IMG/VR virus record: IMGVR_UViG_3300028840_002524 | Coordinates: 52,196 to 116,195 of that record | Source of the DNA: a virus | DNA: 64,000 nucleotides | Direction: 5' to 3' (one strand) | Part shown: piece after piece, positions 1 through 64,000 of the stretch | How the letters are laid out: each line of letters begins with the position of its first letter | Numbering within the stretch: position 1 is the stretch's first letter | Program-made: the position numbers and the translations under genes | Notes under the pieces: model-generated | Database searches by the model: none | Told to the model about the DNA's origin: nothing | Seen by the model: the letters and a program-made list of their open reading frames with translations, nothing else

Positions 1-1
1 C

Positions 2-442
2 ACCTTCGTTCCGCGCATCCCGGCCCAGGGCCGACGGAGCGCCTACGTCACGGACGCGGACATCTCGCTCCTGCGGGCGGTCGCGCAAGCCCGGTGGGCC
101 AAGTACGCCATGCGGTACTTTGGGATCACCCTCGAAACGAAGGGTTCCCTGCGCACAACCGTGGGCGACATGATCGAGGTGGACTTCCTCAAGGAGTACC
201 CGGACAAGGGGGCTTTCGTTCGAGGGCGCTACCCCGTGTTCGAGGTGGAGCACAAGTACACCAGGGGCGTGTTTCGGACCAATATCACCGGCTACCGTCG
301 GGAAGCGGAGGCCGGGGAGACCGCTGCGGCGGGCGCCAACGTGTCCTCCTCTCGCGGGCAGGACGCATACTTGACCGAGCTCAAGACCGGGCAGACCGGC
401 CTCGGGCAGGGCACGAAAGTGACGGCGAGGGCTCTCGGATGA
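2..442 (+). CDS. Tail/baseplate hub protein (gpD/gp27-like), C-terminal part; runs off the window start
   Basis: Frame is open from position 2. The C-terminal 'VGDMIEV...GRYPVFEVEHKYTRGVFRTNI' pattern is typical of hub proteins, and the gene sits directly upstream of the spike gene. Confidence 0.55.
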   Translation, partial: TFVPRIPAQGRRSAYVTDADISLLRAVAQARWAKYAMRYFGITLETKGSLRTTVGDMIEVDFLKEYPDKGAFVRGRYPVFEVEHKYTRGVFRTNITGYRREAEAGETAAAGANVSSSRGQDAYLTELKTGQTGLGQGTKVTARALG

Positions 443-1212
443 ACCTGTGCAACGGCCTGTGGGCCGCCATCGTTGTTGACACCAAGGACCCCCTGGGGTC
501 CAGGCGCGTGAAGGTCCGCGTGCCCGAGCTCCACGGGACCGTCCAGGATCAGACGATCAAGGACGTAAACCTGCCGTGGGCGCGGCCGTGCTTCCCGTAC
601 GGCGGCCCGACATACGGCGATGATTTCGTTCCGGGCCTCCAAGCGCAGGTGTGGGTGGCATTCGAGCACGGGGACCCGCAATCCCCTATATGGGTCGGAT
701 GCGTCTACGCCAGCGGCGAGGGGCCTGCCCCGGAGTTCGCCCAGGTCGGCCCGGCGAACCAGCAGCCCAAGGGGAACTACCGCCGCACAGAGGGCGGGTG
801 GTTCGTGGGCGTGATCGAGAGCGCCTCGACCAAGGTGTACCGGGCCAAGTCGCCCACGGGGATGCTCGTGGAGGTCGATGAGTCGGCCAAGAAGGTGACC
901 GTCCAGACGGCCACGGGGTTCAAGCTGGAACTCGATGAGAGTTCGAGTACCGTGGTCCTCCAGGACGCGACCGGGAACAAGATTGAACTCAAGACCACCG
1001 ACGGCGGTATCACCCACGCGGTCAAGGCCCTCCTCGAAGCGCCATTGATCGCCCTTGGGCAGGCAGCAGCCGAACCCGTCGTGAAGGGGACCAGTTTTCT
1101 CGCGGCGTTCATCGGGCATACGCACCCGGGCGTAACGTCGGGACCGGCCTCGACAGGCCCGGCCACCCCACTACCGCCCTCGATCCTTTCCTCTAAGGTG
1201 TTTACGGAATGA
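439..1212 (+). CDS. Baseplate spike protein (gp5/gpV/VgrG-like OB fold plus beta-helix)
   Basis: Likely start MNLCNGLW at 439. Motifs 'VVDTKDPLGSRRVKVRVP', 'PWARP' and 'VWVAFEHGDPQSPIWVG', plus the C-terminal HxH tip motif 'GHTHPG'. Confidence 0.85.
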   Translation: MNLCNGLWAAIVVDTKDPLGSRRVKVRVPELHGTVQDQTIKDVNLPWARPCFPYGGPTYGDDFVPGLQAQVWVAFEHGDPQSPIWVGCVYASGEGPAPEFAQVGPANQQPKGNYRRTEGGWFVGVIESASTKVYRAKSPTGMLVEVDESAKKVTVQTATGFKLELDESSSTVVLQDATGNKIELKTTDGGITHAVKALLEAPLIALGQAAAEPVVKGTSFLAAFIGHTHPGVTSGPASTGPATPLPPSILSSKVFTE

Positions 1213-1622
1213 GCCTCGACCTCAGCCCTATCAGCGGCGTTTGGACCGGCCCGGCGTTCCCCTTCCGCCACGGGGTGGCAGGGGTGCTCGGCCCGAAGTC
1301 CGATGATGATGTGCTCGCCACGGCGATCCAGATCACGCTCAAGACCCGGAAAGGGTCCTGGAAGCCTGATCCGAGCTTCGGTTCGTTCGTCTGGGACCTC
1401 CTCTTCGAGCCCCTCGATCCGATCACCGAGCAACTTGTCAAGTATTACACCGTGAAAGACATCACGGATCAGATACCCTATGTGGAAGTCACGAGCGTGT
1501 CGGTGGCTTCGTTCCCGGATGACCACCTCGTGGAAGTGAAAATCGCCTACAAGCGGCAGAGCGATGCCACCGACAGCATCAAGCAGACTGCCGTTGTTTT
1601 TGACAAGCAAAGGGCGGCGTGA
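1209..1622 (+). CDS. Baseplate wedge protein, gp25/GPW-like
   Basis: 'IQITLKTRKGSW...PSFGS..WDLLFEP' gp25 signature; 137 aa; lies between the spike and wedge genes. Confidence 0.85.
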   Translation: MSLDLSPISGVWTGPAFPFRHGVAGVLGPKSDDDVLATAIQITLKTRKGSWKPDPSFGSFVWDLLFEPLDPITEQLVKYYTVKDITDQIPYVEVTSVSVASFPDDHLVEVKIAYKRQSDATDSIKQTAVVFDKQRAA

Positions 1623-4537
1623 TGGCTCTACCCGAAGTCACCCACACGGAGCGCACACAGGACGCGGTTCTCCGGGCCCTGAATAGCCTTGTGCGCGTCC
1701 GGTTCCCGGCAGATTTCAAGGACGTGTTCAAGGCGGGCGTCTCGCAGGGGTGCCTGTCGGCCCTCGCCTGGATGCACGCGCAGCGGTCCTTCTACTACAA
1801 CCGCCTTTCCATCAATGCGTTCCTGGAATCCTGCGACGAACGGGAAGCGTGCCGGGCCCTGTGCAAGGCGCTCGGGTACACCATGCGCCCGGCGTCGAGC
1901 GCCTCGGTGGCCGTACGCGCTTACCCCGACCCGCCCCAGACCGTTCCGGTCACGCTTCGCCAGGGCGAGCAAGTCCTCGTGGGCGACCTGATCTTTGAGG
2001 TCCCCACCGACTACACCATCCCGGCCGGGAAATCCGTGTGGCCCGACGATACGACCGACAACATCATCTCCCTGGTTGAGGGCTCGACGGCCGAGGACGA
2101 GTTCGTCGGCGACGGGTCCGCGTTCCAGGAGTTCGAGGTGTCCAAGGACGGCGTGATCGACGGTAGCGTGGTCGTGACGATTGCGGGGGAAGTCTGGGAC
2201 ATCGTGGAATCGGTGATTTTCACCGAGGGTGACGGCTACGGCCGGGACATTTACGAGGGGGACGGCCTCGACAACCAGACGTACGACCTCGCCCTTCTCT
2301 ACGCGATCATAGACCCCGACAGCGAGGACGCCCCCATCATCCTGGTGGACGGCACGCGGTGGCTCCTCGTTAGCTCCTTCACAGGTGCGGCCGAGGAAGT
2401 GACGGTCACGCAGACTGTGGACGGCTTGTCCACCGTGGCTTTCGGTCTCGCGGCCGACGGCTCGGCCCCCGTGAACGGGGCACAGATCGACGTGATCTAC
2501 CAGATCAGCGGGCCGCAGCAGCGGGTGGAGCTCAAGTACGACGATGACGACCGGGCCACGGTTGTGGCAGGAGACGGCGATTCGGGGCTCATCCCGGCCA
2601 CCGGCGCGGCCGTTGTGGTCTCCTACCGCGTGGGCGGCGGCACACAGGGCAACATCGACATCGGGGCCCTGGACACCACGATTCGGGGGTATCTCCCGGA
2701 CGGAAAGCAAATCAACGTGCGGCTGTACAACTATGAGCCCGGGAGCGGCGGCGAGGATCGAGAGACCCTCGACCACGCCAAGTTCTACGCCCCTCGGGTG
2801 GCGAAGAGCAATGACCGGGCCGTCCGCAAGGAGGACTACGACGCCCTGGGCTCGACCTACATCGACGCGCTCTACGGCGCCCCGGCCTACGCTTCGGCGA
2901 AGCTCAAGCAGGACAAGCCCGAGCGAAACGAGGTCGAGGTGGCTGTCTGGAGCCGGGACGCCAACGGGCGACTCGCCACGGCACAGGACGCGCTCAAGGA
3001 GGCCCTCCGGGGGTACCTCCTCACCAAGCGGGTGGAAACCGTCTACATCACCATGGTGGACGGGACCGTGCTCTACTTCGATGTGGAACTCGGGGTGTCC
3101 CTCTACACGGGGTATTACTCCGACACGGTGTTCTCCTCCATTCAGACGGCGCTTCAAACCTTTTTCAACTCGGCCCTCGTGAAGCCCGGGGATGACCTGT
3201 CGATCTCGCAGCTCTACGAAGTCCTCCAACAGGTGGAGGGCGTCTATCGGGTGGTGATCTACAACCTCACCGGGACCCTCCAGATGCTCCTGGAGCTGAC
3301 AGGGGATGGCACCACGCAGGCGTTCACGGATCGACTCGTGAAGCCCGACGGCCTCGACATCCAGGGGAACTCGGTCCAGATCAAGACACCGAATCAGGCC
3401 AGCCCGACCCAGACCGTCACGGATGACGGCGACGGGGCGCTCATCGGCGACGTGGACCCCCTCGGCACCAACACGATCAACTACGACACGGGCGAGTTCA
3501 CGGTCACCTTCGGGACGGCCCCCGACTCGGGTGCGGCCATCTACGTCGAAGCCCGCTATGTGTCGAACCTGGAATGGGAGGAGACCCTCGACTCATCCGA
3601 CGGCGCCCTCTCCTCCATCGACGTGATCTCGGAGTATTTCCCCATCACCAAGACGCCCCCGAGAGGGGTGGCGTTCGGGCAGACTGTCCAGTTCACCGTC
3701 CCCGAGGAGCTCCAGCCCGTGGTTCCTGGGCGCCTGTTCCTCATCGGGGGATACGGAACCGGCGAGCTCATCGCCTACGACGACGGCGCGGGGAACATCG
3801 CGGGCGACGTGGATGGCACCTACACCAACGAGATCGACTACGAGACCGGTCTCGTGTCCTTCCGCTGGAACGCGGTGCCCCCGGACTCGGGCGGAATTGG
3901 CACCACCATCACAGTGAGCCCGGTCCCGGACGGGGTTACCACCTCGTTTACCTGGACAGCGGCCGCCATCGGGTGGGCGGCCATTCTGGCAACCGGTCTG
4001 TACGAGGGGCGCCTCAAGATCGACTTCTCGACGGCCTGGGCAGCGTCCGGATTCCGGGATGCGTTCGACAACTGGCAGGGGCGTCTCGACGGCCTGGACC
4101 TGGACCACTTCGAAATCCCGACCATCGACTACGCGGCCGGTACCGGCACCCTCAAGTTCTTGTCGGCCCCGCAGGCCGGGGAGCCCGCTGTGGTGCCCAT
4201 CACCCTCGCGCCCGTCACGGTAATGCTGTACTCGAACTTCGTGTGGTACGTGAAAACGCTGGCGGCGGCCGGTCACGACCATTTCCTCTACGCGGACAAC
4301 GAGGGGCGGCTCTGGGGGCAGCCTGCGGCGTCTTATCCGACGAACCAACTCATCCACGCCACAGGCCACCTCATCGCCGACCTCGCCTCCGGGCCGGTGG
4401 TCTCGGGACGTACCCCGATCATCTCCTACGACGCATGGAGGCAGTCGAACAAGCGCGACATCCCGGTGGACTCCCTGGAGATCGGCGGCCTCGGCACCGT
4501 TCTCTCCGAGGAGCTTGAGAAGGAGATCGACCTCTAA
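1619..4537 (+). CDS. Baseplate wedge protein, gp6/baseplate J-like (972 aa)
   Basis: 'LGYTMRPASSA', 'YRVGGGTQGN', 'GGEDRETL...RAVRKEDY' and repeated 'DDGxGxxxG...INYxTG' modules. Confidence 0.85.
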   Translation: MMALPEVTHTERTQDAVLRALNSLVRVRFPADFKDVFKAGVSQGCLSALAWMHAQRSFYYNRLSINAFLESCDEREACRALCKALGYTMRPASSASVAVRAYPDPPQTVPVTLRQGEQVLVGDLIFEVPTDYTIPAGKSVWPDDTTDNIISLVEGSTAEDEFVGDGSAFQEFEVSKDGVIDGSVVVTIAGEVWDIVESVIFTEGDGYGRDIYEGDGLDNQTYDLALLYAIIDPDSEDAPIILVDGTRWLLVSSFTGAAEEVTVTQTVDGLSTVAFGLAADGSAPVNGAQIDVIYQISGPQQRVELKYDDDDRATVVAGDGDSGLIPATGAAVVVSYRVGGGTQGNIDIGALDTTIRGYLPDGKQINVRLYNYEPGSGGEDRETLDHAKFYAPRVAKSNDRAVRKEDYDALGSTYIDALYGAPAYASAKLKQDKPERNEVEVAVWSRDANGRLATAQDALKEALRGYLLTKRVETVYITMVDGTVLYFDVELGVSLYTGYYSDTVFSSIQTALQTFFNSALVKPGDDLSISQLYEVLQQVEGVYRVVIYNLTGTLQMLLELTGDGTTQAFTDRLVKPDGLDIQGNSVQIKTPNQASPTQTVTDDGDGALIGDVDPLGTNTINYDTGEFTVTFGTAPDSGAAIYVEARYVSNLEWEETLDSSDGALSSIDVISEYFPITKTPPRGVAFGQTVQFTVPEELQPVVPGRLFLIGGYGTGELIAYDDGAGNIAGDVDGTYTNEIDYETGLVSFRWNAVPPDSGGIGTTITVSPVPDGVTTSFTWTAAAIGWAAILATGLYEGRLKIDFSTAWAASGFRDAFDNWQGRLDGLDLDHFEIPTIDYAAGTGTLKFLSAPQAGEPAVVPITLAPVTVMLYSNFVWYVKTLAAAGHDHFLYADNEGRLWGQPAASYPTNQLIHATGHLIADLASGPVVSGRTPIISYDAWRQSNKRDIPVDSLEIGGLGTVLSEELEKEIDL

Positions 4538-6561
4538 TGGCTCTTGCGCATCCTATCTTTGTCCCGCTGTATACAAGCGGTACGCCTGTTGGAATCCTCA
4601 AGGTGGTGCAGAGCGGGTTCTCTACCATCTTCGGGAATGAGAACGGGAACTCGAACATCTCTCTTCCAAGCATCATGACGAAGAATGTGTTTGTCTGGGA
4701 CGGCAACATCATTCTTCCCGTGGGGCATTTCTCCACATCGGCACAGGGCGGTGTTCGATTCAACCCAAAAACGGGCACGTTCAACTTTGGGGATCTATAC
4801 ACGTGGGCCGCGCAGCGTATCCCCCTTGGGGACCGCATCGGGTTCATCAATACTTCCTGGTTCCAGAGCGGGCCATCTCCCCGCTACAGGGATCACGCCG
4901 GTGGGAGCGGTCCCGCAACAACGCCAAATGAGTGGGCGGTGCTCGGGGATACCGTCCACGTGATCGGTAGCTCGCTCGCAATACAGTGGGCGTACCCCTT
5001 CACAACCACCCCCGGATCGGTCTCGCTCACGGTGAAGAAGCTTTGTCCCTATAAGGGGTTCATGTACGCCTTGGAGTTCCATGGCGGGGGAGCGAGGCTT
5101 GCGAAGTACAATTCTGGGTGGTCGTGGGTCGCCGCCATACAGCCGATCACGGACCAGGGCGACCTACAAGCCAACGGTGCTGGAGCGGCTTTCTTCGAGG
5201 CGGGAGGAAAGCTGTGGTTCTTCGCCTCGTACAACAACGGAGGAACGCAGTGGCACCGCATCTTCGAGGTGGACGAAACGGCCGGGACGTTCACAGAGGA
5301 CAACACCCTCATTCCCTCGGGGTGGAAAGGGGTCCCGACGAACACTACGCGCCGGTGCTTCGACGTGATCGACGACACGGGTGCATCTCGCCTCGTGTAC
5401 CTCTTCGCGCACAATGACGCTGGAGCCGGGTGGGATTGCTACGAGTTCGACGGGGTGAACCCCATGAACGATGGCTCGGGCGGCGATGCCCCTGTTTCGA
5501 GCGGCGGCCACCGACTCGGGGCGACGGCCGGGGCTATCTGGGACGAATCCGCCGCTGGATGCCATGTGGAGCAGTCTTTCGACTCGGTGCCGTCCGAGTA
5601 CGCCACAATCAAACACCGTACCTACGACATCGGCGCCAACGCCCCGGCAGACGTGGACCTTCGGTACGAGGACCTGAGCGACCCCACGAGCCGTCCCGTG
5701 TTCCCTGTCTGCTCCGAGAAGACCGGCGTGGGGAGCGAGGGGAAAACCAACCTCATCACGAAACCGGCCGGGATCACAACCCTCGCCGACCTGAACGATG
5801 ATTTTTCGGACGACGTGATCGACCCTATCCTGTGGGAGATTGTTAACCCATCTATCCGAGAATCATCCTATGACTTCGGCGGCGGTTCTACGGCAGGCAC
5901 GCGCATCTTCTACTCCATCGTAGAGGGGAGTGGCGAGATCAGGTTCGGCGCGAGCGCACCGACCCCGGCGGTGCAAGCAAATAATGGAATCGGTCTCAAG
6001 AGCAGATGGGGCATGACGGGGGCTTTCACGGTTCGCGCCAGGATCGCCAACCTCGCAGCTCTGCTCACGCAAGCGAGCCGGTGGTACAAGATGGTCCTCA
6101 TGGTGAAGGAGGCCACCAACCAGGGGTACGGAATCTTCTTCTGGCGGAACACGAACGTGTACGCCAAGGCGTTCTCCATGTCCCCCAACAACGTGATCTC
6201 CGTGGGCGCTGACGGCGCCACCCTGATCACGGACGGGATGGACATGGACATATCCCGCGACGCCCTGGGGAATTTCACCATGACGGTGGACGCCAACGGG
6301 ACTCCCGAGGTGCTCGCGTCTCCGGGAACGCTCCCTCTCTACACGGGTGAGATGCAGGCTTGGATCGCCGCCTTTACTGAGACCTCCAGCCAGTGGACAG
6401 GTTCGCCCCAGGGACCGGGGTTCTCCGATTTCCAGGTATTCGGCGCGGGCGGCATCGGGCTGTTCGAGGGCGGAGTACAGCATGATTTCATGTGGGATCA
6501 TGTCCTGGACCTCGGCGTGGGCCAGAACCTCTCCGCTGTCATTCACGCTGATACGGATTAA
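4537..6561 (+). CDS. Putative tail/baseplate structural or receptor-binding protein (674 aa)
   Basis: G/S/T/W-rich, beta-rich sequence within the tail operon; coupled to the upstream gene by TAATG. Confidence 0.55.
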   Translation: MALAHPIFVPLYTSGTPVGILKVVQSGFSTIFGNENGNSNISLPSIMTKNVFVWDGNIILPVGHFSTSAQGGVRFNPKTGTFNFGDLYTWAAQRIPLGDRIGFINTSWFQSGPSPRYRDHAGGSGPATTPNEWAVLGDTVHVIGSSLAIQWAYPFTTTPGSVSLTVKKLCPYKGFMYALEFHGGGARLAKYNSGWSWVAAIQPITDQGDLQANGAGAAFFEAGGKLWFFASYNNGGTQWHRIFEVDETAGTFTEDNTLIPSGWKGVPTNTTRRCFDVIDDTGASRLVYLFAHNDAGAGWDCYEFDGVNPMNDGSGGDAPVSSGGHRLGATAGAIWDESAAGCHVEQSFDSVPSEYATIKHRTYDIGANAPADVDLRYEDLSDPTSRPVFPVCSEKTGVGSEGKTNLITKPAGITTLADLNDDFSDDVIDPILWEIVNPSIRESSYDFGGGSTAGTRIFYSIVEGSGEIRFGASAPTPAVQANNGIGLKSRWGMTGAFTVRARIANLAALLTQASRWYKMVLMVKEATNQGYGIFFWRNTNVYAKAFSMSPNNVISVGADGATLITDGMDMDISRDALGNFTMTVDANGTPEVLASPGTLPLYTGEMQAWIAAFTETSSQWTGSPQGPGFSDFQVFGAGGIGLFEGGVQHDFMWDHVLDLGVGQNLSAVIHADTD

Positions 6562-7551
6562 ATGAGCGACTACCAGACAACTCGGGGGAACAACCTCGGT
6601 ATTCAAACCGAGTACAAGTATGGGCCGTCCCATAGCAAGACGCTCGGGATCTACGAGCTCAATGCCTACGGACCCGCGCTCGCAGCCGAGGTCGGGGTGG
6701 ACTCTCGGAACACCACGTACATTCGGATTCTGACCGCGACGCAGCGCCCCTCCACCAACATCCTCGACGTGAGCGGCCTGATCTACGATGACCAGGGCCT
6801 CGTGATGACCCTCAAAAAGGTCCAGTACGGCCCGTCCGAGAGCGGCCCGTGGACGGATGGAACGATCCTGTCGGCCGACCCGGGCTACAATTTCCCGCCG
6901 GGCGCCGTTCCTGCCGGGACGCCGTACAACGTGCCTGTGGACATCCTCGGCGCCGCCAGCGGCGACAAGTGGTTCCGGATCGAGATGGACTACGATTCGA
7001 CGACCACGGAGCACGTTCAAGGGCCTTTCCCCTTCACGGCCTTTGCGCCGGTGCCGGGGCTTCCCGATTTCCTCACGGTGCCCGAAACAAGCAGGACGGG
7101 GGACTACCGCATCGAGTGGGGAGCGGGCATCCTCACCGATTACTACGAGCTCGAAGAGGCCACAAACGAGGATTTCACCGACGCCCACCTCGTGGCGACG
7201 GGCGTGGTGTTCGAGTACGAAGTGACCGACAAACCGGACGGGGAGTATTACTACCGCGTCCGTGGGGTGAATGCTTTCAACGTCGGGCCGTGGCTCGTAG
7301 GGGACAACCCGGTGCAGGTCCTCCCGCCCGAGCCTCCGTCGCTGTTGACGGTGCCCGAGCAGTCCACCACGGGGGCCTACCGTATCTCCTGGACGCCTTC
7401 CGAGGCGGCCGAGTGGTACGAGGTCCAGGAGGACAAGAACCAGTCCTTCCCGAACCCCACTCAAATCTACAGGGGGGAAGGGCTTTTCGTTGACGTGACC
7501 GGCCGCACGGACGGCCGATATTACTACCGCGTGCGGGCAGGGAGAGGCTAA
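6562..7551 (+). CDS. Virion protein with two fibronectin type III repeats (second repeat incomplete)
   Basis: Two repeats of 'LTVPE.S.TG.YRI.W....Y E..E.....F.......DG.YYYRVR'. Confidence 0.75.
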   Translation: MSDYQTTRGNNLGIQTEYKYGPSHSKTLGIYELNAYGPALAAEVGVDSRNTTYIRILTATQRPSTNILDVSGLIYDDQGLVMTLKKVQYGPSESGPWTDGTILSADPGYNFPPGAVPAGTPYNVPVDILGAASGDKWFRIEMDYDSTTTEHVQGPFPFTAFAPVPGLPDFLTVPETSRTGDYRIEWGAGILTDYYELEEATNEDFTDAHLVATGVVFEYEVTDKPDGEYYYRVRGVNAFNVGPWLVGDNPVQVLPPEPPSLLTVPEQSTTGAYRISWTPSEAAEWYEVQEDKNQSFPNPTQIYRGEGLFVDVTGRTDGRYYYRVRAGRG

Positions 7552-8777
7552 TGGGAAGCGTAAGCGCATGGGCCTCTGGAACGAACTCCTGTGAGGTACG
7601 GCTCACACCCGTTCCGGACCTCTACAACCTCCTCCCCCGCGAGATCATCGAGCGAGATCAGGAGACGGGACACGTCACCTACCTCGACTACTGGGATGAT
7701 CCCGAGGAGAGCGGGGTCGAGATATGGGATGACGCCGGGGCCATCTGGGACCGGACCGGATACAAGCCCGTGCTCGAATCCCTGTTCTGGGTGATGGAGC
7801 AGGAGAGCCGCGAGGACCTCATCGCCCTGGAGGACCTGGAGGATCTTCGGGACCCGGACAAGTGCCCGGCCGAGTTCCTCCCGGTCTGGATGCGCTCCCT
7901 CGGCCACGCCGTCGAGGAGGGCCTCTCGGAGACCGCGCAGCGCGAGACTCTCAAGGCCATCATTCCCCTGAACAAGATCCGGGGAAAACCCCTCTCGTAC
8001 GTGATTTTCTTCCGCATGATCGGCTACCGGATCGTCCAGTGGCCCCTGTGGAAAAAGGAGATTCACGAGGCCCAGGACCGCTACGCCCGCTCCCGCTACG
8101 AGACGGTGACGGCCGTGACGGGGGAAGTTCTCGCCACCATCCCGGTGGGGGCGACGGCCCAGTCACCCATCCGCCCTACCTCCTTCCGCTGCACCGATGG
8201 CGTGGAGACATTCCGGGACGATGGAGAGGGGAACCTGATCGGGAACCAGGGCGGCGACGGCTCTATCATTTACGCCACGGGGGTGTACAGGATAAACTTC
8301 GATGCTGGACCGGCGGGCGCCGTCACGGCCGACTACGACCGCGTGGACGATGAGTACCCCTACCACGCGGCCCGAATCGACCTGGACGTGTACATCACCC
8401 CGATCTCGGGACCGCCGCCCACGGTGGTGGACGCCTCCTTCGTGAAGCAAGTGCTGGACCGCCTCGATGAGGTGAACCCCATCCACGTGCTTCTGAGGAA
8501 CCTGTCCTTCATCCTCGAAGAATCGGACGAGCTAATCAACTTCGCCAACGACGCGATGATGTGCGGGCCGCACATGGCCGAGGAGGTCATTTCTACTGAG
8601 TGGAACTTCTTCACGGGAGACCTCGGAGCCGAGGGGGAGGACTCCCATCTGATCATTGATCAGAGCAACGGGTTCCGCTTCTGTATCCTCGACGATCTCG
8701 CCAATATCGTGTGCCCGGCGAGCGATATAATGGAAATCACCAGCACCCCCGCGCAGCCGCATGATGGGGTCTGGTAG
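7551..8777 (+). CDS. Baseplate/tail protein, P2 gpI/T4 gp7-like
   Basis: 'LYNLLP...DPDKCPAEFLPVWMRSLG...IRGK' and 'VNPIHVLL' are typical of gpI-like wedge proteins. Confidence 0.7.
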   Translation: MGSVSAWASGTNSCEVRLTPVPDLYNLLPREIIERDQETGHVTYLDYWDDPEESGVEIWDDAGAIWDRTGYKPVLESLFWVMEQESREDLIALEDLEDLRDPDKCPAEFLPVWMRSLGHAVEEGLSETAQRETLKAIIPLNKIRGKPLSYVIFFRMIGYRIVQWPLWKKEIHEAQDRYARSRYETVTAVTGEVLATIPVGATAQSPIRPTSFRCTDGVETFRDDGEGNLIGNQGGDGSIIYATGVYRINFDAGPAGAVTADYDRVDDEYPYHAARIDLDVYITPISGPPPTVVDASFVKQVLDRLDEVNPIHVLLRNLSFILEESDELINFANDAMMCGPHMAEEVISTEWNFFTGDLGAEGEDSHLIIDQSNGFRFCILDDLANIVCPASDIMEITSTPAQPHDGVW

Positions 8778-8785
8778 GAGGGACC

Positions 8786-9247
8786 ATGGCAATATCGACA
8801 GCGACACCTGAGTACACATTCGACATCCCGGCGACCAAGGCCGCCCTCCTGTCGGCGCTCGTGCGGCAGAACTTCAACGCTCTCGGGAGCCTGAACCTTA
8901 CGACGGACGCGGCCTACCCGCCGAATCCTCGCCAGGGGCTCCCGCGCATCCTCGCCACCGACATCACAAACGTGAAGCTCCAGCTTTACTTGAATGGCGC
9001 GTGGACGGACATTATCCAGCACCTTGAGTCCACGGACCCGGTGCCTCACAAGGTAATCGTGGCTGTCGCCGCCCCCGGCGCGGCCGCGTGGACCATAGAC
9101 CACAACATCGGGAGCAGAGTCATCGCCCAGGCGTATGACGGTGCTTGGAACCTCCTCAGTCCCACGGCCGTGCAGCAGCCGACCGTGAATAGGGTTACAT
9201 TCAACTTCGCCGGGGCTCAGTGGGGCTTCGCCGTCTGCATCGGATAG
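8786..9247 (+). CDS. Putative tail-associated structural protein
   Basis: RBS GGAGG; C-terminal 'WTIDHNIG...VTFNF...G.AV' module seen in tail fibre-associated proteins. Confidence 0.55.
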   Translation: MAISTATPEYTFDIPATKAALLSALVRQNFNALGSLNLTTDAAYPPNPRQGLPRILATDITNVKLQLYLNGAWTDIIQHLESTDPVPHKVIVAVAAPGAAAWTIDHNIGSRVIAQAYDGAWNLLSPTAVQQPTVNRVTFNFAGAQWGFAVCIG

Positions 9248-9256
9248 GAGAATGAG

Positions 9257-10120
9257 ATGAGCGACAAGGCACGCAACCGGCTCGCACGGGGCCTCCTGGC
9301 CCGGGTAAAACCGGCCCAACCGAGCAGGCCGAAAGCGGGGAAAAATCTCTTCACGCACGGGGAATCTTCCGATCTCGGACCCACAGCCCGTGGGGAGGTT
9401 CGGATCACAGCCATCCCGGTGGACCCTGAGACGGGAAAGCCCGTGGGGAAGCCCGAGGTGCTCCACGAGGACAAGAACCTCGTCGTGACGCAGGCCCGTG
9501 ACCTCATGGCTGCGATGGCGGCCGGGGTCGCCAACAGTGCCTTGAATTACATCGAGCTGGGCGATCCCTCCCCCGCAGCAGCCCCGGCCCTGTCAGACAC
9601 CAACCTCCAGCAGACCACGGGGCAGCGCAAGGCGTCGGCCCTGGTAGTCACGGGGAACGCGGTCAAGGCCACGTCTCTCTGGCTCGCGGGCGAGGGCAAC
9701 GGGCTGACCTACACCGAGGCAGGGCTGTTCACCGGACCCTTCGGCGCAGGCACGATGTTTGCCCGGAAATCCGGGTTCTCCATCGCCAAGACAGCGAGCT
9801 TCCAGCTCCAATTCGAATGGACGATCATCTTCGACGTGCAGGACGCCACGAACTCCGGGTGCACCGGCGTGGCCCTCACGGGTGCTTCCGACCCTGAGCA
9901 GCGGTACATCTTCATCGGGGCGGGCGGGGAGTCCCAGGTCGTGGTCCCCATTGACTTCGTGATCGGTTCATACCGCCTGGAATTCTTCCTGAACGGCCAG
10001 AGGATGGTGCCCACCCGGCAGTACAACGAGGCCGCCATCGGGGCGAACAAGGGTGTCAACTTGATCGCGTTCACCCTGAACCTGAACGACGTGTGTTATT
10101 TCCGGTACATCCGGTCGTAG
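9257..10120 (+). CDS. Tail fibre attachment/collar-like protein
   Basis: 'KNLVVTQARD...IELGD...TEAGLF...MFARK..F.I.K..FQLQFEWTI' pattern of the tail-collar/DUF3751-like fold. Confidence 0.65.
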   Translation: MSDKARNRLARGLLARVKPAQPSRPKAGKNLFTHGESSDLGPTARGEVRITAIPVDPETGKPVGKPEVLHEDKNLVVTQARDLMAAMAAGVANSALNYIELGDPSPAAAPALSDTNLQQTTGQRKASALVVTGNAVKATSLWLAGEGNGLTYTEAGLFTGPFGAGTMFARKSGFSIAKTASFQLQFEWTIIFDVQDATNSGCTGVALTGASDPEQRYIFIGAGGESQVVVPIDFVIGSYRLEFFLNGQRMVPTRQYNEAAIGANKGVNLIAFTLNLNDVCYFRYIRS

Positions 10121-10129
10121 GAGTAAGCC

Positions 10130-11632
10130 ATGGCACTCGACGATATTCCGCGCAGACAACTCGACATCGCTTTCGCCTCCTGGTTCGAGGTCGAGCCCGA
10201 GAGCTCGGCCCCGTTCAATCAGGTGGAAGTACAGGCCGGGGTGTTCTTCAACCTCGCCACCAAGACGCCGTACGTCATGGCTGCCCAGACCTCGGGCGCG
10301 TTCGCCGTGGTCACGGCTCCGGGACGCTACCGCTACGACCTCGTGTACCTCGACCAGACCGGTGTGGTGCAGATCCAGCAAGGGAACGAGCAGGTCGGCG
10401 TCGCCACCCCATACACAGGCGCCCCCGGCGACGGCGCGGGCCCGGCCATCGTGGGCACGAGTTTCCCACTGGCCTACGTCCTCATCGAGGAGGACGTGAC
10501 CGTAGACATTCAGTCGGGCGACATCACCGACCTGCGGGGGGTGTTCCAGAACACCCTCAACATGGACGCGACGAACCCGGCCGACGTGGACCTTGCAGCG
10601 GCGCCCGGCTCGGCCGAGATCGCTGCCCGGCGGGATCACGTCCACCAACTCAGCGCAGCCCTCCAGACGGCCCTCGCGGCGCCCTACGACAAGGGGAGCA
10701 CCCTGTTCTGGACCATCCGGACGGACCTCCCTGGAAACATCAACGCCCGGAGCATGCACTGGATCCTCCACAAGTTCCAGGGCAGGGCGGCCAACGACCC
10801 AAACGTGTGGTTCAACCTGAACGTGGGCACCGAGGAGGTGCTGGAGCTGTGGCCGGTGGACTTCGGTGGGACCGGGAACAACATTGGCCTCGGGTTCGCC
10901 GACGACACGGACCCTCTCACCGCCGTTTTCCAGAACGGGTGGGTGTACGTGTACCTGATCGGAAACCCGACCAGCGGCGCGGCCGCGCTCGTGTACTCGA
11001 CCAACGGCCCGAGCGTGGGGCCCGGCCTCACGGACCCCGCATTCGCCGGGTACACCGTGTGGCGTCTGATCACCTGTATCGAGGGCGACGCCGCTGGCGG
11101 CGACCCCGTTGCGATCCCGGCCATGAAGATGGACAACATGGTCATCAAGCAGACGGCCACGGGGGCCACCGGCAGCGGAACGAACGTGGGCGGCCACGTC
11201 GAGGGGCTGCTCTGGACGGCCGGGCTTGTGCCGACGCCTATCAGTGTTGCGGAGCACGTATCACCCATCGGAATCGCTGTGTTCTTCAACCTGTGGGCCT
11301 ATGCGGAGAACAATACAGGGGCCGGTACCGGCACTGTCGTGGCGAAGTTCCAACCCGATTTCACAACACCCACTCCCGTTGTCCCGCATCTTGCGTCCAT
11401 CACGGACTGGAATGATGCGTTCAAGCAAATCGAGGTGGTGGCGAACTCGAATGGCAGCTTCAGTGACGAGCACTACGTGTACGACGGATTCTGGATGACC
11501 CTCTCCGAGCTGCGCACGTTCCTCCTGGACATCAACATCAACGGGATCGGCACCGAGGCACTGGGGCTGTCCGTCCTTGCGTACATCGAGGTGAATGACC
11601 ACGACCTGATCGACTTCGACTACACCCTGTAG
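10130..11632 (+). CDS. Putative tail fibre protein (500 aa)
   Basis: 'RYDLVYLD' N-terminal module and the 'AARRDHVH' fibre motif; last gene of the tail operon. Confidence 0.6.
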   Translation: MALDDIPRRQLDIAFASWFEVEPESSAPFNQVEVQAGVFFNLATKTPYVMAAQTSGAFAVVTAPGRYRYDLVYLDQTGVVQIQQGNEQVGVATPYTGAPGDGAGPAIVGTSFPLAYVLIEEDVTVDIQSGDITDLRGVFQNTLNMDATNPADVDLAAAPGSAEIAARRDHVHQLSAALQTALAAPYDKGSTLFWTIRTDLPGNINARSMHWILHKFQGRAANDPNVWFNLNVGTEEVLELWPVDFGGTGNNIGLGFADDTDPLTAVFQNGWVYVYLIGNPTSGAAALVYSTNGPSVGPGLTDPAFAGYTVWRLITCIEGDAAGGDPVAIPAMKMDNMVIKQTATGATGSGTNVGGHVEGLLWTAGLVPTPISVAEHVSPIGIAVFFNLWAYAENNTGAGTGTVVAKFQPDFTTPTPVVPHLASITDWNDAFKQIEVVANSNGSFSDEHYVYDGFWMTLSELRTFLLDININGIGTEALGLSVLAYIEVNDHDLIDFDYTL

Positions 11633-11642
11633 GAGCAGGCAG

Positions 11643-11834
11643 ATGCCCGAGAAAAAGAAAGTTCCGCAGCGAAGCAACTCAAAGGCAGAGCTCAAGAAGA
11701 GGAGAAAACTCGTGGAGGACAAGCAGGGCGCCAAGGCCCTGGAAGCCATCGCCATCGCGCAGGGGAAGCGCCCGCGAAAATGTGCCAGCCTCGCGGTGCC
11801 TCCCATGGCCCCTCCACCCGAAGAGGAGGAGTAG
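11643..11834 (+). CDS. Small basic hypothetical protein
   Basis: RBS (GGAG), phage-like codon usage, fills the gap between genes. Confidence 0.5.
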   Translation: MPEKKKVPQRSNSKAELKKRRKLVEDKQGAKALEAIAIAQGKRPRKCASLAVPPMAPPPEEEE

Positions 11835-11836
11835 CC

Positions 11837-12394
11837 TTGAGGCAGGCGGTACTATTGCTGCTCTTGTTCGCCGTGGGGTGCTCGTGCGAGATTCGGGAGC
11901 CTTTCCTGAAACTCCACAAGGAGTTCCTCCAGAAGACCTATAACTGGGTTCCTGCCGACAACGAGGCAAGCAAGTACCGCGACCGAGAGGAGGCCGCGAG
12001 GGCCTACCTCCAGGAACAGCGGGCCGTCTTGAATCCGTACGCGATCTCGACGCGCCTCAAAGATGACGGGTTCCATTGGCACAAGGAGAGCTTCGACTTC
12101 ACCTCCTACGACTGGGTGACCGTCGCAAGGAAAAGGGGCGATTGCGACGATTTCATGGTCCTCTGGGAGTCCATCCTCAAATACCAGGGCGACGTGATCC
12201 GGGTCACGGTTCGCTCTACCGAGGGGCGCGGCCACGCCATGCTCCTCTTCTACCCCAAGGGCTCCGGGCACGTGTACCTCCTCTCGAACGTGGGCGTACG
12301 GGGGATGGCCCCCAAGGGGGAGGAAGATGCGCTCATCCGCCTGTTCTATGGGGAGAAAACAGACTGCTATGTGACCTACAAGGGCATCGAGTAA
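11837..12394 (+). CDS. Transglutaminase-like cysteine protease lipoprotein
   Basis: TTG start after GAGGAGG; signal peptide LLLLLFAVG-C lipobox; catalytic 'RGDCDDF' Cys and 'GHAMLL' His. Confidence 0.7.
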   Translation: MRQAVLLLLLFAVGCSCEIREPFLKLHKEFLQKTYNWVPADNEASKYRDREEAARAYLQEQRAVLNPYAISTRLKDDGFHWHKESFDFTSYDWVTVARKRGDCDDFMVLWESILKYQGDVIRVTVRSTEGRGHAMLLFYPKGSGHVYLLSNVGVRGMAPKGEEDALIRLFYGEKTDCYVTYKGIE

Positions 12395-12410
12395 CGCTTC
12401 GGAGGCAATC

Positions 12411-12833
12411 ATGGAAGGACTCGACTGGGGGGCAATCATTCAGTTCCTCATCACATCGGGGATCGCTGCGGCCGTCCTCGCGGGCCTGATCAAGTTCGGG
12501 ACCGGCGCGGTGGGGAAGCAACTCGGGTGGGACGAAAAAAAGCAGACGGCCTGGAAAGAGCGCCTGGACGGGTGGGCTGCGACCGGCATTCACTACGCCG
12601 AGGAAGCCGCCAAGCACAAGGTGTTCTCCTCGAAGGACGCTCAGGCCCGGTTCAAGGAAGGATTAGCTGTGGACTTCGTTTCCCGTCAGATGGGGATCGA
12701 GGAGGGGCTTGCAAAGGCGGCCGTCCGGGCGGCCTTCTCGCTCTCGCCCCTGGCGAAACCCGTCAAGCACGACGAGGCGGCGAAGTTCGAGGACAAGGAT
12801 GCAGAGGCTCTGATCGAAGAGCAAGGAGGCTAA
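12411..12833 (+). CDS. Putative holin (single N-terminal transmembrane segment, LL-H-like)
   Basis: N-terminal hydrophobic helix, then 'A..GIHYAEE...K...A...V......A.VRAA' as in LL-H-type holins. Confidence 0.55.
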   Translation: MEGLDWGAIIQFLITSGIAAAVLAGLIKFGTGAVGKQLGWDEKKQTAWKERLDGWAATGIHYAEEAAKHKVFSSKDAQARFKEGLAVDFVSRQMGIEEGLAKAAVRAAFSLSPLAKPVKHDEAAKFEDKDAEALIEEQGG

Positions 12834-12834
12834 C

Positions 12835-13101
12835 ATGAGGCGTACAACACTGCTCATGCTTGTCCTCGCGCTCGTGGTCGGGCTGTCCGGGTGCTGCACG
12901 ATCTCCCAGGAGGTCAAGGATGAGGTGCACCTGAGCTACCTGCGGCAGGGCAAGTACATCTCCCTCATGGAAGAGGGGAAAACGACGCCCGAGCAGGACC
13001 AAAGAATGCTCAAGGCCAACCTCAAGGTATTCGCGGCACTGGACCTCAAGATCAACGAGAACGAGGACGCCAAAGAGGACGCAGGGAAGGAGGACCCATG
13101 A
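12835..13101 (+). CDS. Small lipoprotein (spanin-like candidate)
   Basis: Signal peptide MRRTTLLMLVLALVVG-LSGC lipobox; adjacent to the holin candidate. Confidence 0.6.
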   Translation: MRRTTLLMLVLALVVGLSGCCTISQEVKDEVHLSYLRQGKYISLMEEGKTTPEQDQRMLKANLKVFAALDLKINENEDAKEDAGKEDP

Positions 13102-13493
13102 CCGTCGAAAAGCTGGCGGGCGAGTGGTTCGACAAACTCATCTCCGAGGCGGAAAGTCGCCTCGACGGCGTGGCAAGCAACTCGGGACGCCAAGCCGGGA
13201 TGGGTGCCCTCAAGGTCCTCTCCGACAACAAGGACGGCCTGATAGCCCTGGGCAAGGACAACGTGATGGAGTTCCTCGGAATGGTCGGTCGTGGCGACAG
13301 CAAAGAGGCACGGAAGTTCTTCATCGCCAAGACCGAGGACCCGGACGCCCTGATCAAGGACATGGAAGCGGGCGCGGACCGGATCAACGATGCCCCCGAT
13401 CTCAACTGGGCCGAAGTGGTCGAGAAGATCGTCATCGGCCTGGGCGAGGTGGGAGCCAAGGTGGCCCTCGCCGCCCTCGTGGGACTCCTGTAA
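13098..13493 (+). CDS. Hypothetical protein with hydrophobic C-terminus (lysis cassette)
   Basis: ATGA overlap, RBS GGAGG, C-terminal 'VALAALVGLL'. Confidence 0.55.
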   Translation: MTVEKLAGEWFDKLISEAESRLDGVASNSGRQAGMGALKVLSDNKDGLIALGKDNVMEFLGMVGRGDSKEARKFFIAKTEDPDALIKDMEAGADRINDAPDLNWAEVVEKIVIGLGEVGAKVALAALVGLL

Positions 13494-13527
13494 GCCCGAA
13501 GCGTTGCTGTCAAGCGACGCCCCACCT

Positions 13528-13570
13528 GAGCCCCGGCGGCCCGGACCTGTCGGGGCTCTTATTTTCTTTA
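13528..13570 (+). terminator. Rho-independent terminator ending the late operon
   Basis: Stem GAGCCCCGGCGG/CTGTCGGGGCTC followed by a T-rich tract. Confidence 0.75.
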
Positions 13571-13577
13571 TTTTAGT

Positions 13578-13606
13578 TTGACAATCCGGACGTGATAGCG
13601 TATGAT
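13578..13606 (+). promoter_or_regulatory. Sigma70-like promoter
   Basis: TTGACA-17 bp-TATGAT; the ATG at 13613 lies at the expected +1, implying a leaderless mRNA. Confidence 0.75.
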
Positions 13607-13612
13607 ACGACC

Positions 13613-14446
13613 ATGAAATACACCGTATTGCGGTACGAATACGACGCCGACGGGGAGACAAAGCGCAAGACGGCCATCTTGCCCGGGTTTTTTGGGCCGG
13701 GGAGTCCGCTCCTCGCCGCGTACCTGAAACGGGTACACCCCGAATACATTCCCCGGAGGCCGTCGGTGCGCCTCATGCAGTTCGACGACACGGTGCCGTC
13801 GTTCTATGACCTATTCGGGTACTGGAGTGCGTGCTCGGACTGCTCCCTCGGCGAGACGGCCAACAAGCGGGCCTTTTACAGGGGTCCCCTCACGGCCGAG
13901 ATCATGTGCATCGGAGAGGCCCCTGGCGCCGAAGAGGACCGCGTGGGGCTACCGTTCATTGGGAGGGCCGGTGACTTCCTCAACTGGCTCCTGGAACAGG
14001 CTGGAATCGACCCTGACGCCGTTTTGATCGCCAACACGACCCTCTGCCGCCCCACAGGGCCCTCGGGGAAGGACCGGCCTCCTACGCCCACCGAGGTGGG
14101 GGCCTGCATCAAACACCTTCGGGACCTCCTGCACGTCGTAAAGCCGAGGGTCGTGGTCCTCATGGGCGCAACGGCCCGGGATGCGTTCACGCGCTCGAAA
14201 ATCGACTGGGAAACGCGGTTCAGCCTGGACATCCCCACCACATTCGGCCTCATCCATCACCCCGCGTGGTTCCTGCGGAGCGGCGGGAAGGAGGCCAAGG
14301 AGGTTTCCAAGGCGACCGCGCTCCTGTATTCCCTCAAGGTGGCGGCCGAGCGAGGCCGTAAGCGCCTACGGCCCGAGGTTGAATGGGAGAACCTGTTGTG
14401 GCCCTCTGTCGAGCGGGCCATCAAGCACTGCAAGGGGGATCAATGA
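13613..14446 (+). CDS. Uracil-DNA glycosylase family 4 (Fe-S)
   Basis: 'CSDCSL...IGEAPGAEED..GLPFIGRAG..L...NTTLCRP...RPPTPTE...C...HPAW'. Confidence 0.9.
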   Translation: MKYTVLRYEYDADGETKRKTAILPGFFGPGSPLLAAYLKRVHPEYIPRRPSVRLMQFDDTVPSFYDLFGYWSACSDCSLGETANKRAFYRGPLTAEIMCIGEAPGAEEDRVGLPFIGRAGDFLNWLLEQAGIDPDAVLIANTTLCRPTGPSGKDRPPTPTEVGACIKHLRDLLHVVKPRVVVLMGATARDAFTRSKIDWETRFSLDIPTTFGLIHHPAWFLRSGGKEAKEVSKATALLYSLKVAAERGRKRLRPEVEWENLLWPSVERAIKHCKGDQ

Positions 14447-16662
14447 GCAAGAAGCCGAGCCCGGCCGCGATCCGGAAGGAAATCCTCAAGCGTACGGACA
14501 TAGACATGCCCTATGACCCCAACCCGATCCAGTGCGCCGGGTGGCAGGTTCTCCCGGACCACGAGGAGAATATCGTGGTGGCGACGCAGGCGTCCACCGG
14601 AAAGACCTTCTTCCTGGAGATGGCGCTCGCCCTGGGCGGCGGAGGCGTCTACGTGACCCCCACCAAGGCCCTGTGCGAGCAGAAACACGACGATTGGACC
14701 AAGGACGGCCACCCCTTCGGGCAGTCCATCGTGGTCAAGACAGGGGATCACCCGAGCGACAACGCCAAACTGCTCTCGAAACGCAAGTTCAAGCTCATGA
14801 CGCCCGAGGCGTTCGGGTCTGCCACGCGCAACCTGAATACGAACCTGTGGCTCAAGGACCTTCGAGCCCTCTGCCTGGACGAAATACACCATTTCGGGAG
14901 CGACGGCCGGGGCCACAAGCTCGAAGCGGGCCTCGTGGACTTCTTCAATTCGTTCCAGAATTGCCGTGTGATCGCCGCCAGCGCCACGTTGCCCAACGCC
15001 AAGGAGATCGGAACGTGGCTCACGCGCCTGAACGGCCGTGAAACATTCGTGATCGAGAGTCCGTGGCGCCCGCAGCCCCTCTACAAGCATTTTATCCCCT
15101 TCACCTACCTCCTCGGGAGCGGCTCCTACTACGTGAACGAGGTGGAGATGGTGAGCAACGCGGCCCAGCTCGCCATGAGCAAGCCCGACGAGAAGTACAT
15201 CTGCTTCGTGCACACGAAGAATGCCGGGTGGAAGCTGAAAAAGGCCCTCGAAGAGGCTGGAGAGCAGCCCGAATTCCACAATGCCGACCTGAACCTCGCC
15301 AAGCGCAAGGACCTGGAAGAGCGTTTCACGGCCGGGGACATCCGGGTCCTGATCGCTACCTCGACGGTGGCCGCCGGGTGTAACTTCCCGGCCCGAAACG
15401 TGGTGGTATGCGGGGTGTTCCGGGGGAAATCCGACGTGGACCCTCGGGACCTCATCCAGATGGGCGAGCGGGCAGGGCGCCCAGGCTTCGATCCGAAGGG
15501 GGACGCCTACTACCTCCTCCCGTCCCACGAAGTGGACAAGTGGAAGGAACTCCTCGCGTCACCCCCTCCCATCGCGTCCAAGATCAACGAGATTTCGAAC
15601 CTCGCGTTCCACCTGATCGCGGGGATTGCCAAGGGCCGAGTGACCAATGAGGCCGAGCTGGAGACGTGGTTCTCGAAAACCTTCGCTTTCCACACCGGCG
15701 AGCCGGTCACGGAGGCCAAGCACATCATCGACCGGCTCATGCGGGCCAAGGCCGTGGTGGTCGAGGACGGAAAGTGGGAAGCGACGGCCCTGGGACGTGC
15801 GGCCGCCAATTTCTACTACGATCCGTTCGACATCTTTGCTTGGCACGCCAACCTCCTGCGGCTCAAGGCCGTGGGGATGAAGGACCCGGAACGCATCCCC
15901 GACATCGTTCTCGCGTGGGTGTTCGGGAACGCCCCCTCCGGGTCCTCGGATTTCATCACAAAGGACTGCCAACCGTTCGTGGATATGGTCCGAAACCGGC
16001 TCGAACACGTGTCGATGCAGCTCGGTCTTGGTCTCCAGCCCATGAACACCATGATGGGCATCTCGGCGGCCTACGCGGCGCTGCAAGATCCCGAAGAGCA
16101 CCCGGATGATGGGTTCCCCGGGGGCATCCGGTTCGGAATGTTCAACCTCCAGGGCGACGCCGAGCGCATTGCGGCCGTTATGTGCTTCGTGAACGACAGC
16201 ACCAAGCTCGGGATGCGCGACGTGATCGAGAAAACCCTCATCCGGATGAAATACAGGGTGCCCTACGAGGCCGTGGCCCTGTGCCAGATCAAGCACGTAG
16301 GCGGCTCGCGGGCCATGGCCCTCCTGCGGCGCGGGATTAGGACACCGGCCGACGTGGTGGACAATGCCGACCGGGTGTCGGAGATGTTCGGCAAGCCGGG
16401 CGCCTGGATCGTGGATGATGCCGAGCGCCTCGCGCACAAGTCGGGGCATTCCAACCCCAAGTTCGCGGCCCACTCCTGGGCCACCAAGAAGAAGGAGGAG
16501 AAGAGCGCCCCGGCCAAGAAAAAGGGTGTCCCAAAGAAGAAGGGAATCAAAAAGGGAGTGAAGAAGGGAGTAAAAAAGGGAGTGAAGAAGGGCGTCAAAA
16601 AGGCCGTAAAGGGCCGAAAGAAGGGTGTCAAGAAGAAAATTAAACCCAAGAAAAAGGCGTGA
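14443..16662 (+). CDS. Ski2/Hel308-like superfamily 2 helicase with a KKGV-repeat basic tail
   Basis: 'TGKT', 'PTKAL', 'DEIH', 'SATLPN', 'ATSTVAAGCNFPA', 'QMGERAGRPGFD'; winged helix and HhH 'LCQIKHVGGSRA'. Confidence 0.85.
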   Translation: MSKKPSPAAIRKEILKRTDIDMPYDPNPIQCAGWQVLPDHEENIVVATQASTGKTFFLEMALALGGGGVYVTPTKALCEQKHDDWTKDGHPFGQSIVVKTGDHPSDNAKLLSKRKFKLMTPEAFGSATRNLNTNLWLKDLRALCLDEIHHFGSDGRGHKLEAGLVDFFNSFQNCRVIAASATLPNAKEIGTWLTRLNGRETFVIESPWRPQPLYKHFIPFTYLLGSGSYYVNEVEMVSNAAQLAMSKPDEKYICFVHTKNAGWKLKKALEEAGEQPEFHNADLNLAKRKDLEERFTAGDIRVLIATSTVAAGCNFPARNVVVCGVFRGKSDVDPRDLIQMGERAGRPGFDPKGDAYYLLPSHEVDKWKELLASPPPIASKINEISNLAFHLIAGIAKGRVTNEAELETWFSKTFAFHTGEPVTEAKHIIDRLMRAKAVVVEDGKWEATALGRAAANFYYDPFDIFAWHANLLRLKAVGMKDPERIPDIVLAWVFGNAPSGSSDFITKDCQPFVDMVRNRLEHVSMQLGLGLQPMNTMMGISAAYAALQDPEEHPDDGFPGGIRFGMFNLQGDAERIAAVMCFVNDSTKLGMRDVIEKTLIRMKYRVPYEAVALCQIKHVGGSRAMALLRRGIRTPADVVDNADRVSEMFGKPGAWIVDDAERLAHKSGHSNPKFAAHSWATKKKEEKSAPAKKKGVPKKKGIKKGVKKGVKKGVKKGVKKAVKGRKKGVKKKIKPKKKA

Positions 16663-16703
16663 CCTTGACGGTCGCTCCGCCATCAAGATAAGCTGAGACT
16701 TGT

Positions 16704-17660
16704 ATGTCCTCCAGAAAGCTCATCGACCGGTTCCCAGCTCTATTCTGGTCCCCCGAGGAGTTCGACTCCCCGGACACCGGCGCTGTAATTGCACCGACGG
16801 CCACCGTTCTGCGCCGTGAGGACCTCCCCCCGGCCGCTGCTAAGGTGGACACGGCCGCATACCTTCGTGATTTCTTCAAGGCCAAGCTCGGCGAGGAAGT
16901 AAGCGACCCTCCCAAGCCGGTAACCGGAGACGTTCTCGTGGTGGGCGGCGAGGACGGGGAGCCCGAGATCAGCATCGGCAAGGTGGGAAACGACCTTATT
17001 AAGTCTTTGAACGCATACGCCGAAGAAAAGATCGACAAGAGTTTATTCGTTTCCACCCCCCTCATCGGGGGGCCTAACCTCCTCAAGCTCTTCGGCATCA
17101 AACCCGAGGACGTGCCGCAGGCCGAGGAGTCAGAGGGATTCGTCAAGTTTGAGGATCTTGAACTCACGCATGGAGAGTTCAAACAACTCACGGCGCTGGC
17201 GAAAGAAATCGAGAAAAAAACGGGCCACAAGCCCGACATCGTGGCCCTTGGGAAGTCTGCCAAGGAGGGCACGCCGTACCACCATGAGACCGCCGACGGT
17301 CCGATCAACGTGGACATTCAGAAGGTGGGCGGTAAGAGCACCTTTGCCGAGGATGTGGAGTGGGTGCAGAAGAAGCTCATGGAGGGCCTCCAGCTCACGC
17401 CAGAGATGCTCGGTACCGCGTGCGTAGGAACAGGCAAGTCCATGATGGCGTTCGAGGCCGCAGCAAACGCCGCCAAGAACGCGAAGAATGGGAAGTGCTC
17501 GGAGTGTTTCTGGTTCGAGCACGCCATCATGGACCCCCTTTCCGGGAAGCCCGTGCACGTGGAGTGCACGCACGAGAAGGTGAGCGTGGAGTTCGCTACC
17601 GAGAAGTTCATTGTCGGGAACAAGGTTCCCTGTTTCGGATTCGAGGATGCAAGCGACTGA
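16704..17660 (+). CDS. Hypothetical protein with C-terminal Cys cluster
   Basis: 318-aa ORF ending 'CSEC...ECTH...PCFGF'; candidate promoter TTGACG/TAAGCT upstream. Confidence 0.6.
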   Translation: MSSRKLIDRFPALFWSPEEFDSPDTGAVIAPTATVLRREDLPPAAAKVDTAAYLRDFFKAKLGEEVSDPPKPVTGDVLVVGGEDGEPEISIGKVGNDLIKSLNAYAEEKIDKSLFVSTPLIGGPNLLKLFGIKPEDVPQAEESEGFVKFEDLELTHGEFKQLTALAKEIEKKTGHKPDIVALGKSAKEGTPYHHETADGPINVDIQKVGGKSTFAEDVEWVQKKLMEGLQLTPEMLGTACVGTGKSMMAFEAAANAAKNAKNGKCSECFWFEHAIMDPLSGKPVHVECTHEKVSVEFATEKFIVGNKVPCFGFEDASD

Positions 17661-18201
17661 GGCCCACATCCTGAAAACGCTCTTGTCGTTCGAGTTCATC
17701 CCCCGCCATGCCGGGGAGGAGCCCGTCATCGACACTGTGCACGACGCGACCTGGAAGTGCACCGTCTACCACATCGTATTCCCGGTCCAGCTATCCCTCG
17801 ACGGGTCGCTCATCGTGATCACCAACATCGACCGCGAGACGGGGGAGCCCACGCGGCCGTACATGATCGTCATGTTCGAGCATCCGTCTGGTGCCCTCTC
17901 CATGAAGGTGAACAGGAACTCTGTGTGGAGGCGCGAGCTCCGCAAGGCTGTGGGCTTTGCGATCTCGCTTTCCAGGGAACTCCTCTTCAACAAGCCCAAG
18001 GTCACCGACTATCCGGATGATCAGACGTGGGCGCAGGCCGCGAATGACGCCAGCGGCTTTAACAAGGCGCAATACGACAGAGCTCGTGCCCGGTTCAGGG
18101 CCTACGAGAAGGTACAAGAGAAGAAGGTTGTTCGGGGGCTCAAGAGGGGGTGCCCCGTTCGTGGTTCGGAGGCCGTAGCAGCATGGCTCAAGTCCGCGTA
18201 G
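17647..18201 (+). CDS. Hypothetical protein
   Basis: Likely start MQATEAH; good codon usage; overlaps the previous stop. Confidence 0.55.
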   Translation: MQATEAHILKTLLSFEFIPRHAGEEPVIDTVHDATWKCTVYHIVFPVQLSLDGSLIVITNIDRETGEPTRPYMIVMFEHPSGALSMKVNRNSVWRRELRKAVGFAISLSRELLFNKPKVTDYPDDQTWAQAANDASGFNKAQYDRARARFRAYEKVQEKKVVRGLKRGCPVRGSEAVAAWLKSA

Positions 18202-18203
18202 GA

Positions 18204-18716
18204 ATGGACCTGTGGCAACACGGGATCAAGGCGCTCGCCGGGAGCAAAAACCGCCTCTACAGGTCATGCCGTCCGGGGTATCCCCTCTCGGACGTGTCCG
18301 TCGAGGGCATAGACTCCTACATCAAGGACTGGGCCAAGCACAAGATCACCCACGTCCTTTGCCTCCTCACCGACGGGGAACAGCTCTGGTACTACGGCCG
18401 GGACCTCCTTGGCTTCTACAGGCGCCGGGGATTCAAGGTCATCAAGATGCCCATTCCCGACCATGGGTCGATGCGGATGGAGCACGCCAAGCGCACGTGC
18501 GAACAGGTCGCCAAGGCGCTCGGGGAAAAGGGAACCCGCGTTCTCGTTCACTGTTCGGCAGGGATGGGGCGCACAAGCATGGTGTTAGGTTGTGTAGCAG
18601 CATACATGAGTGTCTGTGGTCCACTTCGCGGGGTGAAGGGAACGGGCATCCCACAAACCCATTCCCAGGAACAGCTCATCTCGGAATACCGGAAGTGGAT
18701 CACGGGAGGCAAATAG
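18204..18716 (+). CDS. Protein tyrosine/dual-specificity phosphatase-like protein
   Basis: CX5R signature 'VHCSAGMGRT', general-acid loop 'PIPDH' and a Q-loop. Confidence 0.85.
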   Translation: MDLWQHGIKALAGSKNRLYRSCRPGYPLSDVSVEGIDSYIKDWAKHKITHVLCLLTDGEQLWYYGRDLLGFYRRRGFKVIKMPIPDHGSMRMEHAKRTCEQVAKALGEKGTRVLVHCSAGMGRTSMVLGCVAAYMSVCGPLRGVKGTGIPQTHSQEQLISEYRKWITGGK

Positions 18717-18729
18717 CACAGGAGGACCA

Positions 18730-19821
18730 ATGCACAGCGAGGACTCTCTCCCTCTGAGTCAGCAGTTCAGGGAATCCGCCTATTTCAAGGACACGATACG
18801 CCCAGACGGGGCGTTCCTCTACGCCACCCTGCGACGCATCGCCCTGCGCGAGGCCCTCCCGGCCGACGTGCGGGCCACCCTCGGGCGAGGGTGCATCGCG
18901 GCCTGCGTGACCATCCCCGCCCTCTCGGCCCAGGTGGGCCGGTCGAAGAACACGGTACGCGCAAAACTCCAAGTTCTGGAGGACGCCGGGTGGATCCAGC
19001 GCAAGGAGCGCATCGGCCTCCCGTCCGCGTATGTTCTGGCCGACAGCTCGGGGTATTTCGCCGACAAAGTAATGCTCGCCATGGGCGAAGGACCCGTCTG
19101 TTCCGACGGGACCCCTCCAAAAATTGGAGGGGTGGCGAGAAAGGAAGCTACGCCAAAACGTAAGCGAGGGCGGAAGAAAGGTGTTCGCAAGCTGTCCGGA
19201 AGCTGCGGCGCAAGCTGCGCCGAGGCCGAGGATTATGGCGTATGCGGCAGCTTTCCGGAAGCTTTGGCCGTTTCAGACCCCTCCAAAAATTGGAGGGGTG
19301 GCGAAAACAATAATATAGGTAGATATATAGCTTCTTTAGATACTAATAATAGCTCTCCTCTTTTTGTTCACGCCACCCCTCCAAAAATTGGAGGGGTTCA
19401 AAACCCTCTCGAAAAACGCAAGCGCGGTTGGGAGAAGCTCCCGGTTGATCGGTGGGGGCACACGACCCTCTGGGCGATGATCTCCGACCGCCTCCTCGAA
19501 ACAGGAATCGCACCGCTAACCTTGGACACGAAATCCCGGGCTTCCATGCGGTCCCTTGCCAAGACCTACCCGATGGATGAGCTCCAGAGGGTGGGCGAGT
19601 TCTTCGCCGAGCACTACCGCGAGCTACGGAACGTGTACGACTGGCGGGGCTCCCCTCGGGGCGGCCTATTCGCCGGGTGGTATACGACGATCCGGGAGCA
19701 CGCCGACGGCCGCGCCATCACGAAGCGCGGAGCGAAGGAGAGCAAGGAACGGGGATCACAGAGCATGGACGAAATCCCGAGGATTCGAAAGTTCAAGGGG
19801 AGCAAGCATGCGACGCCGTGA
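18730..19821 (+). CDS. Replication initiator protein (HTH; lambda O-like organisation)
   Basis: N-terminal wHTH 'TIPALSAQVGRSKNTVRAKLQVLEDAGWI'; internal iterons; immediately upstream of the loader and DnaB. Confidence 0.7.
   Translation: MHSEDSLPLSQQFRESAYFKDTIRPDGAFLYATLRRIALREALPADVRATLGRGCIAACVTIPALSAQVGRSKNTVRAKLQVLEDAGWIQRKERIGLPSAYVLADSSGYFADKVMLAMGEGPVCSDGTPPKIGGVARKEATPKRKRGRKKGVRKLSGSCGASCAEAEDYGVCGSFPEALAVSDPSKNWRGGENNNIGRYIASLDTNNSSPLFVHATPPKIGGVQNPLEKRKRGWEKLPVDRWGHTTLWAMISDRLLETGIAPLTLDTKSRASMRSLAKTYPMDELQRVGEFFAEHYRELRNVYDWRGSPRGGLFAGWYTTIREHADGRAITKRGAKESKERGSQSMDEIPRIRKFKGSKHATP
19111..19397. repeat. Putative replication origin: three identical 23-bp palindromes plus an AT-rich core
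   Basis: ACCCCTCCAA-AAA-TTGGAGGGGT at 19111-19133, 19277-19299 and 19375-19397; AT-rich tract at about 19305-19368. Confidence 0.8.
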
Positions 19822-20428
19822 ACTCAAACCCGAGTCGGTGGCCTCCGTCACCGAGGACATGCTGATCAATTCGGGTGTGCCCAGGAAATTCTGGAACGCC
19901 CAGCTTGGCGCCGTCGATGGCGATCCCGAGTTCAAGAGCCTCATCCGCGAGTTCATGCGGGACATTCACGAGCACGCCAAGGACGGTATGGGGCTGCTCC
20001 TCCGGGGCTCGTACGGGAGTGGCAAAACGTCCCTGGCGGTGACGCTCCTCAAGGTGGCGATACAGCGCGGGGGCCTCGCCCACTTCGTGCAGTCCCGCGA
20101 CCTCCCGGCAGTCTATTTCGACGACGCCACCATTGATCGGTCCTTCGAAGAGCCCATCGTGATCAAGGACCGCCTGCGCACGTGCAACCTTATCGTGATC
20201 GACGATCTCGGCGCGGAGTCTTTCGACACCCACGGGAACGCCGGTGCGCTGATCGAGGGGGTTCTCCGGGACGCCTACAACGAGGAGCAGATCGTGGTGG
20301 TCACGACAAACTGCAACGAGGGGGAACTCCGGTCCAGGTTCAACAAGGGGGTGATCAGTCTCCTCCACCGCATGACCACGGCAGTCGAAATCAATTCCGA
20401 CCAGTGGCAGAAACACGATGAGGATTAG
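19808..20428 (+). CDS. DnaC/IstB-like AAA+ helicase loader
   Basis: Walker A 'GSYGSGKT', Walker B 'LIVIDDLGAE', and 'VVTTN'. Confidence 0.85.
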   Translation: MRRRELKPESVASVTEDMLINSGVPRKFWNAQLGAVDGDPEFKSLIREFMRDIHEHAKDGMGLLLRGSYGSGKTSLAVTLLKVAIQRGGLAHFVQSRDLPAVYFDDATIDRSFEEPIVIKDRLRTCNLIVIDDLGAESFDTHGNAGALIEGVLRDAYNEEQIVVVTTNCNEGELRSRFNKGVISLLHRMTTAVEINSDQWQKHDED

Positions 20429-21712
20429 ATGGACATAGATTCATATTTCATTGGAACCCTCCTCGCCGAGGGGGACCCCACACAACTCAAGGGGATCAAG
20501 CAGGACCTCTTCGACGATGAGTGGCAGGACGTGTACGAGTACGTCGTGGGGTTTCTCAAGAAGTACGGCCGCCTCCCCCGCATCGAGACCGTGACGGCCC
20601 AGAAGGGGGTCGAGATCGAGGCGGGCAGCGAGCCGATGCGGTACTACGCCGACGAGCTCCGAAACCGGTCCATCCGAAATGCCCTGTCCAACGGCCTGCG
20701 AGAGAAGGTGTTTGCATCCCTCGACCAGGACAACGTGCCCGAGGCGTTCAAGGGGCTCAAGCACGTGGTGGCCGACCTGTCCAGGCGATACTACAACCGC
20801 GAGGAAACAGGTTCGGTGTCCATGCGCGAGGGCGTCAAGGATAGGGTGGCCTACTACCGGGAGCGCAAGGCGGCGAAGGGGGTCCTCGGGCTCCCCACCC
20901 CGTGGCCCACCCTCACCCGGGTGACGGCCGGTTTCCAGGGCGGCGACGTGATCGTGATCACGGCAAGGCCAGAGATCGGGAAAAGTTGGCTCGCCCTGAT
21001 CATCTCCGTTTTCCTGACCCTCGCGGGGTATCGGGTGGTGTTCTCCTCCATGGAGATGAAACCCAAGAAGGTGGGCATTCGGATGGACGCCATCGGTTCC
21101 CGCATCTCATCGGACCGCTTCCGCCGGGGCGTCCTCACGGCCGAGGAAGAGGCCCGGCTCAAGGTGTGGTACAAGCGGTGCCTGAACGATGAGAGCATGG
21201 GCGAGTTCTTCGCCTACGGGTCCTCGGACGTGGAGACCGTTGTGGACCTCGAACTCAAGGTCCTTGAGGACAAGCCCGACATCGTGGTGTGGGACTCTTT
21301 CTACCTCGCCAGCGAATCGCCCGACTGGAAAGACATGGCCCAGCTCACGCGGGATTGCAAGAGGCTCGCCGAGCGACCGGACATCGACGTGCCGATCATC
21401 CTGATCACCCAGCTTAGGCGCACGGTAAAGAAAACGGACCGCAAGGCCGACACAGCCGACCTCGCATTTACACAGAGTATTGTCAATGACGCCGACGTGA
21501 TCCTCAGCCTCTTTAGGACCTCCGACATGGAGAACCTGAACGAGATGCTCATCCGGTCCATCAAGATCAGGGACGGCGTGAAGCTCAAGGAACTCCTGAT
21601 CCAGTGGAACCTGGACACCATGGACTTCTCTGAGATTTATGCCAAGTTCACCGGCGGCACGAGCGGCCAGAAGTTCGACGAACACAAGGAGTCCAAGAAG
21701 GATGAAGATTAA
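20429..21712 (+). CDS. dnaB: Replicative DNA helicase (DnaB-like)
   Basis: 'GLPTPW..L...G', 'ARPEIGKS', 'FSSMEM', 'ITQLRR', 'DADVILSL'. Confidence 0.9.
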   Translation: MDIDSYFIGTLLAEGDPTQLKGIKQDLFDDEWQDVYEYVVGFLKKYGRLPRIETVTAQKGVEIEAGSEPMRYYADELRNRSIRNALSNGLREKVFASLDQDNVPEAFKGLKHVVADLSRRYYNREETGSVSMREGVKDRVAYYRERKAAKGVLGLPTPWPTLTRVTAGFQGGDVIVITARPEIGKSWLALIISVFLTLAGYRVVFSSMEMKPKKVGIRMDAIGSRISSDRFRRGVLTAEEEARLKVWYKRCLNDESMGEFFAYGSSDVETVVDLELKVLEDKPDIVVWDSFYLASESPDWKDMAQLTRDCKRLAERPDIDVPIILITQLRRTVKKTDRKADTADLAFTQSIVNDADVILSLFRTSDMENLNEMLIRSIKIRDGVKLKELLIQWNLDTMDFSEIYAKFTGGTSGQKFDEHKESKKDED

Positions 21713-22229
21713 CGCGGCAATCTATTGCGACGGCTCGTGCCCCATGAACGCGGGCTCCTCTCCGGAAACCCCGGCCGGGTGGGGTTTCGTCGTGGTGAAG
21801 CGGGATGACATCTTCGAGCACACGCCGGGCAGGGAGTGGGTGGCGGAGTACGGCGCCGTCGTGGTGGACCCACGCGGGGCCGGGTACGAGGGTGCGGAGC
21901 ACGGCTCGAACCAGACGGCCGAGCTCACGGCCGCCATCAAAGCCCTCGCGTGGGCGTACCACCGCCGGGACGCCATCGGCCGACTCGCCCTGTTCACGGA
22001 TTCGAAGTACGTCAAGAACCTCCTTCTGCGGCAATGGAAGTGGGATGACAACGGGGAGATGGACAACAAGGCCCTCGTGCTCAGGGCCCGGGACCTCCAG
22101 GATGATGTGGATGCGCGGGTTCGGTGGGTGAAGGGCCACTCCGGGATCTACTGGAACGAGCGTGCCGACGGCCTTGCTCGGGAGGGCCTCCTCGTGGCGA
22201 AGCAGAAGATGAAATCGAGGAAGGGCTGA
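21702..22229 (+). CDS. rnhA: Ribonuclease HI
   Basis: 'YCDGS', 'NQTAELTA', 'TDSKY', 'WVKGHSG..WNERADGLA'. Confidence 0.92.
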   Translation: MKINAAIYCDGSCPMNAGSSPETPAGWGFVVVKRDDIFEHTPGREWVAEYGAVVVDPRGAGYEGAEHGSNQTAELTAAIKALAWAYHRRDAIGRLALFTDSKYVKNLLLRQWKWDDNGEMDNKALVLRARDLQDDVDARVRWVKGHSGIYWNERADGLAREGLLVAKQKMKSRKG

Positions 22230-22236
22230 AATCGGC

Positions 22237-23244
22237 ATGGATCGAGAGAGCATCCTCAAGTTGGCCGGTCTCCTCGGGATCAAGGCAGCGAGGGGGCGTG
22301 GAGCTAACATTCTGTTACAGTGCCCCTTCGCCGAAATCACCGGAGGCCACGCGAGCGCCGACGATGCGCGGCCGTCCTTCTCGGTGCTCGTGGACGATGC
22401 AGGTCCCTCGGCCTGCAACTGTTTCGGCTGCGGAACCCGGGGAACCCTTGTCTCGGTGCTGGCGAAAGCGGCACGGAAGCACGACGGGTTCGATGAGGCC
22501 CTCGCGTTTGCCAAGCGCGTCGAGAAGTACGACTTGGAGCGCGGCCTGGAGCGTGCCCTCCACCACGGCCCGAGAATTAGGGAGCGCGAGGGGGAGGGGG
22601 CGGCGTTATCGCGTACGCTCGCCCGATTCGTCCGGGCCTGCCAAGTCCACGTGCCCGGCTACGCCCTGGAGCGGGGCCTCACGCGCCACGAGATCGAGCG
22701 GTGGAACGTCGGCCTCGACGTGTTCGAGTACAGGGTGACCTTCCCGGTGTGGGACCGCGATGGCTCTCTCGTTGGGGTAATGGGGCGCACGGTCGTGGAG
22801 GGGGTCGAGCCGAAATACCTCGCCTACCACCAGTTCTCCACCGGTGAGCATTTCTACGGGGAGCACGATCTCGACATGACCGTGGATGAGGCCGTGATCG
22901 TCGAGGGCGGCCTCGACACCATCGTGACGCGCCGATTCCACCCCAACGCCCTCGGACTCCTCGGCCTGCGGCTCACCCCGGAGAAGCGAAAGAAGCTCAA
23001 GAAGTGGTTTTCCTCCGTGACGCTCCTGCTCGATTCCGACGCGGCCGGGACGGTCCAGGCCCTCTCCGAGGACGTGTTCACGATTCGGATGGGTCTCTGG
23101 CTGTCCAAGGTCATGCGGCTGTACGTCGCTATGCTCCCGTCCGGTGAAGATCCTGCGAGCGCCCCGGATGCCGTCCCGACGGCCTTAAAAAATCGAGTGC
23201 TTTGGGACTCTCTGGGACTCGACAAGTCGAAACTGATATGCTAA
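22237..23244 (+). CDS. dnaG: DNA primase (DnaG-type, zinc-binding domain plus TOPRIM)
   Basis: 'CPF...H...PSF...CFGC', 'PKYL', 'VEGGLD', 'LDSDAAG', 'DP'. Confidence 0.88.
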   Translation: MDRESILKLAGLLGIKAARGRGANILLQCPFAEITGGHASADDARPSFSVLVDDAGPSACNCFGCGTRGTLVSVLAKAARKHDGFDEALAFAKRVEKYDLERGLERALHHGPRIREREGEGAALSRTLARFVRACQVHVPGYALERGLTRHEIERWNVGLDVFEYRVTFPVWDRDGSLVGVMGRTVVEGVEPKYLAYHQFSTGEHFYGEHDLDMTVDEAVIVEGGLDTIVTRRFHPNALGLLGLRLTPEKRKKLKKWFSSVTLLLDSDAAGTVQALSEDVFTIRMGLWLSKVMRLYVAMLPSGEDPASAPDAVPTALKNRVLWDSLGLDKSKLIC

Positions 23245-23293
23245 GATATGAATCATTGGAAGCCTCATAGTAGGTTCAGAGCCTCATAGTAGG
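23219..23293 (+). promoter_or_regulatory. Promoter and tandem 14-bp direct repeat upstream of SSB
   Basis: TCGACA-17-TAAGAT; AGCCTCATAGTAGG at 23261-23274 and 23280-23293. Confidence 0.55.
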
Positions 23294-23315
23294 CACAAGT
23301 TTGGAGGACACAGGT

Positions 23316-24212
23316 ATGGGATTCGCAACACGCGGGATGGGGGAGGCGAACAACGTCCCTTCCTCATCGAGGGTCAAGCCGCAGTTCGAAAAGCGTCTCT
23401 TCCTTCGCCCTGGGGATGAGATGGACATCGTTCTGCTGGACGACAATTCATTCAACATCTGGGAACACGGGATGTTCCTCAAGGGCGACAAGCAGGCGTC
23501 CAAGATCAAGGTCACCTGCCCCGACGGCACGGCCGACGGCGACCCCAAGGAGTGCCGAATCTGCAACGCCATGATTCGCCACGACCTCATCGGCCGCAAC
23601 TGGAGAGGGTTCCTCACCGTCGTGGACCTGTCCAAGCGCACCTGGAGAGGCAAGACGTACGTTGACGTGAAGAAGCTTCTCCCGCTGGACAAAAAGACGG
23701 CCATGATCCTGGAGCGCAAGCGGGACAAGCGCGGATCCCTGGTGGGGGCGCAGATGCACCTCTACCGCACGGACGGGAACTCCAGCTCCGTGGGCGACGA
23801 CTGGGAGCTCGTGGACATCGAGGACCCCAAGAAGCGGTTCAAGAACTCCCCCCAGATCGAGCGTACCATCGACTGGGCCAAGAAGAAGGACGGCACGATC
23901 CTGACGCGCAGTCAGGCCCTCGCCGTGTTCTGCTCCCCTTACGACTACAACGAGGTTCTCGCCCCCGATGCCAAGAAGGTCCGGTACTTCCTGGCCTACA
24001 TGGGAATCGACGATAGCGTCCAGGGCGGCGAGGAGGAGCGCGAGGAGGAGAACAACACCGTCGAGTACGGCAATCCCGAAACGCCCCCGGACGATGGAGT
24101 CGAGGAGGGGGGAGAAGAACGCCAGCGGGCGCCTGCCAAGAAAGCCGGGAAGAAAAAGGGTGTCAAGAAGAAGGGCGTCAAGAAGAAGGGTGTCAAGAAA
24201 AAGGGACGCTGA
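23316..24212 (+). CDS. Single-stranded DNA-binding protein (T4 gp32-like)
   Basis: RBS GGAGG; 'H...C...C..C' metal site; OB-like core; acidic stretch followed by a KKGV tail; located between primase and polymerase. Confidence 0.7.
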   Translation: MGFATRGMGEANNVPSSSRVKPQFEKRLFLRPGDEMDIVLLDDNSFNIWEHGMFLKGDKQASKIKVTCPDGTADGDPKECRICNAMIRHDLIGRNWRGFLTVVDLSKRTWRGKTYVDVKKLLPLDKKTAMILERKRDKRGSLVGAQMHLYRTDGNSSSVGDDWELVDIEDPKKRFKNSPQIERTIDWAKKKDGTILTRSQALAVFCSPYDYNEVLAPDAKKVRYFLAYMGIDDSVQGGEEEREEENNTVEYGNPETPPDDGVEEGGEERQRAPAKKAGKKKGVKKKGVKKKGVKKKGR

Positions 24213-24248
24213 TCAACGCTGCGGTCCCCCTCACGGGGGGCCGCGTAG

Positions 24249-24384
24249 CGCCCGGTAGCTCAGCGGAAGAGCACCCTCTCGCCTTGGACGATGCGCCGTA
24301 CTTGGCGGGGCAGCCGTGGAGGTCGTGCACACCGAAGCGGTCGAGCGAGGTCGGTCAGGGGTTCGAATCCTCTCCGGGCGTCCA
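24249..24384 (+). ncRNA. tRNA-like RNA with an expanded (about 78 nt) anticodon domain
   Basis: Acceptor CGCCCGG/CCGGGCG plus T-CCA; D arm GCTC-AGCGGAA-GAGC; T arm AGGGG-TTCGAAT-CCTCT. Confidence 0.7.
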
Positions 24385-24385
24385 G

Positions 24386-26596
24386 ATGGACGATATAGCA
24401 GAGAAAATCCTGAGTTCGCCGTGGGTCGCGGTCGATACCGAGACCGACGACGATGAGCTCATCCCGGCCTGCAAGAAGTCCCTCTATGGGGTTTCGCTCG
24501 CGTGGGGTAACCCCGAGCACCCTGTCGGGGACTATTGGTCCTTTCAGGAGGACGCGCAGGCGTTCAAGACGTTCAAGAAGCGCATCCTCGGACCGCTCTT
24601 CGAGCGAGAGGATGTGAATCTCGCGTGGTGGAACTACAAGTTTGACGCGCAGGTGCTCGGGGCCCGGGGCCTCCAGGCCAAGGGAAAGATCCACGACGGG
24701 ATGCTCCTCTCGTACCTGATCGACGAAAACAACCGGCACGCCCTCAAGGCATGCGCGAAGCGGAGCCTCGGCGTTACCACGGCCCTCACATACAAGGAGT
24801 CACAGCGAGAGATCGAGGCCATCTGGAATCGCGGCCAGAAGGTCATCAAGAAGATGATCGCCACGGCGTGGAACCTCTACAGGGACCACAGAAAGACCTC
24901 GCAGGTGATCGAGGCGTTCGTGGACCCGAAGTGGCCGCTGGCGAAGCGGGCAGCATTCATGCAGCCGCCGGGGCTCAAGAAAGCGGAGGTGACGCCCCTC
25001 ATAGATAAGTTTGTACGGCCGAAGGTCGAGGTGAAAGCCGACATTGATCGGAAGAACCTCTTCGAGACGTACGCCACCCATGACGCGATATGGACCCTCC
25101 AGCTCGTGAACCTGTACCTCAAGGAGGTGGAAGAGCTGGGGCTCCTGGACGTGTTCTTCAACCTCGAAGTGCCCGTCGTGGAGGCCGTCGTTGACATAGA
25201 AACCCGGGGCGTTCGCATGGACGTGGACATCCTCCGGGACCTCAAGCGCATGTACGGCGAGGAGATCGCCAAGATCAGGTCCTCAATCGAGAAGGAATGG
25301 GGCGAATGGTTCAACCCCGGCTCCCCTGATCAGCTCCGTCAGATTTTCTGGGGGTACTACGGTATCGAGCCCCCAGATTGGGCGATCAACAAGAAGAACA
25401 AGAAGAAGGGGAACACGGACCCCATCAAATACGCCTCGACGGACAAGCGGGTCCTCGAATGGCTCGAAGAGAACCACGACATCCCGCTCATCGGACAGGT
25501 GACCCGGCTTCGGAAGCTGGAGAAGATCAAAGGCACGTACATCGACAACCTCCTGGAGCGGGCCGAGGCCGACGGAGAGCACCGTATCCACTGCTCGTTC
25601 AACCCGACCGGAACGGTCAATGATCGGTGGTCCTCGAACAACCCGAACCTCCAGAACCAACCCCGGCCGGGAACGACCGAGGGCGTGATCAGCACGGTTT
25701 TCGATCCGCAGACAGGAGAGGAGAGAAAGGTCCCGACGATCCGCCGGGCCTACATCCCGAGGGACGGGTACAAGTTCATCAATGCCGATTTCTCCCAGAT
25801 CGAGCTCCGCTTCCTGGCCCACATCACGCAGGACCCGGCGCTCCTCAAGGCGTACCGGACATGGATGTGCCACACGTGCGGCGCCGAGGGGGAGACGGAT
25901 ATATCCATGCACCACTGCCCACACTGTTGGGCGGATGAGGTGGAGGCCAAGGGCCACGAGTCCATCGAAGAGGGCTTTGTCCTGGGCGAGGACATCCATT
26001 GGCTCACCGCCGTGGCGACTGGACTCGTGGACACCTACGGCCCTGTGGAGGGGCGCTACAAAGCGAAAAACGTCAATTTCGGACTGATCTACGGGATGTT
26101 CCCGAAGCTCCTCGCGTCCATGATCGGGGTGTCCAAGGAAGAGGCCGAAGAGGTTCACGCGAGGTTCTTCCTCAAGTACCAGAAGGTGCGCAATTTCCAC
26201 CACTGGGTGCGCAACACGCTGGACGACGAGGGCCGCTTCAAACTCTATAACGGCCGCTGGCGGAATTTCACCAAGGAGCGCAACCTCTGGCACGCGGGCA
26301 GGATGGAGGAGTGGCTGTGGCACGGGGTCGTGCGAGAGGCCACGAACTCGATCATCCAGGGCGGCGCTGCCCAGCTCATGAAGATGGTGGTGCGCGACCT
26401 GAGCCGGGACTTCCGCACAGGCGACTACGGAGACACCGGAATCGTCCTCCAGGTGCACGACGAAATCCTCGTGGAGTACCCGGAGGAGCGGGAAGAGCAG
26501 GTTAAAAAGCAGATCGTGGAGCGGATGGAGCGCGTAGCGAACATCGGTGTCCCGATCATCACGGACCCGGAGATCAAGACTGCATGGGCAGCGTAA
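24386..26596 (+). CDS. polA: DNA polymerase family A (3'-5' exonuclease plus polymerase)
   Basis: ExoI 'VDTET', 'NPNLQN', motif A 'ADFSQIELR', motif B 'KNVNFGLIYG', motif C 'QVHDE'. Start placed at MDDIAEK because the upstream in-frame segment is the tRNA-like element. Confidence 0.93.
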   Translation: MDDIAEKILSSPWVAVDTETDDDELIPACKKSLYGVSLAWGNPEHPVGDYWSFQEDAQAFKTFKKRILGPLFEREDVNLAWWNYKFDAQVLGARGLQAKGKIHDGMLLSYLIDENNRHALKACAKRSLGVTTALTYKESQREIEAIWNRGQKVIKKMIATAWNLYRDHRKTSQVIEAFVDPKWPLAKRAAFMQPPGLKKAEVTPLIDKFVRPKVEVKADIDRKNLFETYATHDAIWTLQLVNLYLKEVEELGLLDVFFNLEVPVVEAVVDIETRGVRMDVDILRDLKRMYGEEIAKIRSSIEKEWGEWFNPGSPDQLRQIFWGYYGIEPPDWAINKKNKKKGNTDPIKYASTDKRVLEWLEENHDIPLIGQVTRLRKLEKIKGTYIDNLLERAEADGEHRIHCSFNPTGTVNDRWSSNNPNLQNQPRPGTTEGVISTVFDPQTGEERKVPTIRRAYIPRDGYKFINADFSQIELRFLAHITQDPALLKAYRTWMCHTCGAEGETDISMHHCPHCWADEVEAKGHESIEEGFVLGEDIHWLTAVATGLVDTYGPVEGRYKAKNVNFGLIYGMFPKLLASMIGVSKEEAEEVHARFFLKYQKVRNFHHWVRNTLDDEGRFKLYNGRWRNFTKERNLWHAGRMEEWLWHGVVREATNSIIQGGAAQLMKMVVRDLSRDFRTGDYGDTGIVLQVHDEILVEYPEEREEQVKKQIVERMERVANIGVPIITDPEIKTAWAA

Positions 26597-27975
26597 AGAC
26601 AAAGCGCAAGGCATGGCTCGACCGGATGATCCGCGTACGGAAGGACGCCCTCCCCAAGGGGGCGATGGAGCGGATCCGGGAGACTCTCACCCTCGAAAAG
26701 AAGAAGTTCGGCGGTGAGCCCGAGATCATCCCCATCTATCGAAAGAGCGGCGCGTTCATCTGGCTGCCCAGGTTCTACGGGGTCCGGGTCCTTCGCCGGT
26801 ACGGGTTCGAGATAGAGGACAGCCGGTCCGACGGGTTCCAGTTCAACATGGCCTTTCGGGGCCAGCTCGGCTCTCCGCCGTTCCCGTCGGGGCAGCCCAA
26901 GTTTGTGGAGGACATCCTCGCCGGGATCCGCGAGAACGGCCTGGGCGGCTTTGGCGTCGCGGATTGCGGAATGGGAAAGACCGTCATGGGCTCGGCCATC
27001 GCGGCCGCCCTCGGCCGTTCGACCCTCGTGCTTGTGCACCGGTCTCCCCTCGTGTCCCAGTGGCGCGAGAGCTTCCGACGGCACATCCGGGTCAACGGAA
27101 AGGCCCCGGCCGTGGGACTCGTGCAGGGGGACAGGTGTGACTTCGGACCGGAACGGCCGCTGTCGGTCGCCATGGTCCAGTCTCTCAGCGCCCGGGAGTA
27201 CCCGAAGGATTTCTATCGGGCCTGGGGGCTCGTTCTCATTGACGAAACGCACCATATCCCGGCAAGAACGTGGCAGGAGGCCGTCACCAACTTTTCGTCG
27301 AGGTACGTGGTGGGGCTGACAGCAACGCTTCGGCGAAAAGACGGCCTCCAGCCCGTTTTTACTCATGCACTGGGCAACGTGTTGGCGCACCTCCATCGGG
27401 ACAACGTGCAGGCCGACGCCCAGTTCTATGGGGTGCATTTCCTGGGGGGCGTCAAGAGCATGCAGACGTTCGGCTCGATGAACCGCACCCTCGTGGAGAA
27501 GCGCCTCGCCGTGATGCCCGGCCGAAACGAGATCATCGTGGCGGAGATCGAGAAAGCCGTGCAGGCCGGTCGCCAGCGCATCATGGTGTTTTCGGGCGTC
27601 CGGAGCCACCTCGCGGAGCTCTACGAACTTCTTCCCGTGGAGCTCAAGCGAAAGACAGGGTTCTATGTTGGGCAGCGAAAACAGGAGCAACTCGACCGCG
27701 TGACGAAAAAGACCGTTATCCTTGCCACCTACGGGATGGCGGATGAGGGCCTTGACATCGGCGACATCGACGCGGTGTTCTTGGCGACGCCCAGGCCCGA
27801 CGTGGAACAGCCCGTGGGGCGGGCGCTCAGGTTTTACGTCCAGAAGATGCCGCCGATCATCGTGGATTTCGTTGACAAAATTAAGCAACTCGTAGGATGG
27901 GCGCACCGCAGGCGTGCGCAGTACATCCGGATGGGAATCCGCCTCAGAAATGACGTTCCGGAGGCGAGGAGGTAG
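26584..27975 (+). CDS. Superfamily 2 DNA helicase (UvsW/XPB-like)
   Basis: 'GMGKT', 'DETH', 'GLTAT..RKDG', 'EGLDI', 'QPVGRALR'. Confidence 0.88.
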   Translation: MGSVKTKRKAWLDRMIRVRKDALPKGAMERIRETLTLEKKKFGGEPEIIPIYRKSGAFIWLPRFYGVRVLRRYGFEIEDSRSDGFQFNMAFRGQLGSPPFPSGQPKFVEDILAGIRENGLGGFGVADCGMGKTVMGSAIAAALGRSTLVLVHRSPLVSQWRESFRRHIRVNGKAPAVGLVQGDRCDFGPERPLSVAMVQSLSAREYPKDFYRAWGLVLIDETHHIPARTWQEAVTNFSSRYVVGLTATLRRKDGLQPVFTHALGNVLAHLHRDNVQADAQFYGVHFLGGVKSMQTFGSMNRTLVEKRLAVMPGRNEIIVAEIEKAVQAGRQRIMVFSGVRSHLAELYELLPVELKRKTGFYVGQRKQEQLDRVTKKTVILATYGMADEGLDIGDIDAVFLATPRPDVEQPVGRALRFYVQKMPPIIVDFVDKIKQLVGWAHRRRAQYIRMGIRLRNDVPEARR

Positions 27976-27977
27976 AG

Positions 27978-28640
27978 ATGGCGAAGAAGAAAAAAGGACG
28001 CGGCAGGCCACCGAAGCACAAGTCTGAAAAGGCTCGGAGCAAGCATCGCCGTGAGCACGGTCTCCAGTATTACCAGGACAACAAGGAGGAGATCAGCAAG
28101 AAGCGGGCGAAGCGGTGGAAGGATGACCCGGAGTACCGGGAGCGTGTCCGCAAGCGCGGGGAGGAGGAACGTGCGCTCCAACGGGCCAAGAAGCACGAGG
28201 AGCGTCTGGGGGAGGACAAGATCAAGAGCGAGCAGTATTGGAAAGGGCGCCGCACGCTCACCCCTCGCGTGGTGATGCTCGGCGGCAAAGAGGCGACCGT
28301 TTTCTCCTCCGGGGTCCTCGGCCGTGCGGTCTACCGAACGATGCCCACAGTCCGACGGTGGATCGTCAACCGCGTGCTGCCCGGCTATTCGTGGCAGGAC
28401 GAACACGGCCGGTACTGGTTCACCAGGGAGTTCTGCCAAGCGGCCCGAAGGGCCATCGAGAAGGTGTACCTGTACGACGGGCGCCGGGGCGAGACCGTGA
28501 CGAGGCAGCTCCTCATCGAGGAGCTCACGAGCGCAGGCATTACTTGGAGCCCCTTCGATGAGCCAGCCAAGAAAAAAGGGCGTAAGAAAAAAGGCCGTAA
28601 AAAAGGCGCCGGGAAGAAAGCGGGAAGTAAGTCTCGGTGA
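27978..28640 (+). CDS. Basic DNA-binding protein with a MerR-like HTH
   Basis: 'GVLGRAVYRTMPTVRRWIVNRVLP...GRYWFTRE'; Lys/Arg-rich termini. Confidence 0.6.
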   Translation: MAKKKKGRGRPPKHKSEKARSKHRREHGLQYYQDNKEEISKKRAKRWKDDPEYRERVRKRGEEERALQRAKKHEERLGEDKIKSEQYWKGRRTLTPRVVMLGGKEATVFSSGVLGRAVYRTMPTVRRWIVNRVLPGYSWQDEHGRYWFTREFCQAARRAIEKVYLYDGRRGETVTRQLLIEELTSAGITWSPFDEPAKKKGRKKKGRKKGAGKKAGSKSR

Positions 28641-28950
28641 GATCGGGGAGGTCCTGCGCCTCGACACCCGCGTGGTCCGGACAAAGCATACCGGCGAGGA
28701 TGCCCGGGTTGACGATGGCGTGGAGACCGTGATCTTCCCGCCCGGCATCCCCATCGCGCAGGTGGGGGTCGAGGTGAACCGTTCCATGGAGATCACGGGA
28801 AACCACTGGTTTTCCTGCAAGGTGATCACAACCCGCAACGTGGTGGACACGGCCCCGGCCGTCACCGCGATGCGCGAGGAGCTCTATGAAGAGTCCCTCG
28901 AATTCATCGACAACAAGGTGAAAGAAGCCATCGAGGAGGTGAGCACGTGA
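28558..28950 (+). CDS. Hypothetical protein (start uncertain)
   Basis: Good codon usage after about 28640; GTGA overlap with the next gene. Confidence 0.5.
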   Translation: MSQPRKKGVRKKAVKKAPGRKREVSLGEIGEVLRLDTRVVRTKHTGEDARVDDGVETVIFPPGIPIAQVGVEVNRSMEITGNHWFSCKVITTRNVVDTAPAVTAMREELYEESLEFIDNKVKEAIEEVST

Positions 28951-29255
28951 GTATCTGGATGCCCAGGAGGGCGCGTGAGCTCAAGGCCATGGAAGAGGCC
29001 CGGAGGCAGCGCGGCGGGGATATGTCCCAGGTCATCAAGGCCGAGGGGCAGGGCTGGAAACAGCTCGATGACAAGGACACGGGCGAGCTCGTGAACGTGT
29101 GGCAATTCACACACACCAAGGGGTACGGCTTCGTGACCCTGGTGGAGGGTAGCTACAACTGGGAGGCCAACCGGGGCGACCGGCCGCCCGACCGTGGCAA
29201 ATGCAGCAGCCTCGACGACGCGAAGCGCAAGGTGAATCAGCTCGTAGCGGGATAG
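28947..29255 (+). CDS. Hypothetical protein
   Basis: RBS GGAGG, GTG start, tightly packed with neighbours. Confidence 0.55.
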   Translation: MSIWMPRRARELKAMEEARRQRGGDMSQVIKAEGQGWKQLDDKDTGELVNVWQFTHTKGYGFVTLVEGSYNWEANRGDRPPDRGKCSSLDDAKRKVNQLVAG

Positions 29256-29263
29256 GAGACACC

Positions 29264-30742
29264 ATGGCGAAAGCAAAGCGTGACCTGGGGGGCTCCCCCG
29301 AGAAAGGCCGTGAGCGCATCCGCGTGGCCTCCGAGATCATCAACAAGAAGTACGGCACCCACACGGCCCTCCCTTTGAACGTGGCGGCCGTCGCCGACGT
29401 GGAGCGCCTCCCTTTCGGCGTGCTGTCCCTGGACTGGAAAACGCGGGGAGGGATCGTCGTGGGCCGGGTGAACCGGCTGTGGGGGAAGAAGAGCACCCTC
29501 AAGACAACCCTGTGCCTCCGGGCCGTCGCGCAGGCGCAGCGGCACTGCCGCCACTGCAAGGCCCCCATCGTGCAGGACCCGGTGACCGAGAAGCGGAATT
29601 GCCGGTGCCCGAACCCGAGATTCACCATGGCGAACCCGGAGCAGTTCAGCCTGCTCACCCAGGAGCAAACGATCCAGACGCGCTACGGCATCCTCCCGGG
29701 CCCGGCCACGCTGAAAAATCCCTGGGTCACGGTCAAGAACAGTAGCGGAAAGAACATCAAGGTGCTGTTCGAGGAGACGGACCGGAACGAGCCGTGGCGC
29801 TGCATTTTCATCGACACCGAGCGCACCATCGACAAGAAGTGGGCCCAGAACAACGGCGTGGACACCTCCCTCGTGGCCCTCGTGGGCGGCAAGTGGGCCG
29901 AGATGGTCCTGGACACTACCGAGGAGCTCATCCTCACGGGCGACTTCGACCTCATCGTGATCGACTCTCTTGCCATGCTCACCCCCGAGGACGAGGTGAG
30001 CAAGTCCCACCGGGAGAACCCCAAGGTGGCCGGGCAGGCCGGGGTCATGACGCGGGCAGTCAAGAAGTGGCTCAGCGCCATGAACGAAGAGGGGCTCATG
30101 AATCGCTACGCCCCCACCATCCTGTGCACCGATCAGGTACGCATGAAGGGGATCGGCTACGGGCAGCACGCCCATCTCGCGCCAGCGGCGTCGAACGCCA
30201 TCGACCACTCCCTCTCCCTCGACATCGGGATGCGGGCCGGGGGCTACGAGTTCGACGGGGACGTTGCCAAGTACGGGACCTTCGACTACACGGTGGACAA
30301 GAACAAGGCCGGTGGATCTCCCAAGGTGAAAGGGTCCTTCCGATTCTGGCTCAAGCCCACACGCGGCCGGGCCGTCGGTGACGTGGAGGACATGAAGGTC
30401 GTGATGGCGGAGGCCCGCAGCCTCGGGATCATCGAGGACGGCAAGGGCAAGTACACCCTCCTGTCCGAGTACCTGGAGGAGGGGGAAGAGACCTTCAAGA
30501 CCCTCAAGGCCCTCACGGCATTCCTCGAAAATAACCCGACCGTCTACGCCGATGTGCGTGCCCGGACCCTCCAATGCCTCATCATGAAGGATGAGGAGGG
30601 CGAGATCGTGCTCGGTTCAGAGGCCGAGAAGAAGGTCGAAGAGAAGCCTGTTGAGGCTGTCGAGAAGCCGAAGCGCAAGCAGGGCAAGAAAAAGGGTGTC
30701 AAGAAGAGCGAGAACCCTCTCACCCAGAAGTTCAAGGTGTGA
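29264..30742 (+). CDS. recA: RecA/UvsX-like recombinase with a Cys-rich insertion
   Basis: 'G.LSLD...GGI..GR...G..STLKTT', 'FIDTE', 'IVIDSLA'; about 90-aa insertion with CRHC/CRC after Walker A. Confidence 0.85.
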   Translation: MAKAKRDLGGSPEKGRERIRVASEIINKKYGTHTALPLNVAAVADVERLPFGVLSLDWKTRGGIVVGRVNRLWGKKSTLKTTLCLRAVAQAQRHCRHCKAPIVQDPVTEKRNCRCPNPRFTMANPEQFSLLTQEQTIQTRYGILPGPATLKNPWVTVKNSSGKNIKVLFEETDRNEPWRCIFIDTERTIDKKWAQNNGVDTSLVALVGGKWAEMVLDTTEELILTGDFDLIVIDSLAMLTPEDEVSKSHRENPKVAGQAGVMTRAVKKWLSAMNEEGLMNRYAPTILCTDQVRMKGIGYGQHAHLAPAASNAIDHSLSLDIGMRAGGYEFDGDVAKYGTFDYTVDKNKAGGSPKVKGSFRFWLKPTRGRAVGDVEDMKVVMAEARSLGIIEDGKGKYTLLSEYLEEGEETFKTLKALTAFLENNPTVYADVRARTLQCLIMKDEEGEIVLGSEAEKKVEEKPVEAVEKPKRKQGKKKGVKKSENPLTQKFKV

Positions 30743-30835
30743 CACCGCTCAAGAGTCAGGGGTGGCTCGTTCCCGTTCCGGTCTCATGGCCGGGACGGGG
30801 TGATTAACAGAATTGGACGAGAGTAAGGAGGAATC

Positions 30836-31021
30836 GTGAAAAAGAAAATGTTCAAAATAAGATACGACGGGAGCCATTGCACCTTCGATAGCATGGAAGG
30901 GGCATTGGAAGAGATCAAGGTTTTCATGCGCGAGCAAGACGAACCGTCCATGATTGCTCTCGAATTAGTCGAGATGACGCAGGAAGAATACGACGCACTG
31001 CCCGAATTTACCGGGTGGTAG
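30836..31021 (+). CDS. Small acidic hypothetical protein
   Basis: RBS AAGGAGG; ends 'MTQEEYDALPEFTGW'. Confidence 0.6.
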   Translation: MKKKMFKIRYDGSHCTFDSMEGALEEIKVFMREQDEPSMIALELVEMTQEEYDALPEFTGW

Positions 31022-31043
31022 CAGATTCGGAAGAATGTGAAGA

Positions 31044-31238
31044 GTGATGAAGTATTCTTGCGCCATTCACCGTGTGGGAAAGCAAGCAAAGAAAGGCGAA
31101 AAGTTTTGCCTTTCGAACCACAGGGGATCGCTTCTGTTTTGCACCAGAGCAGAGGGCCACAAAGGCGACCACGTTGCGCACGGTGTCGGCGGCAAACCGT
31201 TGAAGAGATGGCGAAACCCTTGGAAGAAAAAGAATTAA
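31044..31238 (+). CDS. Small hypothetical protein (Cys/His-rich)
   Basis: 'FCTRAEGHKGDHVAHG' putative metal-binding motif. Confidence 0.45.
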   Translation: MMKYSCAIHRVGKQAKKGEKFCLSNHRGSLLFCTRAEGHKGDHVAHGVGGKPLKRWRNPWKKKN

Positions 31239-31263
31239 CAAACTCGATCATCTGGGAGGGGCA

Positions 31264-32046
31264 ATGAAAGAGATCAGGAAAAAGGAATTCGCCAACGGCT
31301 CCGTCTACGCCCTCGAAACGCACGATGGCTATCCGGTCGAGGTTACTGATACCTTTTTGCCGTTCTACACGAAAGACGCAATCGGCAGGCGGCAAAACGC
31401 CCTGAACACGCATGATCTTGGCAGCAGGGCGGAGCGATGGATGATAGGCGTTTCTGTGATGAGCGGTTGCCCTGTTGGTTGTCGCTTCTGCGCCACAGGA
31501 CAACTACCGAGGTGGAGGCGACTTGGTGCGGGTGAAATCATAGACCAAATCCGGTTTGTCCTTGAGCGAAGAGATGAACGATTCGAGGACGCGAAGGAAT
31601 ACAAGATCAATTATACGAGGATGGGGGAACCATTCTTAAACACCGAACAAGTCAAACTCGCTGTTTTATGGGCAGACCTTGCTACTCCAGGCGTTCACCA
31701 GTACATCTCAACCATTGGCATTGAAGGATCGGACTTTTCATGGATCAGGAATGACGCAACCCTTCAAATTTCCCTGCATTCATGCGACGAAAAGAAAAGG
31801 GACTGGCTTATCCCATACAAGCGGAAAATGAGCATTGCCGATCTTGGGAAGATTCGAACAGAAAGCAATCTGAAAACCACCTTGAATCTGACTTTGGTGG
31901 ATGAGCAGGATTTTGATATTCGTATTCTGAAGGACCATTTTCCAAAAGAAGAATTCTTCGTGAAACTCAGTCCTATAAACCGTAACGCGATCTCTGATTC
32001 CCACGGCCTTGGAGGCGGGGCAATCAGGACCGCAAACCTGATTTAG
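31264..32046 (+). CDS. RlmN/Cfr-like radical SAM protein lacking the C-terminal AACGQL segment
   Basis: 'SGCPVGCRFCATG' (CX3CX2C), 'MGEPFLN', 'ISTIG', 'LQISLHS'. Confidence 0.88.
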   Translation: MKEIRKKEFANGSVYALETHDGYPVEVTDTFLPFYTKDAIGRRQNALNTHDLGSRAERWMIGVSVMSGCPVGCRFCATGQLPRWRRLGAGEIIDQIRFVLERRDERFEDAKEYKINYTRMGEPFLNTEQVKLAVLWADLATPGVHQYISTIGIEGSDFSWIRNDATLQISLHSCDEKKRDWLIPYKRKMSIADLGKIRTESNLKTTLNLTLVDEQDFDIRILKDHFPKEEFFVKLSPINRNAISDSHGLGGGAIRTANLI

Positions 32047-32054
32047 GGGGCGTT

Positions 32055-32174
32055 ATGGAAGAGATCATCAGGGATCTCGAAAGTTCCGGTTACGACTATG
32101 CAGTGGCGATTGCCACCAAGGCAGAAGTCGAAGCCGGGGCGGCTTGTGGACAACTGTCGGTTGTCTGCGAGTAG
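32055..32174 (+). CDS. 39-aa peptide matching the RlmN/Cfr C-terminus (AACGQL)
   Basis: Translated by hand: MEEIIRDLESSGYDYAVAIATKAEVEAGAACGQLSVVCE*; own RBS AGGGGG; not in the ORF track. Confidence 0.8.
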   Translation: MEEIIRDLESSGYDYAVAIATKAEVEAGAACGQLSVVCE

Positions 32175-32181
32175 GAAAACG

Positions 32182-32216
32182 TAGCGGCTGGCCGGGGAAA
32201 CCCGGCTATGCCGCTA
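32182..32216 (+). terminator. Long GNRA-capped hairpin after the radical SAM/peptide pair
   Basis: TAGCGGC-TGGCCGGG-GAAA-CCCGGCTA-T-GCCGCTA; weak U tract. Confidence 0.45.
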
Positions 32217-32243
32217 ACACTCTCGATCAACTGTAAATTTATG

Positions 32244-32272
32244 TTGACAATCGCCTCATGATATGCTATACT
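32244..32272 (+). promoter_or_regulatory. Sigma70-like promoter
   Basis: TTGACA-17-TATACT with an extended -10 TG. Confidence 0.75.
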
Positions 32273-32300
32273 ATACACGGTCAATGGAAAGGTGTGAAGC

Positions 32301-32579
32301 ATGCCAGAGGCAATGATCGAGTACAAGGATTGCGCGGGTCCGTGGCAGCCCTGGGCGATCCGAGTGGGCACCAGGAAGCAGATCGAGGAATCGGCCCGGA
32401 GTCTCCTTGAGGAGATCAAAGAGGAATACCCTCGCGGGCAGGTGTCCCTCGTGGACGGCCGTGGGAAGCGGCGTGGAGTGCGGCTGAATGGCAGAGAAAC
32501 CGAGGCGCAGGAGGACCGAGAACGTCCGAGAGCCGTCACCACGCCGTTCTCGCAAGAGTTCGAGAACCCCCTGGGATGA
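32301..32579 (+). CDS. Hypothetical protein
   Basis: First ORF after the promoter; its C-terminus overlaps the next gene. Confidence 0.45.
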   Translation: MPEAMIEYKDCAGPWQPWAIRVGTRKQIEESARSLLEEIKEEYPRGQVSLVDGRGKRRGVRLNGRETEAQEDRERPRAVTTPFSQEFENPLG

Positions 32580-32943
32580 TCAGGAGCGGGACCACGCTAA
32601 GTCATTCGGCCGCCAACAGGCCGGGTCCGGGTGCGGGTCCTGCAACAAGGGGGACATCCTCGGCGACGTGCTCCTTCTCGAAGAGTGCAAGACCACATCG
32701 GCCGAGACCCTCCAGATCCCCAAGGGCGTCACCATGAAGATATGCCGGGAGGCCCGCGCAATCGGCCGCACCCCGGCGCTCGGGTTCGGGTACGCCGACA
32801 TGCCTCACGGGTTCCCACAGGAGTGGGTGGCCCTCCCCAAGGACGTGCAGGAAGTTTTGTACAGGATCGCCGCGTGCGCTGGCAGCAACCTTGACGATCC
32901 GAAGGTACGAGAGGAGATCAGGGAATGGGCAGCGAGACTGTAG
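32488..32943 (+). CDS. PD-(D/E)XK nuclease, Holliday junction resolvase-like
   Basis: 'E...AK..G...AGSG....KGD......EECKTT'. Confidence 0.65.
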   Translation: MAEKPRRRRTENVREPSPRRSRKSSRTPWDDQERDHAKSFGRQQAGSGCGSCNKGDILGDVLLLEECKTTSAETLQIPKGVTMKICREARAIGRTPALGFGYADMPHGFPQEWVALPKDVQEVLYRIAACAGSNLDDPKVREEIREWAARL

Positions 32944-33893
32944 ACCTCCCCTTCGCGGGCGATAAGACGTGGAACCGTGTCGAGAGGTACCTCGACGTGC
33001 GCCCCAACCGGCGCCCGCGCCACGCCGATTCATTCTTTCACGCCTCCCAGATTCGACGCATGTGCCCCATCTTCGAATACTGGAACCGGACGTGGCTCAA
33101 GCAGATGAAAAAGGCTCGTGGCAAGAACCGGGAGAAACTCCAGAAGAAGGTGCACGCCTGTCTCTACGCCGACAGGCCGAAAGCCTCTCTCCAGTCCATT
33201 TTCGACCTGGGAACGGTGCTGCACACCAAGATCCAGTACTACTACGGGGTCATCGGCCTCCTCGTGGGGACGTGGCGGTGCCCCATCTGCGGACACGTCG
33301 AGGGGGACCCGGACGAAAAGCCTATAAAGATGCCAAGGGAAGCGGTGATCAGCGCCAGCGGCCACAAGATATACGACTTCGCCATCTGCCCCAAGTGCAA
33401 GAAGAATCACAAGACGTGGCCCCACTGGGAGTACGTCGAGCCCTTTGCCATTGACGTATCGGACAGGATTGCGGGGTCCACGGACGGCTTCATCGACTAC
33501 CGGTACGATGGGAAACTGTACCAGGGCATCCTCGAAGTCAAGAGCATCAACGAGAACGGCTTCAATGAGAAGTACGGCGAGCCCCTCCCCAAGGCAGACC
33601 ACGTGTTCCAGGCGTCCATCTACATGCACCTCTTCGGCCGCGAGTGGGCCCTCATCCTCTACTACAACAAGAACAAGTCCCAGGTGAAGGAATTCCTCGT
33701 TCCGAAGGACCCCAACGCCTGGACGTACTCCGTGCGCCGGTCTCGGGCCACCACGCAGGCCCTCAAGAAGCAGAAGCCACCCTCCGACGACTGGAGGACG
33801 TGCCAGAAGATCAAGGACCCGGCCGCACGCTCCTGCCCGGCCGCATTCGAGTGTTGGGGCGAGCACCCTCCTGAGAATTTTATGAGCGCGTGA
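32925..33893 (+). CDS. Cas4-like/RecB-family exonuclease
   Basis: 'HAS....CP', 'GTVLH', 'GSTDG', 'LEVKS', 'QASIY' and three C-terminal Cys (Fe-S staple); internal CPIC/CPKC zinc ribbon. Confidence 0.8.
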   Translation: MGSETVDLPFAGDKTWNRVERYLDVRPNRRPRHADSFFHASQIRRMCPIFEYWNRTWLKQMKKARGKNREKLQKKVHACLYADRPKASLQSIFDLGTVLHTKIQYYYGVIGLLVGTWRCPICGHVEGDPDEKPIKMPREAVISASGHKIYDFAICPKCKKNHKTWPHWEYVEPFAIDVSDRIAGSTDGFIDYRYDGKLYQGILEVKSINENGFNEKYGEPLPKADHVFQASIYMHLFGREWALILYYNKNKSQVKEFLVPKDPNAWTYSVRRSRATTQALKKQKPPSDDWRTCQKIKDPAARSCPAAFECWGEHPPENFMSA

Positions 33894-33940
33894 TCCGCTT
33901 TTCTGGTATGCTGTAAACACACAGATACAGAGAGCGGAAT

Positions 33941-34198
33941 ATGGCGGCTACTCGTACATCCAAGAAAAAACAGCGCACACGCAAGCCAGCCCGGCGCGTT
34001 CCCACGCGGAAAGCGGTAGAAGGGGCCATCAAGAAGCTCGGCTACAAGTCCTTTGACGCCTACCTGTTCGACCGAGCCGGTAAAACCCTTGCCAATATGG
34101 CCGACGAGCTTGGGGTCCCGCGTCCGTCGTTTACAGCCGAGCACCGGAGGCACATGCTCGAACGGGCCGGTGAGGCCGACCCTTTCAGCTCCGCTTGA
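33941..34198 (+). CDS. Small basic HTH protein
   Basis: 'TLANMADELGVPRPSF'. Confidence 0.6.
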   Translation: MAATRTSKKKQRTRKPARRVPTRKAVEGAIKKLGYKSFDAYLFDRAGKTLANMADELGVPRPSFTAEHRRHMLERAGEADPFSSA

Positions 34199-34253
34199 CA
34201 CCTGGGGAAACGCGCTGTAGCTTATGCCCTGTCCAAGGTGGAGGTTTCAGCGT

Positions 34254-35027
34254 ATGGACCTGTTCTCCGAGAAAGCAATTCGGAAACTCACACCGGGCGA
34301 GATCAGGCTCCAAGTGGAGTCGATTGCGTCCGGAATTCACCAGAACAACTACGCCCTGGGGGGCTTCATTCAGCGGGTCCGGTCCGACGGCCTGTGGAAG
34401 AAGTGGGGAAAGAGGACCTTCCAGTCCTTCGGCGACTGGTGTTGGGCCATCCTGGGGTTCAAGGATCGAAAGGCCGAGGAGCTCTCCAAGATCCACGGGC
34501 GCCTCCAGGAACTCGAAGTCTCCGGGAAGGTCAAAAGCGAGCTCGTGAATCAGGGATGGACCAAGCTCCGGTTCCTCTCCCGGGTTGTGGATGAGGACAA
34601 CGCAAAGGAGTGGCTCGACAAGTCGAAGATGCTCTCCTCGCGTGCCCTCGAAGCGGAGGTCCGCATCGCCAGCGGCGACCCCGATCCCGATACCGAGGAC
34701 GGCGACGATCCTGACCCGGAGCCGAAGCCCAAGCGCGTCCGCATGGGCCTGGAGTTCGACCACCCCGACGACTTCCGCTTCGTGACTGATATTATGGCGG
34801 TAATCGAGCGCCGCACCGGGGAGCGCAGCAACGGTCGTATTATCTCCATGATGGCGACAGCCTACGCGGCCATGCACGTCCGGGACGATGAGGGTGGCAT
34901 GGCGGTCGAGGTCGAGCGGATGCTCCAGGCCATGGAGCGCGACTACGGCATCCAGCTCGGCATCATGAACCCGGTGCACAAAAAGGGCAGGAAAAAGGGC
35001 GTGAAGAAGAAAGTCAAGAAAGCGTGA
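34254..35027 (+). CDS. Hypothetical DNA-binding protein with a KKGV tail
   Basis: 'LWKKWG..FQSFGDWC...LG...RKA' and 'GWTKL' pattern seen in phage DUF3102/ParB-associated proteins; candidate promoter TTGACA-17-TAGCTT at 34195-34223. Confidence 0.55.
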   Translation: MDLFSEKAIRKLTPGEIRLQVESIASGIHQNNYALGGFIQRVRSDGLWKKWGKRTFQSFGDWCWAILGFKDRKAEELSKIHGRLQELEVSGKVKSELVNQGWTKLRFLSRVVDEDNAKEWLDKSKMLSSRALEAEVRIASGDPDPDTEDGDDPDPEPKPKRVRMGLEFDHPDDFRFVTDIMAVIERRTGERSNGRIISMMATAYAAMHVRDDEGGMAVEVERMLQAMERDYGIQLGIMNPVHKKGRKKGVKKKVKKA

Positions 35028-35314
35028 CCGAGCAGGAACTCATCGCCGAAGCAGACGCCGCGTGTCCCTTCGACGGGAACGATAGGAAGGTGTGGCTCGC
35101 CGCTGTTCGCATGCTCGTGCGAAACGGGGCTGTCCTCTGCCCCACCGTCACGAGCGTCAGGTTCCCGGTCCGCAAGCACGAGGCGCATCGAATCATCAAC
35201 AGGGCCGTCGTTCGGGTTCGCATGCTCCTGGACGCGGCCCTCGGTACTGACATCGGGATCGAGGAGGCAGGAGACCGTGGCACCCTCGCGCACAAAGTTT
35301 ATGCCATGCGCTGA
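35024..35314 (+). CDS. Hypothetical protein
   Basis: GTGA overlap with the upstream gene. Confidence 0.5.
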   Translation: MTEQELIAEADAACPFDGNDRKVWLAAVRMLVRNGAVLCPTVTSVRFPVRKHEAHRIINRAVVRVRMLLDAALGTDIGIEEAGDRGTLAHKVYAMR

Positions 35315-35717
35315 GAACACCGGGGCGGTGGTCTTGGCGCTCTCGGCATTCGACCCGGGCCACTGGGTGGTTCCGCTCCTCCTGTCGGAACTCACCCCCG
35401 AGGAGGCGTTCCGGGTCCTTCGCCTGTGCAGTGGCCTCACGTTCCCCATACACTCCATGCGCGGGGAAGAGGGAATCGAGGAGGAACTCCGGGAGATTCT
35501 CAGCGACGAAAAGGCCGACGCCATTCTCTCCCTGGGGGACACGCAAACCGTCGATTTCCAGCATTTCCGCGAGCTCCACAAGACCATCGAGACGGCACGC
35601 TGCTTCACATTCGCCCGTGCCCTGGGTCCGGTGAAAGCGGCCGAGCGCCTCGGACTCCCGAAAACAACCGTCCGAGCCCGACGAGCGTACGTGTACCGAA
35701 AGCTGAACGGAGGATAG
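35301..35717 (+). CDS. Hypothetical protein with a C-terminal HTH
   Basis: 'VKAAERLGLPKTTVRAR'. Confidence 0.55.
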   Translation: MPCAENTGAVVLALSAFDPGHWVVPLLLSELTPEEAFRVLRLCSGLTFPIHSMRGEEGIEEELREILSDEKADAILSLGDTQTVDFQHFRELHKTIETARCFTFARALGPVKAAERLGLPKTTVRARRAYVYRKLNGG

Positions 35718-36140
35718 GTGCAGGCGACCGAGGCCATAGAGGCTGAGAAGAGCTCGACCGGCAAGGACCCGAAGATCCTGGTTCTCTTGCAGCAGAGCAT
35801 GGAACTCCAGCGCATCGTGTCCGTGTGGCCGAGCGTCCCCAAGGACATCGAGAAGCTGTTCGAGAACGTAGAGGCCCCTGTGGACCGGCGGCAGCGGTGG
35901 GAGTGGCTCTGGGGGCGTATCGAAGTGGACAGGGCCGAGTGGCTCCGCCTCGCGTTGCTGGCGAACAATCCGTTCAATCGGGACCTTATCGAGCGGGCCA
36001 TCACGCTGAGGATGGTATTCCCGGACGGCTCCCTGCACGGGTGGGTGGACCGCTACGTCTCGTTTATGGCCGTCGGGGTGTTCGCCGGGAAGGGAAAGAA
36101 GGGCAAGAAGGACGATATTCCCCACGTAGCAGAGGGATGA
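35718..36140 (+). CDS. Hypothetical protein
   Basis: RBS GGAGG, GTG start. Confidence 0.55.
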   Translation: MQATEAIEAEKSSTGKDPKILVLLQQSMELQRIVSVWPSVPKDIEKLFENVEAPVDRRQRWEWLWGRIEVDRAEWLRLALLANNPFNRDLIERAITLRMVFPDGSLHGWVDRYVSFMAVGVFAGKGKKGKKDDIPHVAEG

Positions 36141-36141
36141 G

Positions 36142-36933
36142 ATGGCGAAACAGGACGGGAAAGTGCAGTGTGCCTTGTGCGGTCGGCTGTTTAAGCAAAT
36201 TACAGTGACCCACCTCAAGCAGATGCACCCCGAGATCACCCTTGAGAAATACAAGGAGATTTACGGCCCCACCACGCAGAAAACGAAAGCCCTCGCCACC
36301 ATCCCCGAGGAGTCCATGACTCCCATCGCCAAGCAGCTCGTCCACCAGATCATGTCCGACGAAACCCTCGTGAAGGACCTCACCGCCAAGATCGGGGACG
36401 GCCTTTTCGGACAGGCAATGCGCGGCACGACGGCCAAGGCCCTCCTGACCGTCTTGCAGACCCGGATGGCGGCCCTCGAACGGGCGGCCCAGAACGTGGG
36501 GAAGGTGAACTCCGAGCTCTTCTCCGACTGGCGACTCAACAGCGGCCGGGATGACGGCGGCCCCACTCCCACGCACGAGCTGATCAAGATCGCCCAGGTC
36601 GGGCAGACCGAGCTCAGGGACATCGCAGAGATGATCCTGCGCACCGGACAGATGACGGTCCTTGACGGCCAGAGAAACATGGGGCCGAATGTGCAAATCC
36701 AGATGTTCTCAGGGGAGCACGCGAAGGTAACCCTCCCGGAAGGGCTCACCCCGCAGCGCCGAGAGGACATGCGTAGGCTCGCCGAGCGGTACACGCGGCC
36801 CAAAACAGACATCGACGCCGTGATTGCCAAGGCACGAGCCCTCCGTGACGGCGCGGACGCCGTTCCGGTCCAGGTGGAAGTGAGTGATGCAGCATCCGAA
36901 TCCGAAGGAGATAGCGGCGGCTCCTCTGAGTGA
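36142..36933 (+). CDS. Putative terminase small subunit with an N-terminal C2H2 (MucR-like) finger
   Basis: 'CALCG...HLKQMH...YKEIYG'; helical body; directly upstream of the large terminase. Confidence 0.5.
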   Translation: MAKQDGKVQCALCGRLFKQITVTHLKQMHPEITLEKYKEIYGPTTQKTKALATIPEESMTPIAKQLVHQIMSDETLVKDLTAKIGDGLFGQAMRGTTAKALLTVLQTRMAALERAAQNVGKVNSELFSDWRLNSGRDDGGPTPTHELIKIAQVGQTELRDIAEMILRTGQMTVLDGQRNMGPNVQIQMFSGEHAKVTLPEGLTPQRREDMRRLAERYTRPKTDIDAVIAKARALRDGADAVPVQVEVSDAASESEGDSGGSSE

Positions 36934-38896
36934 GGGGGAGATCGAGGCTATCTACTCCGACCTCGAAAAGGGCAGCGAGAAGCTGTTCTCCAGGCTGAGC
37001 CCGGAGCAGCGCGACTGGTTTATCAACCTCTTCGAGCGCCTTTCCGAGGGGGATGAGGCCATGCTCGAAGCCCTCTATGCCCAGGACTACGACCACATTC
37101 CTGTGTCCCCCGAGGTGTTTTTCACCGAGACCGACTACCTCGGGCACATGGGGAAGGACCTTTATCGGGCGTGGTGGCCCCACGTTCTCAACATCTGCGA
37201 CCCGCAGAAGAACGTCTCCGAGGTGATTTTCACGGGGGCAATCGGGTTCGGGAAGTCATTCGTGGCGAATGCGTTCCTCATCCCCTACAAAATCTACTGG
37301 CTCTCCTGCCTGCGGAACCCGGCGCGGTACTTCGGCCTCGCGGACAACACCAAGATCGTGTTCGGTATCTACGCCATCACAAAGGACCACGCGGAGGAAA
37401 TCGGATTCTACGACCTCCGGGATCAGGCCCTCGACAACAGCCCGTACTTCCGCTACGTGTTCCCCCGTGTGCCCGGTGAAGGGACCCTGATTAGCTTTGA
37501 CAAGGGAATCCGGGTCCTTCTCGGGTCGAAAGAACTCCACGCCATCGGCCACAACCTGTTCGCCATCTCCCTCGATGAGCTGAACTTCTACGAGCAGGGC
37601 AAGAACACAAAGAACAAGGCCCACGACCTCGTGGCGGCCGTCTCGCGCCGTACCGAGTCCCGGTTCAGGACGGAATCCGGGGCCGTGGCCGGGTTCGTGG
37701 TACTCATCTCCTCGAAGCGCACAGAGACCGACTTCCTGGAAGAGCGCCTGCGGAAGGTCCGACGGCTCCCTGGCGTTTACGTCGTTGACGCCGCGTTCTG
37801 GGAATTTGACGAAAAGACGATCTACAGCGGCAAGAAGTTCCGGGTGCAGCTCGGGGATGAATTCCGGGACGCGGCCGTGCTCGATGAGGTCCTCTTCGAC
37901 ACCGATGGGGTCGATGTGCTGGACATCCGGGCCGTCGGAACCGAGGACGATACGGCCGAAACAATCGTGGTGCCCGTCGAGCACTACAAGGCTTTCGTCG
38001 AGGACCTCAGCGGGTCGATCCGCGACGTGGCCGGGCGCAGCACCAGGGGGTTCAACCCCTTTTTCGGGAACAAGCAGATCGTCCACGACATGGTGGACCC
38101 GTCCCTCCCGGCCGCGTTCGACGCCGAGAGAATCCCCATTTACGTGGACGACAACCGGCAGCTCGTGGAGGCCCTCAGCGTGAAGCGCCTCTGCCGGGTG
38201 AACATGAACCGGTGGATCCCGCTCAGGCATCCGGGGGCGCCTCGGTACATCCACATCGACCTCGCCAAGAACAAGGACGCCTGCGGGATCGCCATGATCC
38301 ACCCCTCCAGCCACTACATCACCAAGGAAGAGGATGAGGAGGGACGGCTCCGCGAGGAGGATGGGGTCCCGATCATCACGGTGGTGAAGGAAATCGAGAT
38401 CGACTTCGCCCTCGCCGTGACGGCCGGTCCCCGTGGGGAGGAGATCGACTTCCAGAAAATCCGTAACTTCGTGCTCTTTCTGCGCAGCATCGGGTTCTGG
38501 ATTCGGGAGGTGACCTACGATTCCTGGGAGTCCGTGGACAGCATCCAGCTCCTGCGCGGCGCGTCCATCACGGCCGACGTGCAGTCCGTGGACCGCACGG
38601 CCGTCCCGTACAAGACCCTGCGACGTGCCCTCGCCGAGCGGCGCGTCCGAGGGGCGCCCAACGAACTCCTTCGCACGGAGCTCATAGGCTTGGAACATGA
38701 CGTGGAAGCGGATAAGGTGGACCACAGGGAGGGCGAGTCGAAAGACGTTGCGGATGCCACGTGCGGCTCGACTTACCGCTGCCTCATCGACAAGATTAAG
38801 CCGGGTGACGTGCCTCCGGAACACCGGGGGCAGACCACAAAAACACGGGATTCGAAGTACGACAAGTACCTCGACCAGATCAAGGGGATTGTGTGA
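36887..38896 (+). CDS. terL: Terminase large subunit
   Basis: Walker A 'GAIGFGKS', Walker B 'ISLDE', 'LISS'; nuclease 'IHIDLA..D', 'TYD', 'DH...SKDVADA'. Confidence 0.9.
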   Translation: MQHPNPKEIAAAPLSEGEIEAIYSDLEKGSEKLFSRLSPEQRDWFINLFERLSEGDEAMLEALYAQDYDHIPVSPEVFFTETDYLGHMGKDLYRAWWPHVLNICDPQKNVSEVIFTGAIGFGKSFVANAFLIPYKIYWLSCLRNPARYFGLADNTKIVFGIYAITKDHAEEIGFYDLRDQALDNSPYFRYVFPRVPGEGTLISFDKGIRVLLGSKELHAIGHNLFAISLDELNFYEQGKNTKNKAHDLVAAVSRRTESRFRTESGAVAGFVVLISSKRTETDFLEERLRKVRRLPGVYVVDAAFWEFDEKTIYSGKKFRVQLGDEFRDAAVLDEVLFDTDGVDVLDIRAVGTEDDTAETIVVPVEHYKAFVEDLSGSIRDVAGRSTRGFNPFFGNKQIVHDMVDPSLPAAFDAERIPIYVDDNRQLVEALSVKRLCRVNMNRWIPLRHPGAPRYIHIDLAKNKDACGIAMIHPSSHYITKEEDEEGRLREEDGVPIITVVKEIEIDFALAVTAGPRGEEIDFQKIRNFVLFLRSIGFWIREVTYDSWESVDSIQLLRGASITADVQSVDRTAVPYKTLRRALAERRVRGAPNELLRTELIGLEHDVEADKVDHREGESKDVADATCGSTYRCLIDKIKPGDVPPEHRGQTTKTRDSKYDKYLDQIKGIV

Positions 38897-40632
38897 TGAA
38901 CGACATGCTGGAAATGGTGCTATTTCCGTGGTCATCCTTGGCCCGGATCCAGGGCTTGCAGCGGCGCCCCGAGATGGGTCGCAGCTACCCCATGCCGCAG
39001 CCCAGGGACAAGGCACGCTCCCGCGACCCCATCGAGAGGGGCAGCCGGTCCGGTGACTGGGTGGACCAGATCATCGGGACCCAGAGGCAGTACACCCGGC
39101 TCGAACTCTACGCAATATACCGCGAGATGGACATGGACCCGCTCATCATGACGGTCCTGGATGCCTACGCGGAGGACGCCACCCAGAGGGACTTCGAGAG
39201 CGGCCGCACGGTCTGGGCCACGGCCAAGAACCCCGAGGTGCGCAAGATCGTGACGCAGTGTCTCGAACGCATGGAGATCGAGGACGTGGCATTCGCCATC
39301 GTGCGCTCCATGGCGAAGTTCGGCGACGAGTTCGAGCGCGTCGTGGCCGCCCAGAACGCGGGAATCCTCCACATCCGAGGGTACGACCCGTGGGACATCG
39401 CCCGGATCGAGGACGAGCACGGGCGCCTGGAGGCGTTTTCTCCGTGCGATGCCGAGGGACGGCCTACCAACGTGCAGAGCAATTCGGTGCCCTTCTACAA
39501 GGCGCTCCATTTCCGCCTGCGTGGTATCAGGCGAAACGACATCTACGGCGGCTCCATCCTGTGGGGCTCCCGCGAGAAGTGGCGGCAGCTTCAGCTCATC
39601 GAGGACCAGATCGTCATGCAGCGCCTCCTTCGGCGCCCCGACCGTCTCCTGATCCTCATGGACGTAGGCGGCATGCCGCTGGCGGAAGCGTATGAGGCGT
39701 GCAAAGAGTGGGAGGACCGGATCTACAAGGAGCACAATGTGGACCCGGTGAGCGGTATTTTCACGTCCCAGGGCACCCCCCTCCACGAGGCCCGGGACCT
39801 GATCCTCCCCCTCGGGCAGGACAACAATACGCGCATCGAGAACCTTCCCGCCACGACGGGGAACGATCTCTTCCGGGACTTCGAGATCATCCTCGGCCGT
39901 CTCCTGGGCGGCCTGCGGATGCCCAAGGGCTACTTCGGCTTCGAGGGCGCCTACGAGCCCAACATGAGCCTCGGGAAGCAAGACGTGAGGTTCGCCAAGA
40001 CGGCCACGAGGATCCAGCGGGCATTCCTGGGGGAACTCGTGCGGGCGTGCATGATCGACCTCGCGTTCCACAACCTGGACCCGTTCCGGGATGAGAACGC
40101 TTTCGACCTCCACATGGCCCCCGTGAGCGCATTCGCCGAGATCGAGCGGGCCGAGCTCCTCCAGATGCGCGTGGACCTCATGGACCGCCTTGCCCGGCTC
40201 GGGGAGGATATGGGCTTCAACAAGGAGGCGTGGATTCCTTACGTCCTCGAAGAGGTCGGTCGGGTGCCCAAGGACCTCGTTGACAAGCTCACCGCCCAGG
40301 GCGAGGGGGCGGCGGCCGAGGCCGTCGAGGCCCTTTCCGAGGACCCCAAGGCCCTCGCCGGTCTCGCGCTCATCCAGGAGGGCCTCCCGACGATCAGTTC
40401 CCGCAGCAAGCGCGGGGGCATGAAGGGCGGCGTGGAAGAGGCGCAGCAGGCCCTCAGCGAGGCCGTCAAGCGCCTCAAGGAGTCGGGCGCTGAGGATGAG
40501 AAAACCTGGGCCCCGCTCAAGACCATCCCGGCCGGGTCGGACGCCGTGCGTGCCATGCACACGGAGAGGGCAGAGCGCCGTCTCCAGGTGATCCGTGGCC
40601 TTTCCAATGTTCCGGAGAGGGCAGCATCGTGA
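38896..40632 (+). CDS. Portal protein (T4 gp20-like)
   Basis: 'YREMD..P', 'YGGSIL....WRQLQLIED..MQRL.R.PDR....DVG.MP', 'TRIENLP', 'DVRFAK..RIQ'. Confidence 0.9.
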   Translation: MNDMLEMVLFPWSSLARIQGLQRRPEMGRSYPMPQPRDKARSRDPIERGSRSGDWVDQIIGTQRQYTRLELYAIYREMDMDPLIMTVLDAYAEDATQRDFESGRTVWATAKNPEVRKIVTQCLERMEIEDVAFAIVRSMAKFGDEFERVVAAQNAGILHIRGYDPWDIARIEDEHGRLEAFSPCDAEGRPTNVQSNSVPFYKALHFRLRGIRRNDIYGGSILWGSREKWRQLQLIEDQIVMQRLLRRPDRLLILMDVGGMPLAEAYEACKEWEDRIYKEHNVDPVSGIFTSQGTPLHEARDLILPLGQDNNTRIENLPATTGNDLFRDFEIILGRLLGGLRMPKGYFGFEGAYEPNMSLGKQDVRFAKTATRIQRAFLGELVRACMIDLAFHNLDPFRDENAFDLHMAPVSAFAEIERAELLQMRVDLMDRLARLGEDMGFNKEAWIPYVLEEVGRVPKDLVDKLTAQGEGAAAEAVEALSEDPKALAGLALIQEGLPTISSRSKRGGMKGGVEEAQQALSEAVKRLKESGAEDEKTWAPLKTIPAGSDAVRAMHTERAERRLQVIRGLSNVPERAAS

Positions 40633-40949
40633 CCGAAGAGGTACGAACCTCCAGCAAGGAGATGATGCGCAGGATCGCCCGGCGCACAAAGATTCCCCAG
40701 AAAACGGTGGCGAGCGTGATGACAGCCTTTGCCGAGGAGGTGGGGAACGCCCTGCTCCAGGGGGAGGTGGTCATCGTACGGGGAGTGGGGCGCCTGCGGC
40801 GGAAGTGCTACACGGCACGAAACTGCCCCACCCTATCGGGGAAGCGTGTCACCATAGTTAGGCACGGTGTCGCCCTCAAGACCTCGGGAGCTCTCCTGAA
40901 CAGGCTCAAGGAGGGGAAGGATATTTTCGATGAAGTCGAGCAGCTCTGA
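40629..40949 (+). CDS. HU/IHF-like DNA-binding protein
   Basis: 'KEMMRRIA.....K......F...V...L..GE.V...G.G.L......AR...P...G..V.I.....LK'. Confidence 0.75.
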   Translation: MTEEVRTSSKEMMRRIARRTKIPQKTVASVMTAFAEEVGNALLQGEVVIVRGVGRLRRKCYTARNCPTLSGKRVTIVRHGVALKTSGALLNRLKEGKDIFDEVEQL

Positions 40950-41106
40950 CGACACCCGAATCATCGTGGCCTACAAGTCCGAGTGCCCCATGGCGAAGGA
41001 CGGCAAGCACGAGTGGAAGATGGGGAGCGGCGACGCGGGCAACATGCCCTCCCTGGAGTGCGCCCTCTGCGGCCAGCTCACAACCCAGAGGAAGCTGTGC
41101 GACTGA
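40930..41106 (+). CDS. Small zinc-finger protein (58 aa)
   Basis: Translated by hand: '...ECP...KHEW...ECALCG'; RBS GAGGGG. Confidence 0.5.
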   Translation: MKSSSSDDTRIIVAYKSECPMAKDGKHEWKMGSGDAGNMPSLECALCGQLTTQRKLCD

Positions 41107-42149
41107 TCGAACTCGACCAGCTTTTCCTCGTGCTTGAGGATGACCCAGGGATCGGCGACATATCGGACCCCTTCTCTGGGATCGGCGCCCAGGCGCGTGA
41201 GGACATCGCCCCGGCCCTCGAAGCGTATCGACGGTGGGAGAAAGACCAGCTCCTATCGTGGTCCATCGCGGAGAGCAAGGCTGTGGGGAGCGTCGCGTAC
41301 GAGCCCTTTTCGAGGGGGCGCGAGTTTGCCAGCATCGCGGCTCGGCGCCCCTCCTACGCCCGCGAAATCCGCTACGAACTCTCCTCAGCCAGGAAGATAT
41401 TCAACCGTATCCAGGCCGATCTCAGCGCCAAGCTCTTGCGCCTGACCCGCGAATTCTCCGATGGGGAATACACGGCGGCCGAGTACCAGCGCCTCTCCGC
41501 CGAGATGCTCACGGACTACTACGAACGGGCGTTCAATGCGGGACGAAAGGCTTCGGGCCTCCCCAAGTTCATGCCGAAGCAGACGCAGCCCACGCAGTGG
41601 GAGCGGTCCTGGTTCCGCTCGGCCGTTCGACAGGAGCTCGCGTTCTGGAACAATTTCGTGGCCGATCTCGCGGCCGGGCGCGTCCAGTTCGCCCCGAAAG
41701 ACATCAACGTGCTCCCGAGACCCCCGGCGCGTCCCTACTTCGCCGAGGAGCGCATCGGGATGTTTGTCAAGTCCCTGGAGTCCATGTTCGACTCGGCCCG
41801 GGTCACCGGCCTCCCCGAGAACGTCCTCATCTACTGGAGCGGCCCCGGCCTCACGGACAAACGAATCTGTGCCGGGTGCGCGTACATCGTGGAGAGGCAG
41901 CCCTTCCCCAAGGACCTTGTACCGGCGGTACCCCGTGCGGGGATGACGCCCTGCCTAACAAACTGTAGGCACCGTCTCCTGGTACGCAAGGCCACCTCGA
42001 AGGAGATCACGCAGCGAAAGCGGGCCCTCCCGAAGAGGGCGTCCATGGTGGCCGGGCTGGAGAAGATCATGAAGGAGCGTCGCGGCGGGGGCCGTAGGCG
42101 CTTACGCAAGCCCCGGGGCGCCCTCACGAATCCGTGGGGGAACAAGTAG
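41097..42149 (+). CDS. Putative head morphogenesis/minor capsid protein
   Basis: Close to the portal gene; C-terminal 'W......C..C......P..G.T.C.TNCRH.L' resembles Mu gpF-like proteins. Confidence 0.55.
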   Translation: MRLIELDQLFLVLEDDPGIGDISDPFSGIGAQAREDIAPALEAYRRWEKDQLLSWSIAESKAVGSVAYEPFSRGREFASIAARRPSYAREIRYELSSARKIFNRIQADLSAKLLRLTREFSDGEYTAAEYQRLSAEMLTDYYERAFNAGRKASGLPKFMPKQTQPTQWERSWFRSAVRQELAFWNNFVADLAAGRVQFAPKDINVLPRPPARPYFAEERIGMFVKSLESMFDSARVTGLPENVLIYWSGPGLTDKRICAGCAYIVERQPFPKDLVPAVPRAGMTPCLTNCRHRLLVRKATSKEITQRKRALPKRASMVAGLEKIMKERRGGGRRRLRKPRGALTNPWGNK

Positions 42150-42682
42150 TGTATCTCCTTGCCCTGGACCTCGGCGTGGCCGGTTGTGGCGCGTGTCTCT
42201 ACAACATCCGAACGGGTGACCTGGACCGCGTGAGCGGTGTCACCACCAAGAAGAACGGCAAGTTGACTGCCACGGTGGATGACTTCCGGAGAATGGGAGA
42301 GGTCCTCGACTTCTTGCAGGAGTTTCGGGATGAGCCCGTGGTGGGGGTGGCTTTCGAGGCACCGGCGGGGGCGAAGAGCGCCGACGCGGCCAAGAGCCTC
42401 GCCACGGGGCGCACGATGGCCTACATGATCGCTCGGGAGGACAAGCTGCCCTGGCGAGCGTACACCGTAGGCGCTTGCAAAAAGGCTGTGGGGCTCAAAG
42501 GGAACGCCAAAGCGGACAAGTCGATCACCCAAAAAGCGGTGATGGACCGGTGGCCCATGGCGCTGTGGCCCCTGGGGCAGAAGCATTTCGAGGACGCGGC
42601 CGACTCTGCGGCCGTGGTGTTGGCGGCCGAGAAAGACGGCTTTATTGAGGCACTGAAAGAGCGATGGAAACACCTCCTGTAA
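42149..42682 (+). CDS. ruvC: RuvC-like Holliday junction resolvase
   Basis: 'LALDLG', 'AFE', 'KKAVG..GNA..K', 'EDAADS.AV'. Confidence 0.82.
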   Translation: MYLLALDLGVAGCGACLYNIRTGDLDRVSGVTTKKNGKLTATVDDFRRMGEVLDFLQEFRDEPVVGVAFEAPAGAKSADAAKSLATGRTMAYMIAREDKLPWRAYTVGACKKAVGLKGNAKADKSITQKAVMDRWPMALWPLGQKHFEDAADSAAVVLAAEKDGFIEALKERWKHLL

Positions 42683-42966
42683 GCAAGATCATGCTCGAAA
42701 TCGACGGCCTGTTCTATCCCCAGACCGTTTTCGACGCCATGCTCAACAAGGTCATGGAGGAGGTCCTCCAGGGGATCATCAACCGTTCAAAGTCTCCCCG
42801 GCGCACCGTGCTGCGCCTCAAGGCCCTCAGATCGACGGCCGTACGCGACCGCGTGTACAGAGAGGCCATGAAGCGTACCAAGGATTCCGTGCCCGGTCTC
42901 AGGCCCAAAGAGATCGACGATTCCTATACCCTCCTTTCTCGAAAAACATCCCAGAAATCCGCTTGA
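42664..42966 (+). CDS. Hypothetical protein
   Basis: Good codon usage; overlaps the end of ruvC. Confidence 0.5.
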   Translation: METPPVSKIMLEIDGLFYPQTVFDAMLNKVMEEVLQGIINRSKSPRRTVLRLKALRSTAVRDRVYREAMKRTKDSVPGLRPKEIDDSYTLLSRKTSQKSA

Positions 42967-42991
42967 CAATCCGTTCGTGATAGCATAAGAT
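42963..42991 (+). promoter_or_regulatory. Sigma70-like promoter, near-copy of the 13578 promoter
   Basis: TTGACA-ATCCGTTCGTGATAGCA-TAAGAT. Confidence 0.75.
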
Positions 42992-43009
42992 TCAAGCATT
43001 CGAACGTGA

Positions 43010-43615
43010 TTGGAGATGCACATGGATGACGAAAAACGGGCCCTTCTCCACGAGGCCATCATGCTCAAGGGGAAGCTTGACTTCTTCGAGAAGAAGTACA
43101 AGGAGACCAAGGCGGCCCTCCGGATGCTCATGGAGGAGGACGGCGATGCTTTCCTCGACACGGAGGACGGCAGGGCGTTCTACAAGAGCGGATCGGCCAC
43201 CATGCTGACCGATGACGGCGCCACCATCGCCCGTCTCCTGCACAAGGACGAGCTCGTGGACCTCATCGCCGGGAAGAAGCTCACGAAGGGGGATGCAAAT
43301 TTCCTCCTCACGGTCACCACCGGCCGCAACATCTCCAAGCTCCTCACCGAGGTTCCCTCGCGCTCCTTCACCGCCGAGAAAGCCCGTACCAAGGCCGAGA
43401 AAGCCCGTATGCAGGCGGCCATCGACGCGGAAGCCGAGGAGGCCATGAAGGACCTCCGCGAGCGCGTGAACCGCTTCCGCAAGCGCCTGGGCCTGGGGCG
43501 TAGCGAGCGCCTCGGGGAGCCGAAGGGCAGAGCGGCCGCGTACAGCGGAAAGGGGCGCCCGAGGAAGGGCGGAAAGCCCGCGAAGAAAAAGGCCGCGAAA
43601 GCGAAAAAGAAGTAA
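43010..43615 (+). CDS. Hypothetical protein with a Lys/Ala-rich tail
   Basis: Helical 201-aa ORF ending 'KPAKKKAAKAKKK'. Confidence 0.6.
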   Translation: MEMHMDDEKRALLHEAIMLKGKLDFFEKKYKETKAALRMLMEEDGDAFLDTEDGRAFYKSGSATMLTDDGATIARLLHKDELVDLIAGKKLTKGDANFLLTVTTGRNISKLLTEVPSRSFTAEKARTKAEKARMQAAIDAEAEEAMKDLRERVNRFRKRLGLGRSERLGEPKGRAAAYSGKGRPRKGGKPAKKKAAKAKKK

Positions 43616-43661
43616 ATAAACCCCGCATTTCCACCGATATGAAGTATGGAGGATTTCCCCG

Positions 43662-44315
43662 ATGGCAAAACTTTCCCTGAACGACCTTGTGTCGAGGATT
43701 CGGGAGCTCATCCCAGAGGGGTGTTCCCTGGTCATCGACCACAGCCGGGTCCTGACAGTGGGCACCCCCAAAGAGGAACCGCCGAAAAAGGAGGAACCGC
43801 CCGCGAAGGAGGACCCCGACGACATCGACCTCGGCGAGCCCCCTCCGGAAGAAGGGGCCGACGGCGCTGGCGACAGCGGAACCGAGGAAGCGGCCCCCGA
43901 AGAGCCCGAGGCGGAAGAAGGGGCCGAGGAAGAGGGCGACTTCTGGAAGCCCGAGGAGCGGTGCCAAGTCGAGATCGACGGCAACAAGTACCCCGGAACC
44001 GTCAAGGAAGTGAACGACGAGACCGAGAAGGTGTTCGTGGTGTTCGATGACGGGGACGAAGCGTGGTACGCGGCCGACGCCCTGGAGACCCTCGAACCCG
44101 AGGAAACCGGCGGCGACGACGACAAGGGCTCCTTTGGCCTGGAGGCCCTCGGCCTGCCCGCCAAGATCCACGAGAAGCTCGAAGCCGAAGGGTACGCCAC
44201 CGTGGGCGAGGTCCAGGAGGCCCTCGACGACGGCACCCTCGAAGAGCTCAAGTCCATCCCCAAGGCGGCGCTCTCATCCATCAAGAAGTCCGTGAAGAGC
44301 TTCGCCACCAAGTAA
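43662..44315 (+). CDS. Acidic protein with a Tudor/SH3-like domain and an alpha-CTD/HhH-like C-terminus
   Basis: 'DGNKYPGTVKEV.....VFVVFDDGDEAW' and 'LEALGLPAKIHEKLEAEGYATVGEV...LKSIP'. Confidence 0.55.
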   Translation: MAKLSLNDLVSRIRELIPEGCSLVIDHSRVLTVGTPKEEPPKKEEPPAKEDPDDIDLGEPPPEEGADGAGDSGTEEAAPEEPEAEEGAEEEGDFWKPEERCQVEIDGNKYPGTVKEVNDETEKVFVVFDDGDEAWYAADALETLEPEETGGDDDKGSFGLEALGLPAKIHEKLEAEGYATVGEVQEALDDGTLEELKSIPKAALSSIKKSVKSFATK

Positions 44316-44349
44316 CCCTCTCAAGCTGGGCGGCTACCAGCGGCGGATA

Positions 44350-44383
44350 GGGGGCGGCCTACGGGTCGCCCCCGCTTTTTTTT
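44350..44383 (+). terminator. Rho-independent terminator
   Basis: GGGGGCGGCC-TACG-GGTCGCCCCC followed by T8. Confidence 0.85.
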
Positions 44384-44498
44384 GCGACTGTCGGTAGCGA
44401 CAGTCGTTCATTTTTTTACCATTTCTATGTGCAATCGCACTGCGATATGGTACACTCCCGGTTGTCAGCACAGTGAATCCGCAGCACAGGAGGATGCT

Positions 44499-45752
44499 AT
44501 GGGCAAGAAAAAGGGAGTTCGCAAGGCCGTCGGTGGCGGCAAGAAGAAGGGTGTCAAGACGCCCAAGAACCGGCACATCGTCGGAACGTATGTGAACACC
44601 AGCACGCTCCGGGAGGCGCCCGATCTCAAGCTCCGGGAGGTGGACAAGGAGTCTGCCGAGTTCAAGGAGCTGGTGGCCTCAATCGAAAAGCACGGTTTCT
44701 ACGACCCCATTCTCGTGACCATCCGGGACGGCTTCCCGCACGTGGTGGACGGTTACAACCGTCTTGCTGCGGCCCGGGAGGTGGGCCTCAAGGAAGTGCC
44801 CATCACGCAGGCCGACGGTACGCGGGAGAAACTCATCCTCGCGGCATTCGACCTTTCCACCCGGCGGATCAACATGAGCGCCATGACGGAGGCTCGCGCC
44901 GTCGCCAGGGCCATGGAAGCCCTCGGTACCCGAAAGGCCAAGGAGGTGGCCGAGCGGATGGGGCGCTCAGAGCGATGGGTGTCGATCCACACGCAACTCC
45001 TCGACCTCCCGAAAGCCCTCCAGAAGGGGCTCGACGGCGGCGACACCAACGTGACCGTGGGCAAGTGCTACGACCTCCTGCGCCTCCATCCGGATGACAG
45101 GTCCAGGTTCGTGGGGAAATTGCGTGAGCTCACGGAGCCGTTCTTTCGGGACCACATCGAGACGGCCGTGCAGAACGGCAAAGCCCAGTGGGTGGACGGA
45201 CGCAAGCAGCCTCGCAAGAAAAAGGCCGCCAAGAGGACCCCCGAGGAGCAGGCCGACAAGCACCGGCACACTCCGGAGACCGTACGGGAAACCCCGGCCG
45301 CGCCCGTGGTGACCGTCTCGGGAACTCCTGAGCCCGTTGTCGAGGCCCGTTCGGTGGGCGAGCTCCAGCGCGGGATCCGCAAGGCCGAGGCCAGCCTCCA
45401 GAAGTACGAGAACAAGAGGGAGGCAACGGCGGCCAAGGCCAAGGAGAAAGTGAAGGACAAGCTCAAGGGGAAAGCCCTCCAGGAGTACGTGGAAGAGCGC
45501 CTCGCCACCTTCGACAGGAAGAACTACGGACAGATCGTGTTCCTCCGTGGGCAGATCGCGTTCGGTCTCTTCTCGTTGAACCTGAACCCGGACGCGGACA
45601 GCCTGGAGGCCGCCCTCAAGGAGTGGCGCAAGGAAAAGGGCCTTGACAAGCCCGCGAAGAAAGCGGCCAAGAAAAAGGCGTCGAAGGGGAAACCCGCGAA
45701 GAAGAAAGCGGCCAAGAAGAAATCCCCCAAGAACAGCAAGGGCAAGAAGTAG
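44499..45752 (+). CDS. ParB/Srx-like protein with histone H1-like basic termini
   Basis: 'ELVASIEKHGFYDPILV...VVDGYNRLAAA'; HTH 'KEVAERMGRSERWVS'; AKK-rich tail. Confidence 0.85.
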   Translation: MGKKKGVRKAVGGGKKKGVKTPKNRHIVGTYVNTSTLREAPDLKLREVDKESAEFKELVASIEKHGFYDPILVTIRDGFPHVVDGYNRLAAAREVGLKEVPITQADGTREKLILAAFDLSTRRINMSAMTEARAVARAMEALGTRKAKEVAERMGRSERWVSIHTQLLDLPKALQKGLDGGDTNVTVGKCYDLLRLHPDDRSRFVGKLRELTEPFFRDHIETAVQNGKAQWVDGRKQPRKKKAAKRTPEEQADKHRHTPETVRETPAAPVVTVSGTPEPVVEARSVGELQRGIRKAEASLQKYENKREATAAKAKEKVKDKLKGKALQEYVEERLATFDRKNYGQIVFLRGQIAFGLFSLNLNPDADSLEAALKEWRKEKGLDKPAKKAAKKKASKGKPAKKKAAKKKSPKNSKGKK

Positions 45753-45820
45753 GGGATTGCGCTCGTGGCCGTCACGGCCTACACTGAATTCGGATTCACT
45801 GAGGGGGAATCCTGTGCGGG

Positions 45821-45853
45821 GAGGGCGGTGCTGTGGGCACCGCCCTTTCTTTA
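45821..45853 (+). terminator. Rho-independent terminator
   Basis: AGGGCGGTGC/GCACCGCCCT followed by a T-rich tract. Confidence 0.7.
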
Positions 45854-45866
45854 TGCCTATTTTTCC

Positions 45867-45895
45867 TTGGAAAGCAGGTCGTGATAGGGTATAAT
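45867..45895 (+). promoter_or_regulatory. Sigma70-like promoter
   Basis: TTGGAA-17-TATAAT with CGTGATAG in the spacer. Confidence 0.6.
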
Positions 45896-45899
45896 CGGC

Positions 45900-47951
45900 A
45901 TGTCGTGTAGGAGAAAACACGTGCCATCGCCGAAACAGGTAGCCGGTCTCCATCGTCGTTTGTCCCTCCTTCAAGCCGAGGGTATTTCCGCTGCACCCAC
46001 CCTCGAAGGGCCCGAAATCCCGTTCAAGAAATCGGGTACCTTCCGCATCTATTCCGCCGAGCACACGCTCCCGTTCGAGGGGACGGCTGCGGCTCTCCGG
46101 AAGTGGATCGAGGGGAGGGGCCTCAAGTCCTTTGTGGTCCAGCGCATCCCCGAGCCCCTTGAGGGCGCAATCGAATACGTCCTCGTGAGCACCCGAGACC
46201 CGCGAACAGGAGCAGACGTTCCTGTGGGCGAGTTCTATGCGGACAACGAGTGGTATCCCCTCTCCGGGTACACAGGCAGTGAGGAGCACCTCGCCGACCT
46301 TTGCAAGGGAGTGGAGCGCGTTCTCAAGGACGTGTGCCTCGTGGAGGCGGTACGGTACGCCGATGATGAACCCTTCTGCGTGCTGTCCGTGTTCCCCGCC
46401 GTCCGGAGCGTCGGCGCGGCGCTGGCGTTCGTTCGGGATTTCGCAGACGAGGAAATACTCACCCGGGAGGAGGCCATCCTCCGGATTTCCCCGGCCGACA
46501 TGGCCGCCCTGGAGACGCAGACCCTCAGCGCCCCGGAGGGAGAGGCCATCGCAAAGGGCTCCCCGGCCGTGCCCGGCGTCGCGTACGCCCCGGCGGCGTG
46601 GTCGGCTCAGGAGGCGATGGAGCGGTTCGCCGTGACAGGTGATCGTTCCGTTCTGGCCGTGAAGATGACAGGCCCGGAGGATGTGGCGGCTCTCCAGTTC
46701 TGCTCCGGTATCGTGACCGAGACCGGCGGCCTCACATCTCACGCGGCCGTGGTGGCCCGGGGGATGGGCCTGCCGTGCATCGTTTCGGCCGACAGGATCG
46801 GACAGCGGCGCGGTGAGGAGATCACGCTCTCCATTGACGGGTCCACCGGCCTCGTGTTCGAGGGGAAAGCCCCCGTATCCGAGGAGACCGGTACGCTCGT
46901 ACTCGATGAGGTGCTCCAGTGGGTGCCTCCCGCCATGTCCGTCTATGCCAATGTGGACACCCCCGACGGGGCCAAGGACGCCGTAGGCGCGTACGGCGCC
47001 GCAGGGGTGGGGCTCTGCCGCACCGAGCACCAGTTCTTCGGGGCCGACCGCATCGAGCCGTTCAGGCGCATGCTCATCGCGGACACGGACGCCCTGCGCA
47101 AGGCCGCCCTCATCCGACTCCTGGAGTTCCAGCGGGATGACTTCAAGGGCATTTTCGACGCGGCCGGTGGGCGCCCGGTAACCATCCGCCTCCTGGACGC
47201 GCCCCTCCACGAGTTTTGGAGCGAGGACGCCGCCCAGGCCCTCGGGGTGTCGAAAACCGCCGTGAAGCGGTACGTCGAAACCCTCCACGAGTCGAACCCT
47301 ATGCTCGGTCACCGGGGATGCCGGTACGGGATCACGGCCCCGGAGGTGTACGCCATGCAGGTGCAGGCGGTCGCTGAGGCGGCGCTGGCGGTGCACGCGG
47401 AGGTGGCGACGGCCCCGCGCATCATGATCCCTCTCGTGGCCTCTGTGCGCGAATTCATCGCCGTACGCTCCCTCGTGGAGGACATCCTCACCAAGGTGAT
47501 GGGTTCGGAGGGCAAAAACATCCCCATTGGCACCATGATCGAGACCCCACGGGCCTGCATCACGGCCGATGAGATCGCCCGGGAGGCCGATTTCCTCTCC
47601 TTCGGGACCAATGACCTCACGCAGATGGTGTGGGGCTACTCTCGGGATGACGTGGAAAAGTGGATGCCCAAGTACCTGGACCTCCGGGTCCTTCAAGCCA
47701 ATCCGTTCGCCACGCTCGACGTTCGAGGGGTGGGGCGTCTTATTCGGCTCGGCGTAGAGCTGGCCCGAGCGGTGCGGCCCACCATCGAGATCGGCGTCTG
47801 CGGGGAACACGCGGCAGACCCGCGTTCCATCTCCGCGTTCGCCCATCTCGGGGTGGACTATATCTCCTGCTCCGTTTCAAGGCTCAAGATGGCCCGGTTG
47901 GCGGCCGCCCAGGTGGCCGTACGAGGGAGGGAAACTTGCATATCCGTTTAA
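45900..47951 (+). CDS. Pyruvate phosphate dikinase-derived PEP-utilising protein lacking an intact nucleotide-binding domain
   Basis: Phospho-His motif 'GGLTSHAAVVARGMG', 'GLCRTEH', 'NPMLGHRGCR', 'SFGTNDLTQ', 'GVCGEH'; N-terminal region short and degenerate; start uncertain. Confidence 0.85.
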   Translation: MSCRRKHVPSPKQVAGLHRRLSLLQAEGISAAPTLEGPEIPFKKSGTFRIYSAEHTLPFEGTAAALRKWIEGRGLKSFVVQRIPEPLEGAIEYVLVSTRDPRTGADVPVGEFYADNEWYPLSGYTGSEEHLADLCKGVERVLKDVCLVEAVRYADDEPFCVLSVFPAVRSVGAALAFVRDFADEEILTREEAILRISPADMAALETQTLSAPEGEAIAKGSPAVPGVAYAPAAWSAQEAMERFAVTGDRSVLAVKMTGPEDVAALQFCSGIVTETGGLTSHAAVVARGMGLPCIVSADRIGQRRGEEITLSIDGSTGLVFEGKAPVSEETGTLVLDEVLQWVPPAMSVYANVDTPDGAKDAVGAYGAAGVGLCRTEHQFFGADRIEPFRRMLIADTDALRKAALIRLLEFQRDDFKGIFDAAGGRPVTIRLLDAPLHEFWSEDAAQALGVSKTAVKRYVETLHESNPMLGHRGCRYGITAPEVYAMQVQAVAEAALAVHAEVATAPRIMIPLVASVREFIAVRSLVEDILTKVMGSEGKNIPIGTMIETPRACITADEIAREADFLSFGTNDLTQMVWGYSRDDVEKWMPKYLDLRVLQANPFATLDVRGVGRLIRLGVELARAVRPTIEIGVCGEHAADPRSISAFAHLGVDYISCSVSRLKMARLAAAQVAVRGRETCISV

Positions 47952-48199
47952 TGGACCCAAAAACGCACCAGATCGTGTTTGACGGAGACCCGAACGAGAA
48001 CATGAAGGATTTCCGGGACGCGCAGCGACTCTTCCCGGAGGCAACCGTCCAGGAAATCTCCGCTCCGCCCGCTCCGCCCCCTCCCAAGGTCGAGGCGGTC
48101 TACATAGCGGCGGCCCTCTGGATCCTGATCGGAGTTCTCGTTCTCGCCGGGACCCTCGGCCTGGGCGTGCGTCTCTTTATGTGGGCGGCTGGCCTGTGA
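47951..48199 (+). CDS. Small membrane protein
   Basis: TAATG coupling; Pro linker then a C-terminal transmembrane helix. Confidence 0.55.
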   Translation: MDPKTHQIVFDGDPNENMKDFRDAQRLFPEATVQEISAPPAPPPPKVEAVYIAAALWILIGVLVLAGTLGLGVRLFMWAAGL

Positions 48200-48678
48200 G
48201 CGAGAGTACACCACACATTGCAGAGCCGTGCGCCACGTGCGGGATCTCTGGGAAAAAGCCCAAGGGCGCGGTATGCTGCCGGTACATCACGGTGAAGCTC
48301 ATGCCCCCGGTCGATGAGGAGGACTGGGAAGAGATCAGGTGGTGGCTCGCCCACGATGGCACCATGGTGTACGCCAACGTGCTCTCCTCGAACCGGGTCG
48401 AGTGGCATCTCCAGGTGGACACCCGGTGCGGCTTCCTGGGCGCCCGTAACGTGTGCGGTGCGTACGCCGTGCGCCCCGGTCCCTGTCGGGAATACTCCCC
48501 GAGAGAGTGCGAGGCCGTGACGGGGGCCGAGCAGCATGACATCGAGCTCCGGACCATGGAGGACGCCGAGCGGTACGCCGACGCGGCCCTTCGACTCGCC
48601 CAGATCGCCGAACGTATCAAGAACCCTGGCGACGAACCGGAGCCGCATCGCGTTTCGGCCTACAGTGTGGACCCATGA
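48196..48678 (+). CDS. YkgJ-like CxxCxxCC Zn/Fe-chelating protein
   Basis: 'CATC.....CC', 'C.FL....C..Y..RP..CREY'. Confidence 0.8.
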   Translation: MSESTPHIAEPCATCGISGKKPKGAVCCRYITVKLMPPVDEEDWEEIRWWLAHDGTMVYANVLSSNRVEWHLQVDTRCGFLGARNVCGAYAVRPGPCREYSPRECEAVTGAEQHDIELRTMEDAERYADAALRLAQIAERIKNPGDEPEPHRVSAYSVDP

Positions 48679-48824
48679 AGCAAGGCAAGCACAGACCCAA
48701 GGACCTCCTTCGCCCGAACCGGGCCGCGATGCGCCGGGCCCTGAAACGCCCTCGGATCGACGGTGCGAACCCAGAAGCGTTCGACGCCCATCTCGACTGG
48801 TTGGTGCGTAGAATTCGACGATAG
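48675..48824 (+). CDS. Small basic hypothetical protein (49 aa)
   Basis: ATGA overlap; translated by hand as MKQGKHRPK...RRIRR*. Confidence 0.35.
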   Translation: MKQGKHRPKDLLRPNRAAMRRALKRPRIDGANPEAFDAHLDWLVRRIRR

Positions 48825-48845
48825 GCTACCTGTTCCATTGCCCAC

Positions 48846-48887
48846 GGCCCTCTATCGGGCCCCTCCGATAGGGGGCTCTTTTTTTTT
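48846..48887 (+). terminator. Rho-independent terminator before the promoter-array region
   Basis: GCCCTCTATCGG/CCGATAGGGGGC followed by a long T run. Confidence 0.85.
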
Positions 48888-48907
48888 CTCGCGTGCGGGA
48901 GTTTTCT

Positions 48908-48960
48908 TTGAATTTCGCTTGAAAAGTGGACCGTGACACCCTATAATAATAATAGACGGG
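48908..48960 (+). promoter_or_regulatory. Repeated strong promoter, copy 1
   Basis: TTGAAA(48919)-17-TATAAT, then AATAATAGACGGG. Confidence 0.85.
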
Positions 48961-49008
48961 GAACGAAAGGAACGACGGATGAGAAAGCCAAACGAAAGGA
49001 GAAACGGG

Positions 49009-49419
49009 ATGAGCACGGAAGCAACCTTCGAAACGGTCTGCGGGCTGGAACAAAACGAGCGGTACCCCTACGACGTGTTCTCGGTGGGCGACAAGGCCCA
49101 CACCAACGAGTACACGGACTCGGCCCCCGCCACGGTGGTCGAGGTCAAGCGCGGCGGCCGCGAGGTCACGGTGCAGATGGACAACTACCGCCTCGCCGAC
49201 GGCGAGAAGCCCGAGATGGTCCCGGGCGGGTTCGCGGCCCACTGCACCAACCAGGGCGACCTCAAGTACGAGTTCTCCCGGAACGAGGACGGGGCCACCC
49301 GGACCTACACCCTCCGCAAGTGGCGCGGCCGGTACGTCTGGACGCCCAAGGGCGGGACCCCCGACGGCCACCAGAGGCTCGCCAAGGGGTGGTACGCCTA
49401 CTACGACTACAACTTCTAA
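49009..49419 (+). CDS. Hypothetical early protein
   Basis: RBS AAGGAG; first gene after promoter copy 1. Confidence 0.7.
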   Translation: MSTEATFETVCGLEQNERYPYDVFSVGDKAHTNEYTDSAPATVVEVKRGGREVTVQMDNYRLADGEKPEMVPGGFAAHCTNQGDLKYEFSRNEDGATRTYTLRKWRGRYVWTPKGGTPDGHQRLAKGWYAYYDYNF

Positions 49420-49468
49420 CAGCGACGGACGCGGGGGTCCTCCGGGACCCCCAGAAGGGAGACCAGGG

Positions 49469-49699
49469 ATGGCTGGAAAAGGACTGATCGACCGCTTCAA
49501 GAGGGGGAGCGCCACCTACACCTGCTACGACTGCGGGAAGCGCACCAGGGACACAGGGCGCGGAGAGGGAGCGTACCTCGACGGCTCCGAGGGGCTCTGC
49601 TACGCCTGCTACATGCGGGAGAGCGCGGAGAACGAGCACCACGACAACGACGGCCAGCACAGCAAGGGCATGGAAGAGCACTGCCCCCTGTGCAAGTAG
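49469..49699 (+). CDS. Small zinc-finger protein
   Basis: CYDC...CYAC...H..H..CPLC. Confidence 0.65.
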   Translation: MAGKGLIDRFKRGSATYTCYDCGKRTRDTGRGEGAYLDGSEGLCYACYMRESAENEHHDNDGQHSKGMEEHCPLCK

Positions 49700-49710
49700 G
49701 AGACCCCAGG

Positions 49711-50019
49711 ATGACCTACCCCGAATGCGGAGACTACGGCCCCGACGACCTCGCCTCCGACGCCATGAACGAGGCGACACGCCTGCTCTGGGACAACGAG
49801 CACTACGCGGAACACGCCTGCGGCTCGGGCTCCCCCTCGGACGACATCGAGATCGCCCACCACTGCGGACTGGACACCGCCAAGATCAAGACCGACGCCC
49901 TCGCCTACATCGAGGAGCACACCGAATACGCGGACTGGTTCCGCGAGGACGCCCGAAAAGCCGTGGACGGCTTCTTCGAGGACGCGAACCTGGAAGAGGA
50001 GAAAGGTAGCACAAGATGA
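49711..50019 (+). CDS. Acidic hypothetical protein
   Basis: RBS AGGAG; start MTYPECG. Confidence 0.6.
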   Translation: MTYPECGDYGPDDLASDAMNEATRLLWDNEHYAEHACGSGSPSDDIEIAHHCGLDTAKIKTDALAYIEEHTEYADWFREDARKAVDGFFEDANLEEEKGSTR

Positions 50020-50327
50020 GGAAGAGCATGAGCCGCTCGCTCTGGGAACTCTTGAAAGACACCATCTGGAGGGACGACCCCCGGGGCTCCGGGTGGGTGT
50101 ACCTGCACGCCGGTGCGATCAATCGGTACCTCGAACGGAACGGGTGCCACCTCCGGATCGACGGGGACACCGGCAACTTCGAGGCGGTCTCGACGTGGGA
50201 CGATGGCACCTACGGCCGTGGGAAAACCGCCCTGGAGGCCCTCACGGAAGCCTGCCAGCTCTTCCCCCTCTTCCGCCACGAGATCATCCCCGCCGAGCTG
50301 TGGCCTGCCCGCAGCGACGCGGCCTGA
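50016..50327 (+). CDS. Hypothetical protein
   Basis: ATGA overlap. Confidence 0.55.
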   Translation: MRKSMSRSLWELLKDTIWRDDPRGSGWVYLHAGAINRYLERNGCHLRIDGDTGNFEAVSTWDDGTYGRGKTALEALTEACQLFPLFRHEIIPAELWPARSDAA

Positions 50328-50415
50328 TCCCGCAGGCCAAAACGACGCACCGGACCTCCCACAAAGGCCGCCGACCCTGGCGGCCTAATTTTTCTCTCGC
50401 GCACGCGGATTTTTC

Positions 50416-50468
50416 TTTAATTTCGCTTGAAAAGTGGACCGTGACACGCCATAATACTAATAGACGGG
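50416..50468 (+). promoter_or_regulatory. Repeated strong promoter, copy 2
   Basis: TTGAAA(50427)-17-CATAAT, then ACTAATAGACGGG. Confidence 0.85.
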
Positions 50469-50499
50469 CAACGAAATCAACCGACGAAAGGAGCACGAG

Positions 50500-51996
50500 A
50501 TGGCGAAACGGAAAGTCAAACCGAACTTCGAAAACGGGGCCGAGGGCCTCGTGGCCGAGGTTTCGGTGCACCGGAGCCGCATGGCGGCCTTTAAGGGCGC
50601 GGTCCACGAGCTGCGCCCCCGCTTCCCGGGCCTCAAGGCCGTCCTGACCAACGATCCGATGGAAGGGAAAAGCCCCCTGGACTTCCTCCCCGACCCCCCT
50701 CCCGAGCACGTGACCTACACGGTCTCCTCGCCCTACCCGACCTACCGGGTGGGCCCCTACGAGCTCCGGGCGGTCCTCACGACGGACTCGGTGGGCAAGA
50801 TGAGCCTCTGGACCCCGGAGGACGGGGCCATGGACCGGGAGACGGTCGAAAAGGCCGACTTCCTCCGGTGCGACCACTGCGGCAACCGCAGGAACCGCAA
50901 GAAACTCTTTTTCTTCCGCAAGGACGGCGAAACGGCCCTCACCCAGGTCGGATCGACCTGCTGCAAGGACTTCTTCGGGGTGGACGTGGAAAGGGAACTC
51001 AACAAGTTCTGGATGGACCTGGGCGACGCCCTCGGGGATGAGGACGGGTGGGACAACCCCCAGAGCCTCGGCGGCGGCCGGGTGAACGGCCACCAGTTCG
51101 AGTGGGTGATGCCGGTCGCCACGGTCTACGTCGAACGGCACGGGTACGTCTCGCGCCGCAAGACCGAGGGCCCCGGGTTCGGGATGGCGACGGCCGACCA
51201 ACTCTCCCTGGTGCTCTTCCCGCCCAAGTTCGGGAATGAGCCCAAAGAGGCCCGGGAGTTCCGCGAGGAACTCGTGGGGGAGGCCCGGGAGCGCGAGGAA
51301 GCCCTCATGGAAGAACTCAACGCCTACCGCGAGGAAAAGCGGGCGGCCCACGAGGCCAAGTGGAGCGAGTTCTCCTTTAACCTCGTGCAGAACTTCGAGT
51401 ACACCACCCTCGGCTTCGCGGCTTTCATCGCCTCGGACGTGGTAAAGCGCCGGGCCGAGTCGAACGCCCCAAAGGCCCCCAAGTCCAAGCGCCTGGATAT
51501 GCCCGAGGGCGGGAAGCACGGCCCCCTGGGCACCTTCGAGGTCACCTTCCAAAGGGAGGAAGAAAGCCAGTGGGGAGTCGCCTACTTCCACGTGGCAAAA
51601 GCCGAGGACGGCACCACGGTGATGTTCCGCCGGGGCAAGGGCGACCTCAAGGTGGGCGAAAAGGTCGAGCTGCGCGGGAAGGTGAAAAAGCACCTCAAGG
51701 ACGCCACGGTGGTCTCGAACCCCCGGGTGAAGGTGTTCCGGGCCGACGGCGCCGACACCTGCCCGGCCTGCGGGGCCAAGAGCAAAAAGTACCGGTTCCT
51801 GGAGTTCCGGTGCGGCAAGTGCAAGACCTACCACGACCGGTACACCTTCGAGGACCGCGAGGACGGTACCGAGACCTGCGCCGACTGCGGCCTGAACCTC
51901 CCGGTCCGCGAGACGGTGGAGAACGGCGGCAAGCGCCGGTGCTACCCCTGCAACGACACGATGCTCGCCACGCTGCGCGAGAAAGCAGCCACCTAA
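50500..51996 (+). CDS. Multi-zinc-finger protein with an OB-fold-like segment (498 aa)
   Basis: 'CDHCG.RR.RK...VGSTC..DF', OB-like 'GEKVELRGKVKKH' and four C-terminal CxxC pairs. Confidence 0.7.
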   Translation: MAKRKVKPNFENGAEGLVAEVSVHRSRMAAFKGAVHELRPRFPGLKAVLTNDPMEGKSPLDFLPDPPPEHVTYTVSSPYPTYRVGPYELRAVLTTDSVGKMSLWTPEDGAMDRETVEKADFLRCDHCGNRRNRKKLFFFRKDGETALTQVGSTCCKDFFGVDVERELNKFWMDLGDALGDEDGWDNPQSLGGGRVNGHQFEWVMPVATVYVERHGYVSRRKTEGPGFGMATADQLSLVLFPPKFGNEPKEAREFREELVGEAREREEALMEELNAYREEKRAAHEAKWSEFSFNLVQNFEYTTLGFAAFIASDVVKRRAESNAPKAPKSKRLDMPEGGKHGPLGTFEVTFQREEESQWGVAYFHVAKAEDGTTVMFRRGKGDLKVGEKVELRGKVKKHLKDATVVSNPRVKVFRADGADTCPACGAKSKKYRFLEFRCGKCKTYHDRYTFEDREDGTETCADCGLNLPVRETVENGGKRRCYPCNDTMLATLREKAAT

Positions 51997-52026
51997 TCCA
52001 GGCACGGGTGCTCTCGGCACCCTTTC

Positions 52027-52054
52027 GAGGGGCCCCTTCGGGGGCCCTTCTTTT
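52027..52054 (+). terminator. Rho-independent terminator
   Basis: GAGGGGCCCC-TTCG-GGGGCCCTTC followed by TTTT. Confidence 0.8.
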
Positions 52055-52088
52055 GTGGATCCACGCGGCGCTGGCGATGAAATTAAAT

Positions 52089-52141
52089 TTTAATTTCGGT
52101 TGAAAAGCGGATCATAACACCCTATAATACTAATAGACGGG
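52089..52141 (+). promoter_or_regulatory. Repeated strong promoter, copy 3
   Basis: TTGAAA(52100)-17-TATAAT, then ACTAATAGACGGG. Confidence 0.85.
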
Positions 52142-52166
52142 AGATGTGAGACAGACGGGAGACGAA

Positions 52167-53444
52167 ATGAGCCGCCTCGGAAACCTGACCCCCACGGAAC
52201 TCACCAAGAGAGCCAAGGCCGAAGCGAAGCGCACGGGCGAGTCGCTGTCGGCCACGAAAGCGCGGATGGCCCACGAGCTCTGCGCGGCTTCCAAGACCCA
52301 CGCCCATGAGGCCGAGTTTTTCGTCCTCTCCTACGGCATGGGAGTGGACAGCACCGCGATCCTCCTCCGGTACCTGGAGGACGGCTTCGAGGCCCACGGG
52401 ATCGACCCCAAGCGCCTCACGGTGCTCACGGCCATGACCGGCAACGAGTTCCCCGAGCTGAAAGCCCTGGTCGAGGAGCACATCCTCCCTCGGCTCCGCG
52501 AGCACGGGGTCCGCTACGTGCAAGTGGCACGCGAGACCGCGAAGGAGACCTGCGCGGTGCTGAGCGACACCACGACCCCCAACACCCTCCACCTGAGCGG
52601 GGCTTTCACCCTCCGGGACGAATGCACCGCGACGGCCACCATCCCCCAGAGCGGCGGCTGCCGCAAGTGCAGCATCAAGAGCAAGGGCTGGCCCCTGGAC
52701 ATGATGATCGAGCGGCTCACCGGCGGCCGCCCCTACCTCCACGTGATCGGCTTCGAGAGCGAGGAGACGGGCCGGGCGGTGAAGGACGCCTACTGCGGCA
52801 CCGACGCCCGCATACCGGCCTACCCCCTCCTCGACTGGGGATGGAACCGGGCCAAGTGCCTGGAATACATCAAGGAGCGGACCGGGGCCGACTGGACCAA
52901 GAGCGCCTGCTACTTCTGCCCCTTCTTCGGCCAAGGCGCGGAAAAAGCCCTCCTCGAAGAGCGGTGGACGACCCACCCGACCCTGGGCGGCGACGCCCTC
53001 TACCTGGAACACACCACCTTGGCCCTGAACCCCCGGCAAACCCTCTTCGGCAAGAAGTCGGCCCGGGAGTTCGCCGAGAAGCGCGGCCTGGACGCGGCGC
53101 TGGCGGCCTTTGAAGCGCAAAAGAGCAACGCCGAGTGGGTGGTCTACCGCCTGCGGCGCATCTGGAAGAACGGACGGGCAACCAGAGGGGTGGACCCCGA
53201 AAAGCGCGGCCTGAGCGAGGCTGAGGCCCTGGAGACCCTCCGGGAGATGGCGGCGGCCGAGGGCGCCCGGGTCGAGACCGACGCGGCCGGGATAACCAGG
53301 GCGATGCACAGCGGCAAGCCCCTGAGCGGGACCGGCACCGAACACTTCCTCGCCGCGAGCCCGGTGAGCATGACCAAGGCCAAGCACGGCCGCCTGAGCC
53401 CCGAGAAGTTCGAGGCCCGCTGGAAAGAGGCCACGGCCGGGTAA
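52167..53444 (+). CDS. PAPS reductase-like (PP-loop/adenine nucleotide alpha-hydrolase) protein
   Basis: PP-loop 'LSYGMGVDST', 'TGNE.PE', 'RKCSIKSK', 'IGF..EE', 'YPL.DWGW.R..C', 'KSACYFCPF'. Confidence 0.75.
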   Translation: MSRLGNLTPTELTKRAKAEAKRTGESLSATKARMAHELCAASKTHAHEAEFFVLSYGMGVDSTAILLRYLEDGFEAHGIDPKRLTVLTAMTGNEFPELKALVEEHILPRLREHGVRYVQVARETAKETCAVLSDTTTPNTLHLSGAFTLRDECTATATIPQSGGCRKCSIKSKGWPLDMMIERLTGGRPYLHVIGFESEETGRAVKDAYCGTDARIPAYPLLDWGWNRAKCLEYIKERTGADWTKSACYFCPFFGQGAEKALLEERWTTHPTLGGDALYLEHTTLALNPRQTLFGKKSAREFAEKRGLDAALAAFEAQKSNAEWVVYRLRRIWKNGRATRGVDPEKRGLSEAEALETLREMAAAEGARVETDAAGITRAMHSGKPLSGTGTEHFLAASPVSMTKAKHGRLSPEKFEARWKEATAG

Positions 53445-53450
53445 AAAACT

Positions 53451-53503
53451 TTGAATATCGGTTGAAAAGCGGATCATAACACCCTATAATACTAATAGAC
53501 GGG
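53451..53503 (+). promoter_or_regulatory. Repeated strong promoter, copy 4
   Basis: TTGAAA(53462)-17-TATAAT, then ACTAATAGACGGG. Confidence 0.85.
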
Positions 53504-53536
53504 ACACGAAAACCACCGACTGAAAGGAGCAAAACC

Positions 53537-53944
53537 ATGGGTTGGAGCTGCGCGACGGCCGCCGCCAAGACGCTGGACGCCTTTTCCAAGGCGTGCATCG
53601 AGAACAGCGGGAGCCAGAACAACTGGACGGACCCCAACGGGAGCACCTACTTCTTCGAGACCTCCAACAAGGAGCACCACGACGGCGCCATCACCGGCAC
53701 CGTCTGGAAGGTCATGGGCGAGCGTTGCCGCCGGTCCGGGTCCTTCCGGGTCGAGGGCGACGGCACTGTCACCCGGGCCCCCAAGTTCCTCAAGGCCGCT
53801 GCCAAGGCCGCCGAGACCGAGCCCAAGGGCTGCCGGTCCTGCGGCCGCACCGAGCCCGTTCCCACCTTCTCGGTGGTCCCCTCGGGCAAGGAAGAGGTCA
53901 CCTGCCCCACCTGCCTGGGGCCGGTCTACGTGGACGCGACATAG
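53537..53944 (+). CDS. Hypothetical protein with a C-terminal zinc ribbon
   Basis: RBS AAGGAG; CRSC...CPTC. Confidence 0.7.
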   Translation: MGWSCATAAAKTLDAFSKACIENSGSQNNWTDPNGSTYFFETSNKEHHDGAITGTVWKVMGERCRRSGSFRVEGDGTVTRAPKFLKAAAKAAETEPKGCRSCGRTEPVPTFSVVPSGKEEVTCPTCLGPVYVDAT

Positions 53945-53979
53945 CACCGGGGGCCTCGCCCCCGAGATGGGAGACAGAA

Positions 53980-54990
53980 ATGGGATTCGCCAACAGAGCC
54001 AAGGCCCGGACGCGCCAAAGGACGCACCGCTACGACGGCAAGCGGTACACCTTCCTGGCCCGGGTCCTCACCGACCACGCAAACCCCTACGCCGTCCGGG
54101 TCCGGGTCCGGTCCGAGGACCCCGACGCCTACGAGGAGAAGTTCTTCTTCAACCTGGGCTGGATCATCGAGCAGACGCGCTTGGGCGGCGACTGGGATAC
54201 GGACGACCTCGGGGTGGCCCTCAAGGCCGCCAAGGCCAAGTTCGAGGCCCAGATGGAGCAGGCCAAGGAGAAGAAGGAGGGAAGCGACGGCGCCAGCGCC
54301 GAGGAACCCGAAAGGGCCAACGAGTTCACGGACGCCGAGGGCAACCCGACCTGCTGCACCTACTGTAACCGGGTGACCAGGAACGACGCCCTCAAGCCGG
54401 GCGGCCGGGAGGGGAAGCCCATGTGCCCCTCCTGCCGGGAGCGGGAACCCAAGGAAAGGTACTCCGCCGAGGCCGTCGATGCGCTGCGCGAGGACAACCG
54501 CTACTGCGAGTGCATGCACCACAGGTACCACGTGGTCCACGTCTACAAGAACGGCATCCACAGCCATTCTCAGAGCTCCTTCGAGGCCCTGAACCGCTTG
54601 GCGGGAGAGGACACGGCCGGGGTGACCACGGTGCCCTCGGAGCTCTTCGACCACGACGACACGGCCGAGGAGCTCTTGGCCCGGTACAAGGCCGTCCAGG
54701 AGCGCGAGGCCCAGGAGCGCGAGGATGGGGAACTCAGGACCCTCACCAAGATGACCGACCCCGAGACCTTCGACCGCTACTGCACCCTGCGCAAGCAGGC
54801 GCCGTCCGAGTGGGCGGTGAAGGTGGAGCGCAAGAAGGACGATGAGGGCAAGGACAGGTACCAGATCGTCCGGTGCACCGGCCTGGACTCCTTCTCCCAC
54901 CTCTACGCGGGCAAGACCTTCGAGGAGGCTGTCCAGTCCCTCGAAATGCTCGTGACCGGGTGGGCCATAGGGGCCGGGTTCAGGGATTAG
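53980..54990 (+). CDS. Hypothetical multi-domain protein with a zinc finger
   Basis: Start MGFANRAK; CTYC...CPSC. Confidence 0.65.
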   Translation: MGFANRAKARTRQRTHRYDGKRYTFLARVLTDHANPYAVRVRVRSEDPDAYEEKFFFNLGWIIEQTRLGGDWDTDDLGVALKAAKAKFEAQMEQAKEKKEGSDGASAEEPERANEFTDAEGNPTCCTYCNRVTRNDALKPGGREGKPMCPSCREREPKERYSAEAVDALREDNRYCECMHHRYHVVHVYKNGIHSHSQSSFEALNRLAGEDTAGVTTVPSELFDHDDTAEELLARYKAVQEREAQEREDGELRTLTKMTDPETFDRYCTLRKQAPSEWAVKVERKKDDEGKDRYQIVRCTGLDSFSHLYAGKTFEEAVQSLEMLVTGWAIGAGFRD

Positions 54991-54999
54991 GAGGAAAGC

Positions 55000-55455
55000 A
55001 TGACAAGGTTGAGCACGGAGATGAAAGAAGCCCTCGGAATCCCGGCCTACAACTACGAGATCACTATCGACACGGACGCCCTCCGGGCCCTCCTTGGGCG
55101 GGCGAGGAGCAACACCACGGGAAAGGCCAAGGGCGGCCCGATCCGTGTGAAGGTCCTCACCGACTCCACGGACTTCGTGGTCTACTACGCCCCCGATGGG
55201 CCGATGCAGGACGAGCACGGCGTCAAGCCGGTGCAGTTCGACGTGCGGGCCCACAGCTTCGAGGCGGCCGACAAGATGGCCTGGAAGGGGCTGTGCCGGT
55301 ACTTCAAGCGGAGCCGAGTCCCGGGATACGACCGCATCCACACCTTCAAGCGCATACCCGGGAACCCCCACCTGCTCCGGAACAAGTACGGGGCGGCACC
55401 CTACGACTTGGAAGCCCTTGAGGGCTTCGACTTCGAGGACATCACGAATGCCTGA
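55000..55455 (+). CDS. Hypothetical protein
   Basis: RBS AGGAGG. Confidence 0.65.
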   Translation: MTRLSTEMKEALGIPAYNYEITIDTDALRALLGRARSNTTGKAKGGPIRVKVLTDSTDFVVYYAPDGPMQDEHGVKPVQFDVRAHSFEAADKMAWKGLCRYFKRSRVPGYDRIHTFKRIPGNPHLLRNKYGAAPYDLEALEGFDFEDITNA

Positions 55456-55684
55456 GTACGACGCGATCACCGAGTGGCAGGGGCGTATGAAAGCCTGGGG
55501 CGCAGCGGCCCGTCAGGAGTATGAGCGCCGAATGCGTGCCGCAGGCCGCGAGGCCGGGATCCACTATGACGGAACCTGGGAGACGGCCGAGCGGATCGAC
55601 GCTGGCGGTCAAATCGCCCGGGACGTGGCGGCCTTGTTCGCGCCCACCCGGCCGAAGATGCCCCGCCCCAAAAATAATTCTTGA
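55448..55684 (+). CDS. Hypothetical protein
   Basis: Start MPEYDAI overlapping the upstream stop. Confidence 0.45.
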   Translation: MPEYDAITEWQGRMKAWGAAARQEYERRMRAAGREAGIHYDGTWETAERIDAGGQIARDVAALFAPTRPKMPRPKNNS

Positions 55685-55733
55685 ATATCGGTTGAAAAGC
55701 GGATCATAACACCCTATAATACTAATAGACGGG
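55681..55733 (+). promoter_or_regulatory. Repeated strong promoter, copy 5 (identical to copy 4 over 53 bp)
   Basis: TTGAAA(55692)-17-TATAAT, then ACTAATAGACGGG; leader ACCGACTGAAAGGAGCA also shared with copy 4. Confidence 0.85.
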
Positions 55734-55766
55734 AAACGAAACCAACCGACTGAAAGGAGCACCAGG

Positions 55767-56234
55767 ATGAACGACACCGCCACCATGACCGACCGCGAGG
55801 GAGTCCTCTTCACGAAGTTCGGTGAGGTCCGCTTCAACGCCACCTCCGGGGAGCACGTCGCCCTCAGCACGAGCCCCACCTACGAGAACGGCCCCAAGTA
55901 CATCAAGGTCCACGGGGTCTCCTACTACTTTGTCCTCCACCTCCACAAGAAGGAAGATGGCTCCTGGGACACCGCCGACGGCGACTACATCTATCTGACC
56001 CGGCCCGACTGGAAAGAGCCCTCCTGGGCGGCCAAGAGGAATTCCACGGCGGCCCTCAAGGAGGCGTGGACCGCCTTTACCAAGGAGCACCCCGAGGTCC
56101 TCCACGAGGCCGAGCGCCACTACGCCCGCGAGCGTGTCAGCCGCGCCCGGGAGGAGTTCGCCGAGGTCGAGAGGGAACTCGAAGCGAAACGCGAGGAGCT
56201 GCGGTCGGCCGAGGAGGCCCTCGCAGCCCTGTAA
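55767..56234 (+). CDS. Hypothetical protein with a C-terminal coiled coil
   Basis: RBS AAGGAG. Confidence 0.7.
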   Translation: MNDTATMTDREGVLFTKFGEVRFNATSGEHVALSTSPTYENGPKYIKVHGVSYYFVLHLHKKEDGSWDTADGDYIYLTRPDWKEPSWAAKRNSTAALKEAWTAFTKEHPEVLHEAERHYARERVSRAREEFAEVERELEAKREELRSAEEALAAL

Positions 56235-56280
56235 ACCACAACCCAGGGGGCCCTTCGGGGCCCCCGCCCTGGAGGGCACC

Positions 56281-56544
56281 ATGCACACCACCCGCCGCCG
56301 CTCCCGCCGCCCCGCCAACTCCGTTTCCCACCTCCTTCGGGTGGCCCTCCCCGGAGCCCCTCGGCCTACCTTTTGGGACTTCTCCATCGTGCGCCTCCAG
56401 ACGGCCGTGGACCGCCTCCGCATGTACTACCTGAACACCTACGGCCTGGACCCCTCCATCACCTTGGTGCGTAAGGTCGCCGAGGAGACCCGGCAGGGTG
56501 GCCGGTCCGTCCGGATCATGGGAAGCGTGAGCAGGCTTCCCTGA
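56281..56544 (+). CDS. Hypothetical protein
   Basis: RBS GGAGG; start MHTTRRR. Confidence 0.45.
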   Translation: MHTTRRRSRRPANSVSHLLRVALPGAPRPTFWDFSIVRLQTAVDRLRMYYLNTYGLDPSITLVRKVAEETRQGGRSVRIMGSVSRLP

Positions 56545-56568
56545 CGGCCCGCTGGCGACAAAAAAACT

Positions 56569-56621
56569 TTTAATTTCGATTGAAAAGCGGATCGTGACGC
56601 CCTATAATACTAATAGACGGG
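56569..56621 (+). promoter_or_regulatory. Repeated strong promoter, copy 6
   Basis: TTGAAA(56580)-17-TATAAT, then ACTAATAGACGGG. Confidence 0.85.
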
Positions 56622-56637
56622 AAACGAAAGGAAACCG

Positions 56638-57198
56638 ATGAGCGACGCCACGACCGACACCAAGCCCGGCAAGGTCAACGAGGGAGACCGGTTCTTCTAC
56701 CTGGGAGGCGCGGGCCACGAGCCCCAAGCCTACTATGTGAGCGAAGTGCACGTCTGGAAGGACGGCTACCGCGAGATCACCCTCGACACCCTCGAACACG
56801 TCAACGCCTCCGGGAACTATGTCTTCCCGGACACAGACGCCTATTGCTGCGGGGAACTCGAAGAGCGCGACTTCGAGCCCGGCGGGAGCTCCCACCCGAA
56901 CGGGGAGGCTCCCAAGGGGCTCAAGAAGGTGACGCGCTCCTTCGACAAGAAGGGCGAGTTCCAGGGCCTTGCGGGGGGCGGAGCGGCTTTCAAGAAGTCA
57001 CCCACCCACGCGACCCATCCCGAGGGCGGCCCCCTCTGCGGCGCAAAACTCTCCCACAAGCACACCAAGGCCGAGGGCCGCTGGAACCCTTGGGACAAGC
57101 AACGCTGCCCCGAGGAGACCACGGAGACGGCCTGGGTGCCCTCCTACGCCCCGGTGACCTGCAAGAAATGTCTCAAGGCCCTGGAAAAGGCCGAATAA
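56638..57198 (+). CDS. Hypothetical protein with a C-terminal zinc-binding motif
   Basis: 'TH......PLCG...VTCKKCLK'. Confidence 0.7.
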   Translation: MSDATTDTKPGKVNEGDRFFYLGGAGHEPQAYYVSEVHVWKDGYREITLDTLEHVNASGNYVFPDTDAYCCGELEERDFEPGGSSHPNGEAPKGLKKVTRSFDKKGEFQGLAGGGAAFKKSPTHATHPEGGPLCGAKLSHKHTKAEGRWNPWDKQRCPEETTETAWVPSYAPVTCKKCLKALEKAE

Positions 57199-57213
57199 CC
57201 GACGGAGGACGAA

Positions 57214-57522
57214 ATGACGACTGTGACAGTGGAACACACGAACGACAACATGCTCGCCGAGAAGGTCGCGGTGGCCTTTGCCGTCTGCCTCAAGAGCGAC
57301 ATGGGGGAGGACAACCTCCGCGAGGTGGTGCGCAGGAACGCGACCGAGGAATACCTCGGGAGCTGCGCCACCCACGACTTCCTCGACGCCAACATGGTGA
57401 TGGCCGACGTGCTCACCAGGATGTTCGGGTTCGAGGACGATCTCGGAAACGATTGCTACGTGGGCCTCTGGAATGCGGCCTGGGACATGGCGAAGGACGC
57501 CAAGTTCTACTTGAAGGGATAG
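57214..57522 (+). CDS. Hypothetical protein
   Basis: RBS GGAGG; 'CATHDFLDANMVM...WNAAW..AK'. Confidence 0.7.
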   Translation: MTTVTVEHTNDNMLAEKVAVAFAVCLKSDMGEDNLREVVRRNATEEYLGSCATHDFLDANMVMADVLTRMFGFEDDLGNDCYVGLWNAAWDMAKDAKFYLKG

Positions 57523-57556
57523 AAAGCGGCGCTGGCGGCCGCGAAAGGAGAACAGG

Positions 57557-57850
57557 ATGGGACACACACGAGCCATCGAGATGAGGCGCTACGCGGGCAA
57601 CGAGGACGGCCTGCGGTGGCACCTGGGCCACAACCACTACCCCCCGGTGAGCACGGACTTCATCCCGGCGGCCAAGGAGGCCATTGTCCGGGCGAATGAC
57701 GACGACTGGGCGAGCGAGATCACCCTCCCGAACGGACGCACCGCGACCGTCGAGGAAGTGGTGAACACCCTGCACCTGGACGCTTTCCTCGGCCCCGAAG
57801 CCCAGGATTGCGAGGACGACATACCCTTCGGGGATCCGATCATCGGCTGA
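57557..57850 (+). CDS. Hypothetical protein
   Basis: RBS AAGGAG; 'WHL..NHYPPV'. Confidence 0.7.
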   Translation: MGHTRAIEMRRYAGNEDGLRWHLGHNHYPPVSTDFIPAAKEAIVRANDDDWASEITLPNGRTATVEEVVNTLHLDAFLGPEAQDCEDDIPFGDPIIG

Positions 57851-57889
57851 GAGCGTAGGCGCCTACGGGCCCGACTTGGAGACACTGCA

Positions 57890-58654
57890 ATGCTGACCGC
57901 ACGACGCACCACGATCCACGGCCTCCTCAAGCGTTCCACCACCTTCGAGGAGAACGGCGAAACCATCCGCCTCACGGCCACCGTGAAGCTCTCCCACATC
58001 GAGGGGAACAAGAAGCCCCACCTGTCCGTGACCGGGGAGACCCGCATCGTCCACGAGCCGGGATACGCCGGGAGCATCGAGGCGTGCGGGTGTCTGCACG
58101 ACCTGATCCGGGAGCACCTCCCCGAGGTCGCCGAGTTCATTACCTTCCACCTGTGGGACGGCCTCCCCATGCACTACGAGGCCAACGCGCTCTACTGGCA
58201 CGCGCTCCTGCATGGCACCTCCGAGTTCGGGGATTGCCGCAACGCCCTCAACAACGACCTCGACTACACGGACCCAATGAACCCTCGCAGGATGACGGAC
58301 CGCGAGTGTCGCCAGCGCGTGCGCGACATCCTCAAGAGCCACGTGGGGTTCGGCCTGTCCGACAAGGACACGGCCCGCAAGCTCCTCACCAAGGACCGCG
58401 AGGAGTTCATCTCGTGGCTCAAGGAGCGCGGCCCGGACATCTTCGCCAAGTTCGACGCGGCCGTGGTCCGCATCTGGGCGGGAGGGATGCCCCCGCTCCG
58501 GGATTACAAGTGCCTGGAGTGCAAGCACACCTGGACGGCCGCCGTCGAGCACGTCGGGTGCACCCGGGCCCTCACGAGCGAGCGCAGGCCGAATTGCCCC
58601 GAGTGCAACTCCATGGCCTCCTCCGCAAGCCCGTTCTACGTCAAAAAAGATTAA
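57890..58654 (+). CDS. Hypothetical protein with a C-terminal zinc ribbon
   Basis: 'GCLHDLI..H.PE......HL....PMHY..NA.YW'; CLEC...CPEC. Confidence 0.7.
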   Translation: MLTARRTTIHGLLKRSTTFEENGETIRLTATVKLSHIEGNKKPHLSVTGETRIVHEPGYAGSIEACGCLHDLIREHLPEVAEFITFHLWDGLPMHYEANALYWHALLHGTSEFGDCRNALNNDLDYTDPMNPRRMTDRECRQRVRDILKSHVGFGLSDKDTARKLLTKDREEFISWLKERGPDIFAKFDAAVVRIWAGGMPPLRDYKCLECKHTWTAAVEHVGCTRALTSERRPNCPECNSMASSASPFYVKKD

Positions 58655-58700
58655 ATAGCGGTTGAAAAGCGGATCATGACACCCTATAATATAAATAGAT
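58651..58700 (+). promoter_or_regulatory. Repeated strong promoter, copy 7 (diverged)
   Basis: TTGAAA(58662)-17-TATAAT, then ATAAATAGAT. Confidence 0.8.
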
Positions 58701-58731
58701 GAGGAACGCAACACAACCGACTGGAGGAACC

Positions 58732-59664
58732 ATGGACTACGAGAACGACATCCCGACCGAGACGGCCTTGGAGGCCCACAGGGGAACGAGCTTCACCCCC
58801 GAGAAGCGGGCCGAGCAGGAGCGTGCCGGGTACGCGGACACCCTCCGCTCCGACCGCGAGAACCTCATGAAGCACGCCGACACGGAGGAGAAGCGGGCGC
58901 TCCTGGAGGAGCTCTTCGCGGCCTACCGCACCGGCTACCGGGAAAAGACGCTCGCCCACCTGCGCTCCCGCGCCGGGATCATGTCGAGCATGATCACCGG
59001 CCCTTCGAACTTCCCCACGCGCCGCATGGAGAAGAAGAACGACACCGCGCACCGGCGGTTGGAGGAGCTGATCGAGTACCGCGAGAAACAACTCGACAAG
59101 ATGCGCCGGGCCATGCACCCGGAGCAGGCCCCGATCCGCTCGGAGGATTCCGACGCGGTGACCAAGCTCAAGGCCAAGATCGCCAAGCTTGAGGCCGCCC
59201 AGGAGCAGTACAAGGCAATCAACAAGGCCGTCCGGAAGCACAAGAAAGCGGGCACCGAGGCCCAGGTGGCGGCCCTCATGGAACTCGGACTCTCCGAGGC
59301 CACGGCCCACAAGACCCTGGAGCCCGACTTCGCGGGCCGGGCGGGAATCCCCTCCTACGTTCTCACGAACAACAACGCCAACATCCGACGCCTCAAGAAG
59401 CGGGTCCCCCAGGTGGAGGCCCTCCAGGAGGCCAAGCCCTCCGAGGAGGAGGGGACGGAGGCCACCTTCGAGGACGCCCCCCAGGACAACCGGGTTCGCC
59501 TCTACTTCCCCGGAAAGCCCGACGCCTCGGTCCGGTCCCACCTCAAGCGCAACGGGTTCAGGTGGGCGCCCTCCCTCGGGTGTTGGCAGGCTTACCGGAA
59601 CGCTCGCACCATCGAGACGGCCCGCAACGCGGCCGGGCTCGAAGCGGCGTCGCCAGCGACCTAA
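58732..59664 (+). CDS. DUF3560-like/polyvalent-protein-associated domain protein
   Basis: 'SSMITGPSNFP', 'LTNNNANIRRLKKR', 'NRVRLYFPGKPD...LKRNGFRWAPS..WQ'. Confidence 0.65.
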   Translation: MDYENDIPTETALEAHRGTSFTPEKRAEQERAGYADTLRSDRENLMKHADTEEKRALLEELFAAYRTGYREKTLAHLRSRAGIMSSMITGPSNFPTRRMEKKNDTAHRRLEELIEYREKQLDKMRRAMHPEQAPIRSEDSDAVTKLKAKIAKLEAAQEQYKAINKAVRKHKKAGTEAQVAALMELGLSEATAHKTLEPDFAGRAGIPSYVLTNNNANIRRLKKRVPQVEALQEAKPSEEEGTEATFEDAPQDNRVRLYFPGKPDASVRSHLKRNGFRWAPSLGCWQAYRNARTIETARNAAGLEAASPAT

Positions 59665-59670
59665 AAAACT

Positions 59671-59723
59671 TTGAATTTCGCTTGAAAAGCGGACCGTGAC
59701 ACGCCATAATACTAATAGACGGG
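59671..59723 (+). promoter_or_regulatory. Repeated strong promoter, copy 8
   Basis: TTGAAA(59682)-17-CATAAT, then ACTAATAGACGGG. Confidence 0.85.
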
Positions 59724-59759
59724 TAACGCAACCGACCGACTCTCACGAAAGGGGGAACC

Positions 59760-60065
59760 ATGGCGACCACGGAAACCAAGGCGGCCAAGACGGTCACGGG
59801 ACCTGAGTGCCCGGCTTGCTCGGGCAAGCGGCATCACCCTCACCCCAAGCACGCCCAGGTGTTCACCTGCGCCCGGTGCGGCGCCCTTCACGGAACGTGC
59901 TACAAGGGCGATTCCTACGCTCTTGTCCTCCCCTACTGGCACGAGGGCGAGGAGAACCCCGAGGACACGCGCTACTTCGACCTTGAGGTCCTGGGAAGCG
60001 CCGGGGTCGAGCGGAGGCACGGGTGGTATCACACCAAAACCAAACGCATCACCCAGACGGGTTAG
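59760..60065 (+). CDS. Small zinc-ribbon protein
   Basis: CPAC...CARC; RBS GGGGG. Confidence 0.7.
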   Translation: MATTETKAAKTVTGPECPACSGKRHHPHPKHAQVFTCARCGALHGTCYKGDSYALVLPYWHEGEENPEDTRYFDLEVLGSAGVERRHGWYHTKTKRITQTG

Positions 60066-60103
60066 GGCCCCACACGGGGCCCTCCATCACGGAGGGCGAA
60101 ACA

Positions 60104-60325
60104 ATGTTGAACTTGCACGAGCACGAGGACGCTAAGGGAATGAAAAAGGTGTGGCTGGAGCACGCGGCCCCCATGGCGACGTGCCGGGGGCGCGGCGGCC
60201 GGGATGACACCATGCGCGAGCCCGCGTTCCAGGACGCGGCCGGAAGGATCTTCGAGGTCGGCCGGGACGGCCGCCTCACGGAGACCACCCACCTCCTCGG
60301 AATGTGGGTGAAGCCCCGGGAATAG
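60104..60325 (+). CDS. Hypothetical protein
   Basis: RBS GGAGG; start MLNLHEH. Confidence 0.5.
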   Translation: MLNLHEHEDAKGMKKVWLEHAAPMATCRGRGGRDDTMREPAFQDAAGRIFEVGRDGRLTETTHLLGMWVKPRE

Positions 60326-60340
60326 GCCCGGGACCACGCT

Positions 60341-60432
60341 GCCGGTGTGGCGCAATAGGCAGACGCAGCCCCTTAGAAGGGTGGGTTCCCCCTCGGAATC
60401 ACATGCGGGTTCGAGTCCCGCCACCGGCACCA
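60341..60432 (+). tRNA. tRNA-Leu (anticodon TAG), 4-bp anticodon stem
   Basis: Acceptor GCCGGTG/CACCGGC plus A-CCA; Leu-type D arm; loop CT-TAG-AA; long variable arm GGTTCC/GGAATC; T arm GCGGG-TTCGAGT-CCCGC. Confidence 0.85.
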
Positions 60433-60454
60433 AATCTAACGACGGGAGGCAATC

Positions 60455-60946
60455 ATGACGGTGAAGCTGAATATGTTCCACAGGGAGCTCACGCGGACGG
60501 TCGAGGGCCGTAACCGGGTGAAGCGTGCCCGCACGGAGGAGGCCGAGATTGGGTGCTCCGAGGTGATCTTCGAGGTACCGACCGCGCACCCCAAGGTGAC
60601 GGTCCTGGTGTACACGTCGTACGACCCCAAGGCCCGGGGCCTCAAGGCCGACGGCGAGGACGCCGTGAAGTTCGTGGTGAAGTACGAGGGCCGCGAGAAG
60701 AACCGGTTCGTCGGGAACCTCAAGAAGGTTCATCGCCAGCGCCTCGACGGCAACGGGGGCACAGAGCGATTCTACGAGCGCGTGGTGCAGGAAGTGGCGA
60801 CCTTGGCCGCCATGGCCGTCCCGATCCGGAAGTGCCGGTGCGGCTCGATCCTCGTTCCCAGATGGGCCAAGAAAAAGGCCAAGTGGTTCCTCGGGTGCCT
60901 GGACCTCTGCGGCCATTCCATGGACATCGACATCGAGGAGGCGTGA
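60455..60946 (+). CDS. Hypothetical protein with a C-terminal topoisomerase-type zinc ribbon
   Basis: 'KCRCGS.LV.R......FLGC...C'. Confidence 0.65.
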   Translation: MTVKLNMFHRELTRTVEGRNRVKRARTEEAEIGCSEVIFEVPTAHPKVTVLVYTSYDPKARGLKADGEDAVKFVVKYEGREKNRFVGNLKKVHRQRLDGNGGTERFYERVVQEVATLAAMAVPIRKCRCGSILVPRWAKKKAKWFLGCLDLCGHSMDIDIEEA

Positions 60947-61191
60947 TGAACAACGACTGCCACGGGGATTTCTTCAAGGCGTACGGCACGTGGTACTACC
61001 GGTGCATCGGCGATGGCCGCGTGGTGAAGGACCTGGGCCCGGACGCGGCGGCCTGTCCTCTCTGCAAGCGGCCGATCCGCGCCGACAACGTGGGCGAGGT
61101 CGAGGTCCATACCCGGGTGGTGCGCGAGGTCACGTTCCAGTCTGGTACCAACAAGGTAACCTTCGACCTGAGCAACGCCGTGGAGGCTTGA
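60946..61191 (+). CDS. Small zinc-binding hypothetical protein
   Basis: RBS GGAGG; 'YRC...ACPLCK'. Confidence 0.55.
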   Translation: MNNDCHGDFFKAYGTWYYRCIGDGRVVKDLGPDAAACPLCKRPIRADNVGEVEVHTRVVREVTFQSGTNKVTFDLSNAVEA

Positions 61192-61222
61192 CCCTTTCGG
61201 AAGTGGGGCATAGACTGAGTGC

Positions 61223-61489
61223 ATGGGCGACCTACAGGACAACCCGGCGGGCATCAAACCGCTGCCCTTCCCATCCGCCTCGGGCACCTACCGCGTGCCG
61301 ATCCACGACCTCGTGAGCGACGGCCACGCCAAGCAGGTAGCCCCCGGAGTCTGGGAGATCCTCACAGAGGTCGAGGTTGTCGTGGAGGAGGGGCTTCCCC
61401 TGGTCATGGACGTGGGATCTCGGTGGGCCACCATCGACCACGTTTTCAACCAGACATTCCAGAACCTTCGCCTGCAACTCTTCAACTAA
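61223..61489 (+). CDS. Hypothetical protein
   Basis: 88-aa ORF before the next promoter. Confidence 0.45.
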   Translation: MGDLQDNPAGIKPLPFPSASGTYRVPIHDLVSDGHAKQVAPGVWEILTEVEVVVEEGLPLVMDVGSRWATIDHVFNQTFQNLRLQLFN

Positions 61490-61513
61490 CCCCACCACCG
61501 GCCCCTTTTTCTT

Positions 61514-61542
61514 TTGACAAGCGGGCCATGATAGTATAAACT
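61514..61542 (+). promoter_or_regulatory. Sigma70-like promoter
   Basis: TTGACA-17-TAAACT with CATGATAG in the spacer. Confidence 0.65.
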
Positions 61543-61565
61543 TTGGACGTTTCAGGTGGGGCGTC

Positions 61566-63056
61566 ATGACTCAAGAACACCATCCCCGTTCGCTGCTCAT
61601 GGACTTCTACGCGGCCGTCGGGATGCAATTCGAGCACATTGACCCGGAGGACGCTGCATTGGTGTTCGCACGCGACGCCAGCGCCCTCGGGACCGTCGTG
61701 ATCGACCCCAACCTCGCCAAGGAGGCCCGCAGAGTCCGGAACCTGTCCATAGGCTCCCTCTACGACGCCCTCCTGCGGGATGTTCCCTTCGTGCTCGCGG
61801 CCGAGGTGCGCCATATCTACGACGAGGGGAAGCTCAAGCCCTCACGGTCCAAGTTCTTCTCGAACAACTTCGGACCCCTCGGCACGAAGTGGTTTTTCGT
61901 GTACGACGCGATCTACAGGCACGCGGGCACCGGCCTCGATTGCGAACCCGTGGCACCGGATTCGCCCCTTGACCGGCAACACCCCGGATACCTCCAGTCA
62001 TACATCGCGGCAATGACCGCATCGCGTGAGACCGGCCTCCCCTTCGAGGACGTGGCCGTGGCCGTGTTCGACAAGAGCGCCGGGGCGCAGTGGCATGGTC
62101 AATTCGGCGGTGCGCCGTGGCTGGAGATCGCTCGTGCGTTCAAGGCCCTTATTGAGGCGCCGGGGGAGGCGGGCGTAATCTCGGCCGTCGATCACATCGT
62201 GAGCCTGGAGCACAACACATCCACGCTGTTCACCAAGTGCGCTCACTGGGCTATCTCGGGCCGGTTCGAGTGGATAAAGGACATGCTCGACGTGAAGTTC
62301 TCGGCCTCATCGCCCCTCGCATTCCTGGGGCTGTGCACCGAGACCGTGCGCGAGACATATCTGGCCGTGGAGAAGAGCAGGCTACCCTACACGGGAGAGC
62401 GCCGGGCCATCACGGATGAATACAAGCCCGTCCCCCCAAACTGGGGCCCTGTCGCGTCGGTGGGTGAGGGGGATATACTCACCCTCCGGTACGGGGGCGC
62501 CGAGCGGGCTTTCAAGGTACACGCGGTGCTCGACTGGGATGACGATTTCTATTCCTTCCTCCTCGGGTCGGAAGGGTGGGCAGACCACAAGGGCGTCGGC
62601 CCGGGTGGCGAGCCCGTCGTGATTTCCACGTTCGCCATGACGGCCGAGGAGGTTGTGGAACGGTTCGTCTCCCTCCAGGAGGCGAGCGCCATGGAAAAGG
62701 CCCGACGGGTGGCCTCGAAGTTCTGCTCCGACCTCCACGGGCTCCTAACCGGGATCATCGCAATGGACAAACCCATGCTCAGCATGGGGAGCGTCCAGGT
62801 GTCCGGGCCCGCGTCCGTAGCCCTGCGGTTCCGGATCAAAGGCCCGAAAGGGTCCAATTTCAGGATCTATATCCTCTTCACAGCGGAGGAGGTCAGCGTT
62901 CGGTGGAGTACCGCGAAGCACGCCTCGAACGACCCCACCAAGGAGGAGCTGTTCGAGGATATTCCTATCGCGCAGGTGAGCGAGGCCGACTTTCTGAACG
63001 ACTTCGGACGCAGGCTCCTCGGCAAGGCTGTCGAGGCGCTGGCGACAAGCGAGTGA
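61566..63056 (+). CDS. Hypothetical protein (496 aa)
   Basis: Long ORF with globular composition; 'FGGAPW..IA...DHIVSLEHNT..LF.K'; no family recognised. Confidence 0.7.
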   Translation: MTQEHHPRSLLMDFYAAVGMQFEHIDPEDAALVFARDASALGTVVIDPNLAKEARRVRNLSIGSLYDALLRDVPFVLAAEVRHIYDEGKLKPSRSKFFSNNFGPLGTKWFFVYDAIYRHAGTGLDCEPVAPDSPLDRQHPGYLQSYIAAMTASRETGLPFEDVAVAVFDKSAGAQWHGQFGGAPWLEIARAFKALIEAPGEAGVISAVDHIVSLEHNTSTLFTKCAHWAISGRFEWIKDMLDVKFSASSPLAFLGLCTETVRETYLAVEKSRLPYTGERRAITDEYKPVPPNWGPVASVGEGDILTLRYGGAERAFKVHAVLDWDDDFYSFLLGSEGWADHKGVGPGGEPVVISTFAMTAEEVVERFVSLQEASAMEKARRVASKFCSDLHGLLTGIIAMDKPMLSMGSVQVSGPASVALRFRIKGPKGSNFRIYILFTAEEVSVRWSTAKHASNDPTKEELFEDIPIAQVSEADFLNDFGRRLLGKAVEALATSE

Positions 63057-63063
63057 GGTACCA

Positions 63064-63843
63064 ATGGCAGACAAACGAGGCAAGAAGATCAACAAGCTCG
63101 AAAACGAGCTCATGGCCCGCAAGAAGGAGGCGCTCTCGTGGAAGGAGCAGCGGGTCAAAATGAAGAGCAAGATCGACTCCCTCGCGGCCGAGTCGGCCAA
63201 GCGGATGCTGTATCTCCAGGAGATTCACCGGGCCACGACGGGCAAGGAGGTGGAGGAGAAGGACATGAACGACGCCTCCGCCATCATGACCAGCATCACC
63301 CTGGGCCTCACCCACGTGCAGACCGAGCTCATCCGCCTCACCAAGGCGTCCGAAACCACCCTCTTCTCCAGCGAGATGGAGGACCTGGAGTGCTCGTGCC
63401 TCCGGTGCATGGGCCCCGAGGACCCCATCAAAGAGAAGCCCAAGAGCCCGGAGGAGATCGCCGAGCGCGAGCAGCGTTTGGAGGCCCTCTGCCGGGTCCA
63501 GAAGATAGCGAAGGGCGTCGTGCCCCGCTGCCCCATGTTCCGTTCACAGGAAACGCTCAAGGAGGAAGCGACAGATGACGATCCGCAGCGCGAAGGATTC
63601 CACGCCCCAGGAGTCCAAGGAGGAAACATCCCCAGAATCGGGTCCCACGTACGGGCAGCTCCAAGCGCAGGTGGCCCAACTGGAGCAGGCGCTCCAGACA
63701 GCAGCCCAGGGGGCGGCGCAGGCGCGGACGCACATGCAGATGGCGGAGAAGGAGGCGGAGACGATCAAGAGCCGGGTGTCGAGGGAGAAAAGGAAGATCC
63801 TCGACCGGGTGACGGTCCTGGAGGCGAGGCTCAAGGAGACTGA
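63064..63843 (+). CDS. Coiled-coil protein with Cys motifs; C-terminus overlaps the next ORF
   Basis: RBS GAGG; coiled coil followed by 'CSCLRC...C...CP'. Confidence 0.55.
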   Translation: MADKRGKKINKLENELMARKKEALSWKEQRVKMKSKIDSLAAESAKRMLYLQEIHRATTGKEVEEKDMNDASAIMTSITLGLTHVQTELIRLTKASETTLFSSEMEDLECSCLRCMGPEDPIKEKPKSPEEIAEREQRLEALCRVQKIAKGVVPRCPMFRSQETLKEEATDDDPQREGFHAPGVQGGNIPRIGSHVRAAPSAGGPTGAGAPDSSPGGGAGADAHADGGEGGGDDQEPGVEGEKEDPRPGDGPGGEAQGD

Positions 63844-64000
63844 GGCCGGGGCCACGGCCTGGGCAGCCCTCAAGGCGTCCCCCATCGGGAAGTACATCAA
63901 GACCGGCGGGGAGGGGTCGGACAAGGTGCCCGGCACGCTGTCCAAGAAGGGCGACTGGATCGCTCCCCTTCTCCTGACCTGGAAGAAACAGCGGGCAAGC
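63575..64000 (+). CDS. Coiled-coil hypothetical protein, runs off the window end
   Basis: Translated by hand: MTIRSAKDS...QLQAQVAQLEQALQ...; RBS AAGGAGG; open to 64000. Confidence 0.6.
   Translation, partial: MTIRSAKDSTPQESKEETSPESGPTYGQLQAQVAQLEQALQTAAQGAAQARTHMQMAEKEAETIKSRVSREKRKILDRVTVLEARLKETEAGATAWAALKASPIGKYIKTGGEGSDKVPGTLSKKGDWIAPLLLTWKKQRAS

What the first reader, a model, noticed from the sequence alone, without database searches (positions are those of the whole stretch)
14443..45752. A shared lysine-rich KKGV/KKG[VR]K terminal tag on many unrelated DNA-handling proteins
Seen: the same low-complexity motif recurs, usually at a terminus. It is on the Hel308-like helicase (KKKGVPKKKGIKKGVKKGVKKGVKKGVKK, about 16490-16660), initiator (RKKGVRK, about 19170), SSB (KKKGVKKKGVKKKGVKKKGR, about 24140-24209), HTH protein 27978 (KKKGRKKKGRKKG), ORF 28558 (RKKGVRKK), RecA (GKKKGVKKS, about 30680), ORF 34254 (KKGRKKGVKKKVKK) and ParB (MGKKKGVRK..KKKGVK, plus an H1-like AKK tail). 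ORF 43010 has a related AKK tail. I did not see it on baseplate, portal or large terminase proteins. Established: SSBs normally end in acidic tails, and RecA and Hel308 lack such tails. Inference: the tag is a phage-wide address label that targets proteins to a replication compartment, DNA/polyphosphate condensate or the nucleoid, marks them for virion packaging, or serves as a modification substrate.
Basis: partly seen in the sequence, partly recalled or inferred. Interest (0 to 1): 0.78.

Follow-up and report, generated by a model that had tools for sequence, protein, structure and literature searches.

The report
Lysine tails on phage DNA-binding proteins
An uncultured 116-kb phage and its close relatives have added short, floppy, positively charged lysine tails to nine proteins that bind DNA. 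The tails most likely hold these proteins on DNA or on an acidic partner, and nothing shows that they work as a specific postal code.

Summary
KKG[V/R/I] occurs 20-21 times in the called proteome against about 2 expected. All occurrences lie in + strand genes between window 14443 and 45752.

Nine proteins carry a tail or basic patch:
- a Hel308-like helicase
- a gp32-type SSB (fold match Z 9.9)
- an AT-hook/HTH protein
- ORF 28558
- RecA
- ORF 34254
- ORF 43022
- ParB
- an initiator-like protein, where the patch is a weaker internal linker

Each tail is a 12- or 15-nt in-frame tandem array, adds +8 to +30 charge, and lies beyond the conserved fold.

A 131-kb relative carries tails on the same seven orthologues with different sequences (KKGL, KKGR). 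More distant relatives (RecA 46-49% identical) have poly-K tails. The next clade out has none, and there the SSB has a P/Q/G linker with an acidic tip. So composition is conserved, not the motif.

The core replisome, nucleases, terminase, portal and virion proteins are untagged.

Best reading: non-specific electrostatic tethers, like the lysine repeats of actinobacterial TopA, Ku and Hlp. A charge-based link to the SSB's acidic linker is possible.

"Address label" is only partly supported. The host is unknown. This scan has noted similar lysine tails before on other phage genomes; I did not check those notes.

The parts
14443..16662 (+). Hel308-like SF2 helicase (739 aa). The C-terminal lysine tail is residues 691-739, coded at 16513-16659: 26 K, no acidic residue.
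   Evidence: DEAD and Helicase_C domains in Pfam; phrog_6819 E 2.5e-56. Tail sequence. Tandem array of 12/24-nt units at 16536-16603. Of 150 representatives, only the 55% and 49% identical relatives have lysine low-complexity tails.
18730..19821 (+). Initiator-like wHTH protein (363 aa) with an internal basic patch KRKRGRKKGVRK at 19159-19194, in an interdomain linker.
   Evidence: Translation. Weak wHTH hits below the Pfam cut-offs. The relative has RGRKKGLPK at the same place.
23316..24212 (+). gp32-type single-stranded-DNA-binding protein (298 aa). An acidic linker (14 D/E in 35 residues, about 24027-24131) is followed by a lysine tail at 24132-24209.
   Evidence: AF2 model pLDDT 76.8. Foldseek top six hits are all T4/RB69 gp32. 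VIA-align Z 9.9 and 9.5, next unrelated hit 4.6. Linker and tail measured. Tandem array of 15-nt units at 24150-24205.
27978..28640 (+). Putative regulator (220 aa). N-terminal AT-hook-like tail MAKKKKGRGRPPKHKS (27978-28025) and C-terminal tail KKKGRKKKGRKKGAGKKAGSKSR (28566-28637).
   Evidence: phrog_19880 'transcriptional regulator', E 1.1e-5. Tails. Both are conserved in the relative.
28558..28950 (+). ORF of unknown function (130 aa). Its lysine-rich N-terminus (28558-28629) is coded in the +1 frame over the tail of gene 27978, so 83 nt code for two proteins.
   Evidence: Sequence. The ATG inside TTCGATGA and lysine-rich reading in both frames are conserved in G000, G001 and L197. In G000 and G001 no other canonical start lies upstream of the conserved residues.
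29264..30742 (+). RecA/UvsX-like recombinase (492 aa). C-terminal tail at 30674-30739: a lysine patch GKKKGVKK followed by the conserved tip NPLTQKFKV.
   Evidence: PF00154 E 1.1e-27; phrog_97. Tails of 34 phage homologues compared. Tree.
34254..35027 (+). Protein of unknown function (257 aa; phrog_17202) with C-terminal tail HKKGRKKGVKKKVKKA at 34968-35024.
   Evidence: Orthologues in G001, L198 and L199 have lysine tails; those in L200, L204 and L209 do not. The Atlas gives only leads to helical DNA-binding domains.
43022..43615 (+). Protein of unknown function (197 aa) with a basic tail containing GKGRPRKGG (AT-hook-like) and PAKKKAAKAKKK, coded at 43517-43612.
   Evidence: The orthologue in G001 also has a basic tail.
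44499..45752 (+). ParB-like protein (417 aa). N-terminal tail MGKKKGVRKAVGGGKKKGVKTPKNR (44499-44573) and a 42-residue AKK-type C-terminal tail (45624-45749).
   Evidence: Pfam HTH_ParB and KorB pass their cut-offs; ParB_N scores 25.9 against 26.3. Seventeen PHROG ParB families hit. Tandem array of 15-nt units at 45656-45733. Both tails are present in two orthologues.

Best explanation
The tags are intrinsically disordered, lysine-rich low-complexity tails. They arose by in-frame expansion of 12- or 15-nt repeats at gene ends and have been kept by selection for positive charge.

They most likely act as non-specific electrostatic tethers to DNA. They raise the affinity, residence time or processivity of proteins that coat or scan DNA or act on it stoichiometrically: the gp32-type SSB, RecA, ParB, the branch-migration helicase, the AT-hook regulator and three unknown proteins. 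As a consequence they concentrate these proteins on the nucleoid or on replicating phage DNA.

Shown:
- the presence, placement and statistics of the tails
- their tandem-repeat origin
- the restriction to DNA-binding proteins
- conservation of charge but not sequence in orthologues
- gain or loss of the tails together across relatives

Inferred: DNA binding by the tails and its effect on the proteins' activity.
For: (1) The motif is about ten-fold enriched and terminal. Tails occur in 7 of 35 module genes against 1 of 73 elsewhere.

(2) The carriers are nucleic-acid binders by Pfam, PHROG or fold. Two tails contain AT-hook-like GRP cores.

(3) The tails lie beyond the conserved folds. 146 of 150 helicase representatives end at the HhH domain without a lysine-rich end, and two of the other four are only helical lysine-rich ends. 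Phage RecA homologues at 48% identity or less end acidic or neutral.

(4) G000 against G001: tails are 42-68% identical while cores are 67-80% identical. Lysine counts and lengths are kept and there are almost no acidic residues. The same seven orthologues are tagged.

(5) The flavour tracks genome GC. It is poly-K or KKL at 42-54% GC and KKG[VLR] at 56-65% GC, so charge matters and sequence does not.

(6) In the 83-nt overlap between genes 27978 and 28558, both reading frames stay lysine-rich in three genomes.

(7) Synonymous codons vary among repeat units and TRF matches are 70-90%, so the arrays are old and maintained, not fresh slippage.

(8) Precedent: lysine repeats of Streptomyces TopA stabilise the enzyme-DNA complex and give processivity (PMC5714199). 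The PAKKA repeats of M. smegmatis Ku modulate DNA binding (PMC3553676). Lysine-rich low-complexity regions are enriched in prokaryotic DNA-binding proteins (PMC6821194).
Against: - There is no biochemical evidence.
- DnaB, primase, DNA polymerase, RNase H, the resolvases and the exonuclease bind DNA yet lack tails, so 'more DNA affinity' is not needed across the board.
- A basic tail on an SSB right after an acidic segment could be auto-inhibitory or mediate protein-protein contacts, not DNA contacts.
- Removing the lysine tail of Ku increased its DNA affinity (PMC3553676), so effects can be modulatory.
- Co-variation across genomes fits one ancestral event. It therefore does not show repeated co-evolution.
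Confidence: 0.6

Rival explanations
1. Charge-coded assembly. The strongly acidic linker of the gp32-type SSB acts as a hub, and the lysine tails on RecA, the helicase, ParB and the others are its clients. The SSB's own tail would give head-to-tail cooperativity. On ssDNA this builds a replication and recombination zone, possibly a coacervate. It would replace the usual contact between the SSB acidic tip and a pocket on each partner.
For: All eight gp32-like proteins of the tailed lineages have an acidic linker (10-28 D/E in 32-52 residues) followed by a lysine tail. The two from untailed relatives have a 200-290-residue P/Q/G-rich linker ending in an acidic-hydrophobic tip (EHDPASF, EEPFGI) and no lysine tail. 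In the same genomes RecA and the 34254 orthologue have tails in the first group and none in the second, with no discordant genome. T4 gp32 uses its acidic C-terminal domain to contact replisome partners (established knowledge; review PMC3012046 listed).
Against: The pattern fits a single phylogenetic split, so the correlation counts as one event. Nothing shows binding or phase separation. The AT-hook-like cores point to DNA as the ligand. This reading does not exclude the best explanation.
Confidence: 0.2
2. The tags are a specific address label read by a receptor. It would direct import into a phage compartment, or mark proteins for packaging into the virion.
For: The tails resemble classical nuclear localisation signals, and several unrelated proteins share them. 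A 75-aa lysine-rich protein is encoded next to the putative capsid gene.
Against: Relatives conserve composition, not sequence. No homologue of the phiKZ nuclear-shell protein was found in G000 or in the complete G001 (single-sequence search). No virion or head-cargo protein carries the tag. Earlier notes of this scan place head cargo in two giant polyproteins that use protease-site linkers, which is a different route (unchecked).
Confidence: 0.05
3. The tails are neutral by-products. Slippage-prone purine-rich repeats expand at gene ends where they do no harm, and they have no function.
For: The tails are tandem arrays of 12- or 15-nt units. The same KKGVKKGVKK-coding repeat occurs sporadically in many bacterial genomes, mostly in short, probably non-coding ORFs.
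Against: The tails are restricted to DNA-binding proteins (P = 0.0015). The same orthologues are tagged at 46-78% identity with different repeat units. The lysine frame is always kept, although the other two frames of the same DNA would read R/A- or E/G-rich. The two overlapping frames at 28558-28640 are both conserved. Acidic residues are almost absent.
Confidence: 0.07
4. The tails bind another polyanion (polyphosphate, RNA or anionic membrane lipids), or they are substrates for lysine modification.
For: Polybasic peptides bind any polyanion. A kinase-like protein (45921-47951) and a PAPS-reductase-like protein (52167-53441) are encoded nearby.
Against: Nothing specific supports this. The tails have few Ser/Thr residues and no hydrophobic anchor. 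All carriers are DNA proteins. No lysine-modifying enzyme was identified.
Confidence: 0.08

Closest known systems
C-terminal lysine repeats of actinobacterial topoisomerase I (Streptomyces TopA; PMC5714199)
   Same: A lysine-rich low-complexity extension is appended to a conserved DNA enzyme in a GC-rich genome. It lies outside the catalytic fold and is lineage-specific. In TopA the repeats stabilise the enzyme-DNA complex and give processivity, which is the mechanism proposed here.
   Different: TopA is a single cellular enzyme. Here nine unrelated proteins of one phage module carry the tails, and the repeat unit (KKGV, KKKGV or KKKGR) differs. DNA binding by the tails is untested here.
PAKKA/AKKA repeats of mycobacterial Ku and Hlp/HU, and H1-like tails (PMC3553676; PMC6821194)
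   Same: The C-terminal tails of ParB and ORF 43022 are of this AKK type. The idea that lysine-rich low-complexity regions evolved repeatedly to modulate unrelated DNA-binding proteins is stated in PMC3553676.
   Different: Those are host nucleoid and repair proteins. Here the carriers are phage SSB, RecA, helicase and ParB, and the tails are gained or lost as a set across a phage lineage.
T4/RB69 gp32 (PDB 1gpc, 2a1k; Pfam PF08804)
   Same: The core fold matches (Z 9.5-9.9), the Cys-rich Zn-ribbon position is shared, an acidic segment follows the core, and the gene lies between primase and DNA polymerase.
   Different: The Pfam gp32 model does not hit. A lysine tail of 19-32 residues follows the acidic segment, so the protein ends basic instead of acidic.
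Phi29 terminal protein N-terminal domain (PMC4357725)
   Same: It works like an 'address label'. Sequence-independent DNA binding by a basic region puts a phage replication protein on the nucleoid and is needed for efficient replication.
   Different: The phi29 region is a folded domain of one protein in a protein-primed system. Here disordered repeat tails sit on many proteins, and PHROG places the polymerase with DNA polymerase I-type families.
AT-hook (core GRP flanked by basic residues)
   Same: KKGRGRPPK at the N-terminus of gene 27978 and GKGRPRKGG in the tail of ORF 43022 match the core by eye.
   Different: Most tails (KKGV, AKK) lack the GRP core, and the Pfam scan listed no AT_hook match.

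Membership tests
Lysine-rich low-complexity DNA-binding tails (TopA / Ku / Hlp / H1-like kind) | A lysine-rich, acid-poor low-complexity stretch at a terminus, outside the conserved fold | tested here: met
   Tails of 16-49 residues with 8-26 K and 0-2 D/E. Homologues end without them.
Lysine-rich low-complexity DNA-binding tails (TopA / Ku / Hlp / H1-like kind) | The carrier is a DNA-binding protein | tested here: met
   Helicase, RecA and ParB by Pfam or PHROG; gp32 fold. Three carriers (28558, 34254, 43022) remain of unknown function.
Lysine-rich low-complexity DNA-binding tails (TopA / Ku / Hlp / H1-like kind) | The tail binds DNA non-specifically and changes affinity or processivity | not testable with these tools
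   This needs EMSA or single-molecule assays with tail deletions.
Lysine-rich low-complexity DNA-binding tails (TopA / Ku / Hlp / H1-like kind) | PAKKA/AKKA-type repeat unit | tested here: inconclusive
   The C-terminal tails of ParB and ORF 43022 are AKK-type. The other tails use KKGV, KKKGV or KKKGR units.
gp32-type SSB (PF08804) | gp32 core fold (OB fold with a Zn-binding subdomain) | tested here: met
   Foldseek ranks 1-6 are all gp32 (1gpc, E 4.7e-4). VIA-align Z 9.9 (171 residues, rmsd 4.6 A) and 9.5; the next hit is 4.6. C68, C80 and C83 are invariant or nearly invariant in the family alignments.
gp32-type SSB (PF08804) | Match to the Pfam gp32 sequence model | tested here: not met
   No Pfam family at E <= 0.01. 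A profile search against PDB sequences was empty. The Atlas gave only a lead: gp32 on 18% of the nearest named cluster.
gp32-type SSB (PF08804) | Acidic C-terminal domain at the very end | tested here: not met
   An acidic segment is present but a lysine tail follows it.
RecA (PF00154) | RecA ATPase core | tested here: met
   PF00154 scores 97.6 bits against a cut-off of 27.
ParB (PF02195 / PF17762) | ParB N-terminal domain and ParB HTH | tested here: met
   HTH_ParB scores 25.8 against 22.6 and KorB 25.7 against 22.3. ParB_N scores 25.9, just under its 26.3 cut-off. Seventeen PHROG ParB-like families hit.
Hel308/Ski2-like SF2 helicase | DEAD and Helicase_C core with a C-terminal HhH domain | tested here: met
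   DEAD 73.6 bits and Helicase_C 46.6 bits; HHH_5 weak (17.6 bits, below cut-off). phrog_6819 E 2.5e-56. Homologues end in HhH-like GIGxxRA motifs.
AT-hook | GRP core flanked by basic residues and recognised by the Pfam AT_hook model | tested here: inconclusive
   KKGRGRPPK and GKGRPRKGG are visible in the sequence. The Pfam scan at E <= 0.01 listed no AT_hook match; the model is very short.
Phage-nucleus (chimallin) system with imported proteins | A nuclear-shell (chimallin) protein is encoded | tested here: inconclusive
   phiKZ gp54 used as a query found nothing at E <= 1 in G000 (85% complete) or G001 (100% complete). This was a single-sequence search with no positive control.

The most novel reading that the evidence does not exclude
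A lineage of phages runs a charge code for its DNA machinery. The gp32-type SSB swapped the usual neutral linker and acidic tip for a polyacidic linker plus a lysine tail. At the same time RecA, a branch-migration helicase, ParB and several small DNA-binding proteins acquired lysine tails. The set then assembles on ssDNA or the SSB through multivalent electrostatic contacts, possibly as a condensate, in place of specific docking of the SSB tip.
Probability: 0.2. Interest if true: 0.8.

Novelty: new variant of a known kind. Interest (0 to 1): 0.5.

Why it matters
Lysine-rich tails are known on single bacterial DNA proteins such as TopA, Ku and HU. My two literature searches found no description of coordinated use on a whole set of phage replication, recombination and partition proteins.

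Three features stand out:
- a gp32-type SSB that ends basic
- a gene overlap in which both reading frames encode lysine tails
- presence or absence of the tails as a set across related genomes

If the tails tether proteins to DNA or to the SSB's acidic linker, they give a simple, transplantable way for phages to organise their DNA machinery. They would also provide a sequence signature for spotting DNA-associated proteins among phage genes of unknown function, here ORFs 28558, 34254 and 43022.

The same theme has been noted by this scan in unrelated phages. It may therefore be a general and under-described strategy.

Tried and rejected
- **Host lineage from the motif.** Scanning 185,579 bacterial and archaeal genomes for KKGVKKGVKK-coding DNA gave more than 120 hits across many phyla. 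Most were short ORFs or 12-nt tandem repeats, so there was no host clue.
- **Motif in other viruses.** KKKGVKKK occurs in 63 IMG/VR stretches. Nearly all are 30-40% GC and non-coding or chance matches.
- **Salt-in halophile adaptation.** Rejected: the proteome has D+E 13.8%, K+R 12.5% and a median pI of 6.0.
- **Cultured relatives.** None found. tblastn of the SSB gave no match, and RecA and the helicase matched at 34% identity or less.
- **First AF2 run of the SSB.** With 6 sequences it failed (pLDDT 37.5). A 10-sequence core alignment worked.
- **The look-up of encoding contigs.** The long contigs of P0006, P0039 and P0040, which are possible independent gains, could not be examined.
- **The genome search.** It does not draw relatives for a virus record and does not hold the metagenome contigs L197-L209. 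The helicase and ParB of those relatives were therefore not seen.
- **ParB scan of IMG/VR.** Nothing found; the orthologue was reached through the G001 handle.
- **Source names.** The listing of cluster members returned none.
- **mRNA-level roles.** A-rich start regions, or a ribosome-binding site for the next gene, were considered. Most tails are C-terminal and 42-520 nt from the next start, so this was rejected as the main explanation.
- **NCBIfam and the Atlas.** Neither gave a function for ORFs 28558, 34254 or 43022.

Full report
**Setting.** The window is bases 52196-116195 of a single 116,195-bp virus record. CheckV rates it about 85% complete with linear ends. It is 59-65% GC and almost all genes are on the + strand. 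No cultured phage is close: RecA and the helicase match at 34% identity or less, and the SSB-like protein has no match at all.

All quoted peptides are present where stated.
- A six-frame scan of the whole record finds KKG[VRI] only in + strand ORFs between window 14383 and 45752, apart from one hit in a spurious antisense ORF.
- In 108 called proteins the motif occurs 20 times. About 1.9 are expected, and 200 shuffles gave at most 6-7.
- Lysine-rich ends (at least 8 K in 20 residues near a terminus) are found in 7 of 35 genes of the 13.7-48 kb module and in 1 of 73 elsewhere (P = 0.0015).
- The one exception is a 75-aa lysine-rich protein just downstream of the putative capsid gene, outside the window.

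**Who carries the tails.**
- A Hel308-like SF2 helicase (DEAD and Helicase_C; phrog_6819, E 2.5e-56).
- RecA (PF00154, 97.6 bits).
- ParB (HTH_ParB and KorB pass their cut-offs).
- The 'SSB', which no sequence library recognised. A model from a 10-sequence alignment (pLDDT 76.8) matches T4/RB69 gp32 and nothing else: Foldseek ranks 1-6 are gp32, and VIA-align gives Z 9.9 and 9.5 against 4.6 for the next hit. It is a gp32-type SSB with an acidic segment (14 D/E in 35 residues) followed by a tail of 26-30 basic residues.
- Gene 27978, a putative regulator (phrog_19880). Its N-terminus, KKGRGRPPK, looks like an AT-hook.
- ORFs 28558, 34254 and 43022, which have no assignable function.
- The 'initiator', which has only a short internal basic patch in a linker.

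**Who does not.** The DnaC-like loader, DnaB, RNase H, primase, DNA polymerase, a second SF2 helicase, two Holliday-junction resolvases, a Cas4-like exonuclease, large terminase, portal and all virion proteins are untagged. The tag therefore marks a subset of DNA-binding proteins. These are mainly ones that coat, scan or bridge DNA, not the DNA machinery as a whole.

**Anatomy and origin.**
- The tails add +8 to +30 net charge and contain almost no acidic residues.
- At the DNA level they are tandem arrays of 12- or 15-nt units: 16536-16603, 24150-24205, 28569-28604 and 45656-45733, with 70-90% matches. They grew by in-frame repeat expansion.
- Synonymous codons differ between units. AAA is only mildly over-used, 29% against 19% (P = 0.014).

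**One overlap, two lysine tails.** Gene 28558 starts at an ATG inside the conserved TTCGATGA of gene 27978. It reads the 27978 tail DNA in the +1 frame, which gives a second lysine-rich peptide. The ATG and lysine-rich reading in both frames are conserved in G000, G001 and L197. In G000 and G001 no other canonical start lies upstream of the conserved residues. This argues for selection on both tails. A programmed +1 frameshift that fuses the two proteins is not excluded.

**Relatives.** IMG/VR holds one complete relative, G001 (131,295 bp, terminal repeats, 65% GC). Its proteins are 65-80% identical to ours.
- It has lysine-rich ends on the same seven orthologues and on almost nothing else.
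- Tail sequences differ (KKGL, KKGR). Tails are 42-68% identical while cores are 67-80% identical, yet lengths and lysine counts are kept.

Metagenome contigs extend the series:

| Contig | GC | RecA identity | Tails |
|---|---|---|---|
| L197 | 56.5% | 61% | KKG-type on SSB, regulator and RecA |
| L198 | 53.6% | 49% | poly-K/KKL on SSB, RecA and the 34254 orthologue |
| L199 | 42.8% | 46% | poly-K/KKL on RecA and the 34254 orthologue (SSB not on the contig) |
| L200 | 71.7% | 43% | none |
| L204 | 60.5% | 44% | none |
| L209 | 67.4% | 38% | none |

- All eight gp32-like proteins of the tailed lineages have a polyacidic linker plus a lysine tail. The two from untailed genomes have a 200-290-residue P/Q/G-rich linker ending in EHDPASF or EEPFGI, much like a bacterial SSB linker and tip.
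- Among 34 phage RecA homologues, lysine tails occur in those at 59% identity or more. Below that, only two isolated cases (P0039, P0040) have them.
- Among 150 helicase representatives, only the 55% and 49% identical ones have lysine low-complexity tails.
- On a RecA tree the tailed proteins form the basal grade. The tail-less ones form one well-supported clade, SH-aLRT 99 (quick tree).
- The tails are thus present or absent as a set. This is consistent with a single gain or loss, so it is not statistical proof of co-evolution.

**What this means.** Relatives conserve charge, not KKGV, and the flavour follows genome GC. That fits an electrostatic function and argues against a label read by a sequence-specific receptor.
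- Known precedents are the lysine repeats of Streptomyces TopA, which stabilise the enzyme-DNA complex and give processivity (PMC5714199).
- The PAKKA repeats of mycobacterial Ku and Hlp are a second precedent (PMC3553676).
- More generally, lysine-rich low-complexity regions are enriched in prokaryotic DNA-binding proteins (PMC6821194).
- The phi29 terminal protein shows that non-specific DNA binding is enough to localise a phage replication protein to the nucleoid (PMC4357725).

I therefore read the tails as non-specific DNA tethers (0.6). The most interesting alternative, which does not exclude the first, is a charge pairing between the SSB's acidic linker and its partners' lysine tails (0.2). 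The other readings have little support:
- a specific label for a compartment or for packaging
- neutral slippage
- other polyanions or lysine modification

No phiKZ-type shell protein was found.

**What could not be done.**
- The host is unknown. The motif scan of bacterial genomes was uninformative and the proteome is not halophile-like. The test 'is the motif equally common in host proteins' therefore remains open.
The contigs that might show independent gains were not examined.

**Context.** Notes from this scan report lysine tails on DNA enzymes of other phages, including Lu11-like jumbo phages, other uncultured phages, and a gp32 with alternating acidic and lysine blocks. I did not check those notes. 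They suggest that the theme recurs. My two literature searches found no paper describing it for phages.

**Verdict.** The feature is real, conserved and non-random. It is a new variant of a known kind of DNA-binding tail, and the 'address label' reading is only partly supported.

Noticed in passing
window 28558-28640: An 83-nt overlap between gene 27978 and ORF 28558 in which both reading frames encode lysine-rich tails. It is conserved in three genomes. A +1 frameshift fusing the two proteins on the A-rich tract is not excluded.
   Followed up: partly
window 19178-19320 (inside ORF 18730-19821): Direct repeats with an 11-nt period (19178-19217 and 19245-19265), a 7-bp GC hairpin (19278-19298) and an AT-rich tract lie in the middle of the initiator-like ORF. 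The ORF has low GC3 (0.71) and an internal duplication (TPPKIGGV...KRKRG, twice). This could be a replication origin within the initiator gene, as in lambda O.
   Followed up: no
window 30674-30739 and RecA homologues P0008-P0010, L198, L199: After the lysine patch, RecA ends in a short conserved tip: NP[LF]TQKF[KE]V in close relatives and SLNEELFEVV or SLDDMFFDSLNL in the poly-K clade. It could be a protein-docking peptide.
   Followed up: no
genome 28054-28281 (outside the window, upstream) and window 11643-11834: Two small, very lysine-rich ORFs of 75 aa and 63 aa. The first lies directly after the putative major capsid gene and has a 66-aa counterpart in G001. It could be a DNA-condensing or head-associated protein.
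   Followed up: no
L200:420-2024 and L209:1-1014: In untailed relatives the gp32-fold SSB carries a 200-290-residue P/Q/G/Y-rich linker ending in an acidic-hydrophobic tip. This resembles the bacterial SSB linker and tip, but on a gp32-type core.
   Followed up: partly
window 45921-47951 and 52167-53441: A 676-aa protein with a kinase-like region (phrog_18609) lies right after ParB, and a PAPS-reductase-like protein (phrog_424) lies further on. Their roles are unknown.
   Followed up: no
window 60341-60432: A tRNA-Leu (anticodon TAG) is the only tRNA that ARAGORN found in the window.
   Followed up: no
L079, L080, L108, L114, L123, L137, L150 (bacterial genome contigs): In bacteria, KKGVKKGVKK inside long ORFs falls mostly in proteins of about 310-420 aa. 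There it is part of a degenerate (E/K)G(I/V)(E/K)(K/Q)G repeat near the C-terminus. Most other hits are short ORFs made of 12-nt tandem repeats.
   Followed up: no

Follow-up and report, generated by a model that had tools for sequence, protein, structure and literature searches.

A tRNA-shaped element with an enlarged anticodon domain directly upstream of the DNA polymerase gene in an uncultured phage

In the 116-kb genome of an uncultured phage, the DNA polymerase gene polA begins immediately after an encoded CCA end that closes what looks like a tRNA, and a much longer sequence takes the place of the anticodon arm. What kind of RNA would such an element make, and does its position at the polymerase start codon matter? 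We studied it in a window of 64,000 nucleotides, the whole stretch of DNA analysed, whose numbering is used for all coordinates below; the element occupies 24249-24384 (136 nt, plus strand). A sequence-only reading of the window had offered three explanations: an intron-containing tRNA, a decoy for anticodon nucleases, and a processing signal whose cleavage leaves a nearly leaderless polA mRNA. Taken as a whole, that interpretation is partly supported by the analysis reported here.

The tRNA shell and its neighbours

All features of the locus lie on the plus strand. Upstream is an open reading frame for a 303-aa protein with a lysine-rich C-terminal tail (23301-24212) and no assigned function: a Pfam search of the product returned no family, and its sole match was PHROG 17226, a PHROG without known function. 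The GC hairpin that had been described ahead of the element is present at 24221-24244 as a 10-bp stem with the loop TCAC, not followed by a run of T, visible in the sequence and in the structure line of a partial RsmY match. Downstream, a single G (24385) separates the CCA from the ATG (24386) of polA (24386-26596), which encodes a 736-aa family A DNA polymerase with a 3'-5' exonuclease domain, as assigned by PF01612 and PF00476 on homologues.

The claimed tRNA shell is real, and each of its parts can be read in the sequence. The 5' strand of the acceptor stem (positions 1-7, 24249-24255) forms seven of seven pairs with 24374-24380, and the 3' segment (24374-24384) continues through U73 (24381) into the encoded CCA (24382-24384). 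The D arm (24258-24272) is a 4-bp stem capped by a 7-nt loop that includes G18 and G19, and the T arm (24357-24373) has a 5-bp stem with one G-U pair and the loop TTCGAAT; both arms are also delineated by ARAGORN. The determinants of the tRNA elbow are kept (G18 G19, TTC and a G15:C48 pair). The element has the features of a canonical tRNA (a 7-bp acceptor stem, a D arm, a T arm with a TTC loop, a discriminator base), and also the non-canonical cloverleaf with a conserved T arm and acceptor-like stem that marks t-elements. Between position 26 and the variable loop, no canonical anticodon arm (5-bp stem, 7-nt loop, U33, purine 37) is present. The oversized anticodon domain of the sequence-only reading is borne out: the D and T stems are separated by 84 nt (24273-24356) as opposed to 23 in a normal tRNA, and about 78 nt replace the 17-nt anticodon arm.

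ARAGORN at default settings did not call the element. With introns allowed it called a tRNA-Ser(cga) containing a 61-nt intron, but among 30 shuffled genomes the same setting made 9 false calls, or 0.3 per genome, so the call taken alone is weak evidence. RF00005, searched at E values up to 10 on 24100-24500, gave no match to the element. A strict test of the shell was applied to both strands, combining the T-loop motif, a T stem of 5/5, an acceptor stem of 7/7, a D stem of 4/4 and a D loop containing GG. It found one match in the real 116-kb genome, the element itself, and none in 200 dinucleotide shuffles. The tRNA shell is not a chance occurrence. A search for tmRNA was negative: the tmRNA mode of ARAGORN was empty, pair 3:70 is C-G rather than G3:U70, and the insert contains no stop codon.

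Conservation in a related phage and the polA start codon

The locus was compared with that of L001, a complete 131-kb phage whose PolA is 72% identical, and of the more distant L020 (PolA 47%). L001 carries an orthologous element at the same site, and the element is single-copy in both genomes. Covariation upstream of polA, which the sequence-only reading had named as a check, was found in the comparison of these two orthologues: four pairs have changed on both sides in L001 with pairing kept, namely 2:71, 3:70 and 4:69 in the acceptor stem and 49:65 in the T stem (A-U in the window, G-C in L001). The D stem is invariant. The L001 element ends in G73 and CCA, and its spacer from CCA to ATG is 2 nt (GC) compared with 1 nt (G) in the window. 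Overall identity of the two elements is 69%, and that of the flanking coding DNA is 60-80%. L020 has only a hairpin at this place, the whole tRNA shell being missing. Judged by these alignments, the element is a real RNA gene, conserved as RNA, and a gain specific to the lineage of the window phage and L001. The hairpin at 24221-24244 is missing from L001, and that of L020, at the same place, is longer; an orthologue of the 303-aa gene sits before the element in L001 and before the hairpin in L020. Genome-wide, RF00005 recovers only a tRNA-Leu in G000 and in G001, so that each phage has one canonical tRNA and the element. Further relatives of PolA are P0003 (71% identity), P0004, P0006 and P0007.

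Searches beyond these genomes added little. Megablast of the locus against cultured phages gave no match, and a metagenome scan recovered no contig other than that of L001. A 13-nt core of the insert combined with the T loop occurs in 15 viral contigs, where all matches but that of L001 are chance matches in GC-rich coding DNA. A scan with the D arm and a partial core returned mostly normal tRNAs, among them L215, a tRNA-Arg whose 44-nt variable arm contains the motif, probably by coincidence. With the loop motif of the second insert hairpin, tRNA shells were found only in the window, L001 and L135; the last lies within an array of 29 tRNAs and has a 14-nt string of this hairpin in common with L001. 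A covariance model (R1) built from the two orthologues scored L135 and an element of Streptomyces phage Vash at about 53 bits, and because ordinary tRNAs of 74-76 nt score alike (52-57 bits), the model supports likeness of the shell only and not homology of the insert. We claim no family beyond the two orthologues, L135 being tied in solely by the shared 14-nt string. Shells with inserts of 60-90 nt are nevertheless common in viral contigs: of 92 pattern matches, 71 have an intact acceptor stem, and these fall into 24 families, most of which do not adjoin a gene. Abutment on a start codon is not enriched among them (3 of the 24 families, 22 of 165 control positions).

In the window the polA frame is open from a TTG at 24284, and the segment could be taken for an N-terminal extension of PolA; such a start, with the segment conserved as protein, was what the sequence-only reading had named as contrary to its proposal. 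Neither holds, and the region does not code for protein. In L001 an in-frame TAG lies within the D arm and no start codon occurs from there to the ATG. The in-frame translations of the element region are unrelated in the two phages, and the spacer to the ATG differs by 1 nt. The N-termini of seven PolA homologues align at Met 24386, all of them starting there or within 12 residues, and no downstream in-frame start precedes the exonuclease motif (residues 17-19). An extension from the TTG is extremely unlikely, and by this alignment ATG 24386 is the only workable polA start. The claimed absence of a Shine-Dalgarno sequence was confirmed: none occurs in the 20 nt before the ATG, which consist of the acceptor strand and CCA, although GGAGG-like sites precede many of the phage's other genes. 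Genes of this kind are missed by standard tRNA finders and Rfam, and gene callers extend the neighbouring protein across them (here as a 770-aa ORF from the TTG) or leave a gap.

The insert and the question of a decoding tRNA

The inserts of the window (78 nt) and L001 (75 nt) align over their full length with one 3-nt gap and 64% identity. From this one pairwise comparison we model a domain of about 70 nt as a short stem bearing two hairpins around an invariant 13-nt junction. The outer stem would pair 24275-24278 with 24347-24350, inside the region that also holds N26; hairpin H1 (24280-24307) would be followed by the junction and hairpin H2 (24313-24341), and then by a 5-6-nt equivalent of the variable loop. 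The 13-nt core (24304-24316), identical in the two phages, comprises the 3' strand of the H1 base, the 5-nt junction and the opening bases of H2. The genome has a single copy of the core, and its complement, which might have marked a seed-pairing target in the phage, is found nowhere else in the phage genome. The three-way junction is the minimum-free-energy fold in L001 (-52.3 kcal/mol, z = -2.1) and suboptimal in the window (-24 to -26 kcal/mol versus -31 kcal/mol for the best fold), where H2 is without 4 of the 12 pairs that L001 keeps. The insert stems listed in the sequence-only reading roughly match the minimum-free-energy fold of the window copy, but that fold is no better than those of shuffled sequences; with z = +1.05, energy does not establish how the insert of this copy folds in detail.

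Could the insert be removed to leave a decoding tRNA? Such a molecule would read as Pro(UGG) or as a CGA reader once the insert had been taken out, whether as an intron (protein-dependent or bulge-helix-bulge) or by a small ribozyme. With introns allowed, ARAGORN makes a tRNA call at the elements of the window, L001 and L135, a CT-NNN follows a conserved CGCC in all three (by eye, reading TGG, GGG and CAT), and tRNA genes with unexplained inserts have been published for Lak megaphages (PMC6784885). The ARAGORN anticodons are, however, discordant (Ser-cga, Arg-gcg and Arg-tcg), and the false-call rate of the intron mode bears on all such calls. When we enumerated single excisions that would leave a 7-nt loop with U33 and R37 on a 5-bp stem, a canonical arm arose from the window copy only (anticodon CGA), and from neither L001 nor two other tRNA-shaped elements examined. 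The Pro(UGG) arm of the sequence-only reading fails in another way, as its anticodon stem would carry 2-5 extra pairs. An Rfam search found no intron or ribozyme family down to E = 10, and RtcB, an RNA ligase or a CCA-adding enzyme is encoded by neither phage. Group I introns have a P1-P9 core and are usually over 200 nt long, and the insert of about 78 nt is far below this size. No splicing endonuclease is expected, because the promoters and Shine-Dalgarno sites are bacterial. A permissive 3-4-3 bulge-helix-bulge scan of this GC-rich RNA gave many matches, and those of the window do not correspond in position to those of L001. The intron-containing tRNA proposed earlier is not supported, and we consider any interrupted decoding tRNA highly unlikely. 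An intron of the Lak type was likewise rejected: its removal restores no consistent normal tRNA, and L020 is without the whole element, not merely the insert.

A proposed processing role and its alternatives

The reading we favour, with slightly less than even confidence, is a non-decoding tRNA mimic with a cargo domain, which would be cut out by host tRNA-processing enzymes and would thereby also set the 5' end of a nearly leaderless polA mRNA. A single message would cover the 303-aa gene, the element and polA. Host RNase P would cut at 24248/24249, and the upstream message would be left ending in the 24221-24244 hairpin, which possibly shields its 3' end after the cut 4 nt downstream. The 3' cut, at or just after the CCA, would be made by RNase E or by an RNase Z of the kind that cleaves past a CCA. 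The products would be a free, stable 136-nt tRNA-shaped RNA and a polA message whose leader is 1 nt long (2 nt in L001), translated as a leaderless mRNA that needs no Shine-Dalgarno sequence.

Among the earlier proposals, the processing signal is the best fit to what is indirect evidence: the covariation of the shell, the sole usable ATG, the missing Shine-Dalgarno sequence, the tight packing and the presence of leaderless-type promoters. Three sigma70-type promoters, at 13613, 45900 and 58699, combine a good -35 box and, across a 17-nt spacer, a -10 box ending 4-8 nt before the ATG, which suggests that the phage uses leaderless messages at other genes. In L001 there is no room for a promoter before the element, because it begins 7 nt after the upstream stop. 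These promoters, the Shine-Dalgarno sites and a T4-type portal point to a bacterial host; homologues of a pyruvate phosphate dikinase-like protein come from scattered phyla and lean weakly toward Planctomycetota and others. Precedents exist for the separate steps. Some RNase Z enzymes cut just 3' of an encoded CCA, and RNase E can generate a CCA end directly (PMC7479834). Engineered tRNA scaffolds whose anticodon arm is swapped for large inserts are precisely processed and accumulate in E. coli (PMC3753655), and the t-elements of plant mitochondria, non-canonical and tRNA-like, define the 5' and 3' ends of mRNAs (PMC1920247).

Other observations weigh against the processed mimic. The spacer before the ATG is unlike in the two phages (G and GC). 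The conserved cargo domain is not explained by processing, because a plain tRNA or a minihelix would do as a processing signal. RNase Z is blocked by an encoded CCA in many bacteria, which then rely on exonucleases to make the 3' ends, and in that case the downstream message would not be left intact. A leader of 1-2 nt may also be costly: leaderless translation falls about 2-fold per added base in Caulobacter, and one added leader base is said to inhibit it in E. coli (PMC8459731).

The RNA might instead act in trans as a tRNA mimic, its adjacency to polA being incidental. Its cargo would bind or sequester either a tRNA-binding enzyme of the host or a defence nuclease directed at tRNA, or else the RNA would carry an amino acid for non-ribosomal use, and polA would be translated by other means. 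We regard this as possible though unlikely. It agrees with a 13-nt junction core that stays constant while the stems around it change, with the retention by each phage of exactly one canonical tRNA beside the element, with the many viral shells with 60-90-nt inserts, most of which adjoin no gene, and with the 14-nt H2 string shared by L001 and L135 of the 29-tRNA array. The lack of a core complement in the phage genome speaks against it, as does the form of the two insert hairpin loops, neither of which is anticodon-loop-like; because neither is of the U33 type, the decoy for anticodon nucleases is not favoured. The two orthologues do not share their discriminator and acceptor sequences, and this is evidence against a single fixed aminoacylation identity. 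Nor does the reading explain how polA is translated when it has no Shine-Dalgarno sequence and when a helix ends 1-5 nt ahead of its ATG. Action in trans is compatible with excision and does not exclude it. A dual role, which we think rather unlikely, would join the two: excision would be required before the polymerase is translated, coupling it to the host's tRNA-processing state, and the freed, stable, scaffolded RNA would act in trans on a defence system or a tRNA-binding protein of the host. The two-hairpin domain has an invariant junction, and its loops could pair with each other.

Control in cis is an improbable alternative in which the element stays on the polA mRNA and hides or presents its start, synthesis depending on unfolding, a binding factor or ribosome docking. 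In both phages the ATG lies 1-2 nt past the CCA and 5-6 nt past a 7-bp GC-rich helix, with no Shine-Dalgarno sequence, an arrangement in line with such control. A full shell with CCA and elbow nucleotides nevertheless exceeds the needs of a sequestering hairpin, and because such a shell is an RNase P substrate the element is unlikely to remain uncut; the literature searched gave no known bacterial precedent. Quite improbable, too, is an inactive remnant, a former tRNA gene broken by insertion and now drifting. The positive z of the window insert, the H2 pairs lost there, an identity to L001 close to that of the flanking coding DNA and the absence from L020 would all be expected of it. Drift is difficult to reconcile with four two-sided changes that preserve the acceptor and T stems, with D-stem pairs, G18 G19, T loop and CCA kept at 69% identity, with an invariant 13-nt core, and with a single copy at the same position in both phages.

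If the processed mimic that we favour is real, phage tRNA mimics would be carriers of structured RNAs and also punctuation that yields leaderless messages of essential genes. We found neither use in the literature searched, where punctuation that makes leaderless messages has so far been a mitochondrial mechanism. The dual role, if true, would give the engineered tRNA scaffold a counterpart in nature, and mitochondrial punctuation an equivalent in a bacterial virus.

Among known systems, t-elements (Forner et al. 2007, PMC1920247) resemble the phage element in being non-canonical, with a GGTTCRANYCC T arm and an acceptor-like stem inside longer transcripts, and their ends adjoin mRNA ends, as proposed here. 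RNase P and RNase Z cut at them in plant mitochondria, and the freed t-element can be stable (PMC1920247). They differ in being organellar and having ends mapped by experiment, and they are without a large conserved cargo domain, an encoded CCA or a flush placement at a start codon. The engineered scaffolds of Ponchon and Dardel have the same build, with acceptor, D and T parts kept and a structured insert in place of the anticodon stem-loop, and the chimeras are nuclease-protected as well as precisely processed in E. coli (PMC3753655). Those are man-made; the phage element is natural, kept in two phages, and placed in an operon directly before a gene. The Lak megaphage tRNAs with 'enigmatic introns' (Devoto et al. 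2019, PMC6784885) are, like it, too long for bacterial tRNA finders, called only with introns allowed, and fit no known intron class. In the Lak genes the insert breaks an anticodon loop that is otherwise normal and whose anticodon can be assigned, and there are alleles without an insert. In the phage element, by contrast, no consistent anticodon arm can be restored, and the entire shell is missing from L020.

In animal mitochondria, as Ojala, Montoya and Attardi reportedly described in 1981, excision of tRNAs by RNase P and RNase Z sets the ends of the flanking mRNAs, which have no leader or nearly none. That punctuation uses decoding tRNAs across a whole genome, and the phage would use a single non-decoding mimic before one gene. 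YrlA (RF02553) is another non-coding RNA with a tRNA-like module, and some YrlA are phage-encoded. Identity with it was rejected, the match scoring 14.8 bits against a gathering score of 69 over a stretch that extends into polA. In YrlA the free ends lie in the Ro-binding stem and the acceptor-like stem is closed by a loop, whereas the free ends of the phage element form the acceptor stem with its CCA.

Anatomy and conservation of the element

The virus record from which the window derives is 116 kb long, with an estimated completeness of 85%. Its replication module encodes, in order, a DnaB-type helicase, RNase H, a DnaG-type primase and a 303-aa protein with no assigned family, followed by the element, polA and an SF2 helicase; RecA lies further on, and a T4-type portal gene further downstream. 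The element (24249-24384, plus strand) is a tRNA complete except for its anticodon arm. It comprises a 7-bp acceptor stem, U8 and A9, a D arm with a 4-bp stem and a 7-nt loop carrying G18 G19, a T arm with a 5-bp stem and the loop TTCGAAT, a G15:C48-type pair, and a 3' end formed by U73 and an encoded CCA. The interval between the D and T stems is 84 nt, compared with 23 nt normally. A GC hairpin (24221-24244) with a 10-bp stem and no T run stands 4 nt upstream, and a single G separates the CCA from the polA ATG. The sequence-only reading had described this same anatomy: intact tRNA arms and CCA, an oversized anticodon region, an ATG 1 nt after the CCA and an upstream GC hairpin.

The detectors proposed in that reading included ARAGORN with introns enabled and Rfam. 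ARAGORN in that mode does call the element, but it is unreliable, making 9 calls in 30 dinucleotide-shuffled genomes; we therefore applied a stricter test of the tRNA shell (the acceptor, D and T arms), requiring the T-loop motif, 5/5 pairs in the T stem, 7/7 in the acceptor stem and 4/4 in the D stem with GG in its loop, and permitting a gap of 45-220 nt between the tRNA halves. The real genome contains exactly one match, the element, and 200 shuffles searched on both strands contain none. Rfam returned nothing significant for the element region at E up to 10; the sole match of its tRNA model is the tRNA-Leu(TAG) gene at 60341-60432.

Close relatives of PolA are few: among 5.8 billion proteins, we found them at 72%, 71%, 48%, 47%, 43% and 33% identity. 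The locus was compared in the contigs of two of these, L001 (PolA 72% identical), a complete 131-kb phage with terminal repeats, and the more distant L020 (47%). In L001 the same upstream gene is followed by 7 nt, a 134-nt element of like build, CCA, GC and ATG. Acceptor pairs 2:71, 3:70 and 4:69 have changed on both sides relative to the window with pairing kept, and in the T stem pair 49:65 is A-U in the window and G-C in L001, while 51:63 is G-U and A-U, respectively. Covariation upstream of polA, which the sequence-only reading had suggested looking for, is thus seen as compensatory changes in the acceptor and T stems of one orthologue. The D stem is identical in the two phages; pair 1:72 is C-G in the window versus an A-C mismatch in L001, and the discriminator is U versus G. 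The elements are 69% identical overall (shell 75%, insert 64%), within the 60-80% range of the flanking coding DNA, so the stems have been retained through sequence drift at an ordinary rate. Searched with a covariance model derived from both orthologues, the genomes of the window phage and L001 each yield a single copy. In L020 the same two genes flank just a long hairpin, with nothing resembling a tRNA, so either the sub-lineage that includes the window phage acquired the element or that of L020 lost it. We consider it likely that the element is real, selected and a non-decoding tRNA mimic.

Coding, decoding and the fold of the insert

Two other readings of the region concern protein coding and tRNA splicing. 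According to the first, PolA would start at the TTG at 24284 and the segment would be conserved as protein. The frame is indeed open in the window, but this is an accident of that copy: the extension has no counterpart in L001, where a TAG within the D arm ends the frame, with no in-frame ATG, GTG, TTG, CTG, ATT or ATC between this stop and the polA ATG. Translated in frame, the two elements show no relationship, and the shared T-arm sequence falls in different reading frames because the spacer before polA measures 1 nt in the window but 2 nt in L001. The alignment of seven PolA homologues begins at the Met at 24386 (two of them have short N-terminal extras from gene calling), the D-x-E motif of the exonuclease starts at residue 17, and the 60 codons after the ATG contain no alternative in-frame start in the window. 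The homologue alignment, the closed L001 frame and the lack of a later in-frame start place the PolA start at 24386.

According to the second, the element would be an intron-containing tRNA. We listed all single excisions after which a 5-bp stem adjoins position 26, the loop measures 7 nt and has U33 with a purine at 37, and 4-6 nt make up the variable loop. In the window just one excision works, removing 61 nt at 31/32 or 32/33 and giving the anticodon CGA; in L001 and two other elements examined none does. The anticodons assigned by ARAGORN disagree across three calls (Ser-cga, Arg-gcg and Arg-tcg). The Pro(UGG)-like arm suggested by the sequence-only reading has a counterpart in L001, GGG, likewise Pro, but to form it an inner stem must stack on 2-5 extra pairs, and a tRNA anticodon arm is not built in this way. 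At E up to 10 the element matches none of the intron or ribozyme families in Rfam, and genes for RtcB, a DRB0094-type RNA ligase and a CCA-adding enzyme are absent from both phages. With no consistent excision, discordant anticodons, no intron or ribozyme family and no RtcB or ligase, the intron proposal is not supported, and the RNA is predicted to be non-decoding.

The window and L001 inserts, which replace the anticodon arm, align from end to end, interrupted by one gap of 3 nt. At minimum free energy the L001 insert folds into a three-way junction (-52.3 kcal/mol; z = -2.1 relative to shuffles). In it, a 6-bp outer stem stands in for the anticodon stem, and a first hairpin (H1), with CGCC/GGCG as its closing pairs, is separated by a 5-nt junction from a second hairpin (H2) of 12 bp. 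The window insert can form the same junction but more weakly (-24 to -26 kcal/mol versus a minimum of -31), and taken as a whole its stability does not exceed that of shuffles (z = +1.05). In this fold its outer stem has 4 bp, H1 shares the 4 bp at the base with L001 but has a different upper stem, and H2 keeps 8 of the 12 pairs, interrupted by a 3x3 internal loop of purines. A stretch of thirteen nucleotides, running from the 3' strand at the base of H1 through the junction into the beginning of H2, is the same in the two phages, whereas the upper stems of both hairpins differ. By eye, the apical loops of H1 and H2 (24291-24296 and 24324-24330 in the window) are mutually complementary in both phages, with five pairs including one G-U in the window and four G-C pairs in L001. 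This suggests a loop-loop contact which, coming from two sequences, is a lead only.

Expression of polA

The 20 nt preceding the polA ATG consist of the acceptor 3' strand, N73 and CCA and contain no Shine-Dalgarno sequence; many window genes have GGAGG-like sites. Translational coupling is unlikely, since the upstream gene stops 173 nt before polA. L001 has no space for a promoter ahead of the element, and in the window the sole nearby promoter-like site (23219-23247) precedes the upstream gene, which argues that the element is transcribed within a polycistronic RNA.

The tRNA-type shell is a natural RNase P substrate. In the mechanism we propose, the element would be transcribed together with the upstream gene and polA, RNase P would act on the shell, and a cut at or right after the CCA would leave G-AUG in the window phage and GC-AUG in L001, making polA a nearly leaderless message once the element is excised. 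Engineered tRNA scaffolds with large inserts replacing the anticodon arm are precisely processed and accumulate in E. coli (PMC3753655). Cleavage at or just after CCA is known for Thermotoga RNase Z, and RNase E can make a CCA end directly (PMC7479834).

The phage clearly uses leaderless translation for other genes: three sigma70-type promoters, all with a TTGACA-like -35, a 17-nt spacer and a TATAAT-like -10, are positioned so as to yield leaderless mRNAs. Their -10 elements end 6 nt before the ATG at 13613 of a 277-aa ORF (promoter region 13578-13615), 4 nt before the ATG at 45900 of a 683-aa PEP-utilising enzyme (45866-45902) and 8 nt before the ATG at 58699 of a 321-aa primase-like protein (58664-58701). 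The 683-aa product (45900-47951) resembles pyruvate phosphate dikinase and has the mobile and PEP-binding domains; it lacks the N-terminal nucleotide-binding domain PF01326 present in the 870-1000-aa cellular homologues, and this short form is common to two close phage relatives.

Excision of the element to give a nearly leaderless polA mRNA is the mechanism with the best support, and we put forward the whole chain tentatively, as something just short of probable. Against it, an encoded CCA blocks RNase Z in many bacteria. Each extra 5' base, moreover, roughly halves leaderless translation in Caulobacter (PMC8459731).

Other tRNA shells with inserts

The nearest published counterparts we found are the plant mitochondrial t-elements (PMC1920247), unexplained tRNA inserts in Lak phages (PMC6784885) and the engineered tRNA scaffold (PMC3753655). 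A pattern scan of viral contigs for a common D arm and T loop 60-90 nt apart gave 92 matches, 71 of which have an intact acceptor stem and form 24 families; on this basis shells of this type carrying large inserts are frequent in phages. Their inserts are unrelated to that of the window, and under the covariance model from the two orthologues these shells score no higher than ordinary tRNAs. They are not enriched next to start codons (3 of 24 families versus 22 of 165 control positions).

Several individual shells deserve mention. A GC-rich phage contig carries a 135-nt tRNA-shaped element without CCA (L135, 1015-1149, minus strand; G002:C1:10453-10587) between tRNA-Gln and tRNA-Thr of a 29-tRNA array; it has a 14-nt string of H2 in common with the L001 element. 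The cultured Streptomyces phage Vash (MK450421.1, 30535-30624; L201 1498-1587) has an unannotated element of ~90 nt between genes 36 and 37, in which 22 nt with a GNRA-capped mini-hairpin replace the anticodon loop. In its counterpart in a Streptomyces sp. genome (L238, 1063-1153), the outer stem changes from CCCC/GGGG to CCCG/CGGG, a compensatory change, and the tetraloop from GUAA to GCAA. At L144 (about 540-660, plus strand), a shell with a 70-nt insert has a single base between its discriminator and the ATG of a 493-aa ORF.

A very abundant 110-nt tRNA-shaped gene (L099 plus 37 more loci, most of them from sample 3300045988) is near-identical across many viral contigs of 38-78 kb. Its CCA is encoded, its anticodon stem carries a 26-nt loop, and its variable region spans ~20 nt. 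The tRNA-shaped genes at L102, L145 and L172 carry in the anticodon loop an insert of ~45 nt with a T-arm-like hairpin, flanked by bases reading CT / CATAA or CT / CCAAA. The tRNA-like sequence at L165 (1706-1850, plus strand), without CCA and with an acceptor stem extended to ~15 bp, has a closed-hairpin topology, unlike the window element. A Terriglobia MAG encodes a 74-nt tRNA (L236, 5606-5679, plus strand) of class I shape, with a short variable loop, yet its anticodon is GCU, ordinarily that of the long-armed tRNA-Ser; the shell of this tRNA strongly resembles that of the window element.

What the first reader, a model, noticed from the sequence alone, without database searches (positions are those of the whole stretch)
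31264..32216. Split RlmN/Cfr-like radical SAM system: methyl-carrier cysteine on a separate 39-aa peptide, resolving cysteine missing
Seen: the 260-aa ORF has RlmN/Cfr core motifs (GCxxxCxFCATG, MGEP, IST.G, ISLH) but stops before the family's C-terminal 'AACGQL' motif. That motif is in a separate 39-aa ORF (32055-32174, MEEIIRDLESSGYDYAVAIATKAEVEAGAACGQLSVVCE), 8 nt downstream, in a different frame, with its own RBS and a hairpin after it. The residue 7 positions before the first cluster Cys is Gly ('MIGVSVMSGC'), where E. coli RlmN has C118. Established: RlmN methylates C355 (AACGQL), forms a covalent Cys-CH2-adenosine intermediate on RNA and resolves it with C118; C118 mutants stay cross-linked to RNA. 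Inference: the enzyme may use the peptide as a dissociable co-substrate and attach it permanently through a methylene bridge to an RNA/DNA base or another target. Alternatives are RiPP-like modification of the peptide, or resolution by the peptide's second Cys (VVCE). Any of these would be a two-component radical SAM system unlike canonical RlmN.
Basis: partly seen in the sequence, partly recalled or inferred. Interest (0 to 1): 0.92.

Follow-up and report, generated by a model that had tools for sequence, protein, structure and literature searches.

The report
Two-piece phage RlmN-like radical SAM enzyme
This phage makes a relative of the RNA-methylating enzyme RlmN as two proteins, a 260-residue body that lacks one of RlmN's two catalytic cysteines and a 39-residue peptide that carries the other; the layout is kept in nearly all related phages, including cultured ones, but its target and product are unknown.

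Summary
ORF1 (31264-32046, 260 aa) is a minimal RlmN/Cfr-type radical SAM core. ORF2 (32055-32174, 39 aa) is homologous to RlmN's last helix, strand and AACGQL cysteine loop.

The split is not a frameshift. In 55 of 57 related loci a 39-48 aa gene with the same motif lies on the same strand. It is adjacent in 33 (in all three relative frames), more than 1 kb downstream in 19, and upstream in one. The peptide is under purifying selection (pN/pS 0.16).

Gly replaces RlmN's resolving Cys118 throughout the family. The system has no second conserved cysteine, and the peptide's 'VVCE' cysteine is not conserved.

A complex model supports docking by strand addition (ipSAE 0.74, best control 0.00), but this may reflect likeness to solved RlmN.

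New here:
- cultured carriers: crAss-like Kehishuvirus 'tikkala', Moorella MTATph1, Pectobacterium Arno162/Wc4, Yersinia P778 and Vibrio D479
- D479 has two tandem peptide modules, both under selection
- forms with the peptide fused in front of the core, and one peptide-core-second radical SAM fusion
- homing endonucleases and inteins in and around the gene

Permanent peptide-to-nucleic-acid ligation remains untested. The scan met this family before on other genomes. I found no paper on it.

The parts
31251..31258 (+). Shine-Dalgarno-like GGGAGGGG ahead of the ORF1 ATG
   Evidence: Read directly from the sequence.
31264..32046 (+). Core subunit: a 260-aa minimal RlmN/Cfr-like radical SAM protein. 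Cluster cysteines are C69/C73/C76. Gly62 sits where RlmN has the resolving Cys118. There is no N-terminal helical domain and no cysteine loop.
   Evidence: TIGR00048 RlmN scores 62.5 bits against a cut-off of 290. The PDB sequence search hits only RlmN and Cfr. The AF2 model has pLDDT 88, and the Foldseek top 11 hits are RlmN or Cfr. hhalign against canonical RlmN-like proteins gives E 1.4e-40. There are more than 2200 homologues, and nearly all of the 120 listed are 260-264 aa.
32045..32050 (+). AGGGGG ribosome-binding-like run that overlaps the ORF1 stop codon, 4 nt before the ORF2 ATG
   Evidence: Read directly from the sequence. GGAGG sites precede the peptide gene in Firmicutes-type loci.
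32055..32174 (+). Small subunit: a 39-aa peptide that corresponds to RlmN's last helix, last barrel strand and AACGQL loop. Cys31 is the equivalent of the methyl-carrying Cys355.
   Evidence: hhalign of the peptide profile against canonical RlmN C-termini gives 92.7% probability over 43 columns. The peptide gene is present in 55 of 57 loci. pN/pS is 0.16 and codon-position entropy is 11.5/5.0/39.6. The complex model scores ipSAE 0.74 against 0.00 for the best control.
32182..32216 (+). GC-rich hairpin after the peptide gene, probably the end of the transcription unit. It has no T-run.
   Evidence: Folding gives -31 kcal/mol, z -5.29, and 0 of 200 shuffles fold as well. A TTGACA-17-TATACT promoter for the next genes follows at 32244-32272.

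Best explanation
ORF1 and ORF2 together encode one phage enzyme, a two-subunit relative of the class A radical SAM methylases RlmN and Cfr.

How the parts fit:
- The 260-aa core holds the [4Fe-4S]/SAM site.
- The 39-aa subunit adds the missing last strand next to core residues 231-235. It places its single conserved Cys31 loop over the cluster/SAM site, at a ratio of one peptide per core.

Proposed chemistry, by analogy with RlmN and inferred only:
- Cys31 is methylated by SAM.
- A 5'-deoxyadenosyl radical turns the S-methyl group into a methylene radical.
- That radical attacks an sp2 carbon of a purine-type substrate.

Because the resolving cysteine is replaced by an invariant Gly, the adduct must be resolved in another way. 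Either a non-cysteine base does it, or turnover is poor and the peptide is replaced.

The target is unknown. A specific RNA or DNA site, or an adenine nucleotide, seems more likely than bulk phage DNA.

The split is old. It most likely arose when a mobile element cut the gene in two, as in phage 'genes in pieces', and it has been kept since.
For: Shown by tool results:
- The core and the peptide together cover canonical RlmN positions about 80-331 and 341-377.
- The nearest solved sequences and folds are only RlmN and Cfr.
- The peptide gene is present in 55 of 57 loci, in all relative frames and at variable distance. It also occurs in cultured phages that are only 33-59% identical in the core.
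- The peptide is under purifying selection and is inherited together with the core (Mantel r 0.56, 0 of 999 permutations as high).
- The predicted complex scores ipSAE 0.74 against 0.00 for the best control. The runs agree in at least 86% of contacts and partner pLDDT is at least 66. That mark was reached by 58 of 80 solved complexes and 2 of 110 mismatched pairs.
- In the model, peptide residues 23-36 touch core residues 76-77 and 118/120.
- Natural single-chain forms exist with the module in front of the core (P0124, P0142) or behind it (P0192, P0198), which argues for one peptide per core.
- Homing endonuclease genes lie between the two genes in L003 and L032, and inteins sit inside the core gene in about 20 protein clusters.

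From the literature:
- A split phage enzyme that still assembles has a precedent in phage ribonucleotide reductase (PMC3045599).
Against: - No biochemical evidence exists for this family.
- The resolving Cys is called indispensable for RlmN and Cfr (PMC9692996). Here it is an invariant Gly, and no other conserved Cys exists in the core or the peptide. A normal methylation cycle is therefore not assured.
- The complex score may come from the model's memory of solved RlmN structures.
- Vibrio phage D479 carries two tandem peptide modules, both under selection. That fits a simple one-to-one subunit less well.
- Some database 'fusions' are artefacts. P0369 is a frameshifted read, and many others keep an internal Met at the peptide start.
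Confidence: 0.55

Rival explanations
1. Consumable peptide or covalent ligase. With no resolving cysteine, the methylene bridge is never broken, or the cysteine thiyl radical is never re-reduced. Each peptide is then used once. Either it stays attached to the target base as a peptide-CH2-nucleobase adduct, or it is discarded and replaced by a fresh copy. That would explain why it is a separate small gene.
For: - Gly is invariant at the C118 position, and there is no second conserved Cys.
- RlmN C118A stays cross-linked to tRNA (PMC9692996; PDB 5HR6/5HR7 are among the hits).
- Vibrio phage D479 has two tandem modules. Their DNA is 79% identical but only 2 of 32 residues differ, so both copies are kept by selection.
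- The separate peptide gene is almost universal in this family.
Against: - Fused forms exist in which the 'peptide' is part of a 315-695 aa protein. An adduct would then tether the whole enzyme.
- A fused clade outside this one also lacks C118, so loss of C118 does not require a free peptide.
- A non-cysteine base could resolve the adduct.
- No benefit to the phage is evident.
Confidence: 0.15
2. Different chemistry. The conserved Cys acts as a hydrogen-atom donor or thiyl relay, as in spore photoproduct lyase or the radical SAM epimerases, and the enzyme does not methylate at all. Alternatively, in phages that have the small methyltransferase, the peptide shuttles a methyl group from that enzyme to the radical SAM core.
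For: - One of the two catalytic cysteines that define class A enzymes is lost.
- In 17 of 57 loci a second radical SAM enzyme and a 147-aa class I SAM methyltransferase lie between the core and the peptide.
- Many methyltransferase-peptide and second-radical-SAM-peptide open reading frames are on record.
- One protein fuses peptide, core and a second radical SAM domain.
Against: - The AACGQL loop and the SAM-binding motifs are kept almost as in RlmN.
- The window's own phage record (about 85% complete) has neither the companion radical SAM enzyme nor the methyltransferase.
- The fusions always involve whichever gene lies just upstream, and they keep an internal Met, so they may only reflect adjacency.
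Confidence: 0.12
3. RiPP-like system. The peptide is the substrate, and the modified peptide is the product.
For: - A short peptide gene lies next to a radical SAM gene.
- One phage has tandem modules.
- The predicted strand-addition binding resembles the way leader peptides bind their maturases (own knowledge).
Against: - The peptide is conserved along its whole length (mean motif identity 82%) and has no variable core.
- It is homologous to the enzyme family's own C-terminus.
- No SPASM or RRE domain was found in the core.
- No recurrent protease or exporter gene was seen among the neighbours.
Confidence: 0.05
4. Artefact or pseudogene. A recent frameshift or assembly error split an ordinary fused gene.
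For: The two ORFs are only 8 nt apart in this window.
Against: - Nearly all of the 120 listed homologues, out of more than 2200, end at 260-264 aa.
- The peptide gene lies in every relative frame, often more than 1 kb away with other genes between, and once upstream.
- Both genes are under purifying selection.
Confidence: 0.01

Closest known systems
RlmN (23S rRNA A2503 / tRNA A37 C2-methyltransferase; TIGR00048; PDB 3RF9/3RFA, 4PL1/4PL2, 5HR6/5HR7, 6FZ6)
   Same: - Same radical SAM fold, CX3CX2C cluster motif and MGEP, STxG and SLH motifs.
- Same AACGQL cysteine loop preceded by the same helix and strand.
- Best sequence and structure match.
   Different: - The cysteine loop is on a separate 39-aa protein.
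- The resolving Cys118 is an invariant Gly.
- The N-terminal helical domain is absent, and a conserved insert of about 20 aa (YTKDAIGRKQN...) is present.
- The score is 62.5 bits against an equivalog cut-off of 290.
- The gene is phage-borne and the target is unknown.
Cfr (23S rRNA A2503 C8-methyltransferase; PDB 9P0P)
   Same: A class A radical SAM methylase with the same fold and a C-terminal cysteine loop.
   Different: It is a weaker match than RlmN. Cfr also has both cysteines (C105 and C338) on one chain and an N-terminal domain (PMC9692996).
Phage 'genes in pieces', such as the split NrdA of Aeromonas phage Aeh1 (PMC3045599; review PMC2988022)
   Same: - A conserved phage enzyme is encoded as two genes that must assemble.
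- Homing endonuclease genes are found at the junction in some genomes (L003, L032).
- Inteins occur in the same gene.
   Different: - Here the split is nearly universal across a very wide clade.
- The small piece is only about 40 aa and carries the catalytic cysteine.
- Most genomes have no endonuclease at the junction.
Uncharacterised fused minimal RlmN-like proteins of about 300 aa (for example P0209, P0212, P0183) and the fused 'SNCGQ' clade without C118 (for example P0240, P0187)
   Same: They are also minimal cores without the N-terminal domain. The SNCGQ clade also lacks the resolving Cys.
   Different: They are single chains and fall on the other side of the tree (SH-aLRT 91). None has a curated family name.

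Membership tests
Class A radical SAM methylases (RlmN/Cfr) | CX3CX2C [4Fe-4S]/SAM motif in a radical SAM barrel of RlmN/Cfr type | tested here: met
   C69, C73 and C76 are invariant. RlmN and Cfr are the only PDB sequence hits and the top 11 fold hits. hhalign gives E 1.4e-40.
Class A radical SAM methylases (RlmN/Cfr) | Methyl-carrying Cys (C355 in E. coli RlmN) in a C-terminal AACGQL loop of the same polypeptide | tested here: not met
   The loop is absent from the 260-aa chain. It is supplied in trans by the 39-aa ORF2.
Class A radical SAM methylases (RlmN/Cfr) | Second, resolving Cys (C118 in RlmN, C105 in Cfr) 7 residues before the first cluster Cys | tested here: not met
   This position is Gly62 here and Gly is invariant in the family. 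No other conserved Cys exists in the core or the peptide.
Class A radical SAM methylases (RlmN/Cfr) | N-terminal helical RNA-binding domain | tested here: not met
   The alignment to canonical proteins starts at about their residue 78-80. In the model, residues 1-32 form strands only.
Class A radical SAM methylases (RlmN/Cfr) | Score above the curated equivalog cut-off (TIGR00048, 290 bits) | tested here: not met
   The score is 62.5 bits and covers residues 56-194 only.
Class A radical SAM methylases (RlmN/Cfr) | C2 or C8 methylation of adenosine in rRNA or tRNA through an S-methylcysteine intermediate | not testable with these tools
   This needs anaerobic reconstitution and mass spectrometry.
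Split 'genes in pieces' phage enzyme | Two ORFs colinear with one ancestral gene, with mobile endonuclease genes at the junction in some genomes | tested here: met
   The core and the peptide map to consecutive parts of RlmN. A NUMOD1-type gene in L003 and a GIY-YIG gene in L032/L057 lie between the two pieces.
Split 'genes in pieces' phage enzyme | The pieces assemble into one active enzyme | tested here: inconclusive
   This is a prediction only: ipSAE 0.74 against 0.00 for the best control. It may be recalled from solved RlmN structures.
RiPP precursor with radical SAM maturase | Precursor with a leader and a variable core, and a maturase with an RRE or SPASM domain | tested here: not met
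   The peptide is uniformly conserved. In the core, Pfam finds only Radical_SAM.

The most novel reading that the evidence does not exclude
The 39-aa protein is a dissociable, consumable cysteine 'cartridge' for a radical SAM enzyme that cannot resolve its own covalent intermediate. Two outcomes are possible. It may end up permanently joined through a methylene bridge to a base in RNA, DNA or a nucleotide, which would make this a peptide-nucleobase ligase. Or it may shuttle methyl groups between a loading step and the radical step and be replaced after each use. Either way this would be a mode of radical SAM catalysis and a phage-made macromolecular adduct that, as far as I know, has not been described.
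Probability: 0.15. Interest if true: 0.95.

Novelty: new variant of a known kind. Interest (0 to 1): 0.76.

Why it matters
RlmN and Cfr are the only characterised class A radical SAM methylases. Their mechanism is defined by two cysteines on one chain.

This phage clade is large: more than 2200 protein clusters at 90% identity. It keeps the methyl-carrying cysteine on a separate 40-residue protein and has no resolving cysteine at all.

If it methylates, it shows a new way to resolve the covalent intermediate. If it does not, it may make covalent peptide-nucleobase adducts or use a methyl-carrier peptide.

The system occurs in cultured phages of tractable hosts (Pectobacterium, Yersinia, Bacteroides cellulosilyticus). 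Its target can therefore be tested directly, whether that is phage DNA, host or phage RNA, or a nucleotide.

Tried and rejected
- Frameshift or assembly error: rejected by comparison of loci.
- Resolution by the peptide's second Cys: rejected because that Cys is not conserved.
- Cys at position -4 as a substitute resolving Cys: it is present in only 45% of members and is Val here. Some canonical RlmN proteins have it in addition to the -7 Cys.
- Second radical SAM enzyme and small methyltransferase: both are absent from this phage record, so they are accessories rather than core parts. The other radical SAM gene in this genome is far outside the window, next to a capsid-like gene and a ParB-like gene.
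- Database fusions: P0369 looked like a core-peptide fusion but is a frameshifted read. Many methyltransferase-peptide and second-radical-SAM-peptide 'fusions' keep an internal Met and always involve the gene just upstream, so I treat them as weak evidence.
- 'Longer' homologues of the core: they gave only intein-containing or endonuclease-fused forms and no informative domain fusion.
- hhalign of the peptide against a single RlmN sequence aligned only 8 columns. A profile of 15 sequences was needed.
- Scan for the related 'RKIGVS...CxYCFT' clade in viral contigs: no loci found.
- Literature: six searches found no paper on a split or phage RlmN-like system. The library is not complete.
- The complex job passed its controls, but this is a half of a split gene with solved relatives, so the pass may be from likeness.

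Full report
**1. What is in the window**

They are 8 nt apart and in different frames. A purine-rich ribosome-binding-like run lies before each start.

A strong hairpin follows ORF2 at about 32182-32216 (-31 kcal/mol, z -5.3). A near-consensus promoter for the next genes lies at 32244-32272.

The window is part of a 116-kb virus record that is about 85% complete. The neighbours are a UvsX/RecA-like recombinase, a Holliday-junction resolvase and a Cas4-type exonuclease.

**2. What the two proteins are**

ORF1 matches Pfam Radical_SAM weakly. In NCBIfam it matches RlmN and Cfr models far below their cut-offs: TIGR00048 scores 62.5 bits against 290, over residues 56-194.

A family profile finds only RlmN and Cfr among PDB sequences. 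An AlphaFold model (pLDDT 88) has RlmN and Cfr as its top 11 Foldseek hits.

Profile-profile alignment to 15 canonical RlmN-like proteins gives E 1.4e-40. It maps core residues 11-243 to canonical residues about 80-331. Gly62 aligns with the resolving cysteine, and the core carries a conserved insert of about 20 aa.

The peptide profile aligns over 43 columns with the last 37 residues of the canonical proteins, which form a helix, a strand and the AACGQL loop (92.7% probability).

Together the two genes therefore rebuild an RlmN without its N-terminal domain. The model shows only strands before residue 38.

**3. The split is ancestral**

- More than 2200 homologues were found. Nearly all of the best 120 (62-69% identical) are 260-264 aa.
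- I examined 57 loci: 17 viral contigs, 39 genome or MAG contigs, and the window.
- In 55 of them a 39-48 aa gene of the type GYDYAVAIAT.AEI..GAACGQLSII lies on the same strand.
- It is adjacent in 33 loci, in all three relative frames and sometimes overlapping. It is 80-1000 nt away in 2, more than 1 kb downstream in 19, and upstream in 1. That one, L032, has a CGM variant.
- The two loci without a peptide gene are an IMG/VR record rated 22% complete and a 5-kb contig.
- The peptide's core region has pN/pS 0.16. Codon-position entropy is 11.5/5.0/39.6, so it is translated and constrained.
- Peptide and core distances are correlated (Mantel r 0.56, 0 of 999 permutations as high).

**4. The cysteines**

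The core family has only three invariant cysteines, all cluster ligands. The -7 position is an invariant Gly. A Cys at -4 occurs in 45% of members; it is Val here, and some canonical RlmN proteins have it as well.

The peptide has one invariant Cys. The second Cys of this window's peptide (VVCE) is not conserved.

A review states that class A enzymes use two conserved cysteines. It also states that C118 in RlmN and C105 in Cfr are indispensable for resolving the protein-RNA cross-link, and that they probably act as the base that deprotonates the attacked carbon (PMC9692996).

**5. Wider family**

A profile search of 1.84 billion representative proteins found 56 with E below 1e-30 and 1914 with E below 1e-10.

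In a tree of 83 cores, one side holds 35 rows (SH-aLRT 91), and none of them has the -7 Cys. That side includes:
- the split forms
- a nested pair (P0192, P0198) with the cysteine loop fused at the C-terminus
- a clade that ends just after the last strand, with no cysteine loop at all

The other side holds canonical RlmN/Cfr, minimal fused forms of about 300 aa with both cysteines, and a separate fused 'SNCGQ' clade without the -7 Cys.

Loss of C118 is therefore wider than the split, and none of these groups has a curated name.

**6. Do the two chains bind?**

The complex model gave ipSAE 0.74 against 0.00 for the best of three controls.
- The runs agree in at least 86% of contacts, and partner pLDDT is at least 66.
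- That mark was reached by 58 of 80 solved complexes and 2 of 110 mismatched pairs. My own alignments were used, so those counts hold only roughly.
- Peptide residues 13-17 pair with core residues 231-235.
- The cysteine loop (residues 23-36) touches core residues 76-77, 118/120, 204/208 and the conserved N-terminal segment.

Because RlmN structures are solved, this pass may reflect likeness. It shows that the peptide fits where RlmN's own C-terminus sits. It does not show that this pair binds.

**7. Other forms of the peptide module**

- P0124 (315 aa) has the module at the N-terminus of the core, with no internal Met where the core begins.
- P0142 (695 aa) is peptide, core and a second radical SAM domain in one chain.
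- Vibrio phage D479 has one small gene with two tandem modules. The 96-nt units are 79% identical in DNA but differ in only 2 of 32 residues, so both copies are under selection.
- In 17 of 57 loci a MoaA/viperin-like radical SAM gene and a 147-aa class I SAM methyltransferase lie between the core and the peptide, in a tight operon.
- Many open reading frames in the database join that methyltransferase, or a second radical SAM enzyme, to the peptide. These keep an internal Met and always involve the gene just upstream. One apparent core-peptide fusion (P0369) is a frameshifted read. I count this group as weak evidence.
- This phage record has neither accessory gene.

**8. Mobile elements**

A NUMOD1-type gene in L003 and a GIY-YIG endonuclease gene in L032 lie between the two pieces.

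About 20 protein clusters carry a Hint/LAGLIDADG intein inside the core. It sits directly before the third cluster cysteine. One form has a GIY-YIG domain in front of the core.

This fits an origin of the split by insertion of a mobile element, as in the split phage NrdA (PMC3045599).

**9. Carriers**

Atlas clusters of this family are 79-100% viral. Host bins span Clostridia, Bacilli, Bacteroidales, Chloroflexi, Opitutaceae and archaeal bins.

| Cultured phage | Core identity | Peptide gene |
|---|---|---|
| Kehishuvirus 'tikkala' (crAss-like) | 59% | 43-aa CDS next to the core |
| Moorella phage MTATph1 | 41% | 40-aa CDS next to the core, followed by thymidylate synthase and UvsX |
| Pectobacterium phage Arno162 | 33% | orf56, 60 aa, two genes downstream of the core |
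| Vibrio phage D479 | 36% | one small gene with two tandem modules |

Arno18, Wc4 and Yersinia phage vB_YenM_P778 have a core about as distant as Arno162's (32-33%); I did not check their peptide genes. All of these genes are annotated 'hypothetical' or 'radical SAM protein'.

**10. Reading**

Firmly supported: this is a real, conserved two-gene enzyme of RlmN/Cfr ancestry that lacks the resolving cysteine.

Inferred:
- The peptide is a one-to-one subunit.
- Cys31 is S-methylated and used for radical methyl(ene) transfer to a purine-like sp2 carbon.
- Something other than a cysteine resolves the adduct.

Open: the target, and whether the peptide turns over. A slow enzyme that spends two SAM per event seems ill suited to bulk genome modification, so I favour a specific RNA or DNA site or a nucleotide. 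That is my own reasoning and is not tested.

**11. Prior notes**

The scan has met this family on other genomes, and other agents reached similar conclusions. I re-tested the layout, the second radical SAM and methyltransferase insert, and the second-radical-SAM-peptide fusion here.

I found no paper on the system in six searches of the held library.

Noticed in passing
L064:3800-4081 (Vibrio phage D479, OZ195776.1, VPHD479_0342): One small gene holds two tandem copies of the cysteine-loop module. The 96-nt units are 79% identical in DNA, with only 2 of 32 residues different, so both copies are under purifying selection.
   Followed up: partly
P0122, P0276-P0296; L054:143-1768: About 20 clusters of core homologues carry a Hint/LAGLIDADG intein inserted directly before the third [4Fe-4S] cysteine (CxxxCxF | intein | CAT). 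That cysteine would serve as the +1 splicing residue.
   Followed up: partly
P0124 (315 aa) and P0142 (695 aa): These are circularly permuted natural forms. The peptide module is fused in front of the core, and in P0142 a second radical SAM domain follows the core.
   Followed up: partly
L019:2920-4135 and 16 further loci; P0300-P0358: An accessory pair lies between core and peptide in 17 of 57 loci: a 263-aa MoaA/viperin-like radical SAM enzyme and a 147-aa class I SAM methyltransferase (phrog_5399). Many database ORFs join the methyltransferase to the peptide.
   Followed up: partly
P0170, P0186, P0189, P0203, P0207, P0211, P0214, P0216, P0219, P0228, P0243, P0253 (alignment A3): A sister clade (RKIGVS...CxYCFT, about 270-285 aa) also has Gly at -7. 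It ends right after the last strand (..GFxYAxR) with no cysteine loop. I could not find its loci in viral contigs to look for a partner peptide.
   Followed up: partly
P0187, P0195, P0218, P0225, P0240, P0254, P0255: A separate clade of about 300-aa fused RlmN-like proteins keeps a C-terminal 'SNCGQ' loop but has Ile, Asn or Thr at the resolving-Cys position. No curated family covers it.
   Followed up: partly
ESM Atlas structural hit (row 4): A 520-aa bacterial cluster (Elusimicrobiota) carries an isochorismatase-family domain in all members, and its model matches this minimal RlmN-like fold (TM 0.85 over the query). This is a possible hint at a nucleotide or nicotinamide link.
   Followed up: no
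window 32244-32272: A near-consensus sigma-70 promoter (TTGACA, 17 nt, TATACT, with a TG extension) lies right after the hairpin that closes the peptide gene. It probably drives the next genes (32301 onward).
   Followed up: no
G000:C1:28345-29448 (L060:1417-2520), outside the window: The same phage record has a second radical SAM gene of 367 aa (cluster motif CGHSCLYC). It lies between a capsid-like gene and a ParB-like gene and is unrelated to the RlmN-like pair.
   Followed up: no
window 60341-60432: The only tRNA gene found in the window is tRNA-Leu with anticodon TAG.
   Followed up: no
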